Source: a virus. From it: a DNA stretch of 58,670 bases. Positions 1 to 58,670 of this stretch are shown piece after piece. How positions within the stretch are numbered: the first letter of the stretch is position 1; every line of letters starts with the position of its first letter. The stretch is taken from the IMG/VR virus record IMGVR_UViG_3300003320_000379, positions 1 through 58,670 of that record; one strand, given 5' to 3'. Both the position numbers and the translations under genes were made by a program. The notes under the pieces were generated by a model, which was not told where the DNA came from, did not search any database, and was given only the letters and a program-made list of their open reading frames with translations.

Positions 1-24
1 CCGCCGGTGGCGCGGATCGCGGCC
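1..24. repeat. 24-nt terminal duplication (circular-closure overlap)
   Basis: nt 1-24 (ccgccggtggcgcggatcgcggcc) are identical to nt 58647-58670; the capsid ORF stays in frame across the junction. Confidence 0.95.
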
Positions 25-617
25 CACTTCTCCGACAGCGCCGTGGCCAGGCCCTTGCGGTCCAGCTCCACACCCGCGTTGAAGTTCGGGATGCCGCCCA
101 GGGCGACCGCGCGGCCGGTGACGGCCAGCGCCGTCTTGGCCGGGGCCGCGTCCTTGCGCTGCTTGCCGATGGCGCCCAGCTTGGCGCTGGCGGTCACGCC
201 CTCGCCGCCCTCCGGGTTGTCCCCCTCCGGCTCGCCACCCTCGGGGGTGTCACCCTCGGTCGGGACGGGCGCGGGTGCGCTGGCCGGGTTCGGGTCGCCG
301 GACGGCTTGGTGGCGGGGGTGCCCTCCGGGGCGCTCGCCGGGGTGGCCGGGTCCGGAACGGCGCCTGCCGGGTCCGTGGCGGGCTCGTCCGCGAACGCGG
401 AGCGCGCGGCGTCGGCCTTGCTCGCCAGGTCGGCGCGGCGGGAAAGCTCGCCCTGCACGGCGTCCTTGGCCGACTTCAGGGCCTGCAGCTTGTCCAGGTT
501 CTCCTGGGTGTTCTCCGCCGGGACGGCGCGCCCCTGCCGGTTGATCTCCCCGAGCGCCGCCGACAGCTCTTCCGCCGTCGCGTCGCCCAGGCGCTTGATC
601 AGCTCCGCGAAATCCAT
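1..617 (-). CDS. major capsid protein, N-terminal ~205 codons (scaffold/delta-like domain); ORF continues across the junction into 57482..58670
   Basis: ATG 617-615 follows a GAGAGG RBS. The frame is open to nt 1 and in phase with 58670..57482 (...EKWAAIRATGG|SGREYVARIQ...). It starts MDFAELIKRLGDATAEELSAALGEI (helical), followed by a Pro/Glu/Gly-rich linker. Not in the ORF track because it is cut by the window edge. Confidence 0.8.
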   Translation of the reverse strand, partial: MDFAELIKRLGDATAEELSAALGEINRQGRAVPAENTQENLDKLQALKSAKDAVQGELSRRADLASKADAARSAFADEPATDPAGAVPDPATPASAPEGTPATKPSGDPNPASAPAPVPTEGDTPEGGEPEGDNPEGGEGVTASAKLGAIGKQRKDAAPAKTALAVTGRAVALGGIPNFNAGVELDRKGLATALSEKWAAIRATG

Positions 618-711
618 CGTGGGCTACCTCTCGTCTCGTCATGGTCTTGCCAGGGCGATTGGCCGACGCTAGGCGCTGGCGAAGCGCTCCGGGTTAGACC
701 GCAGAGACGCC

Positions 712-762
712 GATGAGCCCTTACGGAGAGCAGGCTAGCGCCGCTCCGGGCAAGGGCTCATC
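712..762 (-). promoter_or_regulatory. long hairpin in the 170-nt untranslated region upstream of the capsid gene
   Basis: 11-bp arms gatgagccctt / aagggctcatc (712-722, 752-762) inside the largest intergenic gap of the head module (618-787). Confidence 0.3.
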
Positions 763-787
763 GATACGCGGGGGGTATCCCCGTGAT

Positions 788-1327
788 TCAGTTCAGGGAG
801 GGGTGGCCACCTCCGGCCGCGCGCTCCGCCAGCAGGTGGTGCAGGCGCTGCAGGATGCCGAAGAACAGGTACCGCAGCGCGTCCTCCCCGGTGATCGGCT
901 GGCCGCCGACGGGGTCCAGGTCCTTGGCGCCGCGCACGGTCGCCTTGCACACGTTCGCGATAGCCTGGGCGTCGCCGCGCACGGCCGCCTCCAAGATCAC
1001 GGCTTCGCTCTCGTGGTTGACCACGCACTCCGGGGAGCTGCAGCGCGCGGGCTCCACGGGGACTTCCAGCTCCTCTTCGTCGCCCAGCAGGTGCTGCACA
1101 TAGGTGGCCAGCTCGAAGTGGGCGGCGTAGAGCGCGGTCATACGGTCGCCGTCGGTGTACATCGGGGTGTGCGTCAGCACGGTGCTGGTGTAGGCGAAGG
1201 TCACCTCCGGCGCGTGCCGCTGGGTGACGAGCGCCAGCCGGACCACCGACCAGATGAAGCTGCGGAACGCCTCCAGCTTCTCCGGCGGCTCCGGCGCGAT
1301 GTAGGGGTTAACCGGCAATTCGGGCAC
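788..1327 (-). CDS. hypothetical protein (179 aa)
   Basis: Track ORF; GTG start overlaps 1308..1511 by 20 nt; GC3-rich and co-oriented; no motif recognised. Confidence 0.6.
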   Translation of the reverse strand: MPELPVNPYIAPEPPEKLEAFRSFIWSVVRLALVTQRHAPEVTFAYTSTVLTHTPMYTDGDRMTALYAAHFELATYVQHLLGDEEELEVPVEPARCSSPECVVNHESEAVILEAAVRGDAQAIANVCKATVRGAKDLDPVGGQPITGEDALRYLFFGILQRLHHLLAERAAGGGHPSLN

Positions 1328-1511
1328 GGGTTCGTCCCGCCTCTCGTATCAGCCGCTCCAGGGCGGCGGCGTAGGTGGGCGCCGCGCCGCGCAGGATACC
1401 CAGCACGTGCGCCCGGTGAGTCAGGTCCGGCAGCGAGGCGTCCAGTGCCTCCGCCGCCTGCAGCGCCAGCTGGGCCAGTCGCTCAGCTTCGCCGGGTCCC
1501 AGCTGCGCCAT
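1308..1511 (-). CDS. hypothetical protein (67 aa)
   Basis: ATG 1511 preceded by AAGGGAG RBS; follows hairpin 1534-1564. Confidence 0.6.
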   Translation of the reverse strand: MAQLGPGEAERLAQLALQAAEALDASLPDLTHRAHVLGILRGAAPTYAAALERLIREAGRTRARIAG

Positions 1512-1533
1512 GATGTACTCCCTTCAGCAGGAA

Positions 1534-1564
1534 GGCCCGGCCCCGGGGGAAGCGGGGCCGGGCC
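1534..1564 (-). terminator. GC-rich hairpin (12-bp stem), no U tract
   Basis: ggcccggccccg / cggggccgggcc with a 7-nt loop, directly after the stop at 1572. Confidence 0.45.
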
Positions 1565-1571
1565 GGGTCGG

Positions 1572-1850
1572 TCAGCCGACCTGCGGGTCGCCGTAGGCGG
1601 GGCGTCCACCGGCCGTCATCAGGCTTTCCGCCAGGTAGGTCCCCATCGGGTCCCAGCCGCCCTCCGCATACCGCAGCCAGCCGTTTTCCGCCGCGATCTC
1701 CGCCGCGTAGTCCGGCTCCTGCGACTCCCACGCGCCGTAGTAGTCCTCGCACACCTCCAGCTCCGTGACCGACTGGTGTCCGGCGAATTCGCCGGTCTCC
1801 AGCAGCACGGCGCAGCGGTCGTGGGTGAGGTGAGGCATGGTCTCCAGCAT
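1572..1850 (-). CDS. hypothetical acidic protein (92 aa)
   Basis: ATG 1850 preceded by the conserved leader ...GGGACAACCGCAAGGGAGAACCGCC; 39 nt downstream of module 1890-1918. Confidence 0.7.
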   Translation of the reverse strand: MLETMPHLTHDRCAVLLETGEFAGHQSVTELEVCEDYYGAWESQEPDYAAEIAAENGWLRYAEGGWDPMGTYLAESLMTAGGRPAYGDPQVG

Positions 1851-1889
1851 GGCGGTTCTCCCTTGCGGTTGTCCCTTTCGGTAGAACCG

Positions 1890-1918
1890 ACTTTACCCCC
1901 CACTGGGGGGCGTGTCAA
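1890..1918 (-). promoter_or_regulatory. promoter-like module copy (C6-N3-G6 palindrome in spacer)
   Basis: minus strand TTGACACGCCCCCCAGTGGGGGGTAAAGT; 17-nt spacer; 39-nt leader to ATG 1850. Confidence 0.65.
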
Positions 1919-2261
1919 CACCCGGCATCAGCCGTTCATACGTCTTCCGCATGTGCTTCACCACGCGCGGATCGTCCACGAATAGCCGGTGCCGGTTTGC
2001 CCAGGCCAGACCGTTGGCGCACGTCTTGCACGCGGCCGCCTTGTCGCCGTTGTGCACCACGTTGTCGTCCAGCACGACGTGGCCACGGCGGCACACCGGG
2101 CGGCCCTGGGCGTCGGTCGCCCGCTTCTTGCCGCGCACCGCCAGCACGGGCCGGGTTCGACCGGCCAGCCGCTCCAGCTCCCGAGCGGCGCCGTAGTTGC
2201 CCTCCGCCGCTTCGTCGGCGGCCATCTGCGCGGCCAGCTGGCGCATCTCGCGCGTGATCAT
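1893..2261 (-). CDS. His-Me finger / zinc-binding-loop endonuclease-like protein (122 aa)
   Basis: ATGA overlap with 2258..2614. VCRRGHVVLDDNVVHNGDKAAACKTCANG resembles the zinc-binding loop of homing endonucleases. The C-terminal VDTPPSGG* is encoded by the promoter module, and its TAA lies in the -10. Confidence 0.55.
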   Translation of the reverse strand: MITREMRQLAAQMAADEAAEGNYGAARELERLAGRTRPVLAVRGKKRATDAQGRPVCRRGHVVLDDNVVHNGDKAAACKTCANGLAWANRHRLFVDDPRVVKHMRKTYERLMPGVDTPPSGG

Positions 2262-2614
2262 CGGCGACCCCCGCGCGTCCGCCGCGTGGCCGCCCCGTGC
2301 TCGCCCTTGCGGTGCCACTTGTCCGCGTCCGGGCAGTGCAGGGCGTGGTGGCTGTACAGCCGGACCCCGGCCGCGCGCATTCCGGCTGCCTGCCCGGACG
2401 TCGGCTGGGCCGCCTTCAGCACCTTGTCCGGCGGCTTCATGCCGCGCAGGTAGGGCGGCTGGTGCACGGTGAGCGCCCAGTTACCCTGTTCGTGGACGGC
2501 TTCGGGATCAACATCAAACGGGATGCGCTCGTTGCCGGGGCCGTCCGCCCACACCACCTGGGCCTGGCAATACCGGCAGAGGTTCAGGAACGGGTCCAGC
2601 TTCGCCTCAATCAT
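2258..2614 (-). CDS. hypothetical Cys/His-rich protein (118 aa)
   Basis: ATGA overlap with 2611..2790; MIEAKLDPFLNLCRYCQAQVVW...HHALHCPD. Confidence 0.65.
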   Translation of the reverse strand: MIEAKLDPFLNLCRYCQAQVVWADGPGNERIPFDVDPEAVHEQGNWALTVHQPPYLRGMKPPDKVLKAAQPTSGQAAGMRAAGVRLYSHHALHCPDADKWHRKGEHGAATRRTRGGRR

Positions 2615-2790
2615 CGCGCCACCCCGCAATCCATCTTGTGGCCCCAGCCGCGACGGCGGCCGCAGCCGGGGCAGTTGCCCAGGCCGTGACGGTAGGCGAA
2701 CATCCGGGCGCCCTCGCGCAGCTGCACCCAGCGGTAGACGGCCGTGGCGAACCACATCTCCCGGCGGCTGATCTCTCCCGCGCGCGGCAT
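2611..2790 (-). CDS. hypothetical small protein (59 aa)
   Basis: ATG 2790 shares 1 nt with the upstream TGA; MPRAGEISRREMW...NCPGCGRRRGWGHKMDC. Confidence 0.55.
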   Translation of the reverse strand: MPRAGEISRREMWFATAVYRWVQLREGARMFAYRHGLGNCPGCGRRRGWGHKMDCGVAR

Positions 2791-3254
2791 CAGTACGCCA
2801 CCGCCGTGGGCGTGCGCAGGAAGGTGTCCAGCGTGTCCAGGTGGGAGTCCCGCAGGATGTTCAGCGTGCACAGGGCGGGGAGCACGCCCAGCGCCGCCGT
2901 GAGGAACTGCCGGGGGTCGTCGGTACCGACGAACGGCGCGTCGGTCTGGTACCGGATGCCGTTCGGGTCCTCGGTGGTGCGCGCCCGGTCCTCGTCGGAC
3001 AGGGCCGTCAGGATCACCTGGGGCTCCGTCGTCCGGATCACCGGCGACTGGCCGGACGCGGCCAGCCCGAAGACGCCCGGGGCGTAGGCGAGCACGGCAC
3101 GCGGCATCCGCTCCAGCAGGTTGAAGGCGGCGGGCCGGTCGTCGGCGAAGTGGACGCGGCCGGGCCAGCGTGGCTCCAGCCGGTCGTGGAAGGCGATGGC
3201 GAGGCGCGCCGGGCACTGCGGCCCGGACGCTCCCATCACGATCAGGTCCAGCAT
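2790..3254 (-). CDS. hypothetical protein (154 aa)
   Basis: Track ORF; ATG 3254 after the leader ...GGGAACGACCACCGAGAGGAGAACCCGAAC; 39 nt from module 3294-3322. Confidence 0.7.
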   Translation of the reverse strand: MLDLIVMGASGPQCPARLAIAFHDRLEPRWPGRVHFADDRPAAFNLLERMPRAVLAYAPGVFGLAASGQSPVIRTTEPQVILTALSDEDRARTTEDPNGIRYQTDAPFVGTDDPRQFLTAALGVLPALCTLNILRDSHLDTLDTFLRTPTAVAY

Positions 3255-3293
3255 GTTCGGGTTCTCCTCTCGGTGGTCGTTCCCGAGAGGCAG

Positions 3294-3322
3294 ACTTTAC
3301 CCCCCGATGGGGGGTGTGTCAA
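3294..3322 (-). promoter_or_regulatory. promoter-like module copy
   Basis: minus strand TTGACACACCCCCCATCGGGGGGTAAAGT; 17-nt spacer; 39-nt leader to ATG 3254. Confidence 0.65.
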
Positions 3323-3842
3323 CTACGGTAGGCTGCAGCGGCCGGGCGCGGCGCGTTCTCCCCAGCTCCGCGCCGCGCCCGGTCCTTCGGTGGCGCTCGA
3401 TGTAGAACGCGGCGTCGCGCAGGCGGCGCGGGCTGTCCCCCGACATACCCAGCATGATGTTGCAGGACGGGCAGAGCAGGTCACGCACGGCGCCGCTGTC
3501 GTGGTCGTGGTCCACGAAGATCTTCACCAAGGGCTCCGGGCAGATCCCGCATCGGCCCTCCTGCCTCTTGATCATCTCGTCCAGCTGGGCCCGGTCGATG
3601 CCGTACCGGCGCCGGATGTGCCGGTTGCTCATCCGGTCGCGCTGGCGCTCCTGCGGTAGCAGGCGCTCCCGGTTGTCCCGGCGGTACTGCGCACGCGCGG
3701 CGTTGCGGCACGGTCGGCAGACGGACGCCCGCCCGTTCTTGCCCTTGGCGCGCGGCGGAAAGTCCTCCCAGGGCAGCAGCTGGCCGCAGGCGCCCATGCA
3801 CCTGCGGCCAGTCTCGCTCCACGTCTCCAGGTAAGCTGTCAT
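3297..3842 (-). CDS. endonuclease VII-family (HNH-type) nuclease (181 aa)
   Basis: CGICPEPLVKIFVDHDHDSGAVRDLLCPSCNIMLG matches the T4 endo VII-type motif (C-x2-C...DHDH...C-x2-CN). The C-terminal VDTPPIGG* is encoded by module 3294-3322. Confidence 0.75.
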   Translation of the reverse strand: MTAYLETWSETGRRCMGACGQLLPWEDFPPRAKGKNGRASVCRPCRNAARAQYRRDNRERLLPQERQRDRMSNRHIRRRYGIDRAQLDEMIKRQEGRCGICPEPLVKIFVDHDHDSGAVRDLLCPSCNIMLGMSGDSPRRLRDAAFYIERHRRTGRGAELGRTRRARPLQPTVVDTPPIGG

Positions 3843-3864
3843 ACACTTACCTTACACACACTTC

Positions 3865-6207
3865 TCAGCTGGCCGCCTTCTTCTTCTCCCAGTCGGCGAC
3901 GGCGGCGCAGGCTTCCGCGCGCGATCCCGCGTTGATGTGCTGCTTTCCGGGCCAAGAAACGTCGCCCGTGCTGCACATCTTCTTGGCTGCGTTGACAGCA
4001 GTCGCGATGGCGCGGGACTGGTCCATTCCCTTCTCCTGCAGGTGCTTCGCGATCCGCTTGATGTACTTCGGCAGTCCGCCCGCCTTTTCCACCCAGTTCT
4101 TCTTTTTGAATTCGGCCAGATCTTCGTCCGAAACGGAGAACTCGAATTCCCATTCCAGCAATTCCCGGGCGTCGTCCAGGAAGGTACTCCGCAGGTCGTT
4201 CGCGAAGTCGGCGCGCAGCTCCGCCAGGGCCAGCTCCCGCTGCCCGCGCGCGTCCAGCTCCGCCAGCACGGCAGCCGCCACCTCCTCCACGGTGATCTCT
4301 GGGGTCGTCTTGGACTCGTCCCGGCCGACGACTCCGGCCGCCACGAGCGCCACCGGCACGCCGGACGCAACCCGGGCGCGCGGGATCGGGAAGCCACCGG
4401 AGTTGACCGCCAGCGCGGCCACCAGCTCCAGCCCGCCGTCCATCGGCCGCCAGTCGCCCGACAGCGGCGAGGCGCGCAGTGCCTCCACCTGCTCCGGGGT
4501 GGCCGTCCGCCGGACCACGCCGTGCACCCAGATACCGAACGCGTCCTCCCCGGCGGTCACGTCGGCCACCACGGTGTTGACGTTGTCGTAGAACGCGGCC
4601 GCCTCGCTGGCCGACAGCTTCAGCCCGGCGTGGCCGCCCTCGCCCATCGTGATGTGCCCGGCCGCGACCACCTTCACCTCTCCGGCGTCGTGCGTCCGGA
4701 CGGCGCCCACGTTGAAGTAGCCGTAATCGTGGCGGCTACGCGGCGGCGTGACGCACTGCCCGGCGAACCCGGTGTGGCAGGTGCCCCACCCGGCCAGGTG
4801 CCCGTACACCTCGACGTAGCCGGGGATGCTGGAATCGTCCAGCGTGAGCGGCGTCAGCTCCGCCAGCACCGGGTCCGCGAACGCGTGCGCGGGCGGCAGC
4901 ATGGACTTGACGGTGCCGGACGCGGTCACCGGCGCCTTCAGCGTCTCGAACCCGTTCGGGATACCGGCGGCACACAGGAAGCAGTCGTCCCCCAGCTCCG
5001 CCGCCAGCCACGCCGGGCTGGCCGCCGCCGTGATCGTCTCCTCGTTCGGGATGGCCTCTTCGCCGTCGATCACCACGTAAGCCTGCGCGAACGCGGGGAT
5101 CGGGACCAGGGTGGTGGCCGCGATCTTGCCGCTGGTCATACGGATCTGCTGCGGCCCCTGGGTGCCGTCGTCCTCCGCCGCGTCGCCCCAGACGAACTCC
5201 GCCTCCACATCGGACAGATCGGCTGAATTGCCTGTGAGGTAACGCTTTTTGGCCAGCTTGGCGCCGTTGGACTCCGGGTCCACGAAGCCCTTGCCGCCCC
5301 AGACGAACGTCCCTTCGGGGAACGGCTGCCCGGTTTCCTTGTCGATCAGGATTTCCCCGGTGCGCGGGTCGATCGTCTCGGGGCCGTGGGTGCGCGTCAG
5401 GACGTCCAGGCGGCCGATCACTTCGGCGCCCGCGTGGCCGTCGCCACCCTCGGGGTTGGCGGTCTGGGCGAGGATGGGCAGCGGCAGCGCGCGGTGGGTG
5501 AGCGCGCCGGGCTCGATGAACCGCCGGTCGCTGGTCTCCATTCCTTCCAGGATGATCACGGGGAATGTCACCGGGATGCCGTTGGACTCATCCAGCTTCG
5601 GCACCGGCGCCGTCTCCGCCGGGCTGGTCTCCGCCGGGGCCGTCGCCGTGGCGAACGCCTTCACGTCCTGCTGCGGGCCGCCCGGTGCCGGGCCACCGTA
5701 GCCGGGCGTCAGCTCGAAATCGTGGTTCTCGCCGCCCAGGGCGAGGCGCACACGGTTGAACGTGACCGGGCCGGTGTAGCTCAGCGCGTCCGGCTTGATC
5801 CCGTACCCGGCCGTCACGTGCGGCAGGAACCCGGGGTGCTGCTCCGGCATGTCCGCGCCCAGGTGTTCCTTCGCGCCCATCAGTGCGAAGTCCCGGATCT
5901 CGTCCAGCGCCGGGTGCGGCTGCAGCTGGTAGACCGCGCACGACTCCATGTCACCGTCCGGGCCGCCGTCCGGGTTCCACAGCGCGTGACCCATGATCCG
6001 GGCCTGCACCGGCGGGGTGGCCTGCGCGAACTGCTGCACGTGCTGCTTCAGCGCCGACCGCGTGGCGTCGGAGAGGTTCGAGACGTCGTCCCCGAGGTAG
6101 GCCAGCGTGACGTGCAGCTGGTCCTCCGGGTCACCGCCCGGCACGGCGAGCGCCGCCGGGTCCTCCGGAATGAGGGCGATCATGCCGCCCGTGTGCTGGT
6201 CGGCCAT
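3865..6207 (-). CDS. capsid maturation protease with an N-terminal 2H-phosphoesterase (LigT-like) domain (780 aa)
   Basis: aa 1-170 carry two H-x-T motifs (LHVTLAYLG, LPHVTAGYG). The middle has prohead-protease-like segments (VTFPVIILEGMETSDRRFIEPGAL...HAGAEVIGRL; YGHLAGWGTCHTGFAGQCVTPPRS). The C-terminal KKNWVEKAGGLPKYIKRIAKHL tail is typical of actinophage proteases. It lies directly after the portal gene. Confidence 0.75.
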   Translation of the reverse strand: MADQHTGGMIALIPEDPAALAVPGGDPEDQLHVTLAYLGDDVSNLSDATRSALKQHVQQFAQATPPVQARIMGHALWNPDGGPDGDMESCAVYQLQPHPALDEIRDFALMGAKEHLGADMPEQHPGFLPHVTAGYGIKPDALSYTGPVTFNRVRLALGGENHDFELTPGYGGPAPGGPQQDVKAFATATAPAETSPAETAPVPKLDESNGIPVTFPVIILEGMETSDRRFIEPGALTHRALPLPILAQTANPEGGDGHAGAEVIGRLDVLTRTHGPETIDPRTGEILIDKETGQPFPEGTFVWGGKGFVDPESNGAKLAKKRYLTGNSADLSDVEAEFVWGDAAEDDGTQGPQQIRMTSGKIAATTLVPIPAFAQAYVVIDGEEAIPNEETITAAASPAWLAAELGDDCFLCAAGIPNGFETLKAPVTASGTVKSMLPPAHAFADPVLAELTPLTLDDSSIPGYVEVYGHLAGWGTCHTGFAGQCVTPPRSRHDYGYFNVGAVRTHDAGEVKVVAAGHITMGEGGHAGLKLSASEAAAFYDNVNTVVADVTAGEDAFGIWVHGVVRRTATPEQVEALRASPLSGDWRPMDGGLELVAALAVNSGGFPIPRARVASGVPVALVAAGVVGRDESKTTPEITVEEVAAAVLAELDARGQRELALAELRADFANDLRSTFLDDARELLEWEFEFSVSDEDLAEFKKKNWVEKAGGLPKYIKRIAKHLQEKGMDQSRAIATAVNAAKKMCSTGDVSWPGKQHINAGSRAEACAAVADWEKKKAAS

Positions 6208-8843
6208 TAGCTCGCTCCCTGGTCAATGAATCGCTTGCGCAGCAACGTGATCCGCTCCCGCTGGTCCCTGGTCTGCTGGGCGTCGGTGCCCGAACGGCCC
6301 GCCCGGTCGTCCTCTTCGGCCAGGCGCCGGACTTCCGCCATGCTCGGGGCGTCCTCCGCCAGGCGGTCGGTCAAGGTCTCGCTGTACTGGGGGATGGCCC
6401 ACACCGGCAGGGCGTCGCACGCGCAGCCCCGGTGGTCGCCGGGCCGGTACGTGGCGCCCACCCAGGCGTAGCGCGGCTCCGGCACCAGGCGCGGGTCCGC
6501 CCAGCTGCCGAAGCGCTCGCCGTCCAGCTCCTGGTGGGGGTGGAAGTGGTTGCGCGGAGTGACGCCGTACACCCACTCAAACCCCAGCTGTTCCGCGCCT
6601 TCCGCCGCCAGCACGTCGGTGACTTCCTGCCCCAGCGCCAGGCCGCCAACGGGCGCGCCACCGGCGGCCGGGGTGCCGTCGTCGGCCACTCCGCCGGACT
6701 CCGCGCCCGGTCCGCCCAGCAGCGCGAGGGCGCCGCGCACGAGCCCGACCGGCACCAGGTTGCCCGCCGTGTACTCGCCGGGCTCCGCGTCCGGCTCCGG
6801 GTTGTACAGGCGCTTCTCCGCCAGCCGGGTGAGCGCTGACAGCAGGAACTGCCAGGCCGCGCCGCGCCGCTCCGTGAGGCCGTCCTGCAGCCGCTTGGCG
6901 ACGCGCTGGCCGCGCCGGGTGTCCGGCTTCAGCCGCAGCATCCGCAGCACCACGGAGACCACGCCCGCGATGGCCGAATCGGTCCACTGGGTGAAGCGCT
7001 CTTCCAGGCCGCCGAAGGCGTCGGCCAGCAGCTCGTGTTCCTGTACGCCCAGCGCCAGCACCGCGTCCCGGCCCAGGGTCTGGCCGACGGCGAGCGCGTG
7101 CACGCCCTGCAGGCTGGCGGCCACCTTCCGGTCCTTCTGGGCCTTGGACTTGATCCGGGCGCCCGCCTTCTCCAGCGCGCGCTCCATGGCCGCGTCGGCG
7201 GCGTGCTGGATCTGCTCCCGTAGCGCGCGGTCCAGGTCCAGCAGAGCCCGGCCGCCGCGCTCGTCCACCGTCCACTCCGGGCCCCGGTCGGCGGCGGCCA
7301 CGAGCGCCTGGACGAGCCGGACGGCATTCTGGTTGACCGGCGGCGGCGGGGCGCCGTTGTCCGGCGGAGCCTGACCGGGCGCGGTGATCTGGTCCTGCCC
7401 TTCCTGCGGCTGGTCGCCACGCTGGGACGGCACGGAGACCGGGTCCGGCTTCTCCTCCGGCAGGTACTTGTCCCCGCCGAACAGGGCCGCGATCAACAGC
7501 CCGGCGGTGTTGGTGTCCACGCCGATCTTGAACGCGGCCATCCGCAGCACCTCTTCGTCGCTGGGTGCGTCGGATTCGTTGAAGCCCAGCGCGCGCCGCA
7601 GCGTGTCGTAGCCGATGGCGCCACGGTCGTACGCGTCCTTGGCGTCCTGGCCACGGTTCGGGTTCTCCGTGATGTTGCCCGCGTCGTACCAGACCTGAAC
7701 GGTTTTCACGTCGGCTTCGCTGAATCCGCGCGCCAGCAGGGCGGGGCGCAGGAATCCCTCCGTGAGGGAATCAGCGATGATCCGGACGGCCGGGTCAATG
7801 TGGTAGCGGTAGGTGGACGCGTCGATTTGCCAGGCGCTCCAGTGATTCGACTGGCCCAGCCCGGACACGATTTCCGGTGGAATGTCGAGCCCGCGCGCGA
7901 GGCGTTCCAGGCCCTTGTCAATCCGGCCGATGATCTCGGAGGATGTCTCGCGGTCCAGCCGGATGTGCCGGACTTCCTTCAGCTCGTCCTTCGGGCCCCG
8001 GATGACGGCGGGCGCCACCTGGCCGGGCTCGCCCTCATTCGAGATCGGGGCGGTAAGCACGGCCGCCAGATCGGCCATGAACCGGTCGTCGCTCACCAGC
8101 TGCGGGTTGTCGCGCAGCTGCGTCAACAGCGTGAGGGTGTCGGGGACCAGCAGGATGCCGTTCGTGGCGACGCGGGAGCGACTGACCACGCGCAGCTCCT
8201 GGCTGGCCAGCACGATCTCTTCGCACACGTTCAGCAGGCTGCGCATCGGCGAGTCCGCCAGCAGCTTGTACCTGGGGTGGGGAATCCACAGCCGCAGCAT
8301 CTCTTCGCGGGAGGGGTCGATCACGCGGTAGGCGGCTTCGCCGTAGGGGCGGATCGTGATCCGGCCGTCGGCGCCGGGGCGCACCTCCGAAACGGAGTGC
8401 ACCTCCCACTTCTCCTCGCCGTCCTCCTCGTACCCGTGCAGCCACGCTTCGCCGGTGACGCCGAAGTTCTCGTCCAGCACGCCCAGGAAGCTGAACCCGG
8501 CCGACAGTGGCAGGCGGTCCAGCTCTTCCTGCGCGGCCTTGGCCAGCGCCTGCTTGACCGTCACGCCCTTGTCGGCGGTGAGCGGCAGCGGCTCGTCCTC
8601 GTCCGGGACGACCTGCGCGGCCAGGAATTTCACGCGGGCCACGGCGCGGGACCGGAACTGCAGGCCGAAGCGCAGCTCCCCGATCATGTCCCGGTAGCCC
8701 CACGCGTCGTCCTGCCAGTCCTGGCGGGCGGCGGACAGGGTCCGGATGGTGTGGCTGGCGGCGGTGTCCATCCGCATCCCGGATGCCACCATGGTGCGGC
8801 GCTTCCGGTCGCCCTTCGTCGCCGTCCTACCGAACAGCCCCAC
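6207..8843 (-). CDS. portal protein fused to a MuF-like (SPP1 gp7-type) head morphogenesis domain (878 aa)
   Basis: The N-terminal ~480 aa are portal-like (DDAWGYRDMIGELRF..., SNHWSAWQIDASTYRYHIDP). The C-terminus is FEWVYGVTPRNHFHPHQELDGERF...PGDHRGCACD (MuF-type). GTG 8843 follows a GAGAGGTGGTG RBS. Confidence 0.85.
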   Translation of the reverse strand: MGLFGRTATKGDRKRRTMVASGMRMDTAASHTIRTLSAARQDWQDDAWGYRDMIGELRFGLQFRSRAVARVKFLAAQVVPDEDEPLPLTADKGVTVKQALAKAAQEELDRLPLSAGFSFLGVLDENFGVTGEAWLHGYEEDGEEKWEVHSVSEVRPGADGRITIRPYGEAAYRVIDPSREEMLRLWIPHPRYKLLADSPMRSLLNVCEEIVLASQELRVVSRSRVATNGILLVPDTLTLLTQLRDNPQLVSDDRFMADLAAVLTAPISNEGEPGQVAPAVIRGPKDELKEVRHIRLDRETSSEIIGRIDKGLERLARGLDIPPEIVSGLGQSNHWSAWQIDASTYRYHIDPAVRIIADSLTEGFLRPALLARGFSEADVKTVQVWYDAGNITENPNRGQDAKDAYDRGAIGYDTLRRALGFNESDAPSDEEVLRMAAFKIGVDTNTAGLLIAALFGGDKYLPEEKPDPVSVPSQRGDQPQEGQDQITAPGQAPPDNGAPPPPVNQNAVRLVQALVAAADRGPEWTVDERGGRALLDLDRALREQIQHAADAAMERALEKAGARIKSKAQKDRKVAASLQGVHALAVGQTLGRDAVLALGVQEHELLADAFGGLEERFTQWTDSAIAGVVSVVLRMLRLKPDTRRGQRVAKRLQDGLTERRGAAWQFLLSALTRLAEKRLYNPEPDAEPGEYTAGNLVPVGLVRGALALLGGPGAESGGVADDGTPAAGGAPVGGLALGQEVTDVLAAEGAEQLGFEWVYGVTPRNHFHPHQELDGERFGSWADPRLVPEPRYAWVGATYRPGDHRGCACDALPVWAIPQYSETLTDRLAEDAPSMAEVRRLAEEDDRAGRSGTDAQQTRDQRERITLLRKRFIDQGAS

Positions 8844-8856
8844 GGGTCACCACCTC

Positions 8857-9159
8857 TCAACTCTCCCGGCTTGCGATCAGGCCCACCACGGCGCTGATTG
8901 CCAGCGGGACGGCCACCCACTGGAACACGGGCGCGGCCGGGCTGGACGCCACCAGGACGACTCCCAGGGAGATCCAGAACCCGGAGCACCACGGGCAGTC
9001 GACCAGCTCAGACCAGGACCTTGTGCCCCAGCGGGTGAGGACATACTGCCGGAACGCGGGGAGCGGGGGCAGGGAATCGCGGGTCCATAGGCGGGTGAGC
9101 CGGTAGGCCGCCAGCAGGTAGACCAGGGCCCACACGGACGGCACCCAGGCCAGGCTCAC
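8857..9159 (-). CDS. DUF1360-like membrane protein (100 aa)
   Basis: GTGA overlap with 9156..9605; hydrophobic segments and the CPWCSGFW motif. Confidence 0.6.
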   Translation of the reverse strand: MSLAWVPSVWALVYLLAAYRLTRLWTRDSLPPLPAFRQYVLTRWGTRSWSELVDCPWCSGFWISLGVVLVASSPAAPVFQWVAVPLAISAVVGLIASRES

Positions 9160-9605
9160 GCCTCCACCCACCGGACGACGCGCTGGGCGAAGTCGGGGTT
9201 GAACCGGCGTAGCGGCGCGCTGCAGGCGCAGTTCTGGGAAGGGGTGATCACCACGGCGCCCTTGTCGGTGGCCAGGTTGAACCCGTTCCGCGCCATCACC
9301 CCGGTGATCGGCCGGTGCTGCGGCGGCAGGGGCGCCCACCAGTCCGGCGTCCAGCCGTCGGCGGGGGTGGTGCGGTAGACGTACAGGCCGTCCGGGGTGG
9401 CGTAGATCTTGCAGTCGCGCCAGATCTCGCCGGTGTCCGGCAGGCGAATGGCGGCGCGCATCCAGACGGCCATCTGCGCCTGGGGGTGCGGGATGGTCTC
9501 GACGGCCAGCGCGGTGAGCGTGTCGGCCTGTTCGCTGCCCATCTCGATCGTGGCGGGCGCGTCCGGGCGGGGTGCTGCGGCGCGGCGGCGGGGTGAGGTT
9601 GCCAT
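9156..9605 (-). CDS. hypothetical protein (149 aa)
   Basis: Track ORF, ATG 9605; follows hairpin 9622-9663. Confidence 0.65.
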   Translation of the reverse strand: MATSPRRRAAAPRPDAPATIEMGSEQADTLTALAVETIPHPQAQMAVWMRAAIRLPDTGEIWRDCKIYATPDGLYVYRTTPADGWTPDWWAPLPPQHRPITGVMARNGFNLATDKGAVVITPSQNCACSAPLRRFNPDFAQRVVRWVEA

Positions 9606-9621
9606 GGCCGGAGTCTACGGC

Positions 9622-9663
9622 AGAGTCCCCGCACCGTGGGGTGTTCCACGGGGCGGGGACTCT
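9622..9663 (-). terminator. GC-rich hairpin (11-bp stem)
   Basis: agagtccccgc / gcggggactct with a nested ccgtgg/ccacgg pair, after the stop at 9674. Confidence 0.45.
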
Positions 9664-9673
9664 CGGGTGCTGA

Positions 9674-9880
9674 TCAGCTCTTCGGCGGCTTGGCGGCCTG
9701 GTTGGCTTCCAGGATGAGGTAGCCGAACGCCACCAGGGTGACGCCCAGGCCGATCACGAGCGCCTGCCAGCTCAGCAGCACGATCGACACCACCACGGTG
9801 CCGACGAACGCCACGATCAGCAGGAAGACGGCGCGTGCGACGGCGACGGGCAGCGGCTCCGCCGGAACCCGGGCCTTCAC
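9674..9880 (-). CDS. small membrane protein (68 aa, 2 predicted TM)
   Basis: GTGA overlap with 9877..10317; AVARAVFLLIVAFVGTVVVSIVLLSWQALVIGLGVTLVAFGYLIL. Confidence 0.6.
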   Translation of the reverse strand: MKARVPAEPLPVAVARAVFLLIVAFVGTVVVSIVLLSWQALVIGLGVTLVAFGYLILEANQAAKPPKS

Positions 9881-10317
9881 GCTGCCCCCAGGGTGGGGAA
9901 CTCCGTCGAGCGCCGGGCGCCGTTCGGGTAGTGCACGGCGGCCAGGAACTGCCCGGGGTGGCCGTGCTCGTCCTCGATCTTCCGGAAGACGTGCACGGCG
10001 CCCTTGACGGCGGCGTAGACGTAGTCCGTGCCGGAGCTGTCCGGGTAGTCGTGCGGCCACTCGTCACCCTCGGAGGCGATCGTGGCCATGGGCTCGTCTG
10101 TGGGCGCCTCCGCCGCGTCGCGCAGCGCGTCCTCCACGATCCTGACGAACGTGTCGTCGGTGTAGGTCTGGCCCATGATGGCCGGGCCGAACAGGTCCAG
10201 GTCGTCCATCATGGCCGGGCTGCCGTCGTCCAGCAGGCTGCCCAGGTACTTGGCGTCCGGACCGGTGCCCAGGTAGAAGTCCGCTGTGGACACTTCGCCT
10301 CCTAAGTCGTTACTCAC
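9877..10317 (-). CDS. hypothetical strongly acidic protein (146 aa)
   Basis: Track ORF, GTG 10317; rich in D/E (…MMDDLDLF…EGDEWPHDYPDSSGTDY…). Confidence 0.65.
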   Translation of the reverse strand: MSNDLGGEVSTADFYLGTGPDAKYLGSLLDDGSPAMMDDLDLFGPAIMGQTYTDDTFVRIVEDALRDAAEAPTDEPMATIASEGDEWPHDYPDSSGTDYVYAAVKGAVHVFRKIEDEHGHPGQFLAAVHYPNGARRSTEFPTLGAA

Positions 10318-10324
10318 GGTTACA

Positions 10325-11161
10325 CTACTTCAGCTGGAAAGACTCCGGGCGGTAGCCCAGGCGCGGCTGCTGCAGCCGCTGCACCACCCGACCCGCGCGC
10401 TTGCTGTTCCAGGCGCTCACGTACAGCGCCAGCTCCTCCAGCGTGGTCAGGCGGTCCCGGTCCTTGCGCTTCAGCAGCGCGTCCCGGAGGGCGAACACGG
10501 GGTCGCCCACCGCCAACTCCGCGCCGGAGGCCAGCTTGCGGAAGAACTCGTGGCATAGCGCGGTGTCGATCTCCTCCGCGAAAAAGTGCACGGCGCCCGC
10601 GACCGGCACGCGGCCCCGGACGCGCGAGTACTGCGCCTTGGCGGCGGCCACCGCGCGGGCCATCTGGTCCTTGTGCTCGCTGCAGAACGCCACGATCTCC
10701 GGGTTCGACGGCACCAGGATGTTGGTGGTCAGGTCCTCCGCGTCCCAGCGGATGGCCAGGCGCGCGATGGACGCCCAGTCCCGGGCCGACTTCTCCGTCA
10801 GCTTGGAAATCTGCACCTGGTCGCCGGGCTGGCGGCCGGAGCCCTGGTCCACGTAGAGCTGGGCTTCGGGGTGGAATCCGCGCATCACCAGCAGTGTCTG
10901 ACTGGTGCCGGAGCGCCGGATGGCGATCAGCCGGTGCTGGCCGTCGATCAGGCGGCCGGTGTCGTCGAACCGCACCGGGTCGCCGACGAAACGGAACTCG
11001 TCCAGCTCCATGGCGCGTGTGATCTTGGACAGGTTGCCCTTTTTCGTGTTGCGGTTGTTGTCGTTGAGCTTCAACCACTCGGCCGCCAGGTCCGGGCCGA
11101 CCTCCACGAACTCCAGCGTAATCGTCTGCCCGTCGATCACCCGGGTGAGCTTGTCTCCCAT
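10325..11161 (-). CDS. ParB/Srx-fold protein with DGQHR motif (278 aa)
   Basis: NNRNTKKGNLSKITRAMELDEF...GRLIDGQHRLIAI matches the ParB N-terminal domain pattern; ATG 11161 after GAAGGAAGGGAG. Confidence 0.6.
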   Translation of the reverse strand: MGDKLTRVIDGQTITLEFVEVGPDLAAEWLKLNDNNRNTKKGNLSKITRAMELDEFRFVGDPVRFDDTGRLIDGQHRLIAIRRSGTSQTLLVMRGFHPEAQLYVDQGSGRQPGDQVQISKLTEKSARDWASIARLAIRWDAEDLTTNILVPSNPEIVAFCSEHKDQMARAVAAAKAQYSRVRGRVPVAGAVHFFAEEIDTALCHEFFRKLASGAELAVGDPVFALRDALLKRKDRDRLTTLEELALYVSAWNSKRAGRVVQRLQQPRLGYRPESFQLK

Positions 11162-11183
11162 CGGGCTCCCTTCCTTCGTCGTT

Positions 11184-11212
11184 CGGCCCGGCGGGAAGTC
11201 CCCGCCGGGCCG
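11184..11212 (-). terminator. GC-rich hairpin (12-bp stem, 5-nt loop)
   Basis: cggcccggcggg aagtc cccgccgggccg between the stop at 11226 and the start at 11161. Confidence 0.45.
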
Positions 11213-11225
11213 TCCTTCGTCCGCG

Positions 11226-11570
11226 TCAGTCCGCGAAGTACCAGCGCGGGAAGTAGTACACGACCCCCGGCCCGGTGCCCGTGTCGCGCACCGCGTCGAA
11301 CAGGTTCACTACCACGTCCAGGGCGTCGTCCACGCGCCCTTCCGCGTCGAACCCGGAGTCGAGCGGCCCCACGTCCTCGCTGCGGTCCACGGCGTGGAAG
11401 GCGGCCTGCTTGGACACCTCGACGGCGAACATGGCCAGCTGGCGCGACTCGTCCAGCCGGACGGCCGGAGCACCGGCGAACTCGAACACGTCGCCGTGGT
11501 GGCCGCCCATGTTCTCCAGCGCGGCGGTGAGCCAGGCCAGCGGGATGTGGTTCTGCTTCAGCTTCTGCAT
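11226..11570 (-). CDS. hypothetical protein (114 aa)
   Basis: ATG 11570 after the leader ...GCGGAACAACGACGAACGAGGAGAACCGCG; 38 nt from module 11609-11637. Confidence 0.7.
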   Translation of the reverse strand: MQKLKQNHIPLAWLTAALENMGGHHGDVFEFAGAPAVRLDESRQLAMFAVEVSKQAAFHAVDRSEDVGPLDSGFDAEGRVDDALDVVVNLFDAVRDTGTGPGVVYYFPRWYFAD

Positions 11571-11608
11571 CGCGGTTCTCCTCGTTCGTCGTTGTTCCGC
11601 TGAAGATG

Positions 11609-11637
11609 AATCTACCCCCCAGTGGGGGGTGTGTCAA
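11609..11637 (-). promoter_or_regulatory. promoter-like module copy
   Basis: minus strand TTGACACACCCCCCACTGGGGGGTAGATT; the upstream gene's TGA lies inside the TTGACA. Confidence 0.65.
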
Positions 11638-11834
11638 GCCCCGAGCTGCCAGACCCGCCCGACCACCACGCCCGCGTGGCAGAACCGGCAGATCAGCATG
11701 GGCACGCTCTGCAGTGGCTCCCCGCGCACTGGCACCGGACGCACGGCGAGGCCCGGCAGCCCGCACTCCCCGCACGGCAGGTTGCCGGACGGGCGCCCGC
11801 CCGCCGGGGTCCGCTTCGTGTACTGGTTGACCAT
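11634..11834 (-). CDS. small zinc-ribbon-like protein (66 aa)
   Basis: CGEC...CRFC Cys pairs; ATG 11834 after GGAAAGGACACCG. Confidence 0.6.
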   Translation of the reverse strand: MVNQYTKRTPAGGRPSGNLPCGECGLPGLAVRPVPVRGEPLQSVPMLICRFCHAGVVVGRVWQLGA

Positions 11835-11856
11835 CGGTGTCCTTTCCGGACGACAG

Positions 11857-11885
11857 CGGGGGCGGCCCGCGTGGACCGCCCCCGG
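11857..11885 (-). terminator. GC-rich hairpin (9-bp stem)
   Basis: cgggggcgg / ccgcccccg after the TAG at 11893. Confidence 0.4.
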
Positions 11886-11892
11886 TTGGTGA

Positions 11893-12480
11893 CTAGTTGT
11901 CGAACACGAGCGGCGCCCAGGGCGGCAGCTCCGTGTCCACGATCTTCACGTCGTTGGCCTTCAGGCGGCTCACGAGCGGCACCACGGCAGCCCGGCAGTT
12001 CACCGCGCCGGAGAGGCCCGTCCCGCCGCCCACGATCTTGACCTCTGCACGCACCTCCGCCGTGCCGACCTTGAAGCCCTTGGCCCGCATGTTCTTGACG
12101 AAGGTGGCCTGCTTGGTAGCGCGGGACTCGTTCAGGAACCGCTTGCCGAACTTCTCCGCCGCCGCGTCGTTCAGCACCCAGTACGGCCCGTACTGGCCCC
12201 ACTTGTAATGGGTGCTGGCGATCTCGCCCGTCTCCGCGTCCAGCAACACCGGGACGGTGGTCAGGCCGCGCGCCTTGCACAGCTCCACGGCCGCGCCGTC
12301 GGCGTCCCCACCCAGGCGGCTGGCCCACTGGGACAGGAAGCCGTCGGTGTCGCAGCGCTCGAATGACTCGTGGGCCCGGTCGTACTCGGCCTTCATGCTG
12401 GCCTGCAGCTCTTCGGCGAGGGCATCCCACTCAGCGTCGGTGCGGTCGGTGTTCCAGTTCACGGAGGCGTAGGTGGCCAT
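11893..12480 (-). CDS. hypothetical protein (195 aa)
   Basis: ATG 12480 after the leader ...CAGGAACAACCGCAAGGGAGAACCGGAC; 40 nt from module 12521-12550. Confidence 0.7.
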   Translation of the reverse strand: MATYASVNWNTDRTDAEWDALAEELQASMKAEYDRAHESFERCDTDGFLSQWASRLGGDADGAAVELCKARGLTTVPVLLDAETGEIASTHYKWGQYGPYWVLNDAAAEKFGKRFLNESRATKQATFVKNMRAKGFKVGTAEVRAEVKIVGGGTGLSGAVNCRAAVVPLVSRLKANDVKIVDTELPPWAPLVFDN

Positions 12481-12520
12481 GTCCGGTTCTCCCTTGCGGT
12501 TGTTCCTGTTGACATGAAGA

Positions 12521-12550
12521 ACTCTACCCCTCGCTGGGGGGTAGAGTCAA
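12521..12550 (-). promoter_or_regulatory. promoter-like module copy, extended-palindrome variant
   Basis: minus strand TTGACTCTACCCCCCAGCGAGGGGTAGAGT; the arms extend to ACTCTACCCC / GGGGTAGAGT, so TAGAGT reads on both strands. Confidence 0.6.
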
Positions 12551-12559
12551 CACCCTTTC

Positions 12560-12832
12560 TCAATCTTCGTCGTTCACCCAGTTGTAGTGGGGCTCCCAGG
12601 CCACGTGTTCCAGCAGCTCAGCGGCGGTGTGCGCCGTCCGCAGGTGCTCCCGAAAAAGGTCCGTCCAGACCTCTTTCTGGTCGTCCCCGTACGCCTCGCG
12701 GCGGAGGCGCGGGTGCCACGTCGGCCGGTAGTCGTCCGGCGGCTCCGGCAGCGTCACCGTGAAGTCGCAGCCGCCCGGCAGCTCCGCCAGCGGACAGGGC
12801 AGCACCTCCGCGCGCTTGATCTCGTCCGTCAT
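12560..12832 (-). CDS. hypothetical protein (90 aa)
   Basis: ATGA overlap with 12829..13332; MTDEIKRAEVLPCPLAELPGGCDF... Confidence 0.6.
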   Translation of the reverse strand: MTDEIKRAEVLPCPLAELPGGCDFTVTLPEPPDDYRPTWHPRLRREAYGDDQKEVWTDLFREHLRTAHTAAELLEHVAWEPHYNWVNDED

Positions 12833-13332
12833 GCTTTCGGCCTTCCGTTCTCGTCCTGGTAGTGGTCGTCCAGCGTCACCGCGCCGTCGGTGTGCACGTA
12901 GAGCCCGGCCCGGCCGTACGCGCGCGCGGCCGCCTGCAGGGTCTCCGCGCTGGGCCCGGCGCCTGCCTTGACGAAGGCGTCGGCGGTGAGGCAGTCCCGG
13001 CTCACGCCGAACGCGTCCCCCAGGGCCGCCCAGGCGCCCTCTTCGGTCCCTCCCTGCCCGGCAGCCCGCCAGCGCGCTGCCGCGTCCAGGTGGGCGTACT
13101 GGGCCCGCCGGAAGGACTCCGCGACGCGGAACAGCCGGACCACGGCCAGGGGCTCGACGCGCCGCGTGGAGACGTACGTCCGAATGTCCTCGCCGTGCCG
13201 GGGCGCGTACACCCAGCAGTTGCGACGGCACATGCCGTACAAGTAGCCGGACAGGAACGCCCGTCGGTTCGCGTTGTCCCGCCGGAGCTGGGCGCGGCGG
13301 CGGTTCTCCGCCACCTCCGCGTCGGTAGCCAT
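12829..13332 (-). CDS. hypothetical protein (167 aa)
   Basis: Track ORF, ATG 13332; follows hairpin 13358-13384. Confidence 0.65.
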   Translation of the reverse strand: MATDAEVAENRRRAQLRRDNANRRAFLSGYLYGMCRRNCWVYAPRHGEDIRTYVSTRRVEPLAVVRLFRVAESFRRAQYAHLDAAARWRAAGQGGTEEGAWAALGDAFGVSRDCLTADAFVKAGAGPSAETLQAAARAYGRAGLYVHTDGAVTLDDHYQDENGRPKA

Positions 13333-13357
13333 CGTGTGCCCTCCCTGGGCGGTTGGG

Positions 13358-13384
13358 CCGGGGCGGCTGGCGGGCCGCCCCGGC
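13358..13384 (-). terminator. GC-rich hairpin (11-bp stem)
   Basis: gccggggcggc / gccgccccggc after the stop at 13391. Confidence 0.4.
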
Positions 13385-13390
13385 GGGGTG

Positions 13391-13657
13391 TCACAGGCCG
13401 AAGGTCCGTTCGAACTTCTCCGCGTAGGTCTCCGTCTCCGTGGCGGGCATCGGGACCGCGATGTTCAGGCACTTTTCGCAGTTCACCGGGGCGGCACCCA
13501 CCCGGTTGTAGGCGGAGCGGCTGCGCTGGCCACACAGGGGCCGGAGGCGGGGAGAGTAGTCCGCCGCGTTCGAGTCGGTGTAGTGGATCACCGGGGCGCC
13601 AGCCTTGTATCCGGAGCCGAAGATCTTGTGGAGCTTGGCGGGGGCGGTGGTGGCCAT
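13391..13657 (-). CDS. hypothetical protein (88 aa)
   Basis: ATG 13657 after the leader ...CAGGAACGACCGACAGGGAGAACCGAA; 38 nt from module 13696-13726. Confidence 0.7.
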   Translation of the reverse strand: MATTAPAKLHKIFGSGYKAGAPVIHYTDSNAADYSPRLRPLCGQRSRSAYNRVGAAPVNCEKCLNIAVPMPATETETYAEKFERTFGL

Positions 13658-13695
13658 TTCGGTTCTCCCTGTCGGTCGTTCCTGCTGATAAGAGA

Positions 13696-13726
13696 ACTAT
13701 ACCCCCCGGTGGGGGGTGTCCGTCAA
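13696..13726 (-). promoter_or_regulatory. promoter-like module copy
   Basis: minus strand TTGACGGACACCCCCCACCGGGGGGTATAGT; sits immediately downstream of terminator 13737-13781. Confidence 0.6.
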
Positions 13727-13736
13727 TGGGGTAGCC

Positions 13737-13781
13737 AAAAAAAGTTGGGGGAGGCAGCGCGCCCCGTTGGCTGCCTCCCCC
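13737..13781 (-). terminator. canonical rho-independent terminator
   Basis: minus strand GGGGGAGGCAGC-(11-nt loop)-GCTGCCTCCCCC followed by AACTTTTTTT; starts 20 nt after the TAG at 13802. Confidence 0.8.
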
Positions 13782-13801
13782 GTCCCGGACCGTCCGGGAG
13801 C

Positions 13802-14230
13802 CTACTTGCCCTGCTCAGCGCGCCGGGCCAGCGCCACCAGCATCCGGTCCCCGAACTCCGTCGGGGTGACCAGCTGCGGGTAGTCCATGGGCCGGTCGTC
13901 GATCAGCATCATGGGCACGCCGTTGAACACGATCATGTCGCCCTCTTCCAGGTCCACGACCTGGGCGGGCCGGGCCTGCGGGTGGGCGGAGATCACGGTG
14001 GCCTGGGGGATCATCGCGGCGTACGGGCCGGGCAGGACCGGGCCCTGGTAGACGCGGCGGCACTCGCCCTTCGGACCGACGTAGAGCAGGGAGAAGCGCT
14101 CCACGCGCCGGGTGTAGCGGGAGTGCGCGCGGTACTCGATCCACTCGCCGGTGCCGTTGAACTGGTCGACGCTCACCCACTGGTCGGTGTCGTCGTAGTG
14201 AGGGGTCAGGCGGGCGGTGGTGAACTTCAT
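13802..14230 (-). CDS. hypothetical protein (142 aa)
   Basis: ATG 14230 (MKFTTARLTPHYDD...) after ...GGGAACAACGACTCACGGAGGACCCGGCC; the longer track ORF start lies inside the promoter module. Confidence 0.7.
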   Translation of the reverse strand: MKFTTARLTPHYDDTDQWVSVDQFNGTGEWIEYRAHSRYTRRVERFSLLYVGPKGECRRVYQGPVLPGPYAAMIPQATVISAHPQARPAQVVDLEEGDMIVFNGVPMMLIDDRPMDYPQLVTPTEFGDRMLVALARRAEQGK

Positions 14231-14272
14231 GGCCGGGTCCTCCGTGAGTCGTTGTTCCCTGTTGGTGTGTTC

Positions 14273-14302
14273 AGTTTGCCCCCCGGCGGGGGGTCTTGTC
14301 AA
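14273..14302 (-). promoter_or_regulatory. promoter-like module copy
   Basis: minus strand TTGACAAGACCCCCCGCCGGGGGGCAAACT; 42-nt leader. Confidence 0.55.
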
Positions 14303-14320
14303 CCCCCCGCCGGAACTTTC

Positions 14321-14533
14321 TCAGCTCTCGTCCGCGTTGAAGCTCACCCACTGCAGGGTGCAGTCCTCCGCGTCCTCTGTCCGGACCTCCGCCACCTTGC
14401 GGATGCCGTAGCCGGTGACCTCGATCCGCTGGCCCTGGGTGATCCGGGGCGCGGTCTCCGTGGTCTTGATCAGGGTCACTCCGGCGCCGTTGTGAGTGAG
14501 CTTCAGCAGGCAGGTGCGGAGGGGCTTGGCCAT
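14321..14533 (-). CDS. hypothetical protein (70 aa)
   Basis: ATG 14533 after ...CATCAGGAACAACCGAGCAAGGGAGAACCCG; 37 nt from module 14571-14599. Confidence 0.7.
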   Translation of the reverse strand: MAKPLRTCLLKLTHNGAGVTLIKTTETAPRITQGQRIEVTGYGIRKVAEVRTEDAEDCTLQWVSFNADES

Positions 14534-20341: not shown

Positions 20342-20521
20342 TCACGTGCCCGTGCGGTGCCACGTCCGGCACTCGCGTGCGGCCGCCTCCGACGTGTACG
20401 TGATCTGGCACGTCCCGCACGTCTGCTTCCGCTCCTCCTCCGCGCTCATCGCGCGCAGCTGCTTGATCGTCGCCACCTGCTTGGCCAGCGACTGCTTCGG
20501 CCCGTTCTTCTGCCCCGGCAT
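20342..20521 (-). CDS. small Cys-containing protein (59 aa)
   Basis: ATG 20521 after GGGGGGAGGTGAACC; MPGQKNGPKQ...TCGTCQITY...CRTWH; below the track cutoff. Confidence 0.5.
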   Translation of the reverse strand: MPGQKNGPKQSLAKQVATIKQLRAMSAEEERKQTCGTCQITYTSEAAARECRTWHRTGT

Positions 20522-20524
20522 GGT

Positions 20525-20719
20525 TCACCTCCCCCCGTTGTCGCCCCAGTGCCAGCGCTCGCACCTGTACGCGAAGCCAGGCGACCGGTAGGCCGTCCGG
20601 CAGACGAAGCACCGGCGCGGGTCGTCCAGGCCGATCTGGTGCGTCTCAGGCGCACGCGCGGGCAGCCGCCCCGAGGAACACCCCGGAGCGGCTGCCTTGC
20701 GCACGACGCGGTCCGTCAC
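20525..20719 (-). CDS. small Cys-rich protein (64 aa)
   Basis: GTGA overlap with 20716..21033; ...RRCFVCRTAYRSPGFAYRCERWHW. Confidence 0.5.
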   Translation of the reverse strand: MTDRVVRKAAAPGCSSGRLPARAPETHQIGLDDPRRCFVCRTAYRSPGFAYRCERWHWGDNGGR

Positions 20720-21033
20720 CGTATCTCGCACTGGTCGATCGGACGCCAGATCACGTCCCCCGTCTGCTTGTCCTTCAGCTTGAAGCACGGCTTTCCGTTC
20801 TTCTGACCATCGGCCAGCACCTTGTACGAGCGGCCCCGGACACCCTTCACCCACACCGTCTCGCCGTTGGCGGTCTGGGGGCGCTCCCCGCCGCCCACGC
20901 TGTCCGCGTTCAGGGCCGCGATGCACGCGCGCGAGGAACAGGCCGACCCGCCGCCCGCCTTCGTCTTGCGCCGCTTCCGGCAGTACGGGCAAATGTGCTT
21001 CGGCAGCATTTCGTTGGGGCCGTACTTGGCCAT
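20716..21033 (-). CDS. hypothetical Cys-containing protein (105 aa)
   Basis: Track ORF; ATG 21033 after AAGGGGAGAAG; CPYCRKRRK... Confidence 0.65.
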   Translation of the reverse strand: MAKYGPNEMLPKHICPYCRKRRKTKAGGGSACSSRACIAALNADSVGGGERPQTANGETVWVKGVRGRSYKVLADGQKNGKPCFKLKDKQTGDVIWRPIDQCEIR

Positions 21034-21051
21034 TTCTCTTCTCCCCTTGCG

Positions 21052-21228
21052 TTACTTGGTTTCCGCCAGCCAGGCGGTGATTTCCGCGACGGTGCCGCGC
21101 TTTTCGAAGTCGCCCCGTACGCACTTGACAGCGAAGCTGCGCGCGCCCAGCGCCTTGCCCAGCAGTTCACCCGCGCAATTCTCGTGCGGGCAGCGTTTGT
21201 GGAGTTTGTTCCAGCCTTCCTTTCCCAC
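21052..21228 (-). CDS. small protein (58 aa)
   Basis: GTG 21228 shares 1 nt with the upstream TAG; ...KRCPHENCAGELLGK...; TAA stop. Confidence 0.45.
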   Translation of the reverse strand: MGKEGWNKLHKRCPHENCAGELLGKALGARSFAVKCVRGDFEKRGTVAEITAWLAETK

Positions 21229-21365
21229 TAGCGCGTCTTCTTTCGCGGCTTGACGACCTTCACGAAGGCGCGGCACATCGCGCACCACCACTTGCCGTCC
21301 ATCCGGTGCGCGGTGGCGCTGCACTTCGCGCACCAGCGCTCCGTGCTTTCCACGGCTCCGGCCAC
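21228..21365 (-). CDS. zinc-ribbon mini-protein (45 aa)
   Basis: GTG 21365 lies 5 nt after a GGGAGG RBS; VAGAVESTERWCAKCSATAHRMDGKWWCAMCRAFV... (CxxC...CxxC). Confidence 0.55.
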   Translation of the reverse strand: MAGAVESTERWCAKCSATAHRMDGKWWCAMCRAFVKVVKPRKKTR

Positions 21366-21367
21366 TT

Positions 21368-21646
21368 CTACCTCCCGTTGATCATTTCGATTGCAGCCCA
21401 GACCATCCCAGCGACGAAGGGGATAGCCACGATGATGGCAGCCCAGATGAGCGCCAGGCGTACCGCGCGCCCGGTGGTGCGGTAATCGGGCAGCGGCGTG
21501 AGCTGGACGGTTGCCGGGTGCAGACGAGCGGCAATCACCGGCCCGCACTCGGGACACACCAGCTGGTCATACGGCGCGTTGCGGGAGTCGAGCCCGGCCA
21601 GGCGGACGTAGGCCCGGCTCCCGCAGTACGCGCAGCGCGCTTTCAC
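21368..21646 (-). CDS. zinc-ribbon plus C-terminal TM protein (92 aa)
   Basis: CAYC...CPEC, then LALIWAAIIVAIPFVAGMVWAAI; GTGA overlap with 21643..22176. Confidence 0.6.
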   Translation of the reverse strand: MKARCAYCGSRAYVRLAGLDSRNAPYDQLVCPECGPVIAARLHPATVQLTPLPDYRTTGRAVRLALIWAAIIVAIPFVAGMVWAAIEMINGR

Positions 21647-22176
21647 CGGCGGAGCGCCTTCCGCAGGTCGGCCTCCGTCGTCCAGAGCTTCACCACGGCG
21701 CCCGTCCAGCGCACGGAGGCGTAGGGCAGGGCGCGCTTCAGCTTGGCGGTGAGCCGCAGGGCGGCGTCCTGGTTCTCGACCTCCACGCGGGCGTTCAGCC
21801 GGTCGCCGTCGCCGTGCTCCACGCTAGCCGTCGGCTCGCCGGTCACCTCGTCGATCAGGTCGGCGAAGACGTGCGTGGCGGGGCGCTCGCCGGGCAGCGG
21901 CTCCGGCGAGGTGGCCTCCCGGGCGCGACGCTCCAGCTCGCTCTCCGCCTCCGCCTTGTCCGCGTAGACGTTGACGATCACGGGGTCGTAACCGTCGGCG
22001 GTGTCCAGGTACTCGTGGGTGTCGCTGGCCCAGTCGTGGGACTCCAGCACGAACATGTCCCCGGCCGCCGTCTGCAGGGTGTAGATCCGGCCCAGCAGGG
22101 TGGCGTGCTCCGCGTTGCCCACGTAGTAGGTGCTGAACGTGGCGTTCGCTTCCAGGTCCTTGTGCTTGGCGTACAT
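21643..22176 (-). CDS. hypothetical protein (177 aa)
   Basis: ATG 22176 (MYAKHKDLEANATF...) after ...GGGAACAACGAACCACGGAGGACCCGCG; 42 nt from module 22219-22247. Confidence 0.7.
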   Translation of the reverse strand: MYAKHKDLEANATFSTYYVGNAEHATLLGRIYTLQTAAGDMFVLESHDWASDTHEYLDTADGYDPVIVNVYADKAEAESELERRAREATSPEPLPGERPATHVFADLIDEVTGEPTASVEHGDGDRLNARVEVENQDAALRLTAKLKRALPYASVRWTGAVVKLWTTEADLRKALRR

Positions 22177-22218
22177 CGCGGGTCCTCCGTGGTTCGTTGT
22201 TCCCTTGGCCTGAACATG

Positions 22219-22247
22219 ACAATACCCCCCAGTGGGGGGCATGTCAA
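22219..22247 (-). promoter_or_regulatory. promoter-like module copy
   Basis: minus strand TTGACATGCCCCCCACTGGGGGGTATTGT. Confidence 0.65.
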
Positions 22248-22256
22248 CCTCTCTTC

Positions 22257-22451
22257 TCAGATCCGCTTACCGTCCTGCCACGTCTGCACGTGCGTCCGGC
22301 CGCCCCCTTGCAGGATGCGCACCACCCGGCCCGGCCACTTCCGCGTGTGCGCCCGCGCCAGCCTGCACGCGTCCGCCAGCGTCATCTCCTCCCCGCCGTC
22401 CAGCAGGACGCCCGTCTCCACGATCTCCACCACGCACAGCTGGGTGGGCAT
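22257..22451 (-). CDS. small paralog family member D (64 aa; alternative GTG start 22457)
   Basis: ...GRVVRILQGGGRTHVQTWQDGK shares the V-x-V...G...W-x-DG C-terminal pattern with 19214..19820. Confidence 0.55.
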   Translation of the reverse strand: MPTQLCVVEIVETGVLLDGGEEMTLADACRLARAHTRKWPGRVVRILQGGGRTHVQTWQDGKRI

Positions 22452-22933
22452 CAGCACGCCTCCGCGCTGTCGTGCGGCTCTGGATTGTCCACCGGGATCA
22501 CCGACCAGGACTCGATCTCGTCACGCCCGAAGCGCTCGTCATCGGAGCCGTCCCCCAGGGACCAGGTCACCCGGCCGCCGGAGCGCAGCGCCATCATGAT
22601 CCGGCGGCGGACGCAACACGGCGCCATGCACACCATGCCCCGCCGCTGGCGCCCGTCTTTCAGGTCCAGCACCACGTAGCTGTGCTTCGGCTGCCGCCAG
22701 TGGACCAGGGCCCAGGCCACCCCTGCGAGGAACTGGATCAGCGCGGACCCCAGGATGAGCCACAGGGGCGACAGCAGCATGTTCACGAGCACCGTCACGG
22801 CGCCGTAGTCGCGGCCGGTGATCAGCCACAGCACGGGCGGGATGGACGCGCCGATCACGAGCATGACGCGCCCGCTTTTCGTCATGAACAGCTCCCGGGC
22901 GATCTCCCGGAGCCCGGTCAGCAGCGACTTCAC
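22451..22933 (-). CDS. membrane protein (160 aa, ~3 TM)
   Basis: GTGA overlap with 22930..23160; VMLVIGASIPPVLWLI..., VLVNMLLSPLWLILGSALIQFLAGVAWALV. Confidence 0.6.
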   Translation of the reverse strand: MKSLLTGLREIARELFMTKSGRVMLVIGASIPPVLWLITGRDYGAVTVLVNMLLSPLWLILGSALIQFLAGVAWALVHWRQPKHSYVVLDLKDGRQRRGMVCMAPCCVRRRIMMALRSGGRVTWSLGDGSDDERFGRDEIESWSVIPVDNPEPHDSAEAC

Positions 22934-23160
22934 TTCACGCTCCACGTGTCGTAGTCGTCCAGGCGGACGGTGACGTTCTTGGCCCGGTTCAGGTCCCAGA
23001 ACGTCATCTTGTGCTGGCGGCCTTCCAGGGCCGTCTGGATCTGGTTGCGCACTTCCGACGGACGCCCGTGCACAAGCACGGTCACGGGCGCGCCGGACGG
23101 CGGCCGGAAGGTCACCGTGCTGGTGTGCTTCGTCGTGTGGTGCCGACGCTTGTCCGGCAT
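22930..23160 (-). CDS. hypothetical basic protein (76 aa)
   Basis: ATG 23160 after GGAAGAGGGGATGGA; MPDKRRHHTTKHTSTVTF... Confidence 0.55.
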   Translation of the reverse strand: MPDKRRHHTTKHTSTVTFRPPSGAPVTVLVHGRPSEVRNQIQTALEGRQHKMTFWDLNRAKNVTVRLDDYDTWSVK

Positions 23161-23213
23161 TCCATCCCCTCTTCCGTGGATTCTTCGGCTCCGCCTCGTG
23201 GCCAAGCCGGACA

Positions 23214-23245
23214 ATCCCCGGCCGGAAGGCTCTCCGGCCGGGGAT
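23214..23245 (-). terminator. GC-rich hairpin (13-bp stem, 6-nt loop)
   Basis: atccccggccgga / tccggccggggat after the stop at 23253; followed on the minus strand by TTGTCCGGCTT. Confidence 0.5.
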
Positions 23246-23252
23246 ACTTCGG

Positions 23253-23612
23253 TCAGGCCGCGTTACCGACCTCTTCCACCCAGTCCACCGTGAGCTGGCG
23301 GACCGCGTAGGCCAGGGCGTCGCGCTGCCGGTCGGCGCGGAAGTACTCCAGCACCTCGTACTGGCCGCGCGGGCTCCGGCTGCTGGTGCCCGGCGCCGCC
23401 ACGATCCACTGCTTACGGATCTCGTGCCAGCGCACGATGTAGAACCGCAGCTCCCCGCCCTCGACGGCCTGCACCGTGACGTTGAAGTACGCCGGGCCGG
23501 TCTGCCGGATCTTGGCCACAGTCCCGGCGGCGGCCTGCTGCGGCAGGATCGCGGTGGCGCCAAGGGCCGGGACGGCGAAGGTGAGCGGGCGGTGGGCGTT
23601 GGTGCGGTACAT
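23253..23612 (-). CDS. hypothetical protein (119 aa)
   Basis: ATG 23612 after ...CATCAGGAACAACCCACCAGGGAAGGACCATCACC; 41 nt from module 23654-23682. Confidence 0.7.
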   Translation of the reverse strand: MYRTNAHRPLTFAVPALGATAILPQQAAAGTVAKIRQTGPAYFNVTVQAVEGGELRFYIVRWHEIRKQWIVAAPGTSSRSPRGQYEVLEYFRADRQRDALAYAVRQLTVDWVEEVGNAA

Positions 23613-23653
23613 GGTGATGGTCCTTCCCTGGTGGGTTGTTCCTGATGAGAGAG

Positions 23654-23682
23654 ACTTTACCCCCCGGCGGGGGGTATGTCAA
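23654..23682 (-). promoter_or_regulatory. promoter-like module copy
   Basis: minus strand TTGACATACCCCCCGCCGGGGGGTAAAGT. Confidence 0.65.
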
Positions 23683-23701
23683 CCCTCCGCCGGGGGGCCG
23701 A

Positions 23702-23977
23702 TCAGGCCGACTTCCGGGCCGCCAGGCGTTCCAGGCGCGCCAGGTAGTGGCGGATCTTCGCTTCCGCCGTCGGCCGGTCCAGGGTCAAGCCGTGCGCGAA
23801 CGCGTTGGACCCGGCGAAGCACGACCGGCCGCCACCCTCGGGGCGGCAGTCGATGATGTAGGTAGTGTTCACCGTCCGGGACGGGTGCATGAGATCACGG
23901 GCCGCCGTCTCCGTGACGAAGATTTGATCCTGCAGCAGACCCTGAAAGGTGATCTCGGTGTCCTGGTCGTTGCTCAT
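23702..23977 (-). CDS. hypothetical protein (91 aa)
   Basis: ATG 23977 after ...TATCAGGAACGACGACCACGGAGGACCGG; 35 nt from module 24013-24042. Confidence 0.7.
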   Translation of the reverse strand: MSNDQDTEITFQGLLQDQIFVTETAARDLMHPSRTVNTTYIIDCRPEGGGRSCFAGSNAFAHGLTLDRPTAEAKIRHYLARLERLAARKSA

Positions 23978-24012
23978 CCGGTCCTCCGTGGTCGTCGTTC
24001 CTGATAGAGAAG

Positions 24013-24042
24013 ACTCTACCCCCCAGTGAGGGGTAGAGTCAA
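24013..24042 (-). promoter_or_regulatory. promoter-like module copy, extended-palindrome variant
   Basis: minus strand TTGACTCTACCCCTCACTGGGGGGTAGAGT; 10-bp arms ACTCTACCCC / GGGGTAGAGT. Confidence 0.6.
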
Positions 24043-24046
24043 GTCC

Positions 24047-24169
24047 CTACTTCGCGTTCTTGTCGGAGACCCACTTCGCGCAGCGCGGACACCACCACCG
24101 GCCGCCCTTGCGCTACAGGAACCGGCCGCACCCGGACTTCGGGCAGCGCGGTGGCCTAACGTTGCTCAC
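24047..24169 (-). pseudogene. zinc-ribbon mini-ORF interrupted by an in-frame TAG
   Basis: VSNVRPPRCPKSGCGRFL*RKGGRWWCPRCAKWVSDKNAK*, with the internal TAG at 24113-24115. The two halves together align with the intact paralog at 21228..21365 (...GKWWCAMCRAFV). Confidence 0.45.
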
Positions 24170-24320
24170 CCTGCACCGCCTTCACGTGGTCCGCGTGCAG
24201 CGGCTCCAGCGCCTCACGCTTGCGGCCGCCGACGCCCACCCACTTGCGGCACGTGCAGGTGCCCGTCCACTGGCCGTCCGGCTGCTGGGTGGCGATCAGC
24301 TTGTGCCGCTGCTCCGTCAC
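24156..24320 (-). CDS. small protein (54 aa)
   Basis: GTGA overlap with 24317..24949; VTEQRHKLIATQQPDGQWTGTCTCRKWVGVGGRKREALEPLHADHVKAVQGEQR; below the track cutoff. Confidence 0.5.
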   Translation of the reverse strand: MTEQRHKLIATQQPDGQWTGTCTCRKWVGVGGRKREALEPLHADHVKAVQGEQR

Positions 24321-24949
24321 CGCGCCAGCACCTCGTCCAGGGCCTCCATGACGCGCTGGGTGCTCAGCGGCCGCCCCTCCAGGGCGCCGGTGACGAACTT
24401 CTCCACCTTGTCGCGCTGGGTGAGGTAGCCGTCACGCGTGGCCTGCCGCAGGGAGCGACCGCCCGCCGGGCTGTCCATCACGGAGACCGGCTCCGGGTCG
24501 CCCAGGTAGTCCTGGCGCCGGAGGCTGCCCAGGATGCGTGCGACCAGCTCACCGGCGCGGTTCTGGTGGTCGAACTTGCGCGGGTCCACCTCCCACTGGT
24601 TCATGAACCCCTCCACGACCCCCTGCAGGTGTTCGGCCAGCTTGTCCAGGTGCACCTCCAGCGTGGACGCCGGGACGGGCTCCTGGGCCATCTGGGCGCC
24701 GTTCTCGGGGGTCTGCGCGCGCTCGCCGCCGTCCACGCACGGGCGCAGCCGGGCGAGGGCGACGACGTAGCGGAGGGTGTGGCTACCCGGCATGAGTACG
24801 AACAGCTCGCCCCGGGACGCCAGCGGCAGCGCGTCGCCGTCCGGCAGCATGGCCAGCAGCGTGCGCAGCTCGTGCTCCGTGAGCGCGATGGACAGGTCGT
24901 CCGGCTCCGGCACCTGCAGGGCCTCGCCATCGAAGTCGATCATGGGCAT
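24317..24949 (-). CDS. hypothetical protein (210 aa)
   Basis: ATG 24949 (MPMIDFDGEALQVPEPDD...), 2 nt after the upstream stop. Confidence 0.65.
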   Translation of the reverse strand: MPMIDFDGEALQVPEPDDLSIALTEHELRTLLAMLPDGDALPLASRGELFVLMPGSHTLRYVVALARLRPCVDGGERAQTPENGAQMAQEPVPASTLEVHLDKLAEHLQGVVEGFMNQWEVDPRKFDHQNRAGELVARILGSLRRQDYLGDPEPVSVMDSPAGGRSLRQATRDGYLTQRDKVEKFVTGALEGRPLSTQRVMEALDEVLAR

Positions 24950-24951
24950 GG

Positions 24952-25467
24952 TCAGTACTCCTCGTTCGGTTCGCGCAGGACGTACGCCTGCATGTCGAGC
25001 CAGGCCGCCAGCTGGGCGGCCCCGTACTCGCTCACCAGGCCGCTGCGCATGAGCAGGGTCTGGATGTTCTGGTGGTCCAGCCGGACGCCGTAGTCGGGGA
25101 AGCTGTAGCCGTCGGCGCTGTTCTCGCCGTCGCTCTCGTCGTGCTGGCCCGGGTCGGCGCACATGAACTCCGCGCCGCCGCACCCCTCGCACTTGTGGAG
25201 TCCGGCCAGGTGGTCCGCCGGGTTGCCGCCGCCCACCTCTCGGGCGCCGGTGTGCTGGATCGGGCCGCCCACCTTCAGCGGCTCCGCGCGCAGGATGGCC
25301 AGCTGGGCGAGCGCCCACGCGGCGTCGGCGCCGGTCGCGTCGGAGTCGATCGCGAACGAGCCGTGCTCGCCGCTGGCGTGCGTCAGGGGGATGGTGCGCG
25401 GGTCGAAGCCGTTCGCGGACAGCTTGATCAGCTTGTCCAGCTCGTCCTGGCTGATGGGGACGTGCAT
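24952..25467 (-). CDS. hypothetical protein (171 aa), N-terminal paralog of 25470..25835
   Basis: Track ORF; MHVPISQDELDKLIKLS...DATGADAAWALAQLAILRAE. Confidence 0.65.
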   Translation of the reverse strand: MHVPISQDELDKLIKLSANGFDPRTIPLTHASGEHGSFAIDSDATGADAAWALAQLAILRAEPLKVGGPIQHTGAREVGGGNPADHLAGLHKCEGCGGAEFMCADPGQHDESDGENSADGYSFPDYGVRLDHQNIQTLLMRSGLVSEYGAAQLAAWLDMQAYVLREPNEEY

Positions 25468-25469
25468 GG

Positions 25470-25835
25470 TCAGCCTTCCTTCCGGAGGACGGTGAACCCG
25501 GCCGCCTGCAGCGCCTCGAACACGGCGGTGGTGATCTTGTGACCCAGGTCGTTGGTGACGCGGTCGACGAGCGCGGGCGCCTGGCCCACGAACGTCTCCG
25601 TCAGCCCTTCGTGCAGCGTGTCGGTGACGGCGGTCTCCACGGCGCGGTTCAGCTCACCGGCCAGGTTGCGCTGCTCCGCGCGCATGGCGCGCAAGGTCTT
25701 GATCGCCCAGGCGGCGCCCATGTCGGTGTCGTCCAGGGCGACCCCGCCGGGGCCGAAGCTCAGCGGGACGTACTGCCCGAGGGGGCCGGACTTCTCCAGC
25801 AGGGCGGTGCTCTCCGCCTCGCTGATCGGGATCAT
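25470..25835 (-). CDS. hypothetical protein (121 aa; alternative GTG start 25841)
   Basis: MIPISEAESTALLEKS...DTDMGAAWAIKTLRAMRAE; GGAG RBS upstream. Confidence 0.6.
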   Translation of the reverse strand: MIPISEAESTALLEKSGPLGQYVPLSFGPGGVALDDTDMGAAWAIKTLRAMRAEQRNLAGELNRAVETAVTDTLHEGLTETFVGQAPALVDRVTNDLGHKITTAVFEALQAAGFTVLRKEG

Positions 25836-25837
25836 GG

Positions 25838-26140
25838 TCACGGGATCTCCAGTTCGGTTTCGTCGGTGTGGTGCTCCACCCAGCAGTGCTGGCCCGCCGC
25901 GTCGCTGCACACCTTCTCGTCCCAGCCGGTGCGCAGGTCCTGCACCTGGCTGGTGTCGAGCACGGCGCAGTCGTTGAAGAACTCGTCCGGGCTGGTGGTG
26001 CACTCGGGGGCGGGGGCCTGCAGCGCGTGCCCGGTGATCGTCGGCTGGTAGCTGGTGCTGGCCTGGTAGAGGCCGATCACGAGCAGGGTGGCCATGGCCG
26101 GGACGATGAGCCAGCCGACGATCTGGGCGACGATCCGCAT
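25838..26140 (-). CDS. membrane-anchored Cys-containing protein (100 aa)
   Basis: ATG 26140 after ...GCGAACAACCACCCAGGGAGAACGCA; N-terminal TM IVAQIVGWLIVPAMATLLVIGLY. Confidence 0.65.
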   Translation of the reverse strand: MRIVAQIVGWLIVPAMATLLVIGLYQASTSYQPTITGHALQAPAPECTTSPDEFFNDCAVLDTSQVQDLRTGWDEKVCSDAAGQHCWVEHHTDETELEIP

Positions 26141-26175
26141 TGCGTTCTCCCTGGGTGGTTGTTCGCTGTACCCAG

Positions 26176-26205
26176 AGATTACCCCCCACTGGGGGGTGTT
26201 GTCAA
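26176..26205 (-). promoter_or_regulatory. promoter-like module copy
   Basis: minus strand TTGACAACACCCCCCAGTGGGGGGTAATCT; the upstream gene's TGA lies inside the TTGACA. Confidence 0.6.
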
Positions 26206-26678
26206 CTCCCGCCCGACTTCCCGCCGGACCCGCTCCCCGCCTTCCCTGCCGCGCCCGCCTTGGACCCGCCCGCCGTCCCCGACTTGATCCCGAAGCCACC
26301 GCGCTGCACGTCCGACACCTTGCCGCCCGTCTTCGGCGTCCCCTTGGCCACCGGCGCGCCCTTCGGCACCCGCGTGACGGCCGGACTCCGGTCGGGGAGG
26401 TGGCCGCCCACCGGCGGGATGTAAGCGTTGGACGCGGACATGGGCATCCAGAGGAAGTACGTCCCGGCGACGTGGCCCACCCCGTCGTCGTCCCAGTCCC
26501 CACACGCGTCGTCGTCCAGCCGGTTTCCGGTGCGCTGGTCGACGCACACGGCGGCGTACTGGGCGTCCGGGGTGTCGTCGTCCAGGTCCCAGTCCGCGCA
26601 GCCGGAGAGCAGGAACAGGGCGCCCGCGATCCCCGCGTAGCCGAGTACGGGCGCCCGGCCCTGCAGCCGCCGCGTCAT
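26202..26678 (-). CDS. predicted secreted lipoprotein (158 aa)
   Basis: ATGA overlap with 26675..27382; signal peptide plus lipobox MTRRLQGRAPVLGYAGIAGALFLLSGC; Gly/Lys-rich tail. Confidence 0.6.
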   Translation of the reverse strand: MTRRLQGRAPVLGYAGIAGALFLLSGCADWDLDDDTPDAQYAAVCVDQRTGNRLDDDACGDWDDDGVGHVAGTYFLWMPMSASNAYIPPVGGHLPDRSPAVTRVPKGAPVAKGTPKTGGKVSDVQRGGFGIKSGTAGGSKAGAAGKAGSGSGGKSGGS

Positions 26679-27382
26679 GACAGCTCCGCGCAGGACGGCA
26701 GGCCGTGGGGCTCCCCGGCGAGGCGCTGGCAGTTGCTGCAGATCTCCGCGTCCACCCTGCCGTACGGCACGACGGGCGGCGCCCCGAAGCGCTCCGCCCA
26801 GCGCTGCTGGCTGGCCAGCAGGTCGTCCGGCTGCACGTACGGCTTGAACAGGCAGCCGTCGGCGCCGGGCTCGTGCGCGTCGTGTCCGCCGTTGCACCTG
26901 CAGGTGTTCGTCCTGCCGGGGCGCTGCTCCACCAGTTCGCGCAGGCCGTCAACGAGCTGGGCCTGGGCAGCGTGAAGCGCGGGCACCATCTGTTCGGCGA
27001 AGCGCTGGATACCTTCGGCGGCGGAGACCATGGTGCGTTCGACGGCGTCGGCGAGGTTGCGTGCCTGTTCGGGGGTGATGACGGGCAGGTTCAGGTTTAC
27101 CCGCACGGTTTGCCCCTCACCCTCGCTGGGGGGTGTTTCCTCCACGGTGGCCGTCTGCCCTTCCTGTGCCACCCATCCGTCGAACCCGGCCAGCGTCAGG
27201 ACGTCGTAGGCGTTGACCATCTCCGGCGAGTGCTCACGCATCACGTGCGCCTGCCACTCCCACTGCAGGGAGCGCGAGACGTGCGTCAGCAGCGTGTCCC
27301 GGACGGTGTCCGTCAGGCCGCCGGGCAGCTCCACCCAGCGGTGCCACTCGCACAGGGGGCAGGTCTGCCGGGCCGCGCTCAC
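26675..27382 (-). CDS. hypothetical protein (235 aa)
   Basis: Track ORF; GTGA overlap with 27379..28593; N-terminal CPLCEWH. Confidence 0.65.
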   Translation of the reverse strand: MSAARQTCPLCEWHRWVELPGGLTDTVRDTLLTHVSRSLQWEWQAHVMREHSPEMVNAYDVLTLAGFDGWVAQEGQTATVEETPPSEGEGQTVRVNLNLPVITPEQARNLADAVERTMVSAAEGIQRFAEQMVPALHAAQAQLVDGLRELVEQRPGRTNTCRCNGGHDAHEPGADGCLFKPYVQPDDLLASQQRWAERFGAPPVVPYGRVDAEICSNCQRLAGEPHGLPSCAELS

Positions 27383-28593
27383 AGCTGCACCCCGTGGATC
27401 TCCGCTTCGGCCTGCTCCACGAGCTTGTGGAACTCCTGGGCGGTCGCGGCGTCGGCGACGCTCACGCTCTCCGGGTCCACCTCTTCCAGCCGGACGCCCC
27501 AGTCCTCCGTGGCCGTGCCGCTCTTGATCGGGCGCTGCAGCTTGATCTTGCCCGCGTCGGTGGTGCCGACGTAGAGCCCGACGAACAGGCCGCCGCTGGG
27601 CAGCTTGCCGACGTACGGTGTGGTGTCGTCCAGGTGGCCGGGCTCCAGCAGCAGCGCGCTGTCCTTCAGCGCGGCCGGGTTCTCCTCCCGCAGCAGCTGC
27701 AGGTTCCGGGTCCAGGCGTTGGACTCCTGGGCGTTGGCCGGGCGCAGCTCCGTGCGGTCCAGCAAGGCGTACCCGAGGTGCCAGCCCAGGCTCTCCCGGT
27801 GGCGGGCCAGCTCAACGGTGACGGCGTCGGTGTCCACGTAGGTGATCTTCCCCGTGGTCAGCTCCCCGTCCACGTCGGTGACGTCGTGCCCGGTGACAAT
27901 CTCGCCCACACTGGGGTCGTACCGGCGCGGCTGGGTGACACGCTTCGCGGCTTCGGCCAGCCCCTCCGGGATCTTCACCAGCAGCGGCTCCGGCTTGACC
28001 ACCTGCGCCTTGAACTTGGCCAGGGTCTCCGGGGCGTCGCCGTCCAGCAGGATCGTCATCAGGTCCACGAGCGTGTGCGCGGAGTACTGGCCTCCGATCT
28101 TGTCCAGCAGGTTGACGGCGGAGTCGCGGATGCCCTGGAAGCGGCGCGCGTCGCGGGCGGCACGGGCGGCGTCCTGCAGCACGTCCTCCGTGGTCGCGCG
28201 CGGCGTCCCGCCCAGGTCGGCGTCCAGCCCGGAGATCAGCTTCTCCAGGAACTCCGCGCGCTCGCGGCTCGACTTGGCCGCCCGCTCCGCGCTCAGGGCC
28301 TGCTGCTCCAGCGCGTCGTACGTCGGCACCGGGCCGATGGCCTCCATGGCTCCGGCGCGGAAGCTCTCCGCCTCCTCGAACTCCTGGGAGATCTCGCCGA
28401 TGCGGTGGGCGGCGTCGGCGTAGGCGTGGCTGGACTCGTACAGGGCGCGGGCGCGGTCGGCGTCGCTGCACGCGATGGCCTGGCCACGCTGGTTGGCGGC
28501 GGACGCCCACAGCTTGGCCACTCCGTTGCGCAGGTGGACGATGCCGGTGGAGATGGCTTCGTGGTGCTCGTTCTCGGTTTCGGCGTAGCTCAT
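27379..28593 (-). CDS. hypothetical protein (404 aa)
   Basis: Track ORF; ATG 28593 after GAGCGAGGAACA; 53 nt from module 28647-28676. Confidence 0.7.
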   Translation of the reverse strand: MSYAETENEHHEAISTGIVHLRNGVAKLWASAANQRGQAIACSDADRARALYESSHAYADAAHRIGEISQEFEEAESFRAGAMEAIGPVPTYDALEQQALSAERAAKSSRERAEFLEKLISGLDADLGGTPRATTEDVLQDAARAARDARRFQGIRDSAVNLLDKIGGQYSAHTLVDLMTILLDGDAPETLAKFKAQVVKPEPLLVKIPEGLAEAAKRVTQPRRYDPSVGEIVTGHDVTDVDGELTTGKITYVDTDAVTVELARHRESLGWHLGYALLDRTELRPANAQESNAWTRNLQLLREENPAALKDSALLLEPGHLDDTTPYVGKLPSGGLFVGLYVGTTDAGKIKLQRPIKSGTATEDWGVRLEEVDPESVSVADAATAQEFHKLVEQAEAEIHGVQL

Positions 28594-28646
28594 TGTTCCT
28601 CGCTCGTATCTGTCGGTGGCGGCCGATTTACCTTGTCCGGACTAGA

Positions 28647-28676
28647 AGAATACCCCCCGGCGCGGGGTTTCGTCAA
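28647..28676 (-). promoter_or_regulatory. promoter-like module copy (CCCCGCGCC-G6 variant)
   Basis: minus strand TTGACGAAACCCCGCGCCGGGGGGTATTCT. Confidence 0.55.
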
Positions 28677-28697
28677 CCCGGCGCCGGAGGGCGAACC

Positions 28698-28910
28698 TCA
28701 CTTGATCGTCAGTCCCCGCTTGCGGAGCAGGTCCTTCGTCTTGCTCATCCCAGACCGGCCAGGCGTCCCGCTCATCGTGGTGACGTAGTCGCCGTTCTCG
28801 TCATAGATCTGGACATGGCCTTTGGCCGTGTTCCGCGTGGTGTAGCCCTGCTTCTCCACCTGCCGGATGATGTCCCGGACCTCTTTGTGGCTACTGTATG
28901 CGCCAGACAT
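28698..28910 (-). CDS. HicA-like (YcfA-family) small protein (70 aa)
   Basis: SHKEVRDIIRQVEKQGYTTRNTAKGHVQIYDENGDYVTTMSGTPG...SKTKDLLRKRGL follows the HicA pattern (...L.k.Gf....kGSH......g...t.p.H...l..g....ilk..gl); AAGGAG RBS. Confidence 0.5.
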   Translation of the reverse strand: MSGAYSSHKEVRDIIRQVEKQGYTTRNTAKGHVQIYDENGDYVTTMSGTPGRSGMSKTKDLLRKRGLTIK

Positions 28911-28938
28911 GTCACTCCTTGCAGTGGTTGATGGGTGC

Positions 28939-28979
28939 CCGGCGCCCCGCCGCCGGTGGTCACTCTGGCGGGGCGCCGG
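28939..28979 (-). terminator. GC-rich hairpin (13-bp stem)
   Basis: ccggcgccccgcc / ggcggggcgccgg after the TAG at 28986. Confidence 0.45.
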
Positions 28980-28985
28980 ACGGGT

Positions 28986-29174
28986 CTAGTCGGCGATGAA
29001 GCTGTCACCCACGCGCACGCCGTCGGCGTGGTGCTTGGCGACCAGGTGGCCGGTCACGAACTTGACCGCCGTGTTGCGCTCCGCGTGGTCGCGGTGGGCG
29101 CTGCAGAGCGGGCACTGGGCCCGGGTTTTGTCCCCGACCTGCTTCGTCTTGATCGTCCAGCTGCGGTTAGGCAC
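28986..29174 (-). CDS. small Cys/His-containing protein (62 aa)
   Basis: GTG 29174 after ...GGGAACGACGACGGACGGAGAACCCA; CPLCSAHRDH... Confidence 0.6.
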   Translation of the reverse strand: MPNRSWTIKTKQVGDKTRAQCPLCSAHRDHAERNTAVKFVTGHLVAKHHADGVRVGDSFIAD

Positions 29175-29211
29175 TGGGTTCTCCGTCCGTCGTCGTTCCC
29201 TTGCGGGATGT

Positions 29212-29241
29212 ACGATACCCCCCAGTGGGGGGTGAAGTCAA
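29212..29241 (-). promoter_or_regulatory. promoter-like module copy
   Basis: minus strand TTGACTTCACCCCCCACTGGGGGGTATCGT; sits directly after hairpin 29255-29290. Confidence 0.6.
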
Positions 29242-29254
29242 CCCCCGAAACGAG

Positions 29255-29290
29255 ACCGGCCCACCGCGTCGGGGATCGCGGTGGGCCGGT
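29255..29290 (-). terminator. strong hairpin (14-bp stem) closing the terminase operon
   Basis: accggcccaccgcg / cgcggtgggccggt, then CTCGTTTCGG on the minus strand. Confidence 0.55.
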
Positions 29291-29304
29291 GGAATCAGGG
29301 CAGG

Positions 29305-29703
29305 TCAGACGGCGGGCTGGTTCTCGAACTCCGACGGCCCGGGCTCCGTCATCTGCAGCGGGTCCGGGGCGGGCACGCCGTCGTCGCCCTCGACGCTGGA
29401 CCAGGCGGCCGCCGGGTTCGCGGTCACCACCTGCAGCAGGTCGACCGTGCGGCGGATCGCGTCCGTCAGCACGTCGTGCTGCCCCTCCGGGTACTGGCCG
29501 TTCACCTCCGCCTGCATCATCTGGTCCAGCTTGTCGACCAGCGTGTGGGCCAGCTCCGCGCCCGTCATGCCGTCGGAGCGCGGCATCCGGAAGGTGGTCT
29601 GGCCGTCCATGAGCGCCTGCACGGCGCCGCTGATCTCCAGATTGACCACCGGGACGTACTGGAATCCTGTGTTGGCGCTGGCGGTGAACGTCAAGGTCTT
29701 CAC
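29305..29703 (-). CDS. hypothetical protein (132 aa)
   Basis: GTG 29703 after GAGAGGA (VKTLTFTASANTGFQY...); the track ORF extends 14 codons further upstream. Confidence 0.6.
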   Translation of the reverse strand: MKTLTFTASANTGFQYVPVVNLEISGAVQALMDGQTTFRMPRSDGMTGAELAHTLVDKLDQMMQAEVNGQYPEGQHDVLTDAIRRTVDLLQVVTANPAAAWSSVEGDDGVPAPDPLQMTEPGPSEFENQPAV

Positions 29704-29728
29704 GGGGGGTGTCCTCTCGATTGGCTGG

Positions 29729-30226
29729 TTAGCAGGGTAAACCAAGATCAGTCCGGCGCCGGAGCACCATCTGGACGACCTTGGACGTCTCCGGGTAATT
29801 CTTCCCGCCGGGCGACTGCCACCGGCCGTCCGGCATCTTCACCCAGTCCGCCGGGTCGTGGGAGTCCGGGCGGCGCTGGTGCCGCCCCCAGCCCACCTCC
29901 GCCGTGTTTACCGGGCGGCGCTGCCGGACGCGCGGCGGCGCCAGCGGGTCGCCGGGCACGGGCTCCGTGAGGGCATCCAGCTCCGCGCGCTCGCCGCGCC
30001 AGCGGGCGTAGCTGGCCAGCTGCGCCTCCGTGAAGCCGCCAGCGAGCGCGCGCGCCAGCTCGTGAGGCGTCCGGACCACCATGGCCCAGCCGCGCGCCTG
30101 CGGCGTGCTCAGGCGGAAGCGGCCCTGTCCTAGGGCTTCCACCTTCAGGTGCAGCTCCCGCACCTGGTGCGCGGTCGGTGGCGGGCCGGAGAGCTGGCCG
30201 CCGGTGGAACGCCTGATCTCGGTCAC
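29729..30226 (-). CDS. hypothetical protein (165 aa)
   Basis: GTGA overlap with the TerL stop; VTEIRRSTGGQLSG...; the upstream part of the track ORF is out-of-frame overlap with TerL. Confidence 0.6.
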   Translation of the reverse strand: MTEIRRSTGGQLSGPPPTAHQVRELHLKVEALGQGRFRLSTPQARGWAMVVRTPHELARALAGGFTEAQLASYARWRGERAELDALTEPVPGDPLAPPRVRQRRPVNTAEVGWGRHQRRPDSHDPADWVKMPDGRWQSPGGKNYPETSKVVQMVLRRRTDLGLPC

Positions 30227-32055
30227 AGTCGCCCCCTGCGGGTCGCTCGGAGGTTGGCGGGCATTCCCTGCGTGGTGCGCGTCGGGATCGGCGGCGGCTT
30301 CGGCGGAGCCTTCTCCGTGCGCGGTTCGGCCAGCTCGCCCAGCTCCGCCATGAGGTGGGCCCAGTGCACGGCGGCGTCCATCCGGTCCGGGCTGTCCTGG
30401 GTAACCAGCCAGGTGGCCATCTGGTTTTCCAGCTTCGTCTTCGGGCCGACGTGGCGGATCTTGCCGTTCTCCCAGTACGGGCTGGCGAGGTCGGCGCGCA
30501 CGCTTTTGGACCCCACGGCGTTGATGGCCTGGGTGGGCGGCCCAGCGTCCGGCAGGCGCAGCACGTTGATCACCCAGGGCCACAGCTCCGTCAGCTGGGA
30601 CTGCAGCTCGCCCAGGTCTCGCTGGTCGTCGTCTTCGTCGGCCAGTGCGCGCATCGCGGCATCCAGCACGGCGACCGTGGGCGCGTCCGGCCAGTCGGCC
30701 AGCAGGTCCTTGACGGTGGTCCCCGGCTTGGACCACTTCAGCTGGGCGCGGACCAGCTCCCGCGCCTGCTTGTGGATCTTGCGCCACTCCTGCCGGATGC
30801 TCTTGGCCAGCTTGGACAGGGACTTCTCATAGGCAAGGCGCCCCGCGTTGTTGCGGAACATCGCGAAGAGCGCCTGCCGCACCCACTGGGCCACCGTGTA
30901 GTGCGCGGAGTTGTCCTCCAGCAGGTACCACTTCCCGTCGGTGCCCAGGCCGCCGGTGATGATGCCCGCTTCGTCGCCGTCGCCGGAGTTGTCGGCCGGG
31001 TCCACCACGGTGATCACGTAGATCAGCTCCGGCGCGGCGGCCACGCGGTTCTTCTCGAACCACTCGCGTTTGAAGATCCCGCCTTCCGGCGCGGCCGGGG
31101 CGCCCTGGTACTGGGCGAACCACCAGCGGGTGCCCACGTCGATCTTCCGGCGCTCCCAGTCGGCGACGGAGCGGCCGCGCGTGGACTGCATGTACTCGCC
31201 CGGCTTGCGGCCCAGCAGGTCGTCCTGGCCGTCTTCAGCCTGCGCAGGGATGTTCAGGTGCAGCCACTCGTTGGTGCCCTCTTTGGCCTGTTTCTTCAGC
31301 AGCCAGCCGGTGAGGTCGTCTTCGTGCCACCGGGTCTGGACGACCACGATCACCGACGTGGGCGGCAGGCGGGCGAGGACCACGGCCTGGTACCAGTCGG
31401 TGACGGCCTTGCGCCACACCTCGCTGTCGGCCTGCTTCGGGTCCTTGATCGGGTCGTCGATCACGATAATGTCAGCGGGGCGCCCTGACAGGGACGAGCC
31501 GACGCCCACCGCGATCACGCCACCGGCGCGCGCGCCCTTGGACCCCGGGACGTCGGCGAAGGACCACGCCGTCTGCTTGGCCCGGTCAGGGTCAAGCCGC
31601 AGGCCCAGGACGTCGACGTGGTCCGGCGCCAGCTCCTGGCCCCGGTAGCCGCCGCCGTGCGTCTCGAACAGCCGACGGATCTCCAGCGCGGACTGGCCCG
31701 CGATGGTCTGTTCGTACGACGCGAAGACGACGCGACGGCGAGGGTTCTGCAGCAGCAACCAGGCGCAGCCGTCCTGCAGGCGCGAGGTTTTCCCCTCCTG
31801 CGGGGGGCAGTTCAGGATGATGCGCTGGTGCTCGCCGCGATCGGCCTTCATGATCGCTTCGTCCAGAATGTCGAGCATCGGGGTCTGGACGAATTCCGGC
31901 CGCCAGTACTGGGACAGGTGTCCCGGCGTGGGGAACCGCAGACGGGCGGACTGCCACGTGAGCAGCGGCCGCAGGCGGTACTCCGCCAGCGCCCGGTCCT
32001 GCGGTTCCAGACCGTCCAGGATCTCCTGGATCTGGTCTTCCAGGGACGCCGTCAC
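30223..32055 (-). CDS. terL: terminase large subunit (610 aa)
   Basis: Walker A-like ILNCPPQEGKTS and Walker B-like DIIVIDDPIKD; the nuclease half has ...VVDPADNSGDGDEAGI...; GTGA overlap with TerS. Confidence 0.9.
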   Translation of the reverse strand: MTASLEDQIQEILDGLEPQDRALAEYRLRPLLTWQSARLRFPTPGHLSQYWRPEFVQTPMLDILDEAIMKADRGEHQRIILNCPPQEGKTSRLQDGCAWLLLQNPRRRVVFASYEQTIAGQSALEIRRLFETHGGGYRGQELAPDHVDVLGLRLDPDRAKQTAWSFADVPGSKGARAGGVIAVGVGSSLSGRPADIIVIDDPIKDPKQADSEVWRKAVTDWYQAVVLARLPPTSVIVVVQTRWHEDDLTGWLLKKQAKEGTNEWLHLNIPAQAEDGQDDLLGRKPGEYMQSTRGRSVADWERRKIDVGTRWWFAQYQGAPAAPEGGIFKREWFEKNRVAAAPELIYVITVVDPADNSGDGDEAGIITGGLGTDGKWYLLEDNSAHYTVAQWVRQALFAMFRNNAGRLAYEKSLSKLAKSIRQEWRKIHKQARELVRAQLKWSKPGTTVKDLLADWPDAPTVAVLDAAMRALADEDDDQRDLGELQSQLTELWPWVINVLRLPDAGPPTQAINAVGSKSVRADLASPYWENGKIRHVGPKTKLENQMATWLVTQDSPDRMDAAVHWAHLMAELGELAEPRTEKAPPKPPPIPTRTTQGMPANLRATRRGRL

Positions 32056-32540
32056 CCCGCCTCCGGCAGCATCCGCCGCAGCGGCACCACCTCCGCCTGG
32101 GACACAGCACCCTCCACAATCCGGCTGATCTTGCTCACGGCTTCGTCCACGGCGTTGACCTGGACGTCCACGCGAGTGGCCGCGTTCAGGCCCAGCATGT
32201 CGTTCATGGCCTTCATGATCGCCAGCACCCGATCCGCCGCCTTCTCGTCACCCTTCAGGGCGCGGGCGAAGAACGGCCGGAGCAGCAGGTCATAGCGGCG
32301 CAGCTGCTGCCCCACCATCTCGTCGCGCTGGGACGCGCGCTCTTCGTAGTAGCGCCGGAACTCCTGCTGCAGCAGGCGGTTGGCGACGGCATGAGTCACG
32401 CCCACGGCTTCGGCGGCAGCTGCCACGGACGGGACCCCGGCGGCCACGAGATCCACCAGCTTGGCGGTGGCCACTTCGTCTGCGTACTTGGACGAGATCC
32501 GCGCTCCCCGCTGCGTCGTCCGCTTGTCGATCGTGCCCAT
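32052..32540 (-). CDS. terS: terminase small subunit (162 aa)
   Basis: Directly upstream of and overlapping TerL; N-terminal HTH-like segment (LVAAGVPSVAAAAEAVGVTHAVANRLL), then a helical oligomerisation-like region. Confidence 0.65.
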   Translation of the reverse strand: MGTIDKRTTQRGARISSKYADEVATAKLVDLVAAGVPSVAAAAEAVGVTHAVANRLLQQEFRRYYEERASQRDEMVGQQLRRYDLLLRPFFARALKGDEKAADRVLAIMKAMNDMLGLNAATRVDVQVNAVDEAVSKISRIVEGAVSQAEVVPLRRMLPEAG

Positions 32541-32546
32541 GGTCGG

Positions 32547-32575
32547 AGTCTACCCCCTGCCGGGGTGATTACTAA
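32547..32575 (-). promoter_or_regulatory. degenerate promoter-like module, leaderless class
   Basis: minus strand TTAGTAATCACCCCGGCAGGGGGTAGACT, then CCGACC, then ATG of TerS. Confidence 0.45.
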
Positions 32576-32578
32576 GGA

Positions 32579-33295
32579 TCACTGTCTGACCGCGCCAACG
32601 GGCGGCGTCTCGTCCACGGCGTCGCCCACCAGGTGCAGGAAGGTCTCCGCGTAGCCGCCCTCGAAATCTTCCGACAGGTTGCGCAGGTGATTGGTTACCC
32701 ACTGGTACTGGTCCACGGTGAAGATCAGGTTTAGCACCCGCGTGGGGTTCTCGTCGTACGCCTTGACGTGGCCTTCCAAGCCACCGTCCTGCTTTGCCGC
32801 GTCCGACCTGTCCACTGTGGACGGCACGGGGTCCGGGTCGTCGGCGCCGAAGGGGTCCGGGTCCTCCTCCACGTCGGCGAGCGCCGCCAGCGTGCTGCCC
32901 AGGTCGTCCAGGTCGGCCTGGCTGTAGCCCGTCGCGGCCAGCAGGCCGTCACGCTCCGTCTGCTCCAGCAGCGCCAGCAGCCCGGTTTCGTCGTACGTCG
33001 CGTCATCGCTGCTGCGGTTGTCAGCCACCAGGATGGCGCGCGCCTGGGCCTCGCTACAGCTGATGAAGGTGGCCATGATCTCCGCGCGGCCCATCACGTC
33101 GGCCAGCACGCGGTGGGTGTTGTTGCCCTTCACGATGTAGCCCGTGGGCTCGTGCACGACCACCGGCGCGTACTGGCCGTGGGCCCGCAGGGACGCCTCT
33201 ATCCGCGCGGTGTCGCCCTTGCGCGCGTTCTCGGGGTGCCGGGTAACGCTGGTGATGGGGACCAGCGCCGTGCGCAGGACGGTGACCTTCTCCAT
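32579..33295 (-). CDS. ParB-like nuclease domain protein (238 aa)
   Basis: VPITSVTRHPENARKGDTARIEASLRAHGQYAPVVVHEPTGYIVKGNNTHRV (ParB N-terminal domain pattern). Confidence 0.7.
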   Translation of the reverse strand: MEKVTVLRTALVPITSVTRHPENARKGDTARIEASLRAHGQYAPVVVHEPTGYIVKGNNTHRVLADVMGRAEIMATFISCSEAQARAILVADNRSSDDATYDETGLLALLEQTERDGLLAATGYSQADLDDLGSTLAALADVEEDPDPFGADDPDPVPSTVDRSDAAKQDGGLEGHVKAYDENPTRVLNLIFTVDQYQWVTNHLRNLSEDFEGGYAETFLHLVGDAVDETPPVGAVRQ

Positions 33296-33301
33296 GCTGC
33301 G

Positions 33302-33333
33302 ACTCTACCCCCTGGCGCGGGGTTTCCTGTCAG
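33302..33333 (-). promoter_or_regulatory. degenerate promoter-like module, leaderless class
   Basis: minus strand CTGACAGGAAACCCCGCGCCAGGGGGTAGAGT, then CGCAGC, then ATG 33295; the upstream gene's TGA lies inside the CTGACA. Confidence 0.45.
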
Positions 33334-34013
33334 GCGTGGAAGAACGCGGCCTGCTTCGCTGTGCCGCCAGCGGCCACCGGTGTGTTCATCAGGTCGACCA
33401 CTTCGGCGTCGGTCGGCCAGCTGGTCAGCATCCGGAGATCGTCCACAGCGGGTCCGGCGGTCGACCACTCCGCCATGTCGATCCGGCTGGCGCCGGTGCT
33501 CAGCTGGGTGCCTGGCCCGCCGTCGGCGGTGGACTGCCCGGCGGGCAGCGTCAGGGCGCCGTCGCGCAGGAAGTCGATCACGCCCGTGGAGCGCTGGTAC
33601 CGCAGGCAGTAGTGGTGCCAGGCGGCGCCGGGCGGGGGCGCGGTGGGCCGGGTCGCCAGCCCTTCGGTCCCTGCGGACCGGACCTGCCCGGCCATGTTCC
33701 CGGAGACCAGCAGGATGCCCCAGGTGCCGGAGTTGATCGCGTCTTTCTGCCAGCGCACCCACCAGGTGGTCAGGTTGCCCTGGGCCCAGAACATCACCGC
33801 GCGGTCGTCGGTCTCGCTGGCGGCCACGAGCCCGGCGGGGAACACCGGCATGGTGGCGCCCGTCTTGCCGAATGCGCCGCCGGTGTGGCCGCCCGCGACC
33901 ACGGCGCCGTTGCTACCCGTCAGGTCCAGGTCCCAGCCGTTGCCGGACAGATCCGGCACGACGGTGCCGCCGATGTTGTCGAACGCCCAGGCGCCCAGCA
34001 CGTTCACGGTCAC
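33330..34013 (-). CDS. LamG / concanavalin-A-like lectin domain protein (227 aa), probable receptor-binding accessory
   Basis: ...VPDLSGNGWDLDLTG...GAFGKTG...WHHYCLRY...IDFLRDGAL...DDLRML resembles Laminin_G_3-type domains; immediately follows the tail fibre gene. Confidence 0.45.
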   Translation of the reverse strand: MTVNVLGAWAFDNIGGTVVPDLSGNGWDLDLTGSNGAVVAGGHTGGAFGKTGATMPVFPAGLVAASETDDRAVMFWAQGNLTTWWVRWQKDAINSGTWGILLVSGNMAGQVRSAGTEGLATRPTAPPPGAAWHHYCLRYQRSTGVIDFLRDGALTLPAGQSTADGGPGTQLSTGASRIDMAEWSTAGPAVDDLRMLTSWPTDAEVVDLMNTPVAAGGTAKQAAFFHA

Positions 34014-34014
34014 G

Positions 34015-35328
34015 TCAGGCTCCCGGCTCGAACGCCAGCACGTGCCACTTCGCCGCCGTGGAGTCGTACATGGCGGTCAGGTATCCGACCTTCCCGGCGG
34101 CGCCGTTCAGGGTGGTGTTGGGCACGTTGCTGCCCAGGCTGAAGACGGGGTCCAGGGTGATGGTCCGGCCGCCGGTGCCGTCCTGCCGGAAGCGCCACGT
34201 CCGCTTCATGCCGTCGCGCGGGTTCGTCGGGGCGGCCAGCGTGCGGTTGCCCGCCAGCGTGACGGTGAAGACCAACCCGGCGGCGGCGTCGGTCGCGATG
34301 CTCGCCTGATCGGTGAGCGCCACCACGCCGTCGTCGGCCACCCAGGTGCCGCCGGAGCGCCGGATGAACACGCCGTTGGCCGGGGCGAGCGCCGCGATCG
34401 CGGTCAGGTCCGCGTCGGCGGGCTGCGCGCCCACCTGGCCGGGCGTGGTGGGGATGGTCGGCTGGCCGGTGAGGTCGGCGTACGCGCCCGAGGTGGCGAC
34501 CGGCGCGAGCGCGGGGCGGCCGGACAGGTCCGCGTAGGCGCCGCTCGTGGCGACGGCGGCCAGCACCGGCTTACCGGACAGGTCGGCGTAGGCGCCGCTG
34601 AACGAGACCAGGGCGAGCTGGCCGGGCTGGACGGCGGTTCCGGCCAGGGAGAGCGCGGCTTGCACGGCAGCGGCCAGATCAGCGGCCGGGATGCCTGTCC
34701 CCGGCTTCTCGTACTTGGCGGCCAGCGCGGACACCAGGCCGGTGACGGCGGTCTGGGGGATGTTCGTCAGGGCGGCGCCGTTGACGCGGACCGTCGGGTG
34801 CACGGTCGTGCCGCCGATGACGATCGTGGCGTCGGCGGCGGTGACGTCCGCGACCCCGGAGCCCGGCCCGGTCCCGGCGGGCAGCGCCTCCCACTTGCCG
34901 TCGGCGGCCACGAAGGTGAGCACGTCGCCGTCCGCGAGGCCGGTCAGGTCGACGTCCGTGTGGTCGGCCAGCCGGTGCGCGGTGACGGGCGGGATAGGCG
35001 TCCCGGGCGGCAGCGGGTCCACCAGCCGGTCGCGGAAGTTGATCGGGCCGCCGGTGGCGGGCACGGTGAAGCCGAAGAACGCGTCCGTCTGCCGGGTGTT
35101 GTCGCGCCAGTCCACCGTGTAGTACTGGCCGGTAAGTTCGTAGTCGTCGCTCGGGATCAGGTCCGCATCCCACCGGCCGTCGGTGTCGGTGTCGACCACG
35201 GCGACGCGCGCCACGGCGCTGGCCAGGATCGTGAACGGATTGCCGGGCGAGACGGAGCGGATGATCACGCGCTGCCGCTGCAGCGGGCGGCCCGTCGGGT
35301 CCGTCAGGATGCCGTAGACCTGGACCAC
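34015..35328 (-). CDS. tail fibre protein (437 aa)
   Basis: N-terminal beta-sandwich-like MVQVYGILTDPTGRPLQRQRVII; three SGAYADL(S/T)G(K/R/Q)P repeats typical of phage fibre repeats; GAGAGGAG RBS. Confidence 0.6.
   Translation of the reverse strand: MVQVYGILTDPTGRPLQRQRVIIRSVSPGNPFTILASAVARVAVVDTDTDGRWDADLIPSDDYELTGQYYTVDWRDNTRQTDAFFGFTVPATGGPINFRDRLVDPLPPGTPIPPVTAHRLADHTDVDLTGLADGDVLTFVAADGKWEALPAGTGPGSGVADVTAADATIVIGGTTVHPTVRVNGAALTNIPQTAVTGLVSALAAKYEKPGTGIPAADLAAAVQAALSLAGTAVQPGQLALVSFSGAYADLSGKPVLAAVATSGAYADLSGRPALAPVATSGAYADLTGQPTIPTTPGQVGAQPADADLTAIAALAPANGVFIRRSGGTWVADDGVVALTDQASIATDAAAGLVFTVTLAGNRTLAAPTNPRDGMKRTWRFRQDGTGGRTITLDPVFSLGSNVPNTTLNGAAGKVGYLTAMYDSTAAKWHVLAFEPGA
34459..34599 (-). 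repeat. in-frame ~54-nt tandem repeat (2.6 copies) inside the tail fibre gene
   Basis: encodes SGAYADLSGKPVLAAVAT / SGAYADLSGRPALAPVAT / SGAYADLTGQP. Confidence 0.75.
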
Positions 35329-35340
35329 GCCGGGCTCCTC

Positions 35341-35730
35341 TCAGGCAGGGGCCAGCGCGCTGCAGTCGGTGATCCGCAGCTCCATGCGCGGCCCGCGCTC
35401 AGGGTACGGGTCGTCCCGCTTCAGGATCACCGACATGCGGGCGGAGAGCACCCGGTCCCCGGAATCGTCCGGCAGCACCTTGGCGTCCACCAGGCCGTCC
35501 TGCAGCGGCTTCAGGGTGGCCGCGATGTTGTCGGCGTCGGCCCGCCGGTTGTCGCCCTTGAACCACACCAGCTCGACGATCACCGCGCCCATGGGCGGGA
35601 TCTTCAGGGACTTGGCCAGCACCCAGCTGTCCCGCCGGACCTGCTTCACCACGCGCGCCTTGGCCTGGTGGTGCAGCTGAACGTTGAGCGTGAGCGGCGG
35701 CCGCCGGTACGGCAGCGGAACGGTGATCAC
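35341..35730 (-). CDS. rusA: RusA-family Holliday junction resolvase (129 aa)
   Basis: ...VELVWFKGDNRRADADNIAATLKPLQDGLVDAKVLPDDSGDRV matches the RusA motif (D.DN....K...D.l.......DD). Confidence 0.75.
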   Translation of the reverse strand: MITVPLPYRRPPLTLNVQLHHQAKARVVKQVRRDSWVLAKSLKIPPMGAVIVELVWFKGDNRRADADNIAATLKPLQDGLVDAKVLPDDSGDRVLSARMSVILKRDDPYPERGPRMELRITDCSALAPA

Positions 35731-35912
35731 TCCGCGTCCAGCGAGCGCGTGACGGCAGCCTGCGCGGCAGCGCGCCAGGCGTCCGCGATCCTCGGATTCT
35801 TGCGGCGCTGCGTCTCCCAGCCCGGCAGGGGGTCGCCGTTGAAGGCGACGCCACCCACCGCCCGGGTGTACGCCTCGTACGCGGCCTGGGCCGCCTGGTC
35901 GACCGTGGCCAC
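35727..35912 (-). CDS. hypothetical small protein (61 aa)
   Basis: GTG 35912 lies 2 nt after the lysin stop; VATVDQAAQAAYEAYTRAVGGVAFNGDPLPGWETQRR... Confidence 0.5.
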   Translation of the reverse strand: MATVDQAAQAAYEAYTRAVGGVAFNGDPLPGWETQRRKNPRIADAWRAAAQAAVTRSLDAE

Positions 35913-35914
35913 GC

Positions 35915-36919
35915 TCAGCCCACGATCTCCAGTTCGAACGGCTCCGCCGCGCTGTACCAGAAGTCCGCCCACAGGGCGCCCGGCAGCGGGAAGGCGCGGT
36001 GGTTGGTCAGCTTCGGGTTGTAGCCGGGCGTCTCGCTCGGGTTGTGGCCGATGCCCGCGCCGTCCTGGCCCCAGGCGTAGATGGGGCCCGCCCACATCGG
36101 CTTCAGGGCGTCTTTCTGGCCCAGGCGCGGCCGCGCGATGATCGCGGCCTGCGGGGTGCCCGGCAGGTAGACACGGATCATGTTCCGGTCGGCGTTCGGC
36201 GGGGTGACGGTGAAGCGCTCCATGCTCTCAGCCTCTCGCTGATCGGCCGGGTCCACGCCCGGGTTGGGGAGATTCGGGTTCCACCAGGCGGCGAGCTGGG
36301 CACGTGTGCCCTTGAAGGCGTCGCCGTCCAGGTTCTTGCCCGGGTACGCGGGGTCCCGGACGGCGCTGCTGAACTGCAGCATCTTCACGGAGTTGTTGCC
36401 GTACCCGGCCCAGTAGCTCTCCGGCGTGCTGGCGTACTCGCTCTCGTACGTCCCGGCCACGTTGTCCACGTAGCGGCTCTGGACGAGCGGCGGGCCCCAC
36501 GAGAGGTCCGGGCTGCCGACGGACTGCCAGTACCAGCGCGGCGCGTACAGGCCCCACACGAAGTACCCGGCGTTGCGAAAGGCGCCGTACACCACTTCCA
36601 GGAAGGCGCCGTTGCCGGAGCCCTTCTCCCAGTCGAGCATCACGGGGATGCTGCGGTCCGGCTCCACGGACTCGTGCAGCGCCACATTCCCTTCGGCACT
36701 GCGGCCGTCGCCCACGTAGAAGTAGCTGCTGAACAGCTTCCCAGCGCGGCGCGCGGTGTCCCGGTGGCGCTTGTACAGCGCGTCCAGGGTGTCGCCGTAG
36801 GGGCCGCCCTTGGCCTGCGCGGTGCGCGCGATCACGAAGTCGCCCTGCAGGCGACCCGCGTCGACGTCGTTGTGGTGGGACAGGTCGTACCCACGGGTCA
36901 CGCCGGTGAGGTCTGCCAT
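35915..36919 (-). CDS. endolysin, GH25 muramidase domain plus an unassigned C-terminal domain (334 aa)
   Basis: The GH25 pattern was read along the sequence: GYDLSHHND, SSYFYVG, PVMLDWE, GLYAP, YWAGYG, MLQFSS...LDGDAF (compare Cpl-1-type DVSSHNG, YHFARF, LDYE, WIAGYG). Confidence 0.75.
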   Translation of the reverse strand: MADLTGVTRGYDLSHHNDVDAGRLQGDFVIARTAQAKGGPYGDTLDALYKRHRDTARRAGKLFSSYFYVGDGRSAEGNVALHESVEPDRSIPVMLDWEKGSGNGAFLEVVYGAFRNAGYFVWGLYAPRWYWQSVGSPDLSWGPPLVQSRYVDNVAGTYESEYASTPESYWAGYGNNSVKMLQFSSAVRDPAYPGKNLDGDAFKGTRAQLAAWWNPNLPNPGVDPADQREAESMERFTVTPPNADRNMIRVYLPGTPQAAIIARPRLGQKDALKPMWAGPIYAWGQDGAGIGHNPSETPGYNPKLTNHRAFPLPGALWADFWYSAAEPFELEIVG

Positions 36920-36952
36920 GCCTGCAGCCTACCTGAAGACCCCCCGAAAAGG

Positions 36953-36995
36953 GGAGAACCCCCTGACGTTTACGAAAGCGTCGCGGGGGTTCTCC
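36953..36995 (-). terminator. strong hairpin (11-bp stem with a nested stem) followed by a T-rich tract
   Basis: minus strand GGAGAACCCCC...GGGGGTTCTCC, then CCTTTTCGGGGGG; lies between the DnaC-like stop (37031) and the lysin start (36919). Confidence 0.6.
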
Positions 36996-37030
36996 TGGAC
37001 CCGCCTCACCAGCGGATCTTCATCGTAGCG

Positions 37031-37702
37031 TCACAGCGGGGAGCGGCGCCACGGCGTCTCCGGGTCCGGGATGCGGAGCAGCATGGCGCCGTCCGTCAGC
37101 CGGTCGATCACCCGGTCTCCGTACCGCTCCCGCAGCTGCTTGCCGTCCAGGTTGCTCGTCAGGACGGTGGGCAGGCAGTGCTTATTCCGGTAGTCGGCCA
37201 GGCGGAACATCTGCTCCGCCGTCCACTCGCTGGTCCTCTCCGCGCCCAGGTCGTCCAGGACGAGCACCGGCGCGGCCATGAACTGGCCGATATCCGAGGC
37301 GCCGCCGTCGGCCGACGGGCGCAGCGCGGCCATGAACTCCGGCGCCTCCGTGAAGTTGACCGGCACGGAGTGGGTGACCAGCAGGCGACGCGCGAGGGCG
37401 GCCGCCTCCCAGGTCTTGCCCGCCCCCGGGTTGCCCAGGATGACGTAGCCGCGCCCGCGTTCCTTCGGGTCGTTCTCGCTGGCCACGTAGTGCCGCAGCC
37501 ATTGCGCGGTCTCGCCCCAGCGCGGCATGGCGTCCCGGTACCGCGCGTCCAGGCGGCCCAGCAAGATCTCCGCCTTCCGGGCGGCCTGCTCCTGCCGGAT
37601 CTCCTGCTCCTTGGCCTCCATCTCCGCGTCCGTGGCGGGACGGATACCGCGCTGGCGGATGATCTCCGCCAGTCGCTCTTCGTATCGCTTCGCCGCAGCC
37701 AT
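37031..37702 (-). CDS. DnaC/IstB-like AAA+ helicase loader (223 aa)
   Basis: Walker A GNPGAGKT, Walker B VLVLDDLGAE, ...TSNLDGKQLRERYGDRVIDRL; ATG 37702 lies 5 nt after a -10-like ATTATT. Confidence 0.8.
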   Translation of the reverse strand: MAAAKRYEERLAEIIRQRGIRPATDAEMEAKEQEIRQEQAARKAEILLGRLDARYRDAMPRWGETAQWLRHYVASENDPKERGRGYVILGNPGAGKTWEAAALARRLLVTHSVPVNFTEAPEFMAALRPSADGGASDIGQFMAAPVLVLDDLGAERTSEWTAEQMFRLADYRNKHCLPTVLTSNLDGKQLRERYGDRVIDRLTDGAMLLRIPDPETPWRRSPL

Positions 37703-37707
37703 GCCCC

Positions 37708-37738
37708 AATAATCCCCTCTCTGGGGGGTGTAGCGCAA
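37708..37738 (-). promoter_or_regulatory. degenerate promoter-like module, leaderless class
   Basis: minus strand TTGCGCTACACCCCCCAGAGAGGGGATTATT, then GGGGC, then ATG. Confidence 0.4.
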
Positions 37739-37742
37739 CCCA

Positions 37743-38636
37743 CTAGTCACGGAAAAGCTCCTCCAGCTCCTGCTGCGAAATCGGCGTCGCCTTCGGCATG
37801 GCCGCCCAGGACGCCTCCTGCTGGGCACGATCCTCCGCAGTGTGCACCACGCCCGGACCCGGCTGGGACCCCCGCGCGGAGGACCCGCCCACCGCGATGG
37901 CCTCCGGGTCGTCCAGCCAGCGCTTGCCGTTGAGCCAGGTGGCCGGATACGGCTTGTACTGCGTCTCCGTCTTCCGGCGAGCCCAGGCGGCGGCGTGCGC
38001 GCGGATGCCTTCCAGCAGGTCAGCCTGGCTGGCGCCGTTCTTCCGCGCCGTCCGGTACGCGCGCTCCGCCTGGCCCTTGGCGACCTTGCGCGGGTAGGCC
38101 GCCCACCAGTCTGCGAACTCCGCGTCGATGATCGCGTTCACCGTCTTGGACTCCGCCTTGGCGGGCTCACGCCCAGCGCCAGCTGGGCAAGAGTCTTTCT
38201 GGTCTTCTTGATCAGTGGTCTTCTGATCGGAAGTGATCTTCTTAGGCGCGGGGGTTTTCCCGCCCGGGGATTCCCCGCCCTGGATTTTTCCCGGTTGGGC
38301 TTCGGCCAGCAGCTGCTGGCGCTCCGCGTCCGTGAAGGGCACCTGGTTCAGGTACAGATCATCCGGCGCCCGGTGGCCACGCTCGTCCCGCTGCGGAACC
38401 CTGATCAGCAAGTTCAGGCGTTCCAGCTCCTGGAACGCGGTGCGTACGGTGGACTCGTTCATGTTCAAGGCGCGCGCGATGCTGACTTGCGTGAGCCGGA
38501 ACGTCTCGGAGGTGCTGAAGACGTAGAGCGCTACGCGGAAGGGCGACGGCTTGATCTCCGGGTTCCGGATGAAGTCGTTCCGGATCATCGCGAATTCGCG
38601 CTCCGGTCGACCGAAGGTGAGGACGCTACCTGCCAT
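37743..38636 (-). CDS. replication initiator / replisome organiser, HTH plus DnaD-like C-terminus (297 aa)
   Basis: N-terminal wHTH (RLTQVSIARALNMNESTVRTAFQELERLNLL); C-terminal DWWAAYPRKVAKGQAERAYRTA...YKPYPATWLNGKRWLDD motif, common in phage replication organisers; directly upstream of the DnaC-like loader. Confidence 0.55.
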   Translation of the reverse strand: MAGSVLTFGRPEREFAMIRNDFIRNPEIKPSPFRVALYVFSTSETFRLTQVSIARALNMNESTVRTAFQELERLNLLIRVPQRDERGHRAPDDLYLNQVPFTDAERQQLLAEAQPGKIQGGESPGGKTPAPKKITSDQKTTDQEDQKDSCPAGAGREPAKAESKTVNAIIDAEFADWWAAYPRKVAKGQAERAYRTARKNGASQADLLEGIRAHAAAWARRKTETQYKPYPATWLNGKRWLDDPEAIAVGGSSARGSQPGPGVVHTAEDRAQQEASWAAMPKATPISQQELEELFRD

Positions 38637-38730
38637 CGGGTACTCTCCTGTTCAGTTGGGCGGGGCTCTCGTTGGTGCTTCGCCTGGCGGTCGTGATGAT
38701 GCGGCCGGTGGTGCCCGGCCAGCGCAGCCT

Positions 38731-38763
38731 ACGCCCCCGGGGATTTCGGGTCCCCGGGGGCGT
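38731..38763 (-). terminator. 13-bp perfect hairpin
   Basis: acgcccccgggga tttcggg tccccgggggcgt between the stop at 38772 and the start at 38636. Confidence 0.45.
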
Positions 38764-38771
38764 TCGCATGA

Positions 38772-39107
38772 TCAGGACAGGGGCCGGATCTCCTCGCCGT
38801 AGTCCGGCGGCCGCACCACGCGCGCCAGGCCGTCCACCGTCTTCAGGCTGTCCGGCCAGTCCTCGAACGGCAGTTCGTCGTCCACGATCACCTTGTCGGC
38901 CCGCCGTCCGCGCGTGGTGGCTCCGCGCGGCAACTCCGGCACGGTGAACCCGAGAACGCGCAGGATGGTCTCCAGCTCGTGCTGGGCGCCGTGCCGCGCG
39001 CGGTCCACGTCCTCGCTCGTCCGGGCCATCTCCAGCGCCGCCAGGGCCCGCCACGCACGCCCGGCCGCCGCGCCCGCCGTGTTGATCCGCTCGTGCTCGC
39101 TAGTCAC
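38772..39107 (-). CDS. hypothetical protein (111 aa)
   Basis: GTGA overlap with 39104..39808; VTSEHERINTAGAAAGRAWRALAALE...; the 501-aa track ORF upstream of this is an out-of-frame shadow. Confidence 0.55.
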   Translation of the reverse strand: MTSEHERINTAGAAAGRAWRALAALEMARTSEDVDRARHGAQHELETILRVLGFTVPELPRGATTRGRRADKVIVDDELPFEDWPDSLKTVDGLARVVRPPDYGEEIRPLS

Positions 39108-39808
39108 GGCTGCTCCCGCGTGACCTTGACGCCCCGGTACTCCGTCTTCTTGCTGATCGCGCCGGAGACGGCCCCTGCCAGCTTGTCGTCCCCGAGGGCG
39201 CCCAGGTCCTTCGCCAGCTTCCGAACGGCCGTCACGCCCACGCTCAGCCTGCCCAGGCGGTCCTGTTCCGTCATCGCGTGCACCAGGATGCGGGCCACCA
39301 GGACGTGCAGAGCGCCGGTGGCGGCGGCCCGGTCGTCCGGCGCGGCCAGCGCGGCGTCCAGCGCGGCCGCCTGCAGGTCGTCCGTGATCTCGCTGGTGGC
39401 CAGGATCAGCTCCGCGAGCGCCGGGCGGACGACGTCCAGGTCGATCGTGTAGCTGTTCGAGTTGTCCAGGGCCATCTTGATCATGGTCCCGTCCAGGTCC
39501 GGAACCGCCATGCCCTGCCGGGGGACGCCCTTGTCTTCGCCGACGGCGGTCCCCAGCTCCTCCTCCAGCACCTGGCGCGCCACTCCGGCCGCCGTGGTGA
39601 ACGCTCGGCCGTACTCGCCGAAGGTCTCCGCCACGCCCTGCAGGGACCGCACGAGCGCGTGCGTGTCCTCCGGCCGCGCCACCTCGCCGCGTTCCTCGCG
39701 GGCGGCCAGGATCTCCGCGTCCAGCCACTCCCGCAGCATCCGCGCGAACTCCGGCGGCGCGGGCAGGTTCTCCACCGCTGGCAGCAGGATCAGTTCTCCT
39801 CCGGCCAT
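39104..39808 (-). CDS. hypothetical protein (234 aa)
   Basis: Track ORF with ordinary composition; ATG 39808. Confidence 0.65.
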   Translation of the reverse strand: MAGGELILLPAVENLPAPPEFARMLREWLDAEILAAREERGEVARPEDTHALVRSLQGVAETFGEYGRAFTTAAGVARQVLEEELGTAVGEDKGVPRQGMAVPDLDGTMIKMALDNSNSYTIDLDVVRPALAELILATSEITDDLQAAALDAALAAPDDRAAATGALHVLVARILVHAMTEQDRLGRLSVGVTAVRKLAKDLGALGDDKLAGAVSGAISKKTEYRGVKVTREQP

Positions 39809-39811
39809 GGC

Positions 39812-40129
39812 TCACACCCCCCAGTCGCGGGCCAGCGCGGCGGTGGACGCCGTGCGCAGCGCCTCGCCCAGCTCGTCCGGCACGTCCGGCGACGCCAGTA
39901 CGGCGTCCGCCAAATCCGTCATCGCGGCCGCGCGCACGATCGGCACGAACGCCTTGGCCGCCGCCTGGACGGCGTCCTGCACCTGCTTGCCGTTCAGGTG
40001 GTAGCCCAGCTCGCCGCGCATCCACTCCGCGAACCGCCCGGCCGCCAGCAGCACGGCCTGTTCGGTCCTCGGGATGAGCGACGGCCCGGCCGCCGTGGTG
40101 GCGGCCGGGTTCTCGTCGTCCTTGCTCAC
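39812..40129 (-). CDS. hypothetical protein (105 aa)
   Basis: GTGA overlap with 40126..40383; VSKDDENPAATTAAGPSLIPRTEQ... Confidence 0.55.
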   Translation of the reverse strand: MSKDDENPAATTAAGPSLIPRTEQAVLLAAGRFAEWMRGELGYHLNGKQVQDAVQAAAKAFVPIVRAAAMTDLADAVLASPDVPDELGEALRTASTAALARDWGV

Positions 40130-40383
40130 TTCTCCTCCGTCTCCACGTGGAAGGTGTCCACGCCCAGCTGGTTGATCTCGACCATGCGGCCGAACATGCA
40201 GCCGCCGCAGCCGTCTTCCATGACGCGCTCGCCCTCGATCGTGTAGTAGATCTGGGCCTCCACGTAGGCGCCGCCATCGCAGCAGTACTGGCACTCGTCG
40301 CCGGAGTTGTCCAGCGACTTCACGGTGCCGGTGGTGACGACGAAGCCAAGGCTCTTGTACAGGTCGGCGGCGGTGGTGCTCAT
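40126..40383 (-). CDS. Cys-rich small protein (85 aa)
   Basis: ATG 40383 after ...CATCAGGAACAACGACACCACGGAGGACCCG; ...GDECQYCCDGG...DGCGGCMFG. Confidence 0.65.
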   Translation of the reverse strand: MSTTAADLYKSLGFVVTTGTVKSLDNSGDECQYCCDGGAYVEAQIYYTIEGERVMEDGCGGCMFGRMVEINQLGVDTFHVETEEK

Positions 40384-40420
40384 CGGGTCCTCCGTGGTGT
40401 CGTTGTTCCTGATGAACTGA

Positions 40421-40449
40421 ACTTTACCCCCCAGTGGGGGGTGTGTCAA
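40421..40449 (-). promoter_or_regulatory. promoter-like module copy (exact consensus)
   Basis: minus strand TTGACACACCCCCCACTGGGGGGTAAAGT; follows the double hairpin 40463-40526. Confidence 0.65.
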
Positions 40450-40462
40450 CACCCGGGCATGA

Positions 40463-40526
40463 CGAAGTGCCCCAGGCCATTCAGGTCTGGGGCACTTCGC
40501 CTGAACCCGGTCGGGACGGGTTCAGG
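40463..40526 (-). terminator. two tandem hairpins immediately after ssb
   Basis: 40500-40526 cctgaacccg/cgggttcagg (10 bp) and 40463-40499 cgaagtgccccag/ctggggcacttcg (13 bp). Confidence 0.55.
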
Positions 40527-41018
40527 TCAGAATGGCGGCTCGTCCGAGAACCCGCCGCCGCCGGACGCCCGGGGCGCGGAGCCCCACGGGTCCTCCGACT
40601 GGTTCGCCGGGCCGGGCGCGTTGTTGTCGCCCCACGGGTCGTCGGCGCGCGTGCCGCCCTTGTCCGGCCGCAGCGACTTGGCGGAGTGGAACTTGATGCT
40701 GGGCCCCATCTCGTCCACCGTCATCTCCATGACGGAGCGCTTCTCGCCTTCCTTCGTCTCGAAACTGCGCTGCTGCAGCTTGCCGTAGACGATCACCCGG
40801 TCGCCGCGCCGGAACGACTCCGTGGCGTTCTCCGCCGGGGTGCGCCAGATGTTGCACCGCAGGAAGGTGGGCTCCCCGTCGCGCCACTCGCCGTCCTTGA
40901 AGAACCGGGGCGTGGACACCACGGTGAAGTTCGCGACGGCCGCGCCGGACGGCGTGTACCGCAGCTCCGGATCTGCCGTCAGGTTCCCGATGACGGTCAC
41001 CTGGATTTCGCCTGCCAT
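40527..41018 (-). CDS. ssb: single-stranded DNA-binding protein (163 aa)
   Basis: [33 protein letters not shown]... OB-fold signature, a Gly/Pro-rich linker and the acidic tail FSDEPPF. Confidence 0.9.
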
Positions 41019-41034
41019 GTAAGGGATTCCTCTC

Positions 41035-41817
41035 TCAGTATGCCCGTGGGTTGCTGTTCGTCGTCCCGGCGTAGGCGGCCAGAATCGACTTCATTACTGA
41101 CTGGTAGGCGGACTGGACCGACCGCAGGGAGTGCATCGTGCCCTTGATCGCGTCCAGCTTCGCGCGCGCAATGATCAGGTCCAGCCACTCGCCCTCGCAC
41201 TGCAGCTTCGCCCAGGCGGTCCGGTCACCGTCGCTGCCGCCGAACTCCGTCTTGGCCTTCACCCGCGCGCGGTTGTACGCCTGCTCGTACCTGATCGTCT
41301 TGTCGTACATGTCCTCCGCGCACACCCGTTCGAAGTGCGCGCCGCGCTCCAGCCGGGCCACGACGTCCAGCAGGTGCGCCTCCACCATGGCGGAGTCGTA
41401 CGGCTGCGTGGGGTCGATGATCTCCACGCGCGCCAGGATCGGGTCCGCCGGGTGGACGGCCGACGACACCCCGCGCGCGTCCTTCACCTCCGCGTCCGAC
41501 GGCGGCACCTGCAGCGGCTTGGCATCGGCGGCGGCCGCCGTGGTGGTGGACGCGGGCAGCGGCGGGAGGTCGGCCAGCAGGTCTTCGCCCTTCACCGGCC
41601 CGATCACCTCCCCGCAGTAGCAGACCACGCCCACCGTCGGGTCGTACCCGGGCGGGCCCTGGCAGCCTGCGTGGTCCGGGTGCGCGCGCTTGATCTTGAC
41701 GGCGTACGCGTGGTCCTGCTCCGCGATCTCGCGCGCGGAGAGCTGCACCGGCGCCGCCTCTTCGTCGGGACTCCAGTGCGCTTCCGCCTGCCACCTCTCG
41801 TCCGCGTACTCACCCAC
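41035..41817 (-). CDS. hypothetical protein (260 aa)
   Basis: Track ORF; GTG 41817 overlaps the ERF-like stop by 8 nt. Confidence 0.6.
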
Positions 41818-43180
41818 TCTGGCCTCCGGCAGCCTCGCGCAGCGTCCGGCGGATCGTCACCAGGTGCAGCTGCAGCGGCTGCCCCTCGATCTGCACCATG
41901 AGGATTTCGTCTTGCTGCGCCTGCTGCAGGATGCGCGTCAGCCGGGCGTCGTCGGTCGCGGCCCGTGCGGCGGCCAGGGCGCGCGCGGCCAGCTCGTCCG
42001 GGCTCTCCGTCCCGCTGCGCCCAGCGGGCGGCGTACGCGGCTCCTGGGCGTCCGGGGGAGCCTGCGGCGCGCGCGGGGACTCCTCGCGGCGCTCCTGCTG
42101 CGGGCGCTGCTGCTCCGGCGGCGGGCCGGGGTCCGTCGGGTTGTCGGTCTCCGGGTCGATGTTCATTCCCTTCACCGGGATGCAGAGCCCCTGGAACAGG
42201 GCGTACTTCATGGCCGCGCTGGACGCCTTGGACCCGTCCTTGTCGCCCAGGTCCTTGCCGACGCCGTAACCCTCCACGGCGTGTTCGCTGCCGTCCTCCG
42301 GGTCCACGAAGACGTAGCGCATGGTCAGCCGGGTGGTGGCCCAGTGCTGCACCCAGCCGGGCCGCTTCTCGACGGCGTGCACCTCGTGCTGGGCCTCGAT
42401 GACTTCGGAGCGCATGATCAGGCCGACGGCGCGGAGTCCGGCGCCGACGGCGTCCATGGCGTCGTCGATCCCCCGGAACGAGTACTCCACGTTGCCGGAG
42501 TCGCCCCGGGACTCCGCGCGGTACTGCCGCCCCTTGCCGATCTCCTCGATCCGCAGCATGAGCTGGTGGACCTTGCGGTACACGCCCTTGACGCCGGAGC
42601 GCTGCTCCGCCACGACGTCGCGCAGCACGCCGTGGGCCGATGCCTCGCCCAGCCGCGCCACCTGGAAACCGTGGGTCAGCTCGTTCACGCGCGCTTCCAC
42701 GACCGCCAGGGCGTCGCTCACCCGCTGGTTGACGTCGGACTGGTGCTGGGCCAGCGCGGTGGCCAGGCCGTCCAGGCGCTCGTTCAGCGTCGCGCCGGTG
42801 ACCGTGCCCTCCTCGCCGTACATGCCCTTCAGCCAGACCTGCACGGCGTACGAGATCTTGTCCGCCAGGGCGTCCTCTTCCAGCATCACCCCGGCGCCGT
42901 CGCCCTGGGCTTCCTGGATCGCCTTCAGCAGGTCGGCGTGCGCGTCCAGCTCCGCCTGCAGCTTCTCGAACTTCGGGTTCATCTCGCCGCGCATCCGGTT
43001 GACGATCAGCTCCCGCAGGTTGTTGATCATCTCCGTGGTGTTCGCGCGGCGCTGCTCCGCCTTCTCGTCCACCGGCTCACCCTCGATCACCGGCGTGTCG
43101 GCGGCTTCGGGCTGCTGGGCTTCGTCGGCGGTGGCGGCCGCCGACTTCGCGCGTCCGCGCGTGGTCCCCGTGCTGGGCAT
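41810..43180 (-). CDS. ERF-like single-strand annealing protein with a long N-terminal coiled-coil extension (456 aa)
   Basis: Core ...EYSFRGIDDAMDAVGAGLRAVGL...GDKDGSKASSAAMKYALFQGLCIPV resembles the P22 Erf segment ...MDAAQVTGATSSYARKYCLNGLFGI; neighbours are ssb and rusA. Confidence 0.5.
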   Translation of the reverse strand: MPSTGTTRGRAKSAAATADEAQQPEAADTPVIEGEPVDEKAEQRRANTTEMINNLRELIVNRMRGEMNPKFEKLQAELDAHADLLKAIQEAQGDGAGVMLEEDALADKISYAVQVWLKGMYGEEGTVTGATLNERLDGLATALAQHQSDVNQRVSDALAVVEARVNELTHGFQVARLGEASAHGVLRDVVAEQRSGVKGVYRKVHQLMLRIEEIGKGRQYRAESRGDSGNVEYSFRGIDDAMDAVGAGLRAVGLIMRSEVIEAQHEVHAVEKRPGWVQHWATTRLTMRYVFVDPEDGSEHAVEGYGVGKDLGDKDGSKASSAAMKYALFQGLCIPVKGMNIDPETDNPTDPGPPPEQQRPQQERREESPRAPQAPPDAQEPRTPPAGRSGTESPDELAARALAAARAATDDARLTRILQQAQQDEILMVQIEGQPLQLHLVTIRRTLREAAGGQSG

Positions 43181-43194
43181 GTTCCCTCTCCTGT

Positions 43195-43548
43195 TCAGTA
43201 CTCGCCGGTCTCCGCGTAGCGGCGGAGCCCGTCTTCCAGTACGGCCGTCATGCTTGCCCCGGACGACCGCAGCCGTTCCTTGACAATGTCGTGCTCTTCC
43301 GGCCAGGTCCGGAAGCGGATGCGGCGGCGCTTGGTGCCCGGCGGACGTTCGGCCGGGTGCGCGGGCTCCGTCGGGTTGCCGTCCGCGTCCACCAACGGGG
43401 TGGCGTTCTCGCTGGCGCGCTGCAGAATGGCCTTGGCCACCTGGGGCAGTTCCTGCACCAGGCGCTCCGCGCGCAGCTCAGCAGCCCGGACCACGGTGGC
43501 GTCGATCATGAATTCGGCCTGCCGCTTCTTCTTGGTCGCTTCGGTCAT
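43195..43548 (-). CDS. ribbon-helix-helix-like protein, first gene of the leftward transcription series (117 aa)
   Basis: C-terminal RRIRFRTWPEEHDIVKERLRSSGASMTAVLEDGLRRYA fits a beta-alpha-alpha RHH pattern; GAGAGGAGG RBS. Confidence 0.45.
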   Translation of the reverse strand: MTEATKKKRQAEFMIDATVVRAAELRAERLVQELPQVAKAILQRASENATPLVDADGNPTEPAHPAERPPGTKRRRIRFRTWPEEHDIVKERLRSSGASMTAVLEDGLRRYAETGEY

Positions 43549-43570
43549 GGTGACCTCCTCTCGGCTGCCT

Positions 43571-43599
43571 ACTTTACCCCTCGCCGGGGGGAAAGTAAA
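43571..43599. promoter_or_regulatory. symmetric module copy at the only strand switch; candidate face-to-face bidirectional promoter
   Basis: The minus strand reads TTTACT-N17-TAAAGT with a 22-nt leader to ATG 43548. The plus strand reads TTTACC-N17-TAAACT, then GGAGAG, then GTG 43608. Confidence 0.5.
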
Positions 43600-43607
43600 C
43601 TGGAGAG

Positions 43608-43979
43608 GTGAAACGAAACCCCCCAGACTGGGCCACCCTGCGCGCCCTGTTGCTGCGGCGCTCCGGCGGCCGCTGCGAGGTCACAGGCTTACCACTCGAC
43701 CCTGACACTTTCGACGCGCACCACCGGCGGCCAAAGGGGATGGGCGGCACCTACCGGCCCGACACGGACACGCTGCCCAACCTGCTGGCGCTGCGGCCGG
43801 ACGTCCACAACGGGCCGCCGGACGCCGTGCACATGCGGCGGCAGTGGTCGGAGGAACACGGCTACCTGTTGCCGCTCAGCATCCCGCTGGCGGCCGCGTG
43901 GCCGGTGCTGCTGTTCGGGCGGCGCTGGGTGTACCTGCTGCGCGAGGACCCGTGGTACATGGACGTCCCGCGTAGATAA
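43608..43979 (+). CDS. HNH endonuclease (123 aa), the only plus-strand gene
   Basis: RCEVTG...DAHHRRPKGMGG...NLLALRPDVHN...H (HNH motif); track ORF. Confidence 0.75.
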   Translation: MKRNPPDWATLRALLLRRSGGRCEVTGLPLDPDTFDAHHRRPKGMGGTYRPDTDTLPNLLALRPDVHNGPPDAVHMRRQWSEEHGYLLPLSIPLAAAWPVLLFGRRWVYLLREDPWYMDVPRR

Positions 43980-44008
43980 CGGGGAGATAACTTTCCCCCG
44001 GCATGGCG

Positions 44009-44036
44009 CTGGGCCCGGTCCGCCAACCGGGCCCAG
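44009..44036. terminator. bidirectional hairpin between convergent genes
   Basis: ctgggcccggt ccgcca accgggcccag (11-bp stem) between the HNH stop (43979) and the stop at 44082. Confidence 0.55.
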
Positions 44037-44081
44037 CAGAGAGGAACAACCGCCCACGGGTGCAGGCGGTACCAGCGTAGC

Positions 44082-44450
44082 TCAGGCGGCGCGCTGGTTC
44101 GGGGACTGCGGCGGCGCCGTCCGGAGCGCAGTCACCGGCGCCACCACCTGGGTGCGCGTGTATCCGGCCGCGATCAGCGTCAGGAAGGCGGCCAGCGCCG
44201 CCTGCTGCGCGTCCGTCATGGTGATGCCGAACCCGGCCGCCAGCTGAATGATCGCGTTGCCGGAGCCCACCAGGAAGGCCAGCCCCTTCTCCGCGCTCAC
44301 CAGGAACGCGGTCACGAGCGCCGCGACGAACGCCAGCGCGCCGTTGATGGCCGCCGCGACCGGCTGGCTCATGTCCGTGATGAAGGGCAGCACGAACTGG
44401 ATCAGGGCAGCGACTGCCGCCGGAATCCAAGCCGCTTCACGTACCTGCAT
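44082..44450 (-). CDS. multi-pass membrane protein, holin candidate (122 aa)
   Basis: 3-4 hydrophobic helices (AAWIPAAVAALIQFVLPFI, AAAINGALAFVAALVTAFLV, LAFLVGSGNAIIQLAAGFGI, AALAAFLTLIAAGY); last gene of the late series. Confidence 0.45.
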   Translation of the reverse strand: MQVREAAWIPAAVAALIQFVLPFITDMSQPVAAAINGALAFVAALVTAFLVSAEKGLAFLVGSGNAIIQLAAGFGITMTDAQQAALAAFLTLIAAGYTRTQVVAPVTALRTAPPQSPNQRAA

Positions 44451-44453
44451 TGA

Positions 44454-45311
44454 TCAACCTCCCGTGGTCTCCGTCGGCGTGTCCGGCGGGGTCGTGGTCG
44501 CTACCGGCGGCGGCACCACGGAGGTAATGCAGCCGTACAGCGTGTAGCGGGTGCCGTCCTGGGCCACCAAGTCCTTGGCCTGGTTGAAGTTCTGGCCGTA
44601 GTTGGCGCACAGCTGGGACGGCAGGAAGTCCGGGTGCGCCTGCACGTAGGCCACCCACGCGTCCTGAATCTCCTGCTCCGTCGGCGGGCGCCCCGGCTGG
44701 CCGTCGGCGCCGTTCTTCCCGTTCTCGCCCGGCTGCCCGTTCTCGCCGGGCAGGCCCTGCGGTCCGGTCGGACCCGGCGGCGGCGGGTTCTCCTGCAGGT
44801 AGCTCGCCACCACGGCGGACACCTGCGCGACCGGCACCGACGGCGGGTTCAGCAGCTGATCGGCGGCCAGCTTCTGGGCCACCTGCTCCGCGCTGGGCAC
44901 CGGCGGCAGCTGGGCGAGGACACGCGCAGCGGAGGCGGCCACGATCGTGCTGGTCGGGTCCGCGTCCGTCGGCGGCGGCACGGGGACCGGGGTCTGGCCG
45001 CGCGCGGTCAGCTGGCTGTTGGCGGCGGCGGCGGCCTGGTACGCCTTCTCCGCCAGCTCCCGAGAGCTGGCCACGTCGCTGCCCAGCGCGGTGGTGCGGC
45101 TCTCCTGGCGGGCCACCTGGCCCAGCGCGAGGACGCTCACGCCGATGGACAGCGCTGAGCCCAGCAGGGCGCCGACCAGCGCGACGATCGCGGCGATCCG
45201 GATAACCTCGCGCTTGGACGGCTTGCCGTCGATCCGGTGGCCCAGGTCACCCTCTGCCGCGTCTACGGCCCGCAGGCCGATCTCCAGCTGTCGCTGCTCC
45301 GGCTCACTCAT
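44454..45311 (-). CDS. membrane-anchored protein with a collagen-like Gly-X-Y segment (285 aa)
   Basis: TM IRIAAIVALVGALLGSALSIGVSVLAL; ten Gly-X-Y triplets GPTGPQGLPGENGQPGENGKNGADGQPGRP (nt 44685-44774). Confidence 0.6.
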   Translation of the reverse strand: MSEPEQRQLEIGLRAVDAAEGDLGHRIDGKPSKREVIRIAAIVALVGALLGSALSIGVSVLALGQVARQESRTTALGSDVASSRELAEKAYQAAAAANSQLTARGQTPVPVPPPTDADPTSTIVAASAARVLAQLPPVPSAEQVAQKLAADQLLNPPSVPVAQVSAVVASYLQENPPPPGPTGPQGLPGENGQPGENGKNGADGQPGRPPTEQEIQDAWVAYVQAHPDFLPSQLCANYGQNFNQAKDLVAQDGTRYTLYGCITSVVPPPVATTTPPDTPTETTGG

Positions 45312-45726
45312 GGCGGTTCCGTTCGATGCACGCTTCGTACCGGCGCTGAAGGTCGTTGTGCCGTTCCTGCAGCGCGGCCATCTGCGCCTCCAACACGGCC
45401 TTGTCCCGGGCGCAGGCTGCCAGCTCTCGCGCCAATTCCCTGGCCTCCTCTTCCGCCCGGTCCGCGTCCGCCTTGTGTGCCGCTGCCTGAGTCGCCAGGA
45501 CGCCCATGCTGTCCTTGACGAGGTCTAGTGCGTTTGCACCAGCGGGCAGGCTCACTGTAGCGGGCGCGGTCTCCAGCCGGGGGGATTCCTGGGGCCCATC
45601 GTCGTCGTCATCGTCCTTGGCCTCGCGCCGCAGGTAGGCCACGCCCAGGCCGCCCACCACCACCAGCAGCACCACCACGATGATCACCCAACCCGGCTGG
45701 CCTTCCAGGTTGGGCAACTCCAGCAC
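45304..45726 (-). CDS. membrane-anchored coiled-coil protein (140 aa)
   Basis: TM WVIIVVVLLVVVGGLGVAY, an Asp run, then a heptad-like C-terminus (…ELARELAACARDKAVLEAQMAALQERHNDLQRRYEA). Confidence 0.55.
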   Translation of the reverse strand: MLELPNLEGQPGWVIIVVVLLVVVGGLGVAYLRREAKDDDDDDGPQESPRLETAPATVSLPAGANALDLVKDSMGVLATQAAAHKADADRAEEEARELARELAACARDKAVLEAQMAALQERHNDLQRRYEACIERNRHE

Positions 45727-45770
45727 GGGTGACTCCAGAGGGTGAGGTGGGACGCGACTCCCTGCAGTGT

Positions 45771-45797
45771 TACATACCCCCCGGGATGGGGGCGAAC
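45771..45797 (-). promoter_or_regulatory. degenerate module copy inside the late region
   Basis: minus strand GTTCGCCCCCATCCCGGGGGGTATGTA; 44 nt upstream of GTG 45726. Confidence 0.3.
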
Positions 45798-45813
45798 GAG
45801 CGCCCGGAGCAAA

Positions 45814-46671
45814 TCAGCTGTCGCCGTAGGAATAGCAGTGCACCGGCGTCAGAATGCACCACTCCGCCGTTCCAGCCGTCACCTGCGCCTCCACGATGAT
45901 GTGCACCGTGCGGCCCACCTTGTCCTGACCGGCGAAGTCGATATCCCACGTCTTGTCGATCGACTGGCCCGCGTTGACCACCTGCCAGCTGGACGTGTAA
46001 TCCGGCTGGTTGTCGAAAAACAGTGCACGGAAACGGAACTGGAAGGTGGCGCCCCCGCTGCTCCAGCCGTTCAAGAACACCTTCAGCTTGTGGCCCGTCA
46101 TCGGGCCGTAACCCTTGAAGTAGTTGTTGACCCCGCCACTCACCACGCCCGGCCCAATCGGCACGTTCTTGATCGTGGTACCGCTGTCGGTGCGCACGGC
46201 CTGGAACGCCTGGTTGGACGGATACAAGGGGATCTGTCCCCACGGCCACGCCAGGCCGCCACTGCGCGCCTCGCTCATCACCTGCTTATTGTCGGCGTCG
46301 CGCATGAACACGCGCTGCCGCAACGGGTCGGAGCCGGTCCGCGATTCGCCCTGTGGGTCGAACATGTAGAACGCCCACCCGTGCGTCGGGTCGTCACGGG
46401 TAAGGGCGAAGCCGCGCTGCGGTTTGTTCTTGCTGCCGTCCTTCGGGTTAAACTCGCCGATCCACAGTAGACTGTCGGCGATTCCCCCGCTCCCAGCGTA
46501 GTTGCCTCGCCAGACCATCAAGCCGCCATCGATCTTGGCGTTGTACAACGGGTTCGCGCGCAGCTGGGCTTCCGCGATGCGCGCGGTTTCCGCGATGGCG
46601 TCCACTAGGTTGGGGCTGCGCGGAGTCAGCGCGGTGGTGGCCAGCTGAGCGTACGGGTCAATGTCGGCCAT
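45814..46671 (-). CDS. minor tail protein (285 aa)
   Basis: Track ORF, last of the tail-tip gene run; no enzymatic motif seen. Confidence 0.55.
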   Translation of the reverse strand: MADIDPYAQLATTALTPRSPNLVDAIAETARIAEAQLRANPLYNAKIDGGLMVWRGNYAGSGGIADSLLWIGEFNPKDGSKNKPQRGFALTRDDPTHGWAFYMFDPQGESRTGSDPLRQRVFMRDADNKQVMSEARSGGLAWPWGQIPLYPSNQAFQAVRTDSGTTIKNVPIGPGVVSGGVNNYFKGYGPMTGHKLKVFLNGWSSGGATFQFRFRALFFDNQPDYTSSWQVVNAGQSIDKTWDIDFAGQDKVGRTVHIIVEAQVTAGTAEWCILTPVHCYSYGDS

Positions 46672-46674
46672 GGG

Positions 46675-48006
46675 TCACGCCACCTCATCCCGGCCCGCCG
46701 TCAGGATTTCCACGGTCTCGCTCTGGTCGCCCTCCGGCGGAGTGACGCGGTAGCCCATGATCCGCGTGATGTACGTGGCGCCCCGGGAGCCGTCCGGCTG
46801 GTCGGGCCACGTCCAGTCGTCGGTGTCCACCAGGCAGTCGTCCCCGATGGTGTAGGTGTCGAAGTAGGGGAAGAGATCTCCGCGTACTGTAAGGGATTCC
46901 AGGTACTGCTCATTCGCGTACGACTGGATCAGGCGCGCGTTTGTCTGGTCCTGCAACGTACTCTGCACGCTCACGTCCGGGTTGCTGAACCGTGCTTCCG
47001 TCATCAGAAAGCCGTAGGTCCAGTCCATTGGGTACTTAGCGAGCACGCGCAGCGCGTCGTCATCGAACCCGGACCCGGTGCCCCACACCACATTGGAGAC
47101 GTTCTGGGAGTTGTACGCTGGCTTGATCGTGCGCACGTTTCCTCGCCCGTCGGTGCGATAGGTGAAGGTCGGCACGTTCTGGCCGCCAGAGTAAGAGCGT
47201 CCCAGGCGGGGGTACCCGGCGACGTATTGGACGCGGAAGCTGCCCGCGTTGTACGCGTCGTTGCCGGTGAGCACGCGGTGGCTGGTGTACCACTCATACC
47301 CGTTGATGATCTTGGATCGATCCTGATGTGCCTGCAGCAAAGAGGTTTCGCTGCCACGCTTGTATGACATGTCCCGCAGCACGCCGGAGTTACCGCTGGG
47401 CCCCTCTACCGTGATCCACGCGGGAAACTGCCCCGCGATGTTGCCAAGCTGGCTCCAGACCGCCGGGTTGAGCAGGTCCCGCACGATCTGGAACTGATCA
47501 ACCTGCGTCCAGCTCACGCCCGGGTAGAGATTGCCGGATGCGTCGCGCTGGCCCAGCGGCGGCGGGCCGGTGATCAGCCGCCGCGCCCACAGGCTCTCCA
47601 CGGTCTGGAACACCAGGTTCATCCGCCCGGTCTCCGGGTCCACTGGCGCCTGCCACAGGATGCCGCCGAAGGGGATCGTGTGCTCTCGGTAGCCGTCGTC
47701 CCGGGTCACCGTGCGCACCACCATGATGCCCGTCTTCCGGGGAACGCACTTCTCCCACGGGTTCATGGCGCGGATCTCCGGCTCCGCCAGCTGTAGCGAA
47801 GCGCGCAGCTCGCCGACGCCCCGCATGAGCACGGAGAACTGGACGCCCGACAGCGGCAGCGGGACGTTGGAGATCACCGTGGGGTCGCCGTTGAGATAGA
47901 ACACCGGCCAGTAGCTGTAGGAGACGTTCTGGGGCTCCTCCGGCCCGGCGCCCGCGACGTCGCGCAGGAAGAGAGCTTCCTTCCCCATGAGCATCGCTTG
48001 TGTCAT
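46675..48006 (-). CDS. minor tail protein (443 aa)
   Basis: ATGA overlap with 48003..49058 (MTQAMLMGKEALFL...); the first 97 codons of the track ORF are an out-of-frame overlap. Confidence 0.6.
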   Translation of the reverse strand: MTQAMLMGKEALFLRDVAGAGPEEPQNVSYSYWPVFYLNGDPTVISNVPLPLSGVQFSVLMRGVGELRASLQLAEPEIRAMNPWEKCVPRKTGIMVVRTVTRDDGYREHTIPFGGILWQAPVDPETGRMNLVFQTVESLWARRLITGPPPLGQRDASGNLYPGVSWTQVDQFQIVRDLLNPAVWSQLGNIAGQFPAWITVEGPSGNSGVLRDMSYKRGSETSLLQAHQDRSKIINGYEWYTSHRVLTGNDAYNAGSFRVQYVAGYPRLGRSYSGGQNVPTFTYRTDGRGNVRTIKPAYNSQNVSNVVWGTGSGFDDDALRVLAKYPMDWTYGFLMTEARFSNPDVSVQSTLQDQTNARLIQSYANEQYLESLTVRGDLFPYFDTYTIGDDCLVDTDDWTWPDQPDGSRGATYITRIMGYRVTPPEGDQSETVEILTAGRDEVA

Positions 48007-49058
48007 ACGGGAACCACCAGGCAGGAGACCAGGGACAAGTTGGAAACACTCATGCCCTGGGTGGCTGCACCGAATTTTCGCTGTGCCCACAGGGAAATCG
48101 TCTGTCCACCGGAGCAGTCGAAACCGGTCCGGCCCGTGATCGGAACGGAGTTGGTGCCGGTGAACGAGTTGTCCGGGTCGCGCGTCTCCCAGGCGCCAAT
48201 GCCACCCATCGGCGTGCCCGCGTTGGACGTGCCTTGGCGCGTAACGAAGTTCCAGCCGTTCTGCCCGTCGAACCCGGCGTGCACGGCACCCGACCACACG
48301 AGCCGGTACGGGTAGCCCGGGTCCGCCATGATCAGGGTGGCGATGATCCGGTCAGCCGTGGACGAGGTGATCACCCAGCTGCCCATGTCCAGCGCGTAGG
48401 TGGTTAGGCCGTGCCACTGGCCATCCTGTCCCCAGACCACCTCACGGATCGGCATTCCACCGCTGGCGGGCAGGAACCGCTTCTCCCCGTAGTAGACACC
48501 GGCGTCGGCCACCTGGCCCGGGAAGGGCCAGTACGCGGCGCCCAGCGCGCTCGTGCGCTTGCGGCGGTCGACCACGGTGGGGCTCGTGGCGTTGGCGTTG
48601 ACCGTCAGTTCGTACATCGTCATGTACCCGTTGGGCACCGGCGGCACGGCTGGCGTCCCCGCCACAGCGGTGCCCTGGATCACGACCACGTCCACGTCGT
48701 TGTCGGTGCCGGAGTAGAACGCGTCCCGCACGCGCACGCCGATCACGTCGATCCGGTTCAGCGTGGTGGACGAGTTGGCCAGGGTGCGCGTCTCCGGGGT
48801 GATGGACGTCCCGATGTAGTCACCGGCCGCCGACGCGTTGTTGTTCTCGACCACGCACCGGAACGGCGAGATCGTCACGTTCATGCCGGACACGGTGATG
48901 CTGCCGGACCAGGCATCCGGGCCGGGCAGGATGCCGCTCCGGCAGCGCGAGGGGTCGCCGCCCTTCGGCTGGAAGATGTGGTTTACCGAGTACTGCCGGT
49001 CCAGCGCGGCGGAGTAGCTGCCTGCCTGCAGGTAGCCCGGCGGTGTCATCATGGCCAT
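48003..49058 (-). CDS. minor tail protein (351 aa)
   Basis: Track ORF; GGAGG RBS; downstream of the distal tail protein. Confidence 0.6.
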   Translation of the reverse strand: MAMMTPPGYLQAGSYSAALDRQYSVNHIFQPKGGDPSRCRSGILPGPDAWSGSITVSGMNVTISPFRCVVENNNASAAGDYIGTSITPETRTLANSSTTLNRIDVIGVRVRDAFYSGTDNDVDVVVIQGTAVAGTPAVPPVPNGYMTMYELTVNANATSPTVVDRRKRTSALGAAYWPFPGQVADAGVYYGEKRFLPASGGMPIREVVWGQDGQWHGLTTYALDMGSWVITSSTADRIIATLIMADPGYPYRLVWSGAVHAGFDGQNGWNFVTRQGTSNAGTPMGGIGAWETRDPDNSFTGTNSVPITGRTGFDCSGGQTISLWAQRKFGAATQGMSVSNLSLVSCLVVPV

Positions 49059-49064
49059 GTCGGT

Positions 49065-49988
49065 CTACCTCCAGGTGGGGCGCCACGTGGCGCAGAGCTG
49101 TGCATTGACGTCGAACGCGCCGGACGTTGCGCGCCAACGGATCGTATTGTCCCCGGGGTGGATCGCGAACGGGCGGCCCGCGATCCGGTACGTGGACGGG
49201 GTGATGATGCCGGTTCGCGCGTCGATCGTGACTGTCTGCCCGGCCGCGATGGTGGACGTCACCACGAAGCCTTCGCCGGTGATCTCGTTCGTGATCACCG
49301 GGAAGTCCACGGGGCCGGTGATCGTGTAGATCGGCCAGGCGTCGATATCCCCGATGTTGGTGGCGTTCAGGTAGCCGCCCGGGTTGGTGAACGCGCCGTA
49401 GTTGAAGTTGAACGTTTTGTTGTACGTGCGCCCGCTGATCGACCCGGCGGGCAGCCCGGCACATGCCTGCTGCGCGCCGCCCACGCCCAGCTTCCACGGC
49501 GGGTTCGCGGCCACCAGCGAGAAGCTGAACTCCGTCGCCACCCCGCCGCGCTGGTCGCCCATCACCGGCGTGGCCTTGAACGAGCCCTGAGCGCGGCACA
49601 CCATGCCCATCCGGACGCCCACGCCGAAGTCGTGCTGTTCCCACACCACGGTCGTCCTGGGGCCCAGCAGGCGCCGGATCTGCGCGATCCGCTGGCGGAG
49701 CACGGCCGCGTTCGGCGCGACCATGGCGCCCTTGATCGGCAGCACGCGCGGAGCGACCGACTGCGGGCCGGACATGCCGCCGTCCCGGCCGCCCGCCTGG
49801 TCGATCGGGGTAATGAAGTCGATCCCCTCCCAGCCTTCCGGCTCCGCTGCCACGATGTGCGTACCGTCGTCCAGCGTGGTGTTGAACCACACGTCGTCCA
49901 TGTCGCCCACCAGATCGGGCCCCATGCGGTACATGCCTTCCAACGGCACCGTGGGCAGGTGCGCGTAGATGTTGAGCGCCGCCGTCAT
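49065..49988 (-). CDS. distal tail protein (Dit-like) (307 aa)
   Basis: ATGA overlap with the tape measure stop, the conserved position of Dit in siphoviruses. Confidence 0.6.
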   Translation of the reverse strand: MTAALNIYAHLPTVPLEGMYRMGPDLVGDMDDVWFNTTLDDGTHIVAAEPEGWEGIDFITPIDQAGGRDGGMSGPQSVAPRVLPIKGAMVAPNAAVLRQRIAQIRRLLGPRTTVVWEQHDFGVGVRMGMVCRAQGSFKATPVMGDQRGGVATEFSFSLVAANPPWKLGVGGAQQACAGLPAGSISGRTYNKTFNFNYGAFTNPGGYLNATNIGDIDAWPIYTITGPVDFPVITNEITGEGFVVTSTIAAGQTVTIDARTGIITPSTYRIAGRPFAIHPGDNTIRWRATSGAFDVNAQLCATWRPTWR

Positions 49989-52768
49989 ACCGAGACCCCC
50001 GCGATCAGCCCGTCGTTGACTCCGACCTGGACGCCCTGGCGCTGCACCGGCAGGCTGCTGGCTCCGGCCGCGAGATCGGTTCCACCGCGCCGCAGCACTT
50101 CGTCCGCGAACTGCCGGACGTCGGTCCCCGGCAGCATGAAGTTGTTCTGCGTGATCGACGCCGGGGAGACGGTGCTGCCGCCGCCGGTGGTGGCCTGCAC
50201 CGCGTTGGCGTCGGGGATGTTCAGGCGGACGCCGTTGGTGACGGTATCCGCCAGCGACAGGGCCGCCTTGCTCACGCTGGGGGTGATCTGCTCCATGCCC
50301 TTGATCAGGCCCTGGCCGACGAACACGCCGATCTTGGCCATTTCCTTGGACGGCGAGGAGATGCCCAGGGCGCCCTTGATGCCGCCCAGGATCTTCTTGC
50401 CCACGTCCACCACGGAGCTGATCACGGAGCTGATCATGGAGCTAATGCCCTTGATCAGGCCGCGCAGTAGGTCGGCGCCCGCGTTGAACAGCAGGCTGGC
50501 GAAGTCGCCGATGGCGCCTAGGATCTTGCCCGGCAGACCGGACACAAAGGACACTGCCGACGACACGCCCGACGACACCGCGTTCACGATGTTGTTAAAC
50601 GCGGTGCGCACGGCGTTCACCGCGTTATTGAATCCGGTCGTGATGAAGTTCTTCACGTTGTTCACCGCATTTGAAATCGATCCGGTGATCGATCCCCAGA
50701 CATTTGTCACTGCGGTAAGCAAACCGGAGAAGATTGTGGTCACGGTGTTTACCACACCGGAAATGATGGTGAGCACGAAATTCATCGTGCTGCCCACAAT
50801 TGTGTTCAGCGTGCCGAACGCATTAAACAGCGGCGTCAGCGCATTTGCGATAAACGCGATAAACGTAGCCGCCAGCTGGACCACCAGCGCGATGATCGGC
50901 GCCAGGATCTGAATCAGGGTCACGATCGGCGGCAGCAGCGGGAGGAAAGCCTGCACGAGTGCCAGCACGGCCGTGACGAGCGGGCCGACGGCGGGCAGCA
51001 GCGCGCTGAAGATCTGGACGATCGCGTTACCCAGGGCGCCCGCGATCGGAGCGAGCGCGGCACCCAGCTGAGCGAAGGCGTCACTGATCACGGGCAGTAG
51101 CGGAGCCATCGCGTTGAGCACGTTCTGGATGAGCGTGGTGAACGGCGGCACGAGCGCCTGGACGATGGAGATCAGCGGCTGCAGCACCGCCAGCGCCAGC
51201 TGGATCAACGGCGGCAGCAGCGGGGCCACCGCCACAAGCACGTCACCGAACAGCTTCGCCAGCTGGCCGATCACCGGCACCAGCGGGGGGATCGCCTGGG
51301 CGAGCACGCCAGCGAAGACCTGCGCCACGTTCGCGATGATCGGGCCCAGGGTGGCCATCACCTGGCCCAGTGCGCCGCCCAGCACGGCGACCAGCTGGCC
51401 GACGGCGGGGAGCACGGGGGCCAGCGACTGGATCAGCGCGGCGAAGCCCTGCCCGAGTGCCGCGATCCCGGGCTGAGCGGCCTGCAGGGCGACGCCCAGC
51501 GCCTGAACGACCGGCAGCAGCGCGGGGCCGATCGTGGACGCCAGGTTCGCGATGATCGGCACGAGCGTGGTACCGACCACCTGGGCGAGCGCGAGGACCA
51601 CCGGCAGCACGGCGCTGATTACCTGCTGCATGGAGACGAAGAATGTGTTGATCGCCTGGCTGCCCGCCGCGCTGCTAGTGAAGTCGCGGATGGCGCCGGT
51701 GATCTGGATCAGGTTGTTCAGGAACCCGCCGCCGGAGTTGGTGCCCGCGTCCATCAAGTCCTTGATGATCCCGAAGACGTTCCCGGCCACCTCCCCCAGC
51801 TGCTTCAGGGTGTTGATGCCGGTCTGGATGAAGTCGGCCAGGGCGCCGGACTCGCGCGCGTTGCTCACGAACTGGGCGAACTTGTCGGTCACGGCGGAGA
51901 AACCGTTCGCCAGTCCTGGCAGGAACTGGGAGCCCACGGTGCCCACGTCGGTGAGTACCGACAGGATGGAGGTCAGCGAGGGCGCCAGCGCGGCCACGGT
52001 GCGCTGGACGTTCTGGAAGATCGTTCCGACGTCGGAGACGGTCTGGCTGCTCTGGAAGAACCGGCCGACGCCCACGGCGGCGGTGTTCAACTCGCCCGCA
52101 ATGCCCGTGAAGCCGCTGCGCAGGACCGGCAGGTACTTGGCGCCCAGGTCCCCGACCGTCTTCCCGAGGTTGCGGAAGAGCGCGTCCTGGGTGGCCAACT
52201 GCAGCCGGTCGAACTCGGGCTTGATCGCGGCCACGGACTTGACGAACTCGCGCGCGTTCGGGCTCAAGTCCTTCAGGGACTCCGCGAACTTCTGGGCGTC
52301 GCCGGACGCCAGCGCCTTGAAGCTGTCGCCGATCCCTTGCGTGGCCAGCTTGATCGTGGTGGACACGGCGAGGAACGCGGCGAACGCAGCCGGTAGCAGC
52401 GCGGCCGCGCCTGCCGCGTTCTGGATCACGCCGATCAGCTGGAAGACGCCGTTGGTCAACGCCGACACCCCGGCCAGCGCCACGCCTGCCTTGGCGCCCA
52501 GCAGCGCGATTCCGGCGCCGCCCTGCAGCAGCGCACCCAGCTTGCTGGCGAACCCCTGCCCCAGGCTCGTCAGGCGCCCGAAGAGGCCCGAGAAGCGGGA
52601 CTCCACCTTCTTGGTGGAGTTGTCGGCTTCCTTGTCCAGGTCCGGCAGCAGGCCGCCCCCAGCGGACGCTTCCTTGGCCGCCGCCTGGAACGCGCGTTTG
52701 ATGGAGGCGCCCAGGCGCGAACCCTCGACGGTCAGGCGTACCGATGCCTCACCGATGACGCGCGCCAC
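49985..52768 (-). CDS. tape measure protein (927 aa)
   Basis: Longest ORF after the chaperones; Ala/Gly/Leu-rich repetitive helical sequence; GGGAGGGG RBS. Confidence 0.85.
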   Translation of the reverse strand: MARVIGEASVRLTVEGSRLGASIKRAFQAAAKEASAGGGLLPDLDKEADNSTKKVESRFSGLFGRLTSLGQGFASKLGALLQGGAGIALLGAKAGVALAGVSALTNGVFQLIGVIQNAAGAAALLPAAFAAFLAVSTTIKLATQGIGDSFKALASGDAQKFAESLKDLSPNAREFVKSVAAIKPEFDRLQLATQDALFRNLGKTVGDLGAKYLPVLRSGFTGIAGELNTAAVGVGRFFQSSQTVSDVGTIFQNVQRTVAALAPSLTSILSVLTDVGTVGSQFLPGLANGFSAVTDKFAQFVSNARESGALADFIQTGINTLKQLGEVAGNVFGIIKDLMDAGTNSGGGFLNNLIQITGAIRDFTSSAAGSQAINTFFVSMQQVISAVLPVVLALAQVVGTTLVPIIANLASTIGPALLPVVQALGVALQAAQPGIAALGQGFAALIQSLAPVLPAVGQLVAVLGGALGQVMATLGPIIANVAQVFAGVLAQAIPPLVPVIGQLAKLFGDVLVAVAPLLPPLIQLALAVLQPLISIVQALVPPFTTLIQNVLNAMAPLLPVISDAFAQLGAALAPIAGALGNAIVQIFSALLPAVGPLVTAVLALVQAFLPLLPPIVTLIQILAPIIALVVQLAATFIAFIANALTPLFNAFGTLNTIVGSTMNFVLTIISGVVNTVTTIFSGLLTAVTNVWGSITGSISNAVNNVKNFITTGFNNAVNAVRTAFNNIVNAVSSGVSSAVSFVSGLPGKILGAIGDFASLLFNAGADLLRGLIKGISSMISSVISSVVDVGKKILGGIKGALGISSPSKEMAKIGVFVGQGLIKGMEQITPSVSKAALSLADTVTNGVRLNIPDANAVQATTGGGSTVSPASITQNNFMLPGTDVRQFADEVLRRGGTDLAAGASSLPVQRQGVQVGVNDGLIAGVSV
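50414..50449 (-). repeat. 3 x 12-nt in-frame tandem repeat inside the tape measure gene
   Basis: ggagctgatcac ggagctgatcat ggagctaatgcc, encoding ...ISSMISSVISSV... Confidence 0.8.
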
Positions 52769-52778
52769 GGGCCCCTCC

Positions 52779-53584
52779 CTAACTCGTCTTCCGGGGGACC
52801 CGCGTCCCCGTCAGCCTGTTCTGCATGGCTATCTGGTCGGGGTGCAGGCCCCAGGTGGCCCGGTCCGGCTTGACCATGCCCATCTTGATCACGATCTGGT
52901 CGTGAACCTTCCGCAGCTGTTCGTCTCCCGGGCTCTCCAGCAGGATGGCGTAGAGCGCGTCCAGAAAGCCAGCGGCCGACACCCGCGATTCGTCGATGCC
53001 CGCCAGGGCGAGCTTCCCGCCCACGTAATGCACGTAGGCGGGGTCCACCGCAAGGTCCCAGATCAGCCTTGCGGCGCCGTAGGGCGGCCGGTCGCCAGCT
53101 CGATCACGTATTCGGCCACGGACATGAGGTCTTCCAGGTCCACGATCGCGTCGTCGTTCTCCGTCATCAGGTGCAGCCAGCGACGCTTCGTGGTCCAGTT
53201 CGCCTGGTCCTCCCACTTCGCCAGCGTCGCGCTGTCGCTCACGGGGTAGATCGCGCCGTCGGGACCCCGGTAGTGGGGCTCCCACTCCGCCTCTTCGTCG
53301 GCGTCCAGGTCGACCGGCTTCGGCAGCTGCTCCAGCTTCCAGGACGCCTTCACCATGCCGTCGCGGTTGTCCATCTGCTTGGCCAGCATCCGCGTCATGG
53401 AGCCGATCAGGGCCGGGTCGCCCTTGCTTACGAGCACGAGCATGGACGACAGCTCCGCGCCGTCGCTGCGCACGGCCAGCGTGCCCTGGAACGAAGCCAC
53501 TTCGTCGTCGCCGTCGATGTACTTCAGCTCGAACGGCTCCCGGATCGCGGCCTTCGCCGTGGACTTGTTGCCGAACACCTTCAT
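52779..53584 (-). CDS. tail assembly chaperone, predicted -1 frameshift product (G-T type)
   Basis: The ORF at 52779..53285 has no start codon. It lies in the -1 frame relative to 53063..53584 and extends ~95 codons past that gene's stop, up to the tape measure RBS. The slip site was not identified. Confidence 0.45.
53063..53584 (-). CDS. tail assembly chaperone (173 aa)
   Basis: Lies immediately upstream of the tape measure gene; acidic; C-terminal ...VAEYVIELATGRPTAPQG typical of actinophage chaperones. Confidence 0.65.
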   Translation of the reverse strand: MKVFGNKSTAKAAIREPFELKYIDGDDEVASFQGTLAVRSDGAELSSMLVLVSKGDPALIGSMTRMLAKQMDNRDGMVKASWKLEQLPKPVDLDADEEAEWEPHYRGPDGAIYPVSDSATLAKWEDQANWTTKRRWLHLMTENDDAIVDLEDLMSVAEYVIELATGRPTAPQG

Positions 53585-53606
53585 GTTGTGCCCCTTCGGT
53601 TTGCGG

Positions 53607-54029
53607 TCAGAACCCGGCAGCCAGCGGCAGGCTGCGGGTCAGGAAGAACGTACCCTGCGTGCCCGGGTGGCGGACGCGGCGGCGGAACACCGTCTGTCCA
53701 TTCCAGACGAAGCGCAGGGTCTTGCGGCGGCGGGCCACGATGATGTGCGGCGCCGTGCCGTCGTGCTCGAACATGGTGTACCGCATCCGCGCGCGCCCGG
53801 CCGCCACCTCGACGGCGGGCAGGCGGCGCCACTGGGTGGCGTTGCGCCGGATGGTGGCCAGCAGGGTGCCGGTGCGGACGCGGACGCGCTGCTCCGCGCC
53901 CACCTGGACCTTGAACATGCGGCGGTCCAGCTCTTGCGGCAGGCCGCTCTCGTAGCTGTTCAGCCACAGGTAAGGCTCACCTGGGTAAAGGGTCACCTTG
54001 ACCTGGTCCAGCTTCAGCTTCAGCGTCAT
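53607..54029 (-). CDS. HK97 gp10-like head-tail joining / tail completion protein (140 aa)
   Basis: ATGA overlap with 54026..54562; ...TGTLLATIRR...FEHDGTAPHIIVARRRKTLRF...VRHPGTQGTFFLTRSL matches the gp10-family pattern. Confidence 0.55.
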   Translation of the reverse strand: MTLKLKLDQVKVTLYPGEPYLWLNSYESGLPQELDRRMFKVQVGAEQRVRVRTGTLLATIRRNATQWRRLPAVEVAAGRARMRYTMFEHDGTAPHIIVARRRKTLRFVWNGQTVFRRRVRHPGTQGTFFLTRSLPLAAGF

Positions 54030-54562
54030 ACCAGCCTCATCGCGGTCACGGCCACGGTGGCTTCGTTCGCGTGGTAGCCGCCCTCCGGGCCCAGCGAGGA
54101 CGTGAGTCCCGCCTGCACGGTGGAGCCCGGCGGCAGGCCCTTGGCCAGCTGGCTGCACATGATCACCACGGCATCGCTCAGCAGCCCCGCATCCCTCATG
54201 CTCTGCGCGCCCGCCGCGTCGATCTGCTCCGCCGGTGGGTACGCGGCGTTGCCGTTCTCCGGCACGGTCGGCGTGCAGCGCACCAGCTGAATGCTGAAGA
54301 TGGCGTGCCGGACGTTGAACGCGGAGACCGGGCCGCCCTGGCGCGGGCTCTGCACGGGGGCGTCCGGCGCCGGGCCGATCCCAATCCCGGTCAGGGCCAC
54401 GAACAGCTGCTCACAGTCCCAGGCGATCAGCTGCGGGTTGCCCGGCGCGATGAAACGGCGGTCCGGCAGCTCCTGGCCTTGGTCCGCGAAGTGCTGCTCT
54501 ACCCCGTCCAGGAACAGCCGCGCCAGCTCCAGGACGGACAGGGCCATCGGCGGGGTGGTCAC
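54026..54562 (-). CDS. head-tail connector component (178 aa)
   Basis: Track ORF between the adaptor and the gp10-like gene; function assigned from position only. Confidence 0.45.
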   Translation of the reverse strand: MTTPPMALSVLELARLFLDGVEQHFADQGQELPDRRFIAPGNPQLIAWDCEQLFVALTGIGIGPAPDAPVQSPRQGGPVSAFNVRHAIFSIQLVRCTPTVPENGNAAYPPAEQIDAAGAQSMRDAGLLSDAVVIMCSQLAKGLPPGSTVQAGLTSSLGPEGGYHANEATVAVTAMRLV

Positions 54563-54795
54563 GCTTCCCCGCGCATCTCCGCCAGCGCGCGCTCCAGCTC
54601 GTCATCATCGGCCGTTGCGTCGTCCGCCGGTGTCTCCGGCTGCGCGGTGGTCTCCGGCGTCTCCTGGGGCGTCTCAGCGGGCGTCTGCGTCTCCGCCTCG
54701 CCCTCCGTCTTCGGGGAGTCTTCCCGCACCGGCTCGACGGCGGCGGGCGGCTGCACGGCGGCGCCTGGCCGCCAGGGGTCCTGGCTGAACGACAT
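54559..54795 (-). CDS. acidic, low-complexity small protein (78 aa)
   Basis: ATG 54795 lies 6 nt after a -10-like TATCGT; MSFSQDPWRPG..., then a Glu/Thr/Pro-rich sequence. Confidence 0.5.
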   Translation of the reverse strand: MSFSQDPWRPGAAVQPPAAVEPVREDSPKTEGEAETQTPAETPQETPETTAQPETPADDATADDDELERALAEMRGEA

Positions 54796-54801
54796 GGAGT
54801 G

Positions 54802-54829
54802 ACGATACCACCCAGTGGGGGGCATTCAC
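54802..54829 (-). promoter_or_regulatory. degenerate module copy inside the connector genes, leaderless class
   Basis: minus strand GTGAATGCCCCCCACTGGGTGGTATCGT, then CACTCC, then ATG. Confidence 0.3.
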
Positions 54830-54833
54830 GGGG

Positions 54834-55628
54834 TTACGCGGTGGGCAGGTCCGGGCTCCACACGGAGGCGTTCCGGCGCAGCCCCGCCGGGTTGACCGTG
54901 ATCAGGAAGAGGTCCACGAAGTACAGGCCCGTCCGCCCTTCCTTCAGGAACTCCTGGGCGTCCAACATCGTCATGGACACCCCCTGCCGGGTGATGGTCT
55001 GCACGCGGCGCGGCAAGCGGCATTCGCTGCTGTTCGACTGCGCCAGCGCCAGCTCCACGGCCAGCTCCACGGCGGCCTGGACGCCGGACACCGGCGGCGG
55101 CGCGCCGAAGGTGTAGGCCACCTGCGTGACGTCGCCGCACACGTTCCAGCCCCGGCCGTCGGTGCGCTCCAGCCAGCCCGCGCCGTTGACGCGGAAGTCG
55201 GTGAAGGGCTGCCCGTTCACCTGCACGCTGGTCACGGTGACGTGTTGGCGCGGCAGCCGGATGGCCATCGGCGCCAGGTGCGTGCCGATCCACACGCCGG
55301 GCGCGGGCGGGTACAGGTACCCGGCCACGATGCTGCCGGACGACCAGCACGAGCAGTGCCCCCACGTCCCGCTGTACGGCCAGCTGCCGGTGCCGGGCGC
55401 GGGCGGCCGGGACCGGAGGGTGACCGACTCTTCGCAGCCGTTGCCGAACCACTGGGAGCCGGAGAGGTAGAACAGGATCTCGCTGGCGACCATGAGCACG
55501 CGGTCCCACTCCGGGCCGCTGAGCAAGTCGCGTCGGGATTCGGGAACGTCCGCAGGGGACGCCCAGGCCGCGCACAGCACTGCCGACGTCGGCGCGGGGG
55601 GCACGTCCACCGGGTCGGGTGCTGTCAT
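54834..55628 (-). CDS. head-to-tail adaptor (264 aa)
   Basis: ...LCAAWASPADV...ASEILFYLSGSQWFG..C...VQVNGQPF...WLERTDGRGW...CRLPRRVQTITRQGVSM...VNPAGLRR follows the actinophage gp6-like adaptor pattern. Confidence 0.65.
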   Translation of the reverse strand: MTAPDPVDVPPAPTSAVLCAAWASPADVPESRRDLLSGPEWDRVLMVASEILFYLSGSQWFGNGCEESVTLRSRPPAPGTGSWPYSGTWGHCSCWSSGSIVAGYLYPPAPGVWIGTHLAPMAIRLPRQHVTVTSVQVNGQPFTDFRVNGAGWLERTDGRGWNVCGDVTQVAYTFGAPPPVSGVQAAVELAVELALAQSNSSECRLPRRVQTITRQGVSMTMLDAQEFLKEGRTGLYFVDLFLITVNPAGLRRNASVWSPDLPTA

Positions 55629-55675
55629 CTGGGCGTCTCCCTACGTACGTTGTTCGCCTGTCCGGTCGGGGCCGG

Positions 55676-56572
55676 TCAGGTGATCGTGGTGGCCACGGTG
55701 TCGGTCTGCCCACCGTACGTGGCGCTGATGTTCGCCGTACCGGCCGTGACGCCGGAGACCAGGCCGCCGCTGTTGACGGTGGCCACCGCCTCGTTGTCGG
55801 ACGACCACACGGCCGCGTTCGTGACCACCTTCGTGCCGGACGGGGTGAGCGTCGCCGTGGCCACCATCTGCTGGGTGCCGCCGACGGTCGCCGCGCCCGG
55901 GTCCGGCGTGACGGCCAGCGAAGCCACGGTGGGCTGCGCCAGCACTTCGCGGTAGCCGCGCGTGAAGTCCGGCAGCGTGTCCGTCTGGACGAACTGCCAC
56001 ACGCGGTCGCTGGCGAACTCCCAGTCGTTGGCCGGGCCGTCCAGCCAGTTCGGATTCTGCGTCGCCGTGCCGGACAGCTCCGGCACCATCGGGTCCGTGC
56101 CGGACATGGTCAGGCTGCCGTTGGGCCGCAGCTTCGCGCGCGGGACGACCCACCAGAAGTAGCCCGCCACGGCGCCGTCGATGATCGCGTTGGTCCACAG
56201 CTCCACGGAGACGCCGTACGGGGTGGGATCGGTGCCCACCTCCGGCGCCTGGTAGCCCACCTCGTTGTCGCCGTCCATGAGGACGTTGCCGCCCACCATC
56301 ATGGCGAGCAGGTTGGGGTCCGGCTGGCAGATCTGCAGGCCCTCGATCGTGCCGCGCTTCAGCGAGTCCGGCGCCTTGTACGTCAGGCAGACGAGCCCGG
56401 CGCCGTTCTTCTGCACGATTTCGTCGCCGTCCTCGTACTCCAGGCCCAGCTGCGCCTGCACCAGCGCGTCGGACACGTACGAGTTGCGCGCGCCCGGCAG
56501 CGGAGCCCCGGTGGGGCCCAGCTTCGTCACGCGGATGCCGAGGGCGAAGAGACTTCCCGCTCCGTTGTACAT
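55676..56572 (-). CDS. major tail protein with a C-terminal Ig-like (Big_2-type) domain (298 aa)
   Basis: The N-terminal region resembles tube proteins (...LEYEDGDEIVQKNGAGLVCLTYKAPDSLKRGTIEGLQI...LLAMMVGG). The C-terminal LAVTPDPGAATVGGTQQMVATATLTPSG...WSSDNEAVATVNSGGLVSGVTAGTANISATYG is a Big_2 signature. Confidence 0.55.
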   Translation of the reverse strand: MYNGAGSLFALGIRVTKLGPTGAPLPGARNSYVSDALVQAQLGLEYEDGDEIVQKNGAGLVCLTYKAPDSLKRGTIEGLQICQPDPNLLAMMVGGNVLMDGDNEVGYQAPEVGTDPTPYGVSVELWTNAIIDGAVAGYFWWVVPRAKLRPNGSLTMSGTDPMVPELSGTATQNPNWLDGPANDWEFASDRVWQFVQTDTLPDFTRGYREVLAQPTVASLAVTPDPGAATVGGTQQMVATATLTPSGTKVVTNAAVWSSDNEAVATVNSGGLVSGVTAGTANISATYGGQTDTVATTIT

Positions 56573-56593
56573 TGTCGTTTCCCTCCTCGCCCT

Positions 56594-57409
56594 TTAGGCG
56601 GAGCCTTCCAGATCCACAGCCATGTGGCTGCAGGGGTCGAACGCGGCCGCGATGTACCTTGTGCCCCAGACCTTTCGCCGGTTGGTGCGTCGGTCCAAAG
56701 TGGACGCCATGTCCGTGGCCAGCTCCAGCTCACTGCGGAACGCCAGCACCGGACCAGTTGCGTAGGCCCAGCTGTCGCCGGTGCCCGCCGGGCCGGTGCC
56801 CGGGTAGCCCGCGTCCGCCACGACCACGCTTCCCAGCGGGGTGTAGATCGAATCTCCACGGAAGACCAGCATGGAGCCGATCTCCAGCAGGTACTTCGCG
56901 GGCACGTGGAGAAACACCTGCTGGCCGAACGCCTGCGTCATGGCGGCCGCTTCCAGCGCGCCCAGGCGTCCCGCGATGGTGGTTGCCGTCGTCGCCACGG
57001 TGGTGGCGTCGGCGGATGCCAGGTGCGGGTTGACGTACGGATTTCCATCCACGGTCACCGGGTCTGCTGTGGACAGTGCGCCGGTCCACAGCTCGTGGGC
57101 CAACTCGAACGACAGCACGGCATCCGCCTGACGCTGCACGCGCGACGTGTCGAGCTGGCCGCCCAGCGTCGTGCACTCGTCCGACACGCGGTAGCCGACC
57201 GGGTAGACCTCCGGCAGCACGACGTCCGGTTCGCTCGGTACCGCCGGGGTGTCGTTGCACGGGCCGAACCCGGCGACGGTGAAGCACCGCTCCGGCCGCC
57301 AGGCCAGACCGTTCTGCCACCGGCCGCCGTCCGGCTTCTGGGCTGCGGCCCACAGCGTTCCGGTGGCCTGGGCCACCGCGCGCGGTGCGTCGATAGTCTC
57401 CGTGATCAT
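56594..57409 (-). CDS. structural protein with an HK97-capsid-like sequence pattern (271 aa)
   Basis: GGGAGGTG RBS; ...SFELAHELWTG...LGALEAAAMTQAFGQQVFLHVP...TPLGSVVVADAGYPG...WAYATGPVLAFRSE...RRKVWGTRYIAAAFDP parallels Phage_capsid-family blocks. Confidence 0.4.
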   Translation of the reverse strand: MITETIDAPRAVAQATGTLWAAAQKPDGGRWQNGLAWRPERCFTVAGFGPCNDTPAVPSEPDVVLPEVYPVGYRVSDECTTLGGQLDTSRVQRQADAVLSFELAHELWTGALSTADPVTVDGNPYVNPHLASADATTVATTATTIAGRLGALEAAAMTQAFGQQVFLHVPAKYLLEIGSMLVFRGDSIYTPLGSVVVADAGYPGTGPAGTGDSWAYATGPVLAFRSELELATDMASTLDRRTNRRKVWGTRYIAAAFDPCSHMAVDLEGSA

Positions 57410-57444
57410 GGGTTCACCTCCCTGTGGTTTCCCTTACGGGGCAA

Positions 57445-57470
57445 GGGGTCCGGCCCGTAGACCGGACCCC
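57445..57470 (-). terminator. hairpin directly after the capsid gene
   Basis: ggggtccgg cccgtaga ccggacccc (9-bp stem), 12 nt after the stop at 57482. Confidence 0.45.
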
Positions 57471-57481
57471 TACGCCACAGG

Positions 57482-58670
57482 TCAGTCGGTCACCGAGGAC
57501 AGATCCAGGGTGCCCGCCACCATGCCGGTGGGCTGCGCCTCGATCACGACGCGCAGGGACTCGATACCGTTGAACGCGGCGCCCTCCCAGTCCTCCACGA
57601 AGGTCTGGTACCGGTTGATGCTGTTCAGCTGCGAGTCCCGGACCAGGCCCAGGTCCAGCGTGCCGCCGTCCAGGAACAGCCAGTCACCCTCCGCGAAGAG
57701 CACGCTGTCGATCTTGTCCGGGAACCCGGGCACCGGGTCGCCGTCCGCCAGCGAGGTGTAGTGCTGCGCCGGGACGTCCTCCGCCGACGCGCCGCCCGCA
57801 CCCAGGTCCTGCGCGTCCAGGCCGTCCAGGTGGAAGGTCGGGAGCACGCCCCGGTTGCGGAACCAGGTCAGGATGGCGGCGTCCGCCACGCCCAGCATGG
57901 CCGGGTCGTACGCGGAACCCATGCTGCGGCACAGGTCGGCGCGGAACAGGTCCAGCACCCAGCGGGGGCCGATCCAGCGCAGCGGGACCATCGTGTCCAG
58001 GCGGTGCACGTTCCGGTAGTAGGCCACGATCTTGTCGATCGTCACCAGCACGTCGCGGACGGCGGAGACGCGCTTCGCCGACGTGACGCGCTTGCTGCCG
58101 GTGAGCAGCTTGGACAGCAGGCGGTTCTCCGCGAACCGGGCGTGCGCGACCAGCGCGGCCCGGGTGTTCGCGTCCACCCACTCGGGGTCGAAGCGCGCGG
58201 TGAAGTTGGGGAACTGCAGGCAGAGGTAGATGGCCTCCACCACGGCGTTCTCCAGATCCGGGCACTCGATCACGGCGCACGTCTTGACCGGGTCCGGCAA
58301 GTCGCTGGGGGTCTCGACGACGCCCACGGCCGCGTCCATCTCCGCCGTCCACACGCCCAGGCCGTCCGTCATGGCCAGCGCGTCCATCGGCGGCCGGTAC
58401 TGGATGCCGCCGCGCGAGACCTGGAAGCGGGACAGCGCGTCCCGGACCGGCCGGGCGGTGATGCCCAGCGTGTTGATCTCGTACAGGTTCTCCAGCGGCG
58501 CGCAGAACCCACCGGCGGCGGTGATCGCCTCCGGCGAGGTGACGGCCTCGATCTTCGCGGCGTTCTCGCCGAACGTCGCGTTCTCCAGCAGCTGGCGTTC
58601 CGCCGGGTACTCGTGCTGGATGCGGGCCACGTACTCGCGGCCGCTGCCGCCGGTGGCGCGGATCGCGGCC
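57482..58670 (-). CDS. major capsid protein, C-terminal ~396 codons (continuation of 1..617; full ORF 593 aa)
   Basis: The track ORF (from an internal GTG at 58630) stays open to the window end. ...AITAAGGFCAPLENLYE...IECPDLENAVVEAIYLCLQF...TLDLGLVRDSQLNSINRYQTFVE... fits a capsid-type pattern. Its position relative to portal and protease also fits. Confidence 0.8.
   Translation of the reverse strand, partial: AAIRATGGSGREYVARIQHEYPAERQLLENATFGENAAKIEAVTSPEAITAAGGFCAPLENLYEINTLGITARPVRDALSRFQVSRGGIQYRPPMDALAMTDGLGVWTAEMDAAVGVVETPSDLPDPVKTCAVIECPDLENAVVEAIYLCLQFPNFTARFDPEWVDANTRAALVAHARFAENRLLSKLLTGSKRVTSAKRVSAVRDVLVTIDKIVAYYRNVHRLDTMVPLRWIGPRWVLDLFRADLCRSMGSAYDPAMLGVADAAILTWFRNRGVLPTFHLDGLDAQDLGAGGASAEDVPAQHYTSLADGDPVPGFPDKIDSVLFAEGDWLFLDGGTLDLGLVRDSQLNSINRYQTFVEDWEGAAFNGIESLRVVIEAQPTGMVAGTLDLSSVTD
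58647..58670. repeat. 24-nt terminal duplication (partner of 1..24)
   Basis: identical to nt 1-24. Confidence 0.95.

Follow-up and report, generated by a model that had tools for sequence, protein, structure and literature searches.

Actinophages with repeated intergenic motifs have been described before. Among described repressor systems, there is precedent for a G/C-tract palindrome in the -35/-10 spacer serving as the operator (PMC10318464), and the autoregulated CsoR-family promoters found in this analysis likewise carry such a palindrome as operator between the two hexamers. The CsoR-family site of M. tuberculosis, GTAGCCCACCCCCAGTGGGGTGGGATAC, overlaps both -35 and -10 (PMC10318464, PMC10601412), and in Streptomyces the CsoR sites resemble TACCCCCTAGGGGTA and include a TAC/GTA dyad that is essential (PMC3902906). 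A module with C6-N3-G6 in its spacer was found repeated along the viral DNA analysed here (the window, all 58,670 nt of IMGVR_UViG_3300003320_000379). The source genome is that of a siphovirus, complete-looking, 58.7 kb long and 70% G+C, with about 100 genes transcribed in one direction. The virus is an uncultivated soil actinophage, and most of its non-structural genes would be driven from one near-consensus host-type promoter present in about 19 copies.

Copies of the repeated module

The initial annotation had listed 24 copies, and the described sequence was present on the minus strand at every coordinate in that list. Nineteen are complete modules, with a TTGACA-like -35, a 17-19 nt spacer, C6-N3-G6 and a TAnnnT -10. 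Of the other five, three retain a -10 and a degraded palindrome and are without a -35 (32547, 33302 and 37708), and two are doubtful (45771 and 54802). The count of fifteen copies within the small-gene block at 11.6-29.3 kb was correct. The copies are as follows, with weight-matrix scores in bits.

1890..1918, minus strand: complete, spacer 17, TTGACA-CG-C6-AGT-G6-TAAAGT, 43.8 bits; conserved leader, 39 nt to the ATG at 1850; ortholog present in relative L128
3294..3322, minus strand: complete, spacer 17, TTGACA-CA-C6-ATC-G6-TAAAGT, 44.4 bits
11609..11637, minus strand: complete, spacer 17, -10 TAGATT, 43.9 bits
12521..12550, minus strand: complete, spacer 18, extended palindrome GACTCTA-C6-AGC-GAGGGG-TAGAGTt with one arm mismatch, 35.1 bits
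13696..13726, minus strand: complete, spacer 19, TTGACG-GACA-C6-ACC-G6-TATAGT, 30.0 bits
14273..14302, minus strand: complete, spacer 18, variant -10 CAAACT (CATACT in orthologs), 33.4 bits
14571..14599, minus strand: complete, spacer 17, -35 TAGACA, canonical leader, 43.2 bits
15523..15552, minus strand: complete, spacer 18, -10 CAAACT, 40.6 bits
17743..17771, minus strand: complete, spacer 17, 44.8 bits
18760..18788, minus strand: complete, spacer 17, -10 TAGGTT, 35.2 bits
20309..20337, minus strand: complete, spacer 17, TTGACA-TG-C6-ACT-G6-TATTGT, 43.3 bits
22219..22247, minus strand: complete, spacer 17, 29-nt core the same as that of copy 20309, 43.3 bits
23654..23682, minus strand: complete, spacer 17, 45.0 bits; a second, imperfect palindrome (23683-23697) adjoins the -35
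24013..24042, minus strand: complete, spacer 18, extended palindrome with 13-bp arms, GACTCTACCCCTC-ACT-GGGGGGTAGAGTC, 37.5 bits
26176..26205, minus strand: complete, spacer 18, -10 TAATCT, 41.4 bits
28647..28676, minus strand: complete, spacer 18, arm variant CCCCGC (same in the ortholog), 30.4 bits; a different leader of 53 nt, then a 404-aa gene without assigned function
29212..29241, minus strand: complete, spacer 18, -10 TATCGT, 37.9 bits
40421..40449, minus strand: complete, exact match to the consensus TTGACA-CA-C6-ACT-G6-TAAAGT, 48.6 bits; in the replication/recombination region, downstream of the SSB gene
43571..43599, minus strand: complete, -35 TTTACT, arm variant GAGGGG, 32.8 bits; within the longer palindrome TACTTT-C6-N3-GAGGGG-T-AAAGTA
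32547..32575, minus strand: partial, ACCCC-GGC-AGGGGG-TAGACT, no -35, 14.1 bits; -10, then 6 nt, then the ATG of the gene directly upstream of the large terminase gene
33302..33330, minus strand: partial, CCCC-GCGCCA-GGGGG-TAGAGT, no -35; ATG 6 nt past the -10
37708..37736, minus strand: partial, C6-AGA-GAGGGG-ATTATT, no -35; ATG of an IstB/DnaC-like gene 5 nt past the hexamer
45771..45799, minus strand: doubtful, CCCCC-ATCCC-GGGGGG-TATGTA, no -35 or valid TAnnnT, below 12 bits
54802..54830, minus strand: doubtful, in the tail-gene region, C6-ACT-GGGTGG-TATCGT, no -35, 16.0 bits

The repeat is genuine and occurs far more often than chance predicts. With at most one mismatch, CCCCCCNNNGGGGGG occurred 23 times; 1.63 occurrences were expected, and no more than 7 were reached in any of 100 shuffles. 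The 30-nt weight matrix gave 19 minus-strand matches of at least 30 bits, and none of 50 shuffled genomes yielded a match above 12 bits, a test that is partly circular because the matrix was trained on the same copies. An independent sigma-70 consensus scan of the 11-30 kb region returned 11 sites versus 0.4 expected, and 10 of the 11 were module copies.

Promoter anatomy and gene boundaries

Promoter function of the module, which the initial annotation had proposed, is well supported by sequence comparison. The hexamers and the spacer length fit the housekeeping-sigma consensus, every copy is co-oriented with the genes and positioned at a gene boundary, the -10 is conserved amid drifting flanks, and leaderless geometry is kept in relatives. 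Spacers of 17 nt (11 complete copies) and 18 nt (7) are the main classes, as had been described, and one spacer of 19 nt falls outside that description. Near-consensus promoters require no activator. Host RNA polymerase would probably start 6-8 nt after each TAnnnT hexamer, and the repeat may be regarded as an expression cassette with a SigA/sigma-70 type promoter, predicted to yield mostly leadered and a few leaderless mRNAs.

Most complete copies run on into a conserved leader of about 37-45 nt with a ribosome-binding site, following the pattern tcATCAGGAACAACGAC..A(G/C)GGAG(A/G)ACC..ATG, and the module length of about 29 bp first given is therefore too short. The distance to the next start, previously put at 5-53 nt, is mostly 35-53 nt from the -10 (16 of the 19 complete copies), with 22 nt for copy 43571; downstream of copy 18760 comes a conserved stretch of about 760 nt (17996-18759) without a called gene. 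In four copies (15523, 32547, 33302 and 37708) an ATG lies 5-6 nt past the -10, which is the geometry of actinobacterial leaderless mRNAs. At copy 15523 this ATG is in frame, 6 nt past the -10, and the arrangement is kept in relatives L128, L093, L095, L034 and L055.

A position 0-20 nt after the upstream stop, also claimed earlier, is not general. The stop falls within the -10 (TAA of TAAAGT) at copies 1890 and 3294 and within the -35 (TGA of TTGACA) at copies 11609, 15523, 17743 and 26176; others are up to 114 nt away, and that of copy 43571 is 482 nt away. The stop within copy 3294 is that of the Endonuclease VII gene, so the palindrome there codes for the C-terminus of this protein (..DTPPIGG).

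The spacer palindrome as a candidate operator

Conservation was measured over 17 orthologous pairs with the relative IMGVR_UViG_3300044658_000094. Identity was 0.98 for C6, 0.97 for G6 and 0.95 for the -10, and it was 0.51 for N3 and 0.46 for the upstream flank. Among 91 distinct related modules the dyad always lay in the spacer with its G-tract touching the -10, the spacer being 17 nt in 52, 18 nt in 37 and 19 nt in 2. This fixed register relative to the -10 would tie the dyad to initiation rather than to RNA. C-to-T changes in the left arm and G-to-A changes in the right arm were found about equally often at the same symmetric position. Moreover, whole cores were inverted between orthologs (window copy 43571 versus L208; L094 versus L128, L022 and L052). 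In these respects the arm variants behave as variants of a DNA-level dyad. In related lineages the promoter and leader are kept and the spacer holds other C-rich...G-rich dyads (C5-N7-G5, CCCAC-N-GTGGG, ACACCC-N9-GGGTGT), the pattern expected if an operator co-evolves with its binder.

We tentatively propose, at somewhat less than an even chance, that the spacer palindrome is a shared operator, likeliest bound by the phage tandem ribbon-helix-helix (RHH) protein, through which the copies would be switched in a coordinated manner. The 15-bp G/C dyad C6-N3-G6, centred near -20, fills the spacer and abuts the putative -10, and a dyad-symmetric DNA-binding protein sitting on it would block polymerase at all copies simultaneously. 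Early and middle gene units would in this way be shut off, or timed, together. The suggestion in the initial annotation that one factor may gate many units is consistent with arms conserved like the -10 and with an RHH gene behind an extended palindrome. No recognisable integrase or classical repressor was found in the phage, so what a global repressor would serve for is likewise something that we infer.

43195..43548, minus strand: tandem-RHH gene, 117 aa, candidate binder of the palindrome

The RHH protein gave a NikA-like match (E 0.013). Its AlphaFold model (pLDDT 86) contains two beta-alpha-alpha units per chain, and the closest folds were VirC2, AvtR and chains of the F-plasmid relaxosome entries (presumably TraY). 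The second beta-strand, RRRIRFRT, places four arginines on one face; these are invariant or kept in all homologs, and the ladder reads RKRMRFRM in a homolog at 42% identity. RHH homologs were found only in lineages keeping a C/G-tract dyad. In five relatives the gene's own promoter is an extended version of the palindrome. In the window, copy 43571 is the first promoter past the end of the late operon and lies 22 nt ahead of the RHH gene, which comes first in the early operon and would therefore also repress itself. Its position, fold and own palindromic promoter make the tandem-RHH protein the leading and most likely candidate for binding the palindrome.

Alternative readings of the palindrome

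The composite was searched in public collections as TTGAC-N3-4-C6-N3-G6-TA, and the matches fell into two main classes, relatives of this phage and CsoR-linked loci. Beyond the phage group, it is chiefly genes for metal-sensor repressors of the CsoR/RcnR family that have this composite, as their autoregulated promoter. A CsoR-like gene begins directly downstream of it in 40 loci, and two of the linked genes match PF02583 (E 1e-19 and 1e-27) and have the promoter layout TTGACAAA-C6-N3-G6-TAnnnT, the same composite. This link had gone unnoticed in the initial annotation. The phage palindrome might accordingly be read as the operator of a host sensor-repressor from the CsoR/RcnR family (DUF156), which we consider unlikely. 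On that reading phage transcription would depend on copper, nickel, sulfide or aldehyde stress in the host, or, alternatively, the approximately 19 sites in each genome would titrate the repressor of the host. Every phage copy with a T-initial -10 has G-tract-TA on its right, and some copies in one relative read ACCCCCTAAGGGGGTA, in favour of a CsoR-type site. However, the left TAC half is present in just 6 of 57 perfect cores, with CAC in most, and the phage TAC-X13-GTA spacing departs from the TAC-X9-GTA of Streptomyces CsoR (PMC3902906). In the phage the N3 always reads R-N-Y, in contrast to CsoR-linked sites, which often begin with T. No DUF156 gene was found in the window or related contigs, so the binder would need to be the host's. 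The CsoR-linked examples came from low-G+C organisms (candidate phyla radiation, Gammaproteobacteria) and none from Actinobacteria. A special rationale would also be required for selection to keep a host repressor site on every promoter.

A different and improbable explanation dispenses with any trans-acting factor: the two tracts, C following the -35 and G preceding the -10, would adjust the strength of the promoter or the geometry of its DNA for the host polymerase, palindromy being maintained by DNA-level template switching between the arms. G-tracts take an A-like, under-twisted geometry. Such geometry is also treated in PMC3902906. The polarity, C-rich on the left near the -35 and G-rich on the right near the -10, is identical in all lineages despite differing spacing and sequence, and the central base is biased on the coding strand (C 38 vs G 7), both in favour of this reading. 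The core inversions are marks of quasi-palindrome template switching, as is the complementarity of N3 positions 1 and 3 in 46 of 57 perfect cores, which exceeds the independent half-site prediction. On the other side, 12 of the 17 spacer positions are as invariant as the -10, a constraint far beyond what known spacer effects would require, and polymerase contact does not need symmetry. We know of no actinobacterial promoter element of such a kind. In a 596-Gb genome collection the composite was single-copy only and never in Actinobacteria; host promoters thus do not carry it as a general feature.

The same observations touch the shared operator. The central-base bias counts against it, since a symmetric protein would not impose one. 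The N3 complementarity hints at DNA-level homogenisation of the palindrome rather than protein readout, and the constant polarity could reflect a polymerase preference instead of an operator.

The dyad might also form an RNA hairpin in read-through transcripts, acting as a leaky terminator, processing site or 3′-end stabiliser, with its position inside the promoter being mere compaction; we assign this a low probability. Little room is left between genes, stop codons falling inside the -35 or -10, and folding gives a stable hairpin (-11.1 kcal/mol for CCCCCCACUGGGGGG; formed in 4 of 4 folded contexts). Two compensated arm variants were found in relatives (CCCCCT-GTG-AGGGGG and CCCCTC-CT-GAGGGG), and at copy 24013, the only copy whose entire palindrome also passes a terminator-like scan, the 13-bp stem is followed by a T-rich tail. 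However, the leaky terminator suggested earlier is not supported. UAAAGU and no U-tract follows the stem, terminator-like sites are unenriched in 11-30 kb (13 vs 8.6 +/- 3.4 expected), and arm variants breaking the pairing by an RNA C-A mismatch (GAGGGG) and those preserving it by G-U (CCCCTC) are equally common. Most arm variants are uncompensated and conserved in orthologs, and where a core is inverted between orthologs, a C-A mismatch takes the place of a G-U pair. An invariant register is unnecessary for an RNA role, and the complementarity reaches N3 positions 1 and 3, which are unable to pair around a 1-nt loop.

A primary role of the approximately 70-bp repeats as homology boundaries for small-gene cassette exchange between phages is very improbable, because any conserved repeated element of 70 bp acts as a recombination site, which makes the boundary role a consequence and not the reason, and because it leaves the promoter consensus, the fixed and conserved palindrome and the leaderless geometry unexplained; some replaced genes are, moreover, not bounded by modules (14915-15109, 19214-19614). 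As a by-product, the boundaries put forward in the initial annotation do appear. Three segments absent from a close relative are exactly module-bounded (11634-12480, 14321-14533 and 23702-23977), several alignment breakpoints fall at module edges (11637, 12472, 15555, 20274, 22180, 23686 and 23979), and identity of neighbouring small genes spans 35% to 96%.

A repeated promoter-like module in a genome rich in small genes

The window has a G+C content of 70%, and a codon-usage gene call yielded ~100 genes, on the minus strand for all but one. Profile matches were obtained for a minor tail protein, an SSB, an IstB/DnaC-like loader, Endonuclease VII and an HNH nuclease, as well as for the following minus-strand genes:

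3865-6207 (-), MuF/protease-like fusion
6207-8843 (-), portal
30223-32055 (-), large terminase
41810-43180 (-), Erf recombinase
49985-52768 (-), tape measure (927 aa, the largest protein of the window)
55676-56572 (-), major tail protein
57482-58630 (-), major head protein

Profile and Pfam searches of the window proteins found no integrase, classical repressor, sigma factor or RNA polymerase. The terminase-to-portal interval (8857-30226) holds ~55 small genes, almost none with a Pfam or PHROG match; they are strongly mosaic among close relatives, with identities from 35% to 96% and several genes replaced. Megablast with 39 kb of the window found no DNA-level relative among 50,697 phage records, and cultured phages were related at the protein level only (28-37% identity). 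The window is probably a whole uncultivated phage genome, circularly permuted or arbitrarily opened.

The initial annotation had described at least 24 copies of a ~29-bp promoter-like module, all pointing in the gene direction. The described sequence was present on the minus strand at all 24 coordinates, and every copy lay on the gene strand at a gene boundary. The count itself had to be revised to 19 complete modules and three partial copies, two further copies being doubtful:

32547, 33302 and 37708 (-), partial copies with a degraded dyad and a -10, lacking the -35
45771 and 54802 (-), doubtful copies

The core unit was also recovered, but it is longer than had been proposed, since most copies extend into a conserved leader, ATCAGGAACAACGAC..AGGGAGAACC, which reaches the start codon 35-53 nt past the -10. 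C6-N3-G6 with at most one mismatch occurred 23 times in the window against 1.6 expected. A 30-nt weight matrix, trained on the same copies that it then recovered, picked out 19 strong copies on the minus strand but had no such match in shuffled genomes. When the 11-30 kb region was scanned with the untrained sigma-70 consensus, 11 sites emerged where 0.4 were expected, 10 of them being module copies. The -35 of the 19 complete copies was TTGACA in 12, TTGACT in three, TTGACG in two, and TAGACA and TTTACT in one each. Their spacers measured 17 nt (11 copies), 18 nt (seven) or 19 nt (one); the corresponding numbers for 91 related modules were 52, 37 and two. CAAACT replaced the TAnnnT -10 in two window copies. 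The repeat, with a 15-bp dyad around a 3-bp centre, is present in 19 complete copies and, in degraded form, in three partial ones.

The genome is tightly packed around these modules. In four copies the stop codon of the upstream gene is the TGA within TTGACA. At 1893-1919 and 3297-3323, two unrelated upstream genes, one of them encoding Endonuclease VII, run across the entire module and terminate on the TAA within its -10, TAAAGT, so that both proteins end in VDTPP(S/I)GG, coded by GTTGACAC-C6-N3-G6-TAA. An imperfect G/C palindrome at 23683-23697 (minus strand CCCCCCGGCGGAGGG) abuts the -35 of copy 23654 on its upstream side and may be a tandem site.

The module had been read as a promoter of the housekeeping-sigma type, and the comparison with a relative upheld this: the -35, the spacer and the -10 all have the expected form, and the -10 is conserved. 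In IMGVR_UViG_3300044658_000094 (55.7 kb, ~70-90% nucleotide identity in the common parts), modules occupy syntenic positions. Over 17 orthologous pairs, identity was 0.95 for the -10 and 0.98 and 0.97 for the two arms; in the same pairs the three bases at the centre reached 0.51 and the flank upstream 0.46. In four copies (15523, 32547, 33302 and 37708) an ATG lies 5-6 nt past the -10 hexamer, which is the expected transcript start, suggesting a leaderless mRNA. Leaderless mRNAs are common in Actinobacteria. This geometry was kept for copy 15523 in five related contigs. Judged from their sequence, the copies are very likely promoters.

In relatives identified by their portal proteins (40-67% identity), a consensus promoter with a conserved leader behind it likewise recurs many times, with other dyads in the spacer: C5-N7-G5, CCCAC-N7-9-GTGGG, or the gGTGTTGACACCCACCG-N-GGGnG type. 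In five of these relatives (L134, L135, L140, L142 and L132; portal identity 40-43%), gGTGTTGACACCCACCG-N6-8-GGGnG-TAnnGT recurs 9-11 times per 22 kb and has a leader of its own, tcttcttgtcag..agaacagcccc.aggag. In the modules of these five, conservation continues upstream of the -35, where a small GGTGT/ACACC palindrome is centred on the hexamer. Because the portal relatives share the promoter-leader cassette while the dyads differ, the cassette is a trait of the whole group and the dyad is lineage-specific. A lineage-specific dyad would fit an operator that co-evolves with its binder. The constant polarity of the dyads, C-rich on the left and G-rich on the right, could reflect a polymerase-related constraint.

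Candidate binders of the spacer dyad

Operators inside promoter spacers are classical. At Pant of phage P22, the ribbon-helix-helix (RHH) repressor Arc slows open-complex formation from an operator that lies between the -35 and the -10. In the window, the following locus encodes a putative RHH protein:

43571 (-), module copy, the first promoter beyond the hairpin-rich end of the late operon
43195-43548 (-), gene for the 117-aa putative RHH protein, beginning 22 nt downstream of copy 43571
43608-43979 (+), the sole plus-strand gene (123 aa), diverging from the RHH gene

AlphaFold on 11 homologs predicted two ribbon-helix-helix units per chain (pLDDT 86, pTM 0.78), with elements E9-16, H17-29, H34-47 and E74-81, H83-95, H100-114; the modelled product of 43195-43548 thus has the beta-alpha-alpha arrangement of the RHH fold. 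The best PDB matches of the model were F-plasmid relaxosome chains, presumably TraY (probability 0.97-1.0, TM 0.55-0.6), VirC2, and AvtR, an archaeal virus regulator. The match at the sequence level was weak (NikA-like, E 0.013). The candidate accordingly shares its fold with Arc, its nearest structures being single-chain double-RHH proteins (TraY, VirC2, AvtR). It differs from Arc and the tandem-RHH proteins in that one candidate operator type lies over ~19 promoters, and its identity to the solved structures is 8-13%. The second strand, RRRIRFRT, places four arginines on one face; none of the four varies among homologs at 60% identity or more, and in the 42%-identity homolog the strand reads RKRMRFRM. 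Such arginine ladders would suit guanine tracts.

In five relatives, the promoter of the RHH gene is an extended palindrome, (G)TTTACTTT-C5-6-N3-5-G4-6-TAAAGT(A), which has what would be the usual look of an autoregulated repressor gene. RHH homologs formed 12 clusters of at least 60% identity and one at 42%, all in lineages with C/G-tract dyads, the early regions of other lineages not being recovered by Erf-based and motif-based scans. Taken together, the evidence for the RHH protein as a candidate binder of the C6-N3-G6 dyad is circumstantial, coming from gene position, the modelled fold, the palindromic promoter of the gene itself and the arginine ladder. The reading that we tentatively favour, at somewhat below an even chance, takes the dyad as a shared operator, with the phage RHH protein as its most likely binder.

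The 59-nt gap between the RHH gene and the divergent gene consists almost entirely of the palindromic module, and the near-perfect 35-bp palindrome within 43549-43979 could serve both directions. The divergent gene is conserved in four relatives. Its product was considered as a repressor and rejected: its motif is HNH-like (C-E-x-x-G, D-x-H-H, N, H-N), not that of a DNA-binding regulator, and it has no Pfam match. The most conserved small proteins were searched as alternative regulators and gave no informative match in PHROGs or Pfam.

The composite TTGAC-N3-4-C6-N3-G6-TA was then scanned in public genome and metagenome collections. It gave 17 single matches in 185,579 species genomes, none of them in Actinobacteria, and this 596-Gb genome scan, which returned single-copy matches only, showed no host-genome regulon. 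The metagenomes contributed 100 stretches. Two main classes could be told apart among the matches. The first consisted of relatives of the phage, ~25 high-G+C fragments that share its leader. The second comprised low-G+C contigs with a small gene directly downstream of the composite; two such genes match Pfam PF02583, the metal-sensitive repressor family (E 1e-19 and 1e-27), and a profile built from ten of them placed a CsoR-like gene immediately downstream of the composite in 40 metagenome and genome loci. PF02583 genes behind TTGACAAA-C6-N3-G6-TAnnnT were seen in L006, L007, L010, L012, L013 and L017-L019 and in ~30 metagenome loci (e.g., L036, L050 and L066). Their carriers are candidate-phyla-radiation bacteria, some Gammaproteobacteria and many low-G+C metagenome contigs, and the ATG often lies merely 6-13 nt past the -10. 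This appears to be a widespread autoregulated promoter-operator design in which the operator fills the spacer. Outside the phage group, it is thus mostly repressor genes of the CsoR/RcnR family that carry the composite, as a promoter under their own control.

CsoR/RcnR proteins bind G/C-tract pseudo-palindromes (tracts of at least 4) that overlap the core promoter (PMC10318464). A CsoR-family site of M. tuberculosis, GTAGCCCACCCCCAGTGGGGTGGGATAC, overlaps the -35 and the -10 (PMC10318464, PMC10601412), and the 'type 2' CsoR operator of S. lividans is ATATACCCCTNAGGGGTATAT (PMC3902906). In Streptomyces, CsoR sites have the form TACCCCCTAGGGGTA, with an essential TAC/GTA dyad spaced as TAC-X9-GTA (PMC3902906). 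The phage module resembles these 'type 2' operators, as C6-N3-G6 is a G/C-tract pseudo-palindrome lying over or between a housekeeping-type -35 and -10 and overlapping the core promoter. The parallel shows that such a dyad at such a position serves as a repressor operator in nature.

A minority reading is that a CsoR-type repressor of the host reads the phage dyad directly, and the identical promoter-plus-dyad composite in front of CsoR/RcnR genes elsewhere speaks for it. However, the left TAC was present in 6/57 perfect cores, while the right GTA is there because of its overlap with the -10. The resulting TAC/GTA spacing is X13, 4 bp longer than the X9 of Streptomyces. The phage dyad further differs from the CsoR-linked sites in its centre, restricted to R-N-Y, in its ~19 copies and in the lack of a phage DUF156 gene. 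A phage-encoded CsoR-like protein was rejected: a profile from 10 CsoR-like proteins found no DUF156 (PF02583) protein in 2336 ORFs of the window and its relatives, and Pfam scans of the small window proteins gave no PF02583 match. It is unlikely that an operator for a host CsoR/RcnR stress sensor sits inside every one of the ~19 phage promoters. If it did, the virus would carry a host metal-sensor regulon, and a lytic phage lacking its own repressor would time its expression by the copper, nickel, sulfide or aldehyde status of the host. Conversely, replicating genomes would titrate the host sensor and de-repress host efflux genes.

Palindrome dynamics, recombination and RNA readings

Besides the operator reading, the symmetry of the dyad was considered at the DNA level. 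The centre of the perfect cores, in the window and relatives, is purine-N-pyrimidine in 57/57. Its outer bases are complementary in 46/57, above the prediction for independent half-sites, and the middle base on the coding strand is C in 38/57 and G in 7/57. No single explanation covers all three observations, which sit badly with a simple operator read by a protein. Moreover, cores were found reverse-complemented between orthologs, at 43577-43591 of the window versus L208 (CCCCCCGGCGAGGGG versus CCCCTCGCCGGGGGG) and at 12527-12541 of the window and L094 versus the related contigs L128, L022 and L052 (CCCCCCAGTGAGGGG versus CCCCTCACTGGGGGG). These exact reverse complements of the 15-bp core in two orthologous groups indicate that either core orientation is tolerated and that the core was inverted in place. 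Such inversions bear the mark of template switching, or of recombination, between the short inverted arms. Together with the centre bases they point to palindrome dynamics at the DNA level, e.g., template switching, which could maintain symmetry without selection.

The copies had also been proposed as recombination boundaries for cassette exchange. Exchange at modules was indeed seen, and three gene segments missing in the close relative have exact module borders; however, this is expected of any conserved 70-bp repeat.

As RNA, the dyad would form a 6-bp stem with a 3-nt loop and a folding energy of -11.1 kcal/mol. Its position relative to the -10 is constant, which an RNA role does not require. 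The commonest arm variants among 91 distinct related modules, CCCCTC and GAGGGG, affect one symmetric position in opposite arms; in RNA, one keeps a G-U pair and the other produces a C-A mismatch. The two are about equally frequent, mainly uncompensated and kept in orthologs. The suggestion of a leaky terminator was not supported: after the stem comes TAAAGT or another TAnnnT rather than a U-tract, and terminator-like sites were not enriched in the 11-30 kb region (13 versus 8.6 +/- 3.4 expected). The palindrome is not a good terminator. Hairpin promoters of the N4 type, with a 5-7 bp stem and a 3-nt loop, are read by a giant phage-encoded virion RNA polymerase; the stem and loop sizes fit, but this reading was rejected since no protein of the window exceeds the 927-aa tape measure, nothing resembling a polymerase was found and a canonical -35 and -10 flank the hairpin.

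Relation to known phage repeats and a conserved gene-free stretch

Cluster A stoperators, the gp71 sites of L5, are ~30 repressor sites in short intergenic regions, oriented with transcription, that bring about genome-wide silencing. They are asymmetric 13-bp sites lying mostly outside promoters, in temperate phages with a known repressor, whereas no integrase or classical repressor was found in the window.

Closer in form are the repeats of Cluster O mycobacteriophages (34 copies of TGTTCGGNNNCCGAACA, 17-bp palindromes; PMC4351075) and of Microbacterium Cluster EG (8-10 copies of GATCAACCNNGGTTGATC, 18-bp inverted repeats; PMC7302621). Both have a 2-3 bp centre, occupy short intergenic regions close ahead of start codons and are conserved among cluster members although their flanks diverge (PMC4351075, PMC7302621). 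The window repeat answers to this description, with many short inverted repeats having a small centre near starts. It shows neither sequence similarity to the O and EG repeats nor, by megablast against the 50,697 phage records, relatedness to those clusters, its arms being pure C and G tracts, unlike theirs. The O and EG repeats were reported apart from predicted SigA-like promoters, whereas the window dyad is built into every promoter spacer.

In phages of Microbacterium Clusters EC and EI, an 18-30 bp motif recurs 5-12 times, at a distance of 22-30 bp ahead of start codons (PMC7302621). These phages are lytic and circularly permuted, with 53-56 kb genomes of ~69-70% G+C and many small ORFs between terminase and portal (PMC7302621). 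The genome plan of the window resembles theirs, and its conserved leader is start-associated, like the EC/EI motifs and the SAS/ESAS of Clusters K and EF. On the other hand, the EC/EI motifs are not sigma-70-like and the phages encode their own sigma factor, none having been found in the window; no TTGAC-N17-TAnnnT site was found in 50 kb of MementoMori.

Among cultured phages, the terminase and portal of the Gordonia Cluster CP phage Clawz were the best or near-best matches (~30-34% identity). Clawz has ~38 small genes between terminase and portal, and this odd layout is common to the window, Clawz and Microbacterium Cluster EC (PMC7302621). At 2859, 5487 and 15588 of Clawz (L027), within the terminase-to-portal block, TTGCAC-N17/18-TATACT is followed by a conserved leader, GAGGTTACACAAAGAGAACAAG...AAGGAGG. 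The idea is the same as in the window, with three copies only, another spacer and no C6-N3-G6. No description of the Clawz cassette was found in the literature consulted, nor of C6-N3-G6 strings of this kind, and general searches for repeated actinophage promoters gave only the Cluster O and Microbacterium papers.

Repeated regulatory motifs and spacer operators are thus known already, and nothing is overturned. What is new is the fusion of putative spacer operator and repeat in every copy, the pure G/C dyad, the conserved leader and the parallel with CsoR operators. If the shared-operator reading is right, the window holds an unusually clean natural regulon, in which one strong host-type promoter with its leader and operator was copied ~19 times, with graded natural variants among the copies (perfect or imperfect arms, 17 or 18 nt spacers, leadered or leaderless). 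The phage group would then allow tests of early-gene timing in a lytic actinophage, of the kind of protein, RHH with an arginine ladder or CsoR-type, that reads G/C-tract dyads, and of the purpose of the palindromes that recur between actinophage genes (Clusters O, EG, EC and EI), a question since 2015. As parts for high-G+C hosts the modules are ready to use, each combining a strong promoter and leader with an embedded putative operator.

Directly behind module copy 18760, ~760 nt (17996-18759, minus strand) are conserved and contain no called gene. Given its place behind a promoter copy, this stretch probably specifies a non-coding RNA driven by that promoter. As the source of the repeat or of the gene-free stretch, tRNA, tmRNA and Rfam families were rejected: ARAGORN recognised no tRNA or tmRNA in either, and Rfam none at gathering thresholds. 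Below threshold, Rfam gave only a T-arm fragment of tmRNA (14.7 bits, E 0.001). A tRNA-like element of 121 nt makes up the 3' part of the stretch (~18153-18273); its segments are one resembling a D-arm, a variable region of great length and a T-arm, AGGGGTTCAAATCCCCT. The terminal helix of this element covaries, being GGTGAAG/CTTCACC in the window, GGTAGAGGGGCC/GGCCCCTCTACC in L128 and GGTGGAGGGG/CCCCTCCACC in the related contig L116.

Follow-up and report, generated by a model that had tools for sequence, protein, structure and literature searches.

A stretch of viral DNA of 58,670 nucleotides (the window; IMG/VR record IMGVR_UViG_3300003320_000379) contains, on the minus strand at positions 3865-6207, a gene for a head-morphogenesis protein of 780 amino acids, as identified from the open reading frame (ORF) list and PHROG matches. 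The question raised by this locus is why a domain of the 2H phosphoesterase type should be built into a protein of capsid assembly. The encoded protein consists, in order, of a 2H domain, a linker, a beta domain A, a beta domain B and a helical C-terminal region, and the PHROG families that it matches carry the names 'head maturation protease', 'portal protein' and 'RNA ligase'. There are 377 homologues at E ≤ 1e-5, most of which derive from contigs of 55-61 kb.

The two ends of the window share an exact 24-nt terminal repeat, and the window is a complete circular, high-GC phage genome of approximately 58.6 kb. Immediately 5' of the 2H gene lies the portal protein gene (6207-8843, minus strand, 878 aa; phrog_776 portal, 1.9e-107, residues 12-583), while the major capsid protein gene, together with the major tail gene, is located on its 3' side across the circular junction. 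The C-terminal part of the major capsid gene occupies 57482-58670 on the minus strand (phrog_777 major head protein, 1e-56), and its N-terminal part, recognized by a split match to a 588-aa protein of the related locus L002, is found at 6-617 on the same strand. The fusion of the 2H domain, noted in an earlier, sequence-only reading, to a head-morphogenesis protein encoded between portal and major capsid genes is fully supported. The ATG of the 2H gene overlaps the portal stop codon (TAATG, 6205-6209), with a Shine-Dalgarno sequence, AGGGAG, 7 nt 5' of the ATG, and the gene is predicted to be translationally coupled to the portal gene. Most of 80 related viral loci likewise have a portal-sized ORF (approximately 850-940 aa) immediately 5' of the 2H gene. 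The exact window protein has no entry in the contig look-up, for which the homologue P0008 was used in its place.

The portal protein carries a C-terminal extension of approximately 295 aa, the sole PHROG match of which is phrog_324 'head morphogenesis' (E = 0.011), and which has no similarity to the MuF region of phage Salete. Because of this weak match and the lack of resemblance to Salete MuF, the extension is described only tentatively as possibly MuF-like; an NCBIfam search with the portal protein returned no match. A megablast search of window positions 1-20000 against phages gave no match, that is, no near-identical cultured relative, and protein identity to cultured phage relatives is below 60%. 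A high-GC actinobacterial siphophage is the best explanation of the phage type.

The N-terminal domain, for which the sequence-only reading had given 5697-6207, corresponds to residues 1-170 and spans exactly 5698-6207 on the minus strand, which also encodes all further features of this protein. Residues 1-170 match Pfam PF13563 (2_5_RNA_ligase2) with 34.9 bits (E = 1.9e-8, GA 27; 31 bits with the full protein) and phrog_2659 with E = 1.4e-34, while LigT_PEase PF02834 scores 19.5 bits, below its GA of 23.3, and an NCBIfam search with the 780-aa protein found no family at E ≤ 1 and hence no ThpR match. Since single-sequence and profile searches of the PDB with the 2H domain gave nothing meaningful, a fold search was needed. 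The AlphaFold2 model of residues 1-175 has a mean pLDDT of 94.2, and Foldseek with this model retrieved 49 PDB chains at E ≤ 1e-3, the best 50 listed all being 2H-fold proteins. The top match is E. coli LigT (5ldm, E = 1.4e-7), followed by proteins of P. horikoshii (1vdx) and T. thermophilus (1iuh), the D. radiodurans CPDase (5h7e) and B. subtilis YjcG (2d4g), and Usb1 is also among the matches.

The two H-x-T-x motifs claimed at His32 and His130 are present, as established by motif scan and conservation: H32-V-T34-L (in LHVTLAYLG; 6103-6114) and H130-V-T132-A (in LPHVTAGYG; 5809-5820), and the whole 780-aa protein has a single further H-x-[TS]-x match, three in all. The model agrees with the bilobed alpha+beta fold of the superfamily, in which each lobe carries one HxT motif on its central strands: both motifs open strands (E33-39 and E130-135). 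H32, T34 and H130 do not vary among 64 homologues of the same architecture, in which T132 reaches a conservation of at least 90%; across 252 homologues, both histidines are found in 251, the His and the Thr of the first motif each in 251, and the complete H-T-H-T tetrad in 242, a retention that argues for selection on catalysis. Taken together, the profile match and the predicted structure confirm residues 1-170 as a member of the 2H phosphoesterase superfamily with a conserved catalytic tetrad, and a catalytically intact domain is the best explanation of the predicted active-site residues.

Within this superfamily, the closest structural resemblance is to LigT (ThpR) and the CPDases, which provide the best matches (E 1e-7 to 1e-6, TM approximately 0.55-0.62), share the two HxT motifs and are of similar size; however, identity is only 13-19%, and those proteins are free cellular enzymes, whereas the domain here is fused to a virion assembly protein. 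T4 Acb1, which the sequence-only reading mentioned as an enzyme of this fold, is more distant. Membership in the Acb1 family was rejected, PF23474 giving 14.6 bits (E = 0.028, GA 27) with an alignment that spans the second-motif region only, and the model matches the Acb1 structures 7t27 and 7t26 at E 3e-5 to 1e-4 with TMq 0.42-0.44, so that the predicted fold is nearer to LigT and the CPDases (TM approximately 0.6) than to Acb1. Identity as an ATP-dependent RNA ligase was also rejected, no nucleotidyltransferase (Rnl/RtcB) Pfam domain being found in the protein or elsewhere in the window. Homologues are nevertheless named 'RNA ligase' or '2'-5' RNA ligase' in GenBank and IMG, the former label being a historical remnant of the latter.

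The 2H domain is followed by a flexible linker rich in Pro, Ala, Thr and Gly (residues 171-215; 5563-5697), identified from its composition and from low model confidence, as pLDDT in the 2H model falls to approximately 53 towards its end; the Pro/Ala/Thr linker of the earlier reading is thus present at residues ~171-215. The linker varies in length and sequence among homologues and is a candidate site of proteolytic release; in the homologues, the boundaries of the 2H module are sharp, and no conserved cleavage motif or consensus site flanking it is evident.

Beyond the linker, a capsid maturation protease had been expected. Beta-rich domain A, a candidate prohead protease domain (residues ~216-385; 5053-5562), is defined by its AlphaFold2 model, mostly at pLDDT above 90, and by conserved columns; its motifs, TSDRRFIEPGAL, GDGH258, GNS328ADL and TTLVPIPAF, follow the order of HK97 gp4, S328 is invariant and H258 near-invariant, and its in-register matches to HK97 gp4 are short and non-significant. 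Beta-rich domain B (residues ~440-610; 4378-4890), delimited by the PHROG 'head maturation protease' region and its model, contains the invariant residues H470, H478, S491, H526, D541, S583 and D585, and its GEDAFGIWVHG segment matches the ED-x-x-GL motif of HK97 gp4 weakly and non-significantly. Motif order alone assigns H258 and S328 in domain A, and H526 and S583 in domain B, as candidate catalytic pairs; aligned with each other by hhalign, domains A and B show no signal of a duplication. The C-terminal part consists of a long helix and a helical region (residues ~640-780; 3868-4290), recognized from AlphaFold2 helices at 435-484 and 489-574 of the model of residues 206-780 and from near-invariant columns, with a highly conserved motif, LPKYIKRIAKHL...AIATAVNAAKKMC. 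A PHROG search with this region found no family; by analogy with the C-terminal capsid targeting of HK97-type proteases, it may be scaffold-like or capsid-targeting.

The protease assignment is supported at the level of fold and annotation only. In its favor, phrog_18402 'head maturation protease' matches at E = 2e-82 (2.4e-51 for the domain-B region, residues 421-670), and Foldseek against BFVD returned many independent matches annotated as 'prohead protease / HK97 family / COG3740' at E 1e-5 to 1e-7, which are not resolved to a region. Sequence comparisons were non-significant: Pfam S78 (PF04586) matched neither the whole protein nor 17 domain-B or 13 domain-A sequences, and single-sequence and profile searches of the PDB gave nothing meaningful for the C-terminal 575 aa, domain B and the whole family, the profile search being empty. 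Foldseek of the protease part against the PDB found EBV protease 1o6e alone (E = 0.033). Comparisons by hhalign with HK97 gp4, both as a single sequence and in a profile of 13 sequences, and by hmmsearch against 120 HK97 gp4 relatives were likewise non-significant; the retrieved gp4 homologues are 68-98% identical to one another, and the profile is therefore not sensitive. Domains A and B are best described as two predicted beta-rich domains with similarity to the prohead-protease fold.

Of the 252 homologues, 148 carry the 2H module at the N-terminus, 73 internally and 5 at the C-terminus, and 26 are stand-alone copies. Close homologues show the orders 2H-A-B-C, A-2H-B-C and A-B-C without 2H; in a sister clade the module is inserted between the two protease-like domains, and the boundaries are discrete and linker-flanked at each insertion position. 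Pfam partners in 69 further proteins include Phage_portal, Portal_Mu, Phage_Mu_F, ADPrib_exo_Tox, NUDIX, GNAT and PI3_PI4_kinase. The recognizable partners are thus capsid-interior proteins (protease-like domains, portal, MuF), and in other proteins the module shares a polypeptide with ADP-ribosyltransferase (ART), NUDIX and GNAT domains, which are classic injected-effector domains. These predicted architectures show a module that is mobile in position yet kept with capsid-interior proteins. This is a large family, with about 2,000 clusters at the 50% identity level, and the module occurs in 414 cultured actinophage genomes, where it is labelled "RNA ligase" or "capsid maturation protease".

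Annotated relatives include gp11 of Streptomyces phage Salete ('capsid maturation protease and MuF-like fusion protein'), proteins of the Gordonia phages MelBins (gp19), EMoore (gp13) and GTE6 ('RNA ligase / head maturation protease') and capsid maturation proteases of Microbacterium phages. These share with the window protein a 2H domain at 30-45% identity, homologous protease-like domains and a gene position flanked by portal/MuF on one side and the major capsid gene on the other, but differ in domain order, which is MuF-2H-A-B in Salete gp11 and B-x-2H in Gordonia phages (MelBins gp19) as against 2H-A-B here.

In relatives, the slot that separates portal/MuF from the 2H gene also contains other genes. 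In L002, L003, L026, L051 and L053, an Acb2_Tad1_hairpin gene, encoding a cyclic-nucleotide sponge of the Acb2/Tad1 type, is the immediate 5' neighbour of the 2H gene (E down to 2.4e-16); these are five of approximately 80 related loci, and the five are not phylogenetically independent. L003 is the closest relative, with a 2H domain 94% identical. The same slot holds an HD_3 phosphohydrolase in L054 (4670-5425) and a HIT protein in MelBins. No Acb2/Tad1-like gene was found in the window, and in cultured phages Acb2/Tad1 homologues are located beside ClpP-like genes (cluster E mycobacteriophages), not beside 2H genes.

The novelty implied by the sequence-only reading is low, since the fusion is annotated in hundreds of cultured actinophages and is common in actinobacterial phages, and the idea of an effector dates from a computational study of 2017. 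Iyer, Burroughs, Anand, de Souza and Aravind (2017, J Bacteriol; PMC5512222) described fusions of 2H domains to MuF and portal proteins computationally as likely injected effectors, naming RNase activity first and the breakdown of nucleotide signals as the alternative prediction. The present case agrees with those fusions in having a domain of this superfamily on capsid-interior head proteins within late structural operons, in the lack of a linked RNA ligase and in the predicted role of a head-packaged effector; moreover, homologues of this 2H subfamily bear Phage_Mu_F, Phage_portal/Portal_Mu, ART, NUDIX and GNAT domains. It differs in its direct partner, a protease/scaffold-type protein instead of MuF or portal, and in the permuted placement of the 2H domain relative to two protease-like domains. 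Literature searches turned up neither experiments on fusions of 2H domains to head proteins nor any account of a phosphodiesterase packaged in virions.

A functional precedent is offered by viral enzymes of the same fold: Nomburg et al. (2024; PMC11410667) showed that cGAMP or 2'-5' oligoadenylate is degraded by LigT-like phosphodiesterases from both phages and viruses of eukaryotes. The proteins compared (phage FBB1 Acb1 7t27, the penguinpox/pigeonpox cGAMP phosphodiesterase 9bkq, and the 2'-5' phosphodiesterases rotavirus VP3 and coronavirus NS2) are likewise virus-encoded 2H folds with two catalytic histidines, matched by Foldseek at E 3e-5 to 1e-3, but with TMq values (0.42-0.49) lower than that of LigT. 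Destruction of immune second messengers is established for T4 Acb1 and the viral LigT-like enzymes, which are free early or non-structural proteins, in contrast to the head-protein fusion. A precedent for packaging is found in T4, in which effectors enter the procapsid attached to a head-assembly component, are trimmed by the prohead protease and are carried in by DNA injection (PMC5512222). T4 Alt, IPI-III and the MuF-toxin fusions share with the present protein the attachment of an enzyme or effector to such a component, with the difference that the putative carrier here is the protease/scaffold polypeptide itself.

The reading tentatively preferred, with a probability placed slightly below even, is that the 2H domain is a capsid-targeted cargo phosphoesterase that is delivered with the DNA and hydrolyses a nucleotide-derived host molecule. 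The last ~570 residues, comprising the two domains of putative prohead-protease fold and the helical scaffold-like tail, would bring the protein into the assembling procapsid, as for HK97-type proteases and scaffolds, and the 2H domain, tethered by the flexible linker, would be co-assembled into proheads in perhaps tens of copies. It would probably be freed from the linker during maturation and reach the next infected cell along with the DNA, and late in infection it would, in addition, be plentiful in the cytoplasm. Its substrates would most likely be immune second messengers, with the cyclic oligonucleotides of CBASS and type III CRISPR, 2'-5'-linked species and ADP-ribose-derived cyclic phosphates as candidates, in a mode of action comparable to that of T4 Acb1 and the viral LigT-like phosphodiesterases. 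Packaging, linker release, delivery into the next cell and the substrate are all steps that we infer. As in the fusions described by Iyer et al. (2017), a putative effector domain and a capsid-interior head protein are joined in one polypeptide encoded among late virion genes, and the idea of a packaged enzyme appears strengthened by the capsid-interior partners, the effector co-domains and the Acb2/Tad1 neighbours in five loci. A more specific version, regarded as doubtful, is that the domain forms the catalytic arm of a counter-defence islet in the actinophage head operon, being loaded into capsids, injected and erasing immune signals of the cyclic-oligonucleotide or ADP-ribose-derived kind before new phage expression, alongside the Acb2/Tad1, HD and HIT genes that occupy the portal-protease slot in relatives.

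Against the cargo reading stand the rejection of Acb1 family membership, the restriction of the Acb2/Tad1 neighbour to five loci and its absence from the window, and the fact that no account of a virion-packaged phosphodiesterase was found in the literature. A role against defences triggered by capsid proteins might also need no more than late expression, which counts against delivery. The fusion would then only couple synthesis of the 2H domain to late head-gene expression, and an enzyme in the cytoplasm of the producing cell would degrade signals raised on sensing of capsid, portal or terminase before being discarded or degraded at maturation. The predicted translational coupling to the portal gene inside a late head operon fits this explanation, as do the Acb2/Tad1-type sponges encoded adjacently in relatives, which act in the cytoplasm. 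Stand-alone homologues, such as the 183-aa gp92 of Bxz1-like myophages, which is encoded beside ThyX and has no head-protein fusion, presumably function without a capsid partner, so capsid targeting would be unnecessary for function. Additionally, self-digestion and loss from the capsid are the normal fate of HK97-type proteases, and a 2H cargo could therefore be lost or destroyed. However, timing alone predicts any late partner, whereas the partners found are capsid-interior proteins and effector domains of the packaged, polyvalent type, and the module is discretely bounded and linker-flanked wherever it is inserted; late cytoplasmic action on its own is considered rather unlikely.

An enzyme directed at RNA, either a Usb1-type RNase acting on host RNA or an activity healing the 2',3'-cyclic phosphate ends of tRNAs cut by host anticodon nucleases (the repair function that the 'RNA ligase' label implies), is judged unlikely. 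It would accord with LigT/ThpR-type enzymes, CPDases and Usb1 among the structural matches, with the names given to homologues in databases and with the RNase activity first suggested for the 2H-MuF/portal fusions. Against it, relatives encode neighbours that bind or hydrolyse small nucleotides, not RNA. In LigT/ThpR and RtcB biochemistry, conversion of a 2',3'-cyclic phosphate to a 2'-phosphate blocks host RtcB, so the product would hinder rather than help repair by this enzyme. The RNA repair option of the sequence-only reading is ranked low because the partner enzymes are absent from the window, no RNA ligase, RtcB or polynucleotide kinase/phosphatase being found among its 56 other ORFs, in agreement with the observation that 2H versions fused to MuF or portal are never associated with RNA ligases (Iyer et al. 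2017; PMC5512222). Finally, the domain might serve assembly as a spacer, oligomerization module or protease regulator, its chemistry being irrelevant to host conflict, as its embedding in the protease/scaffold/portal/MuF set and its insertion between protease-like domains in the sister clade could suggest. This is very improbable: the conserved tetrad speaks for catalysis, the module also occurs alone and with toxin-type effector domains, and the homologues P0061, P0067, P0084 and P0085 lack it while the remainder of the protein is intact, so that heads are presumably built without it.

For annotation, the widespread name 'RNA ligase' is misleading, and '2H phosphoesterase domain fused to a head protease/MuF protein' is a better description. 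Many carriers infect Streptomyces, Gordonia or Microbacterium and are actinophages in culture that can be manipulated genetically, so that the eight-year-old prediction is directly testable. If the islet reading is true, this would be the first virion-delivered enzyme acting against second messengers. To our knowledge, all known anti-signalling enzymes and sponges need to be synthesized first; if the 2H domain is truly packaged and delivered, phages would possess a means of neutralizing nucleotide-based immunity, including CBASS, Thoeris, Pycsar and type III CRISPR, from the first moment of infection.

The 780-aa head protein that carries the LigT-like 2H domain is encoded by the ORF at 3865..6207 on the minus strand (the 2H-protease gene). 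The start of this gene overlaps the stop codon of the upstream 878-aa gene within a TAATG at 6205-6209 and is preceded, at a distance of 7 nt, by a ribosome-binding site (AGGGAG). These features make the start credible and indicate that the two genes are translationally coupled. The sequence-only reading had assigned a 2H phosphoesterase domain to the N-terminus from the motifs LHVTLAYLG (His32) and LPHVTAGYG (His130); both are present exactly as claimed, and only three H-x-[TS]-x matches occur in the entire protein. Residues 1-170 are a 2H phosphoesterase by fold and by sequence, as four lines of evidence agree: Pfam, in which PF13563 (2'-5' RNA ligase superfamily) scores 34.9 bits against a gathering score of 27; PHROG, in which phrog_2659, a family named 'RNA ligase', matches the protein at 1.4e-34; an AlphaFold2 model built with 64 homologues, which has a mean pLDDT of 94.2 and places both HxT motifs at the beginning of central strands; and Foldseek. 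The best 50 matches of this model in the PDB are all 2H proteins, 49 of them at E<=1e-3, led by E. coli LigT, archaeal and Thermus '2'-5' ligase-like' proteins, D. radiodurans CPDase and B. subtilis YjcG (E near 1e-7, TM near 0.6), with a Burkholderia phage phosphodiesterase, Acb1, the poxvirus cGAMP PDE, Usb1, AKAP18 and viral 2'-5' PDEs at lower rank. The Pfam LigT_PEase model scores 19.5 bits on the same residues, below its cut-off of 23.3. Membership of the Acb1 family was rejected (14.6 bits, cut-off 27).

Within the clade that shares this architecture, three of the four catalytic residues, H32, T34 and H130, are invariant, and the fourth, T132, is almost invariant. Among the 252 homologues with full coverage, the H-T-H-T tetrad is kept in 242 and both histidines in 251, and judged from this conservation the domain is therefore under selection for catalysis. 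Annotation of the family is inconsistent, as the same gene is called 'RNA ligase' in GenBank and 'head maturation protease' in RefSeq, for example in the Gordonia phages MelBins (MN586028.1 vs NC_053244.1) and EMoore (MN586047.1 vs NC_053243.1), while homologues in IMG are labelled '2'-5' RNA ligase'. The label 'RNA ligase' is misleading, since an ATP-dependent ligase domain is absent.

Downstream of the linker (aa 171-215), a second AlphaFold2 model covering aa 206-780 (pLDDT 84) contains two well-predicted beta-rich domains on the minus strand, domain A (aa ~216-385, 5053-5562) and domain B (aa ~440-610, 4378-4890), followed by a helix of ~50 residues and a conserved helical C-terminal region. 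The earlier description of this region as the capsid maturation protease stands at the level of fold, gene position and annotation, whereas every sequence-level test for S78 membership was negative. In a Foldseek search of BFVD, annotated actinophage homologues rank first, and dozens of independent models named 'prohead protease', 'HK97 family prohead protease' or 'COG3740' follow with E between 1e-5 and 1e-7; in the PDB, the EBV protease is the sole match (E=0.033). PHROG labels for domain B are 'head maturation protease', 'portal protein' or 'virion structural protein'. Read by eye, the motifs run TSDRRFIEPGAL, GDGH258, GNS328ADL and TTLVPIPAF in domain A and GGH526, GEDAFGIWVHG, PLS583GDW and LELVAALAVN in domain B, so that each domain appears to follow the motif order of HK97 gp4 with a conserved His and Ser. 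'Capsid maturation protease' is thus a reasonable name at those three levels; the tandem domains A and B may be a duplicated protease fold, and each is a candidate for the catalytic copy.

The 2H module is very common and mobile. It was detected by tblastn in 414 cultured actinophage genomes, from phages of Mycobacterium, Gordonia, Microbacterium, Streptomyces and Rhodococcus, where the annotations read 'RNA ligase', 'head/capsid maturation protease' or 'capsid maturation protease and MuF-like fusion protein'. When 1.84 billion representatives were scanned in full with HMMER, 1,985 2H clusters passed E<=1e-3 and 700 passed E<=1e-10. Of 252 homologues, 148 have the module at the N-terminus, 73 at an internal position and 5 at the C-terminus, and 26 consist of the module alone. 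Close homologues, with C denoting the helical C-terminal region, are ordered 2H-A-B-C, as in the clade of the window, or A-2H-B-C, as in a sister clade in which the module is inserted between the two protease-like domains, and a few lack the module; the order is MuF-2H-A-B in Streptomyces phage Salete gp11 and B-x-2H in MelBins gp19, and Bxz1-like myophages encode a stand-alone 2H protein of 183 aa. The module edges are sharp (…HTGGM[IV]AL[IV]P … D[YF]PL.G), and the linkers on either side, acidic or Pro/Ala-rich, are variable. The Pfam domains that share a polypeptide with the module in 69 other carriers are Phage_portal, Portal_Mu, Phage_Mu_F, ADP-ribosyltransferase toxin, PI3/PI4-kinase-like, NUDIX and GNAT domains, the set that characterises 'polyvalent' effector proteins packaged into heads. 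Among representative carriers (P0241-P0380), the module is also combined with intein/LAGLIDADG domains, one protein reaching 2,567 aa, and many share the unannotated motif SPDP..LR.YW..G.G.AKW.PG.PGDF.RL…GL.AN.H…G.WPG.

The two ends of the window carry the same 24 nt as an exact direct repeat (1-24 and 58647-58670), and each also holds one part of the major capsid protein gene (6-617 and 57482-58670, minus strand); the window therefore assembles as a circle and is probably a complete phage genome of ~58.6 kb. Its GC content is 70% and essentially all genes lie on the minus strand, in the order portal, 2H-protease, endonuclease VII/HNH, several small ORFs, major capsid, a phrog_779 ORF of unknown function (56594-57409) and major tail, the last carrying an Ig domain. 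The portal (phrog_776) bears a C-terminal extension of ~295 aa (6210-7091, minus strand) containing HPHQELDGERF…HRGCACD. A weak PHROG match to 'head morphogenesis' (MuF-like; E=0.011) is the one family signal of this extension, which does not resemble the MuF part of Salete gp11. Directly 3' of the 2H-protease gene, within the head module, lies an endonuclease VII/HNH gene (3297-3842, minus strand; phrog_2633 at 1.6e-32, Pfam Endonuclease_7) that is likely a mobile homing-type endonuclease; the syntenic metagenomic contig L002 has no counterpart at this position. The remaining recognisable genes encode SSB, ERF, an IstB-like loader, terminase and HNH, and megablast of positions 1-20000 found no near-identical cultured relative.

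In related viral loci, the position between the portal or MuF gene and the 2H gene is variably occupied. L002 encodes there an 83-aa Acb2_Tad1_hairpin protein (9757-10008; Pfam E=2.9e-9, above threshold), and homologues immediately precede the 2H gene in L003 (5763-6005; the window's nearest relative, sharing 94% identity in the 2H domain), L026 (5437-5682), L051 (5434-5673) and L053 (79-351), all five being ~80-90 aa. Acb2 and Tad1 act as sponges that take up immune signals of the cyclic-oligonucleotide and gcADPR types. In L054 (4670-5425), the slot is taken by an HD_3/YfbR-like phosphohydrolase, in MelBins (L085 2647-3009) by a HIT-family nucleotide hydrolase (gp16), and in other relatives, including L061 (4679-5080), by a DUF7316 protein, an RMF-like ORF and many unknowns; it may be a minor hot spot for counter-defence genes or morons. 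No further Acb2/Tad1 copies occur outside the slot in the ±6 kb flanks; in the window, the slot is empty and the gene is found nowhere. Acb2/Tad1-like homologues in cultured phages, namely cluster E mycobacteriophages (for example Balomoji PP978826.1 60988-61185) and the Arthrobacter jumbo phages Mimi and Racecar, adjoin a ClpP-like protease gene in a non-structural region, one being annotated 'cyclic nucleotide inhibitor'.

The fold, active site and operon position of the enzyme, the restriction of its fusion partners to capsid-interior proteins, the effector co-domains, the sponge, HD and HIT neighbours and the lack of RNA-repair partners are observed, and the best-supported model is a cargo role, to which we give slightly less than even chances. 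Carried by the protease/scaffold part, the 2H enzyme would enter the procapsid; the linker would permit its release during maturation, and the enzyme, then present in the virion, would hydrolyse nucleotide-derived immune messengers, as do Acb1 and viral LigT-like PDEs. It would in any case be abundant late in the producing cell, and the same phosphoesterase chemistry may be confined to the late cytoplasm, which we consider rather unlikely. The more specific picture of a virion-delivered anti-second-messenger enzyme inside a head-operon counter-defence islet is improbable.

An RNA-directed role, as a Usb1-like RNase or in end-healing, is likewise improbable. Usb1 is among the structural matches, and RNase activity is one of two functions proposed for such fusions by Iyer et al. 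2017 (PMC5512222), the other being to degrade the nucleotide signals that host counter-invader systems produce. The same study notes that 2H fusions to MuF or portal never associate with RNA ligases, and the 56 other ORFs of the window yielded no RNA ligase, RtcB or polynucleotide kinase. The slot neighbours, by guilt by association in a minority of non-independent loci, point to small-nucleotide counter-defence over RNA repair. A purely structural role of the 2H domain in assembly is highly improbable, since both the conservation of the catalytic tetrad and the close homologues that lack the domain contradict it.

Fusions of 2H domains to MuF or portal were explicitly described in PMC5512222, and Nomburg et al. 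2024 (PMC11410667) established the pan-viral use of LigT-like PDEs against immunity; in view of both studies, the sequence-only interpretation restates a published prediction for a family already abundantly annotated. Its observation of a 2H domain in a head protein is confirmed, and its functional reading is partly supported. The literature yielded no experimental test of the prediction for 2H-head fusions and no report of a virion-packaged phosphodiesterase. What the window adds is a clean example with a protease/scaffold as carrier, and the analysis adds the permutation of the 2H module around two protease-like domains and its adjacency to Acb2/Tad1 in relatives, in a fusion that is experimentally tractable through cultured relatives.
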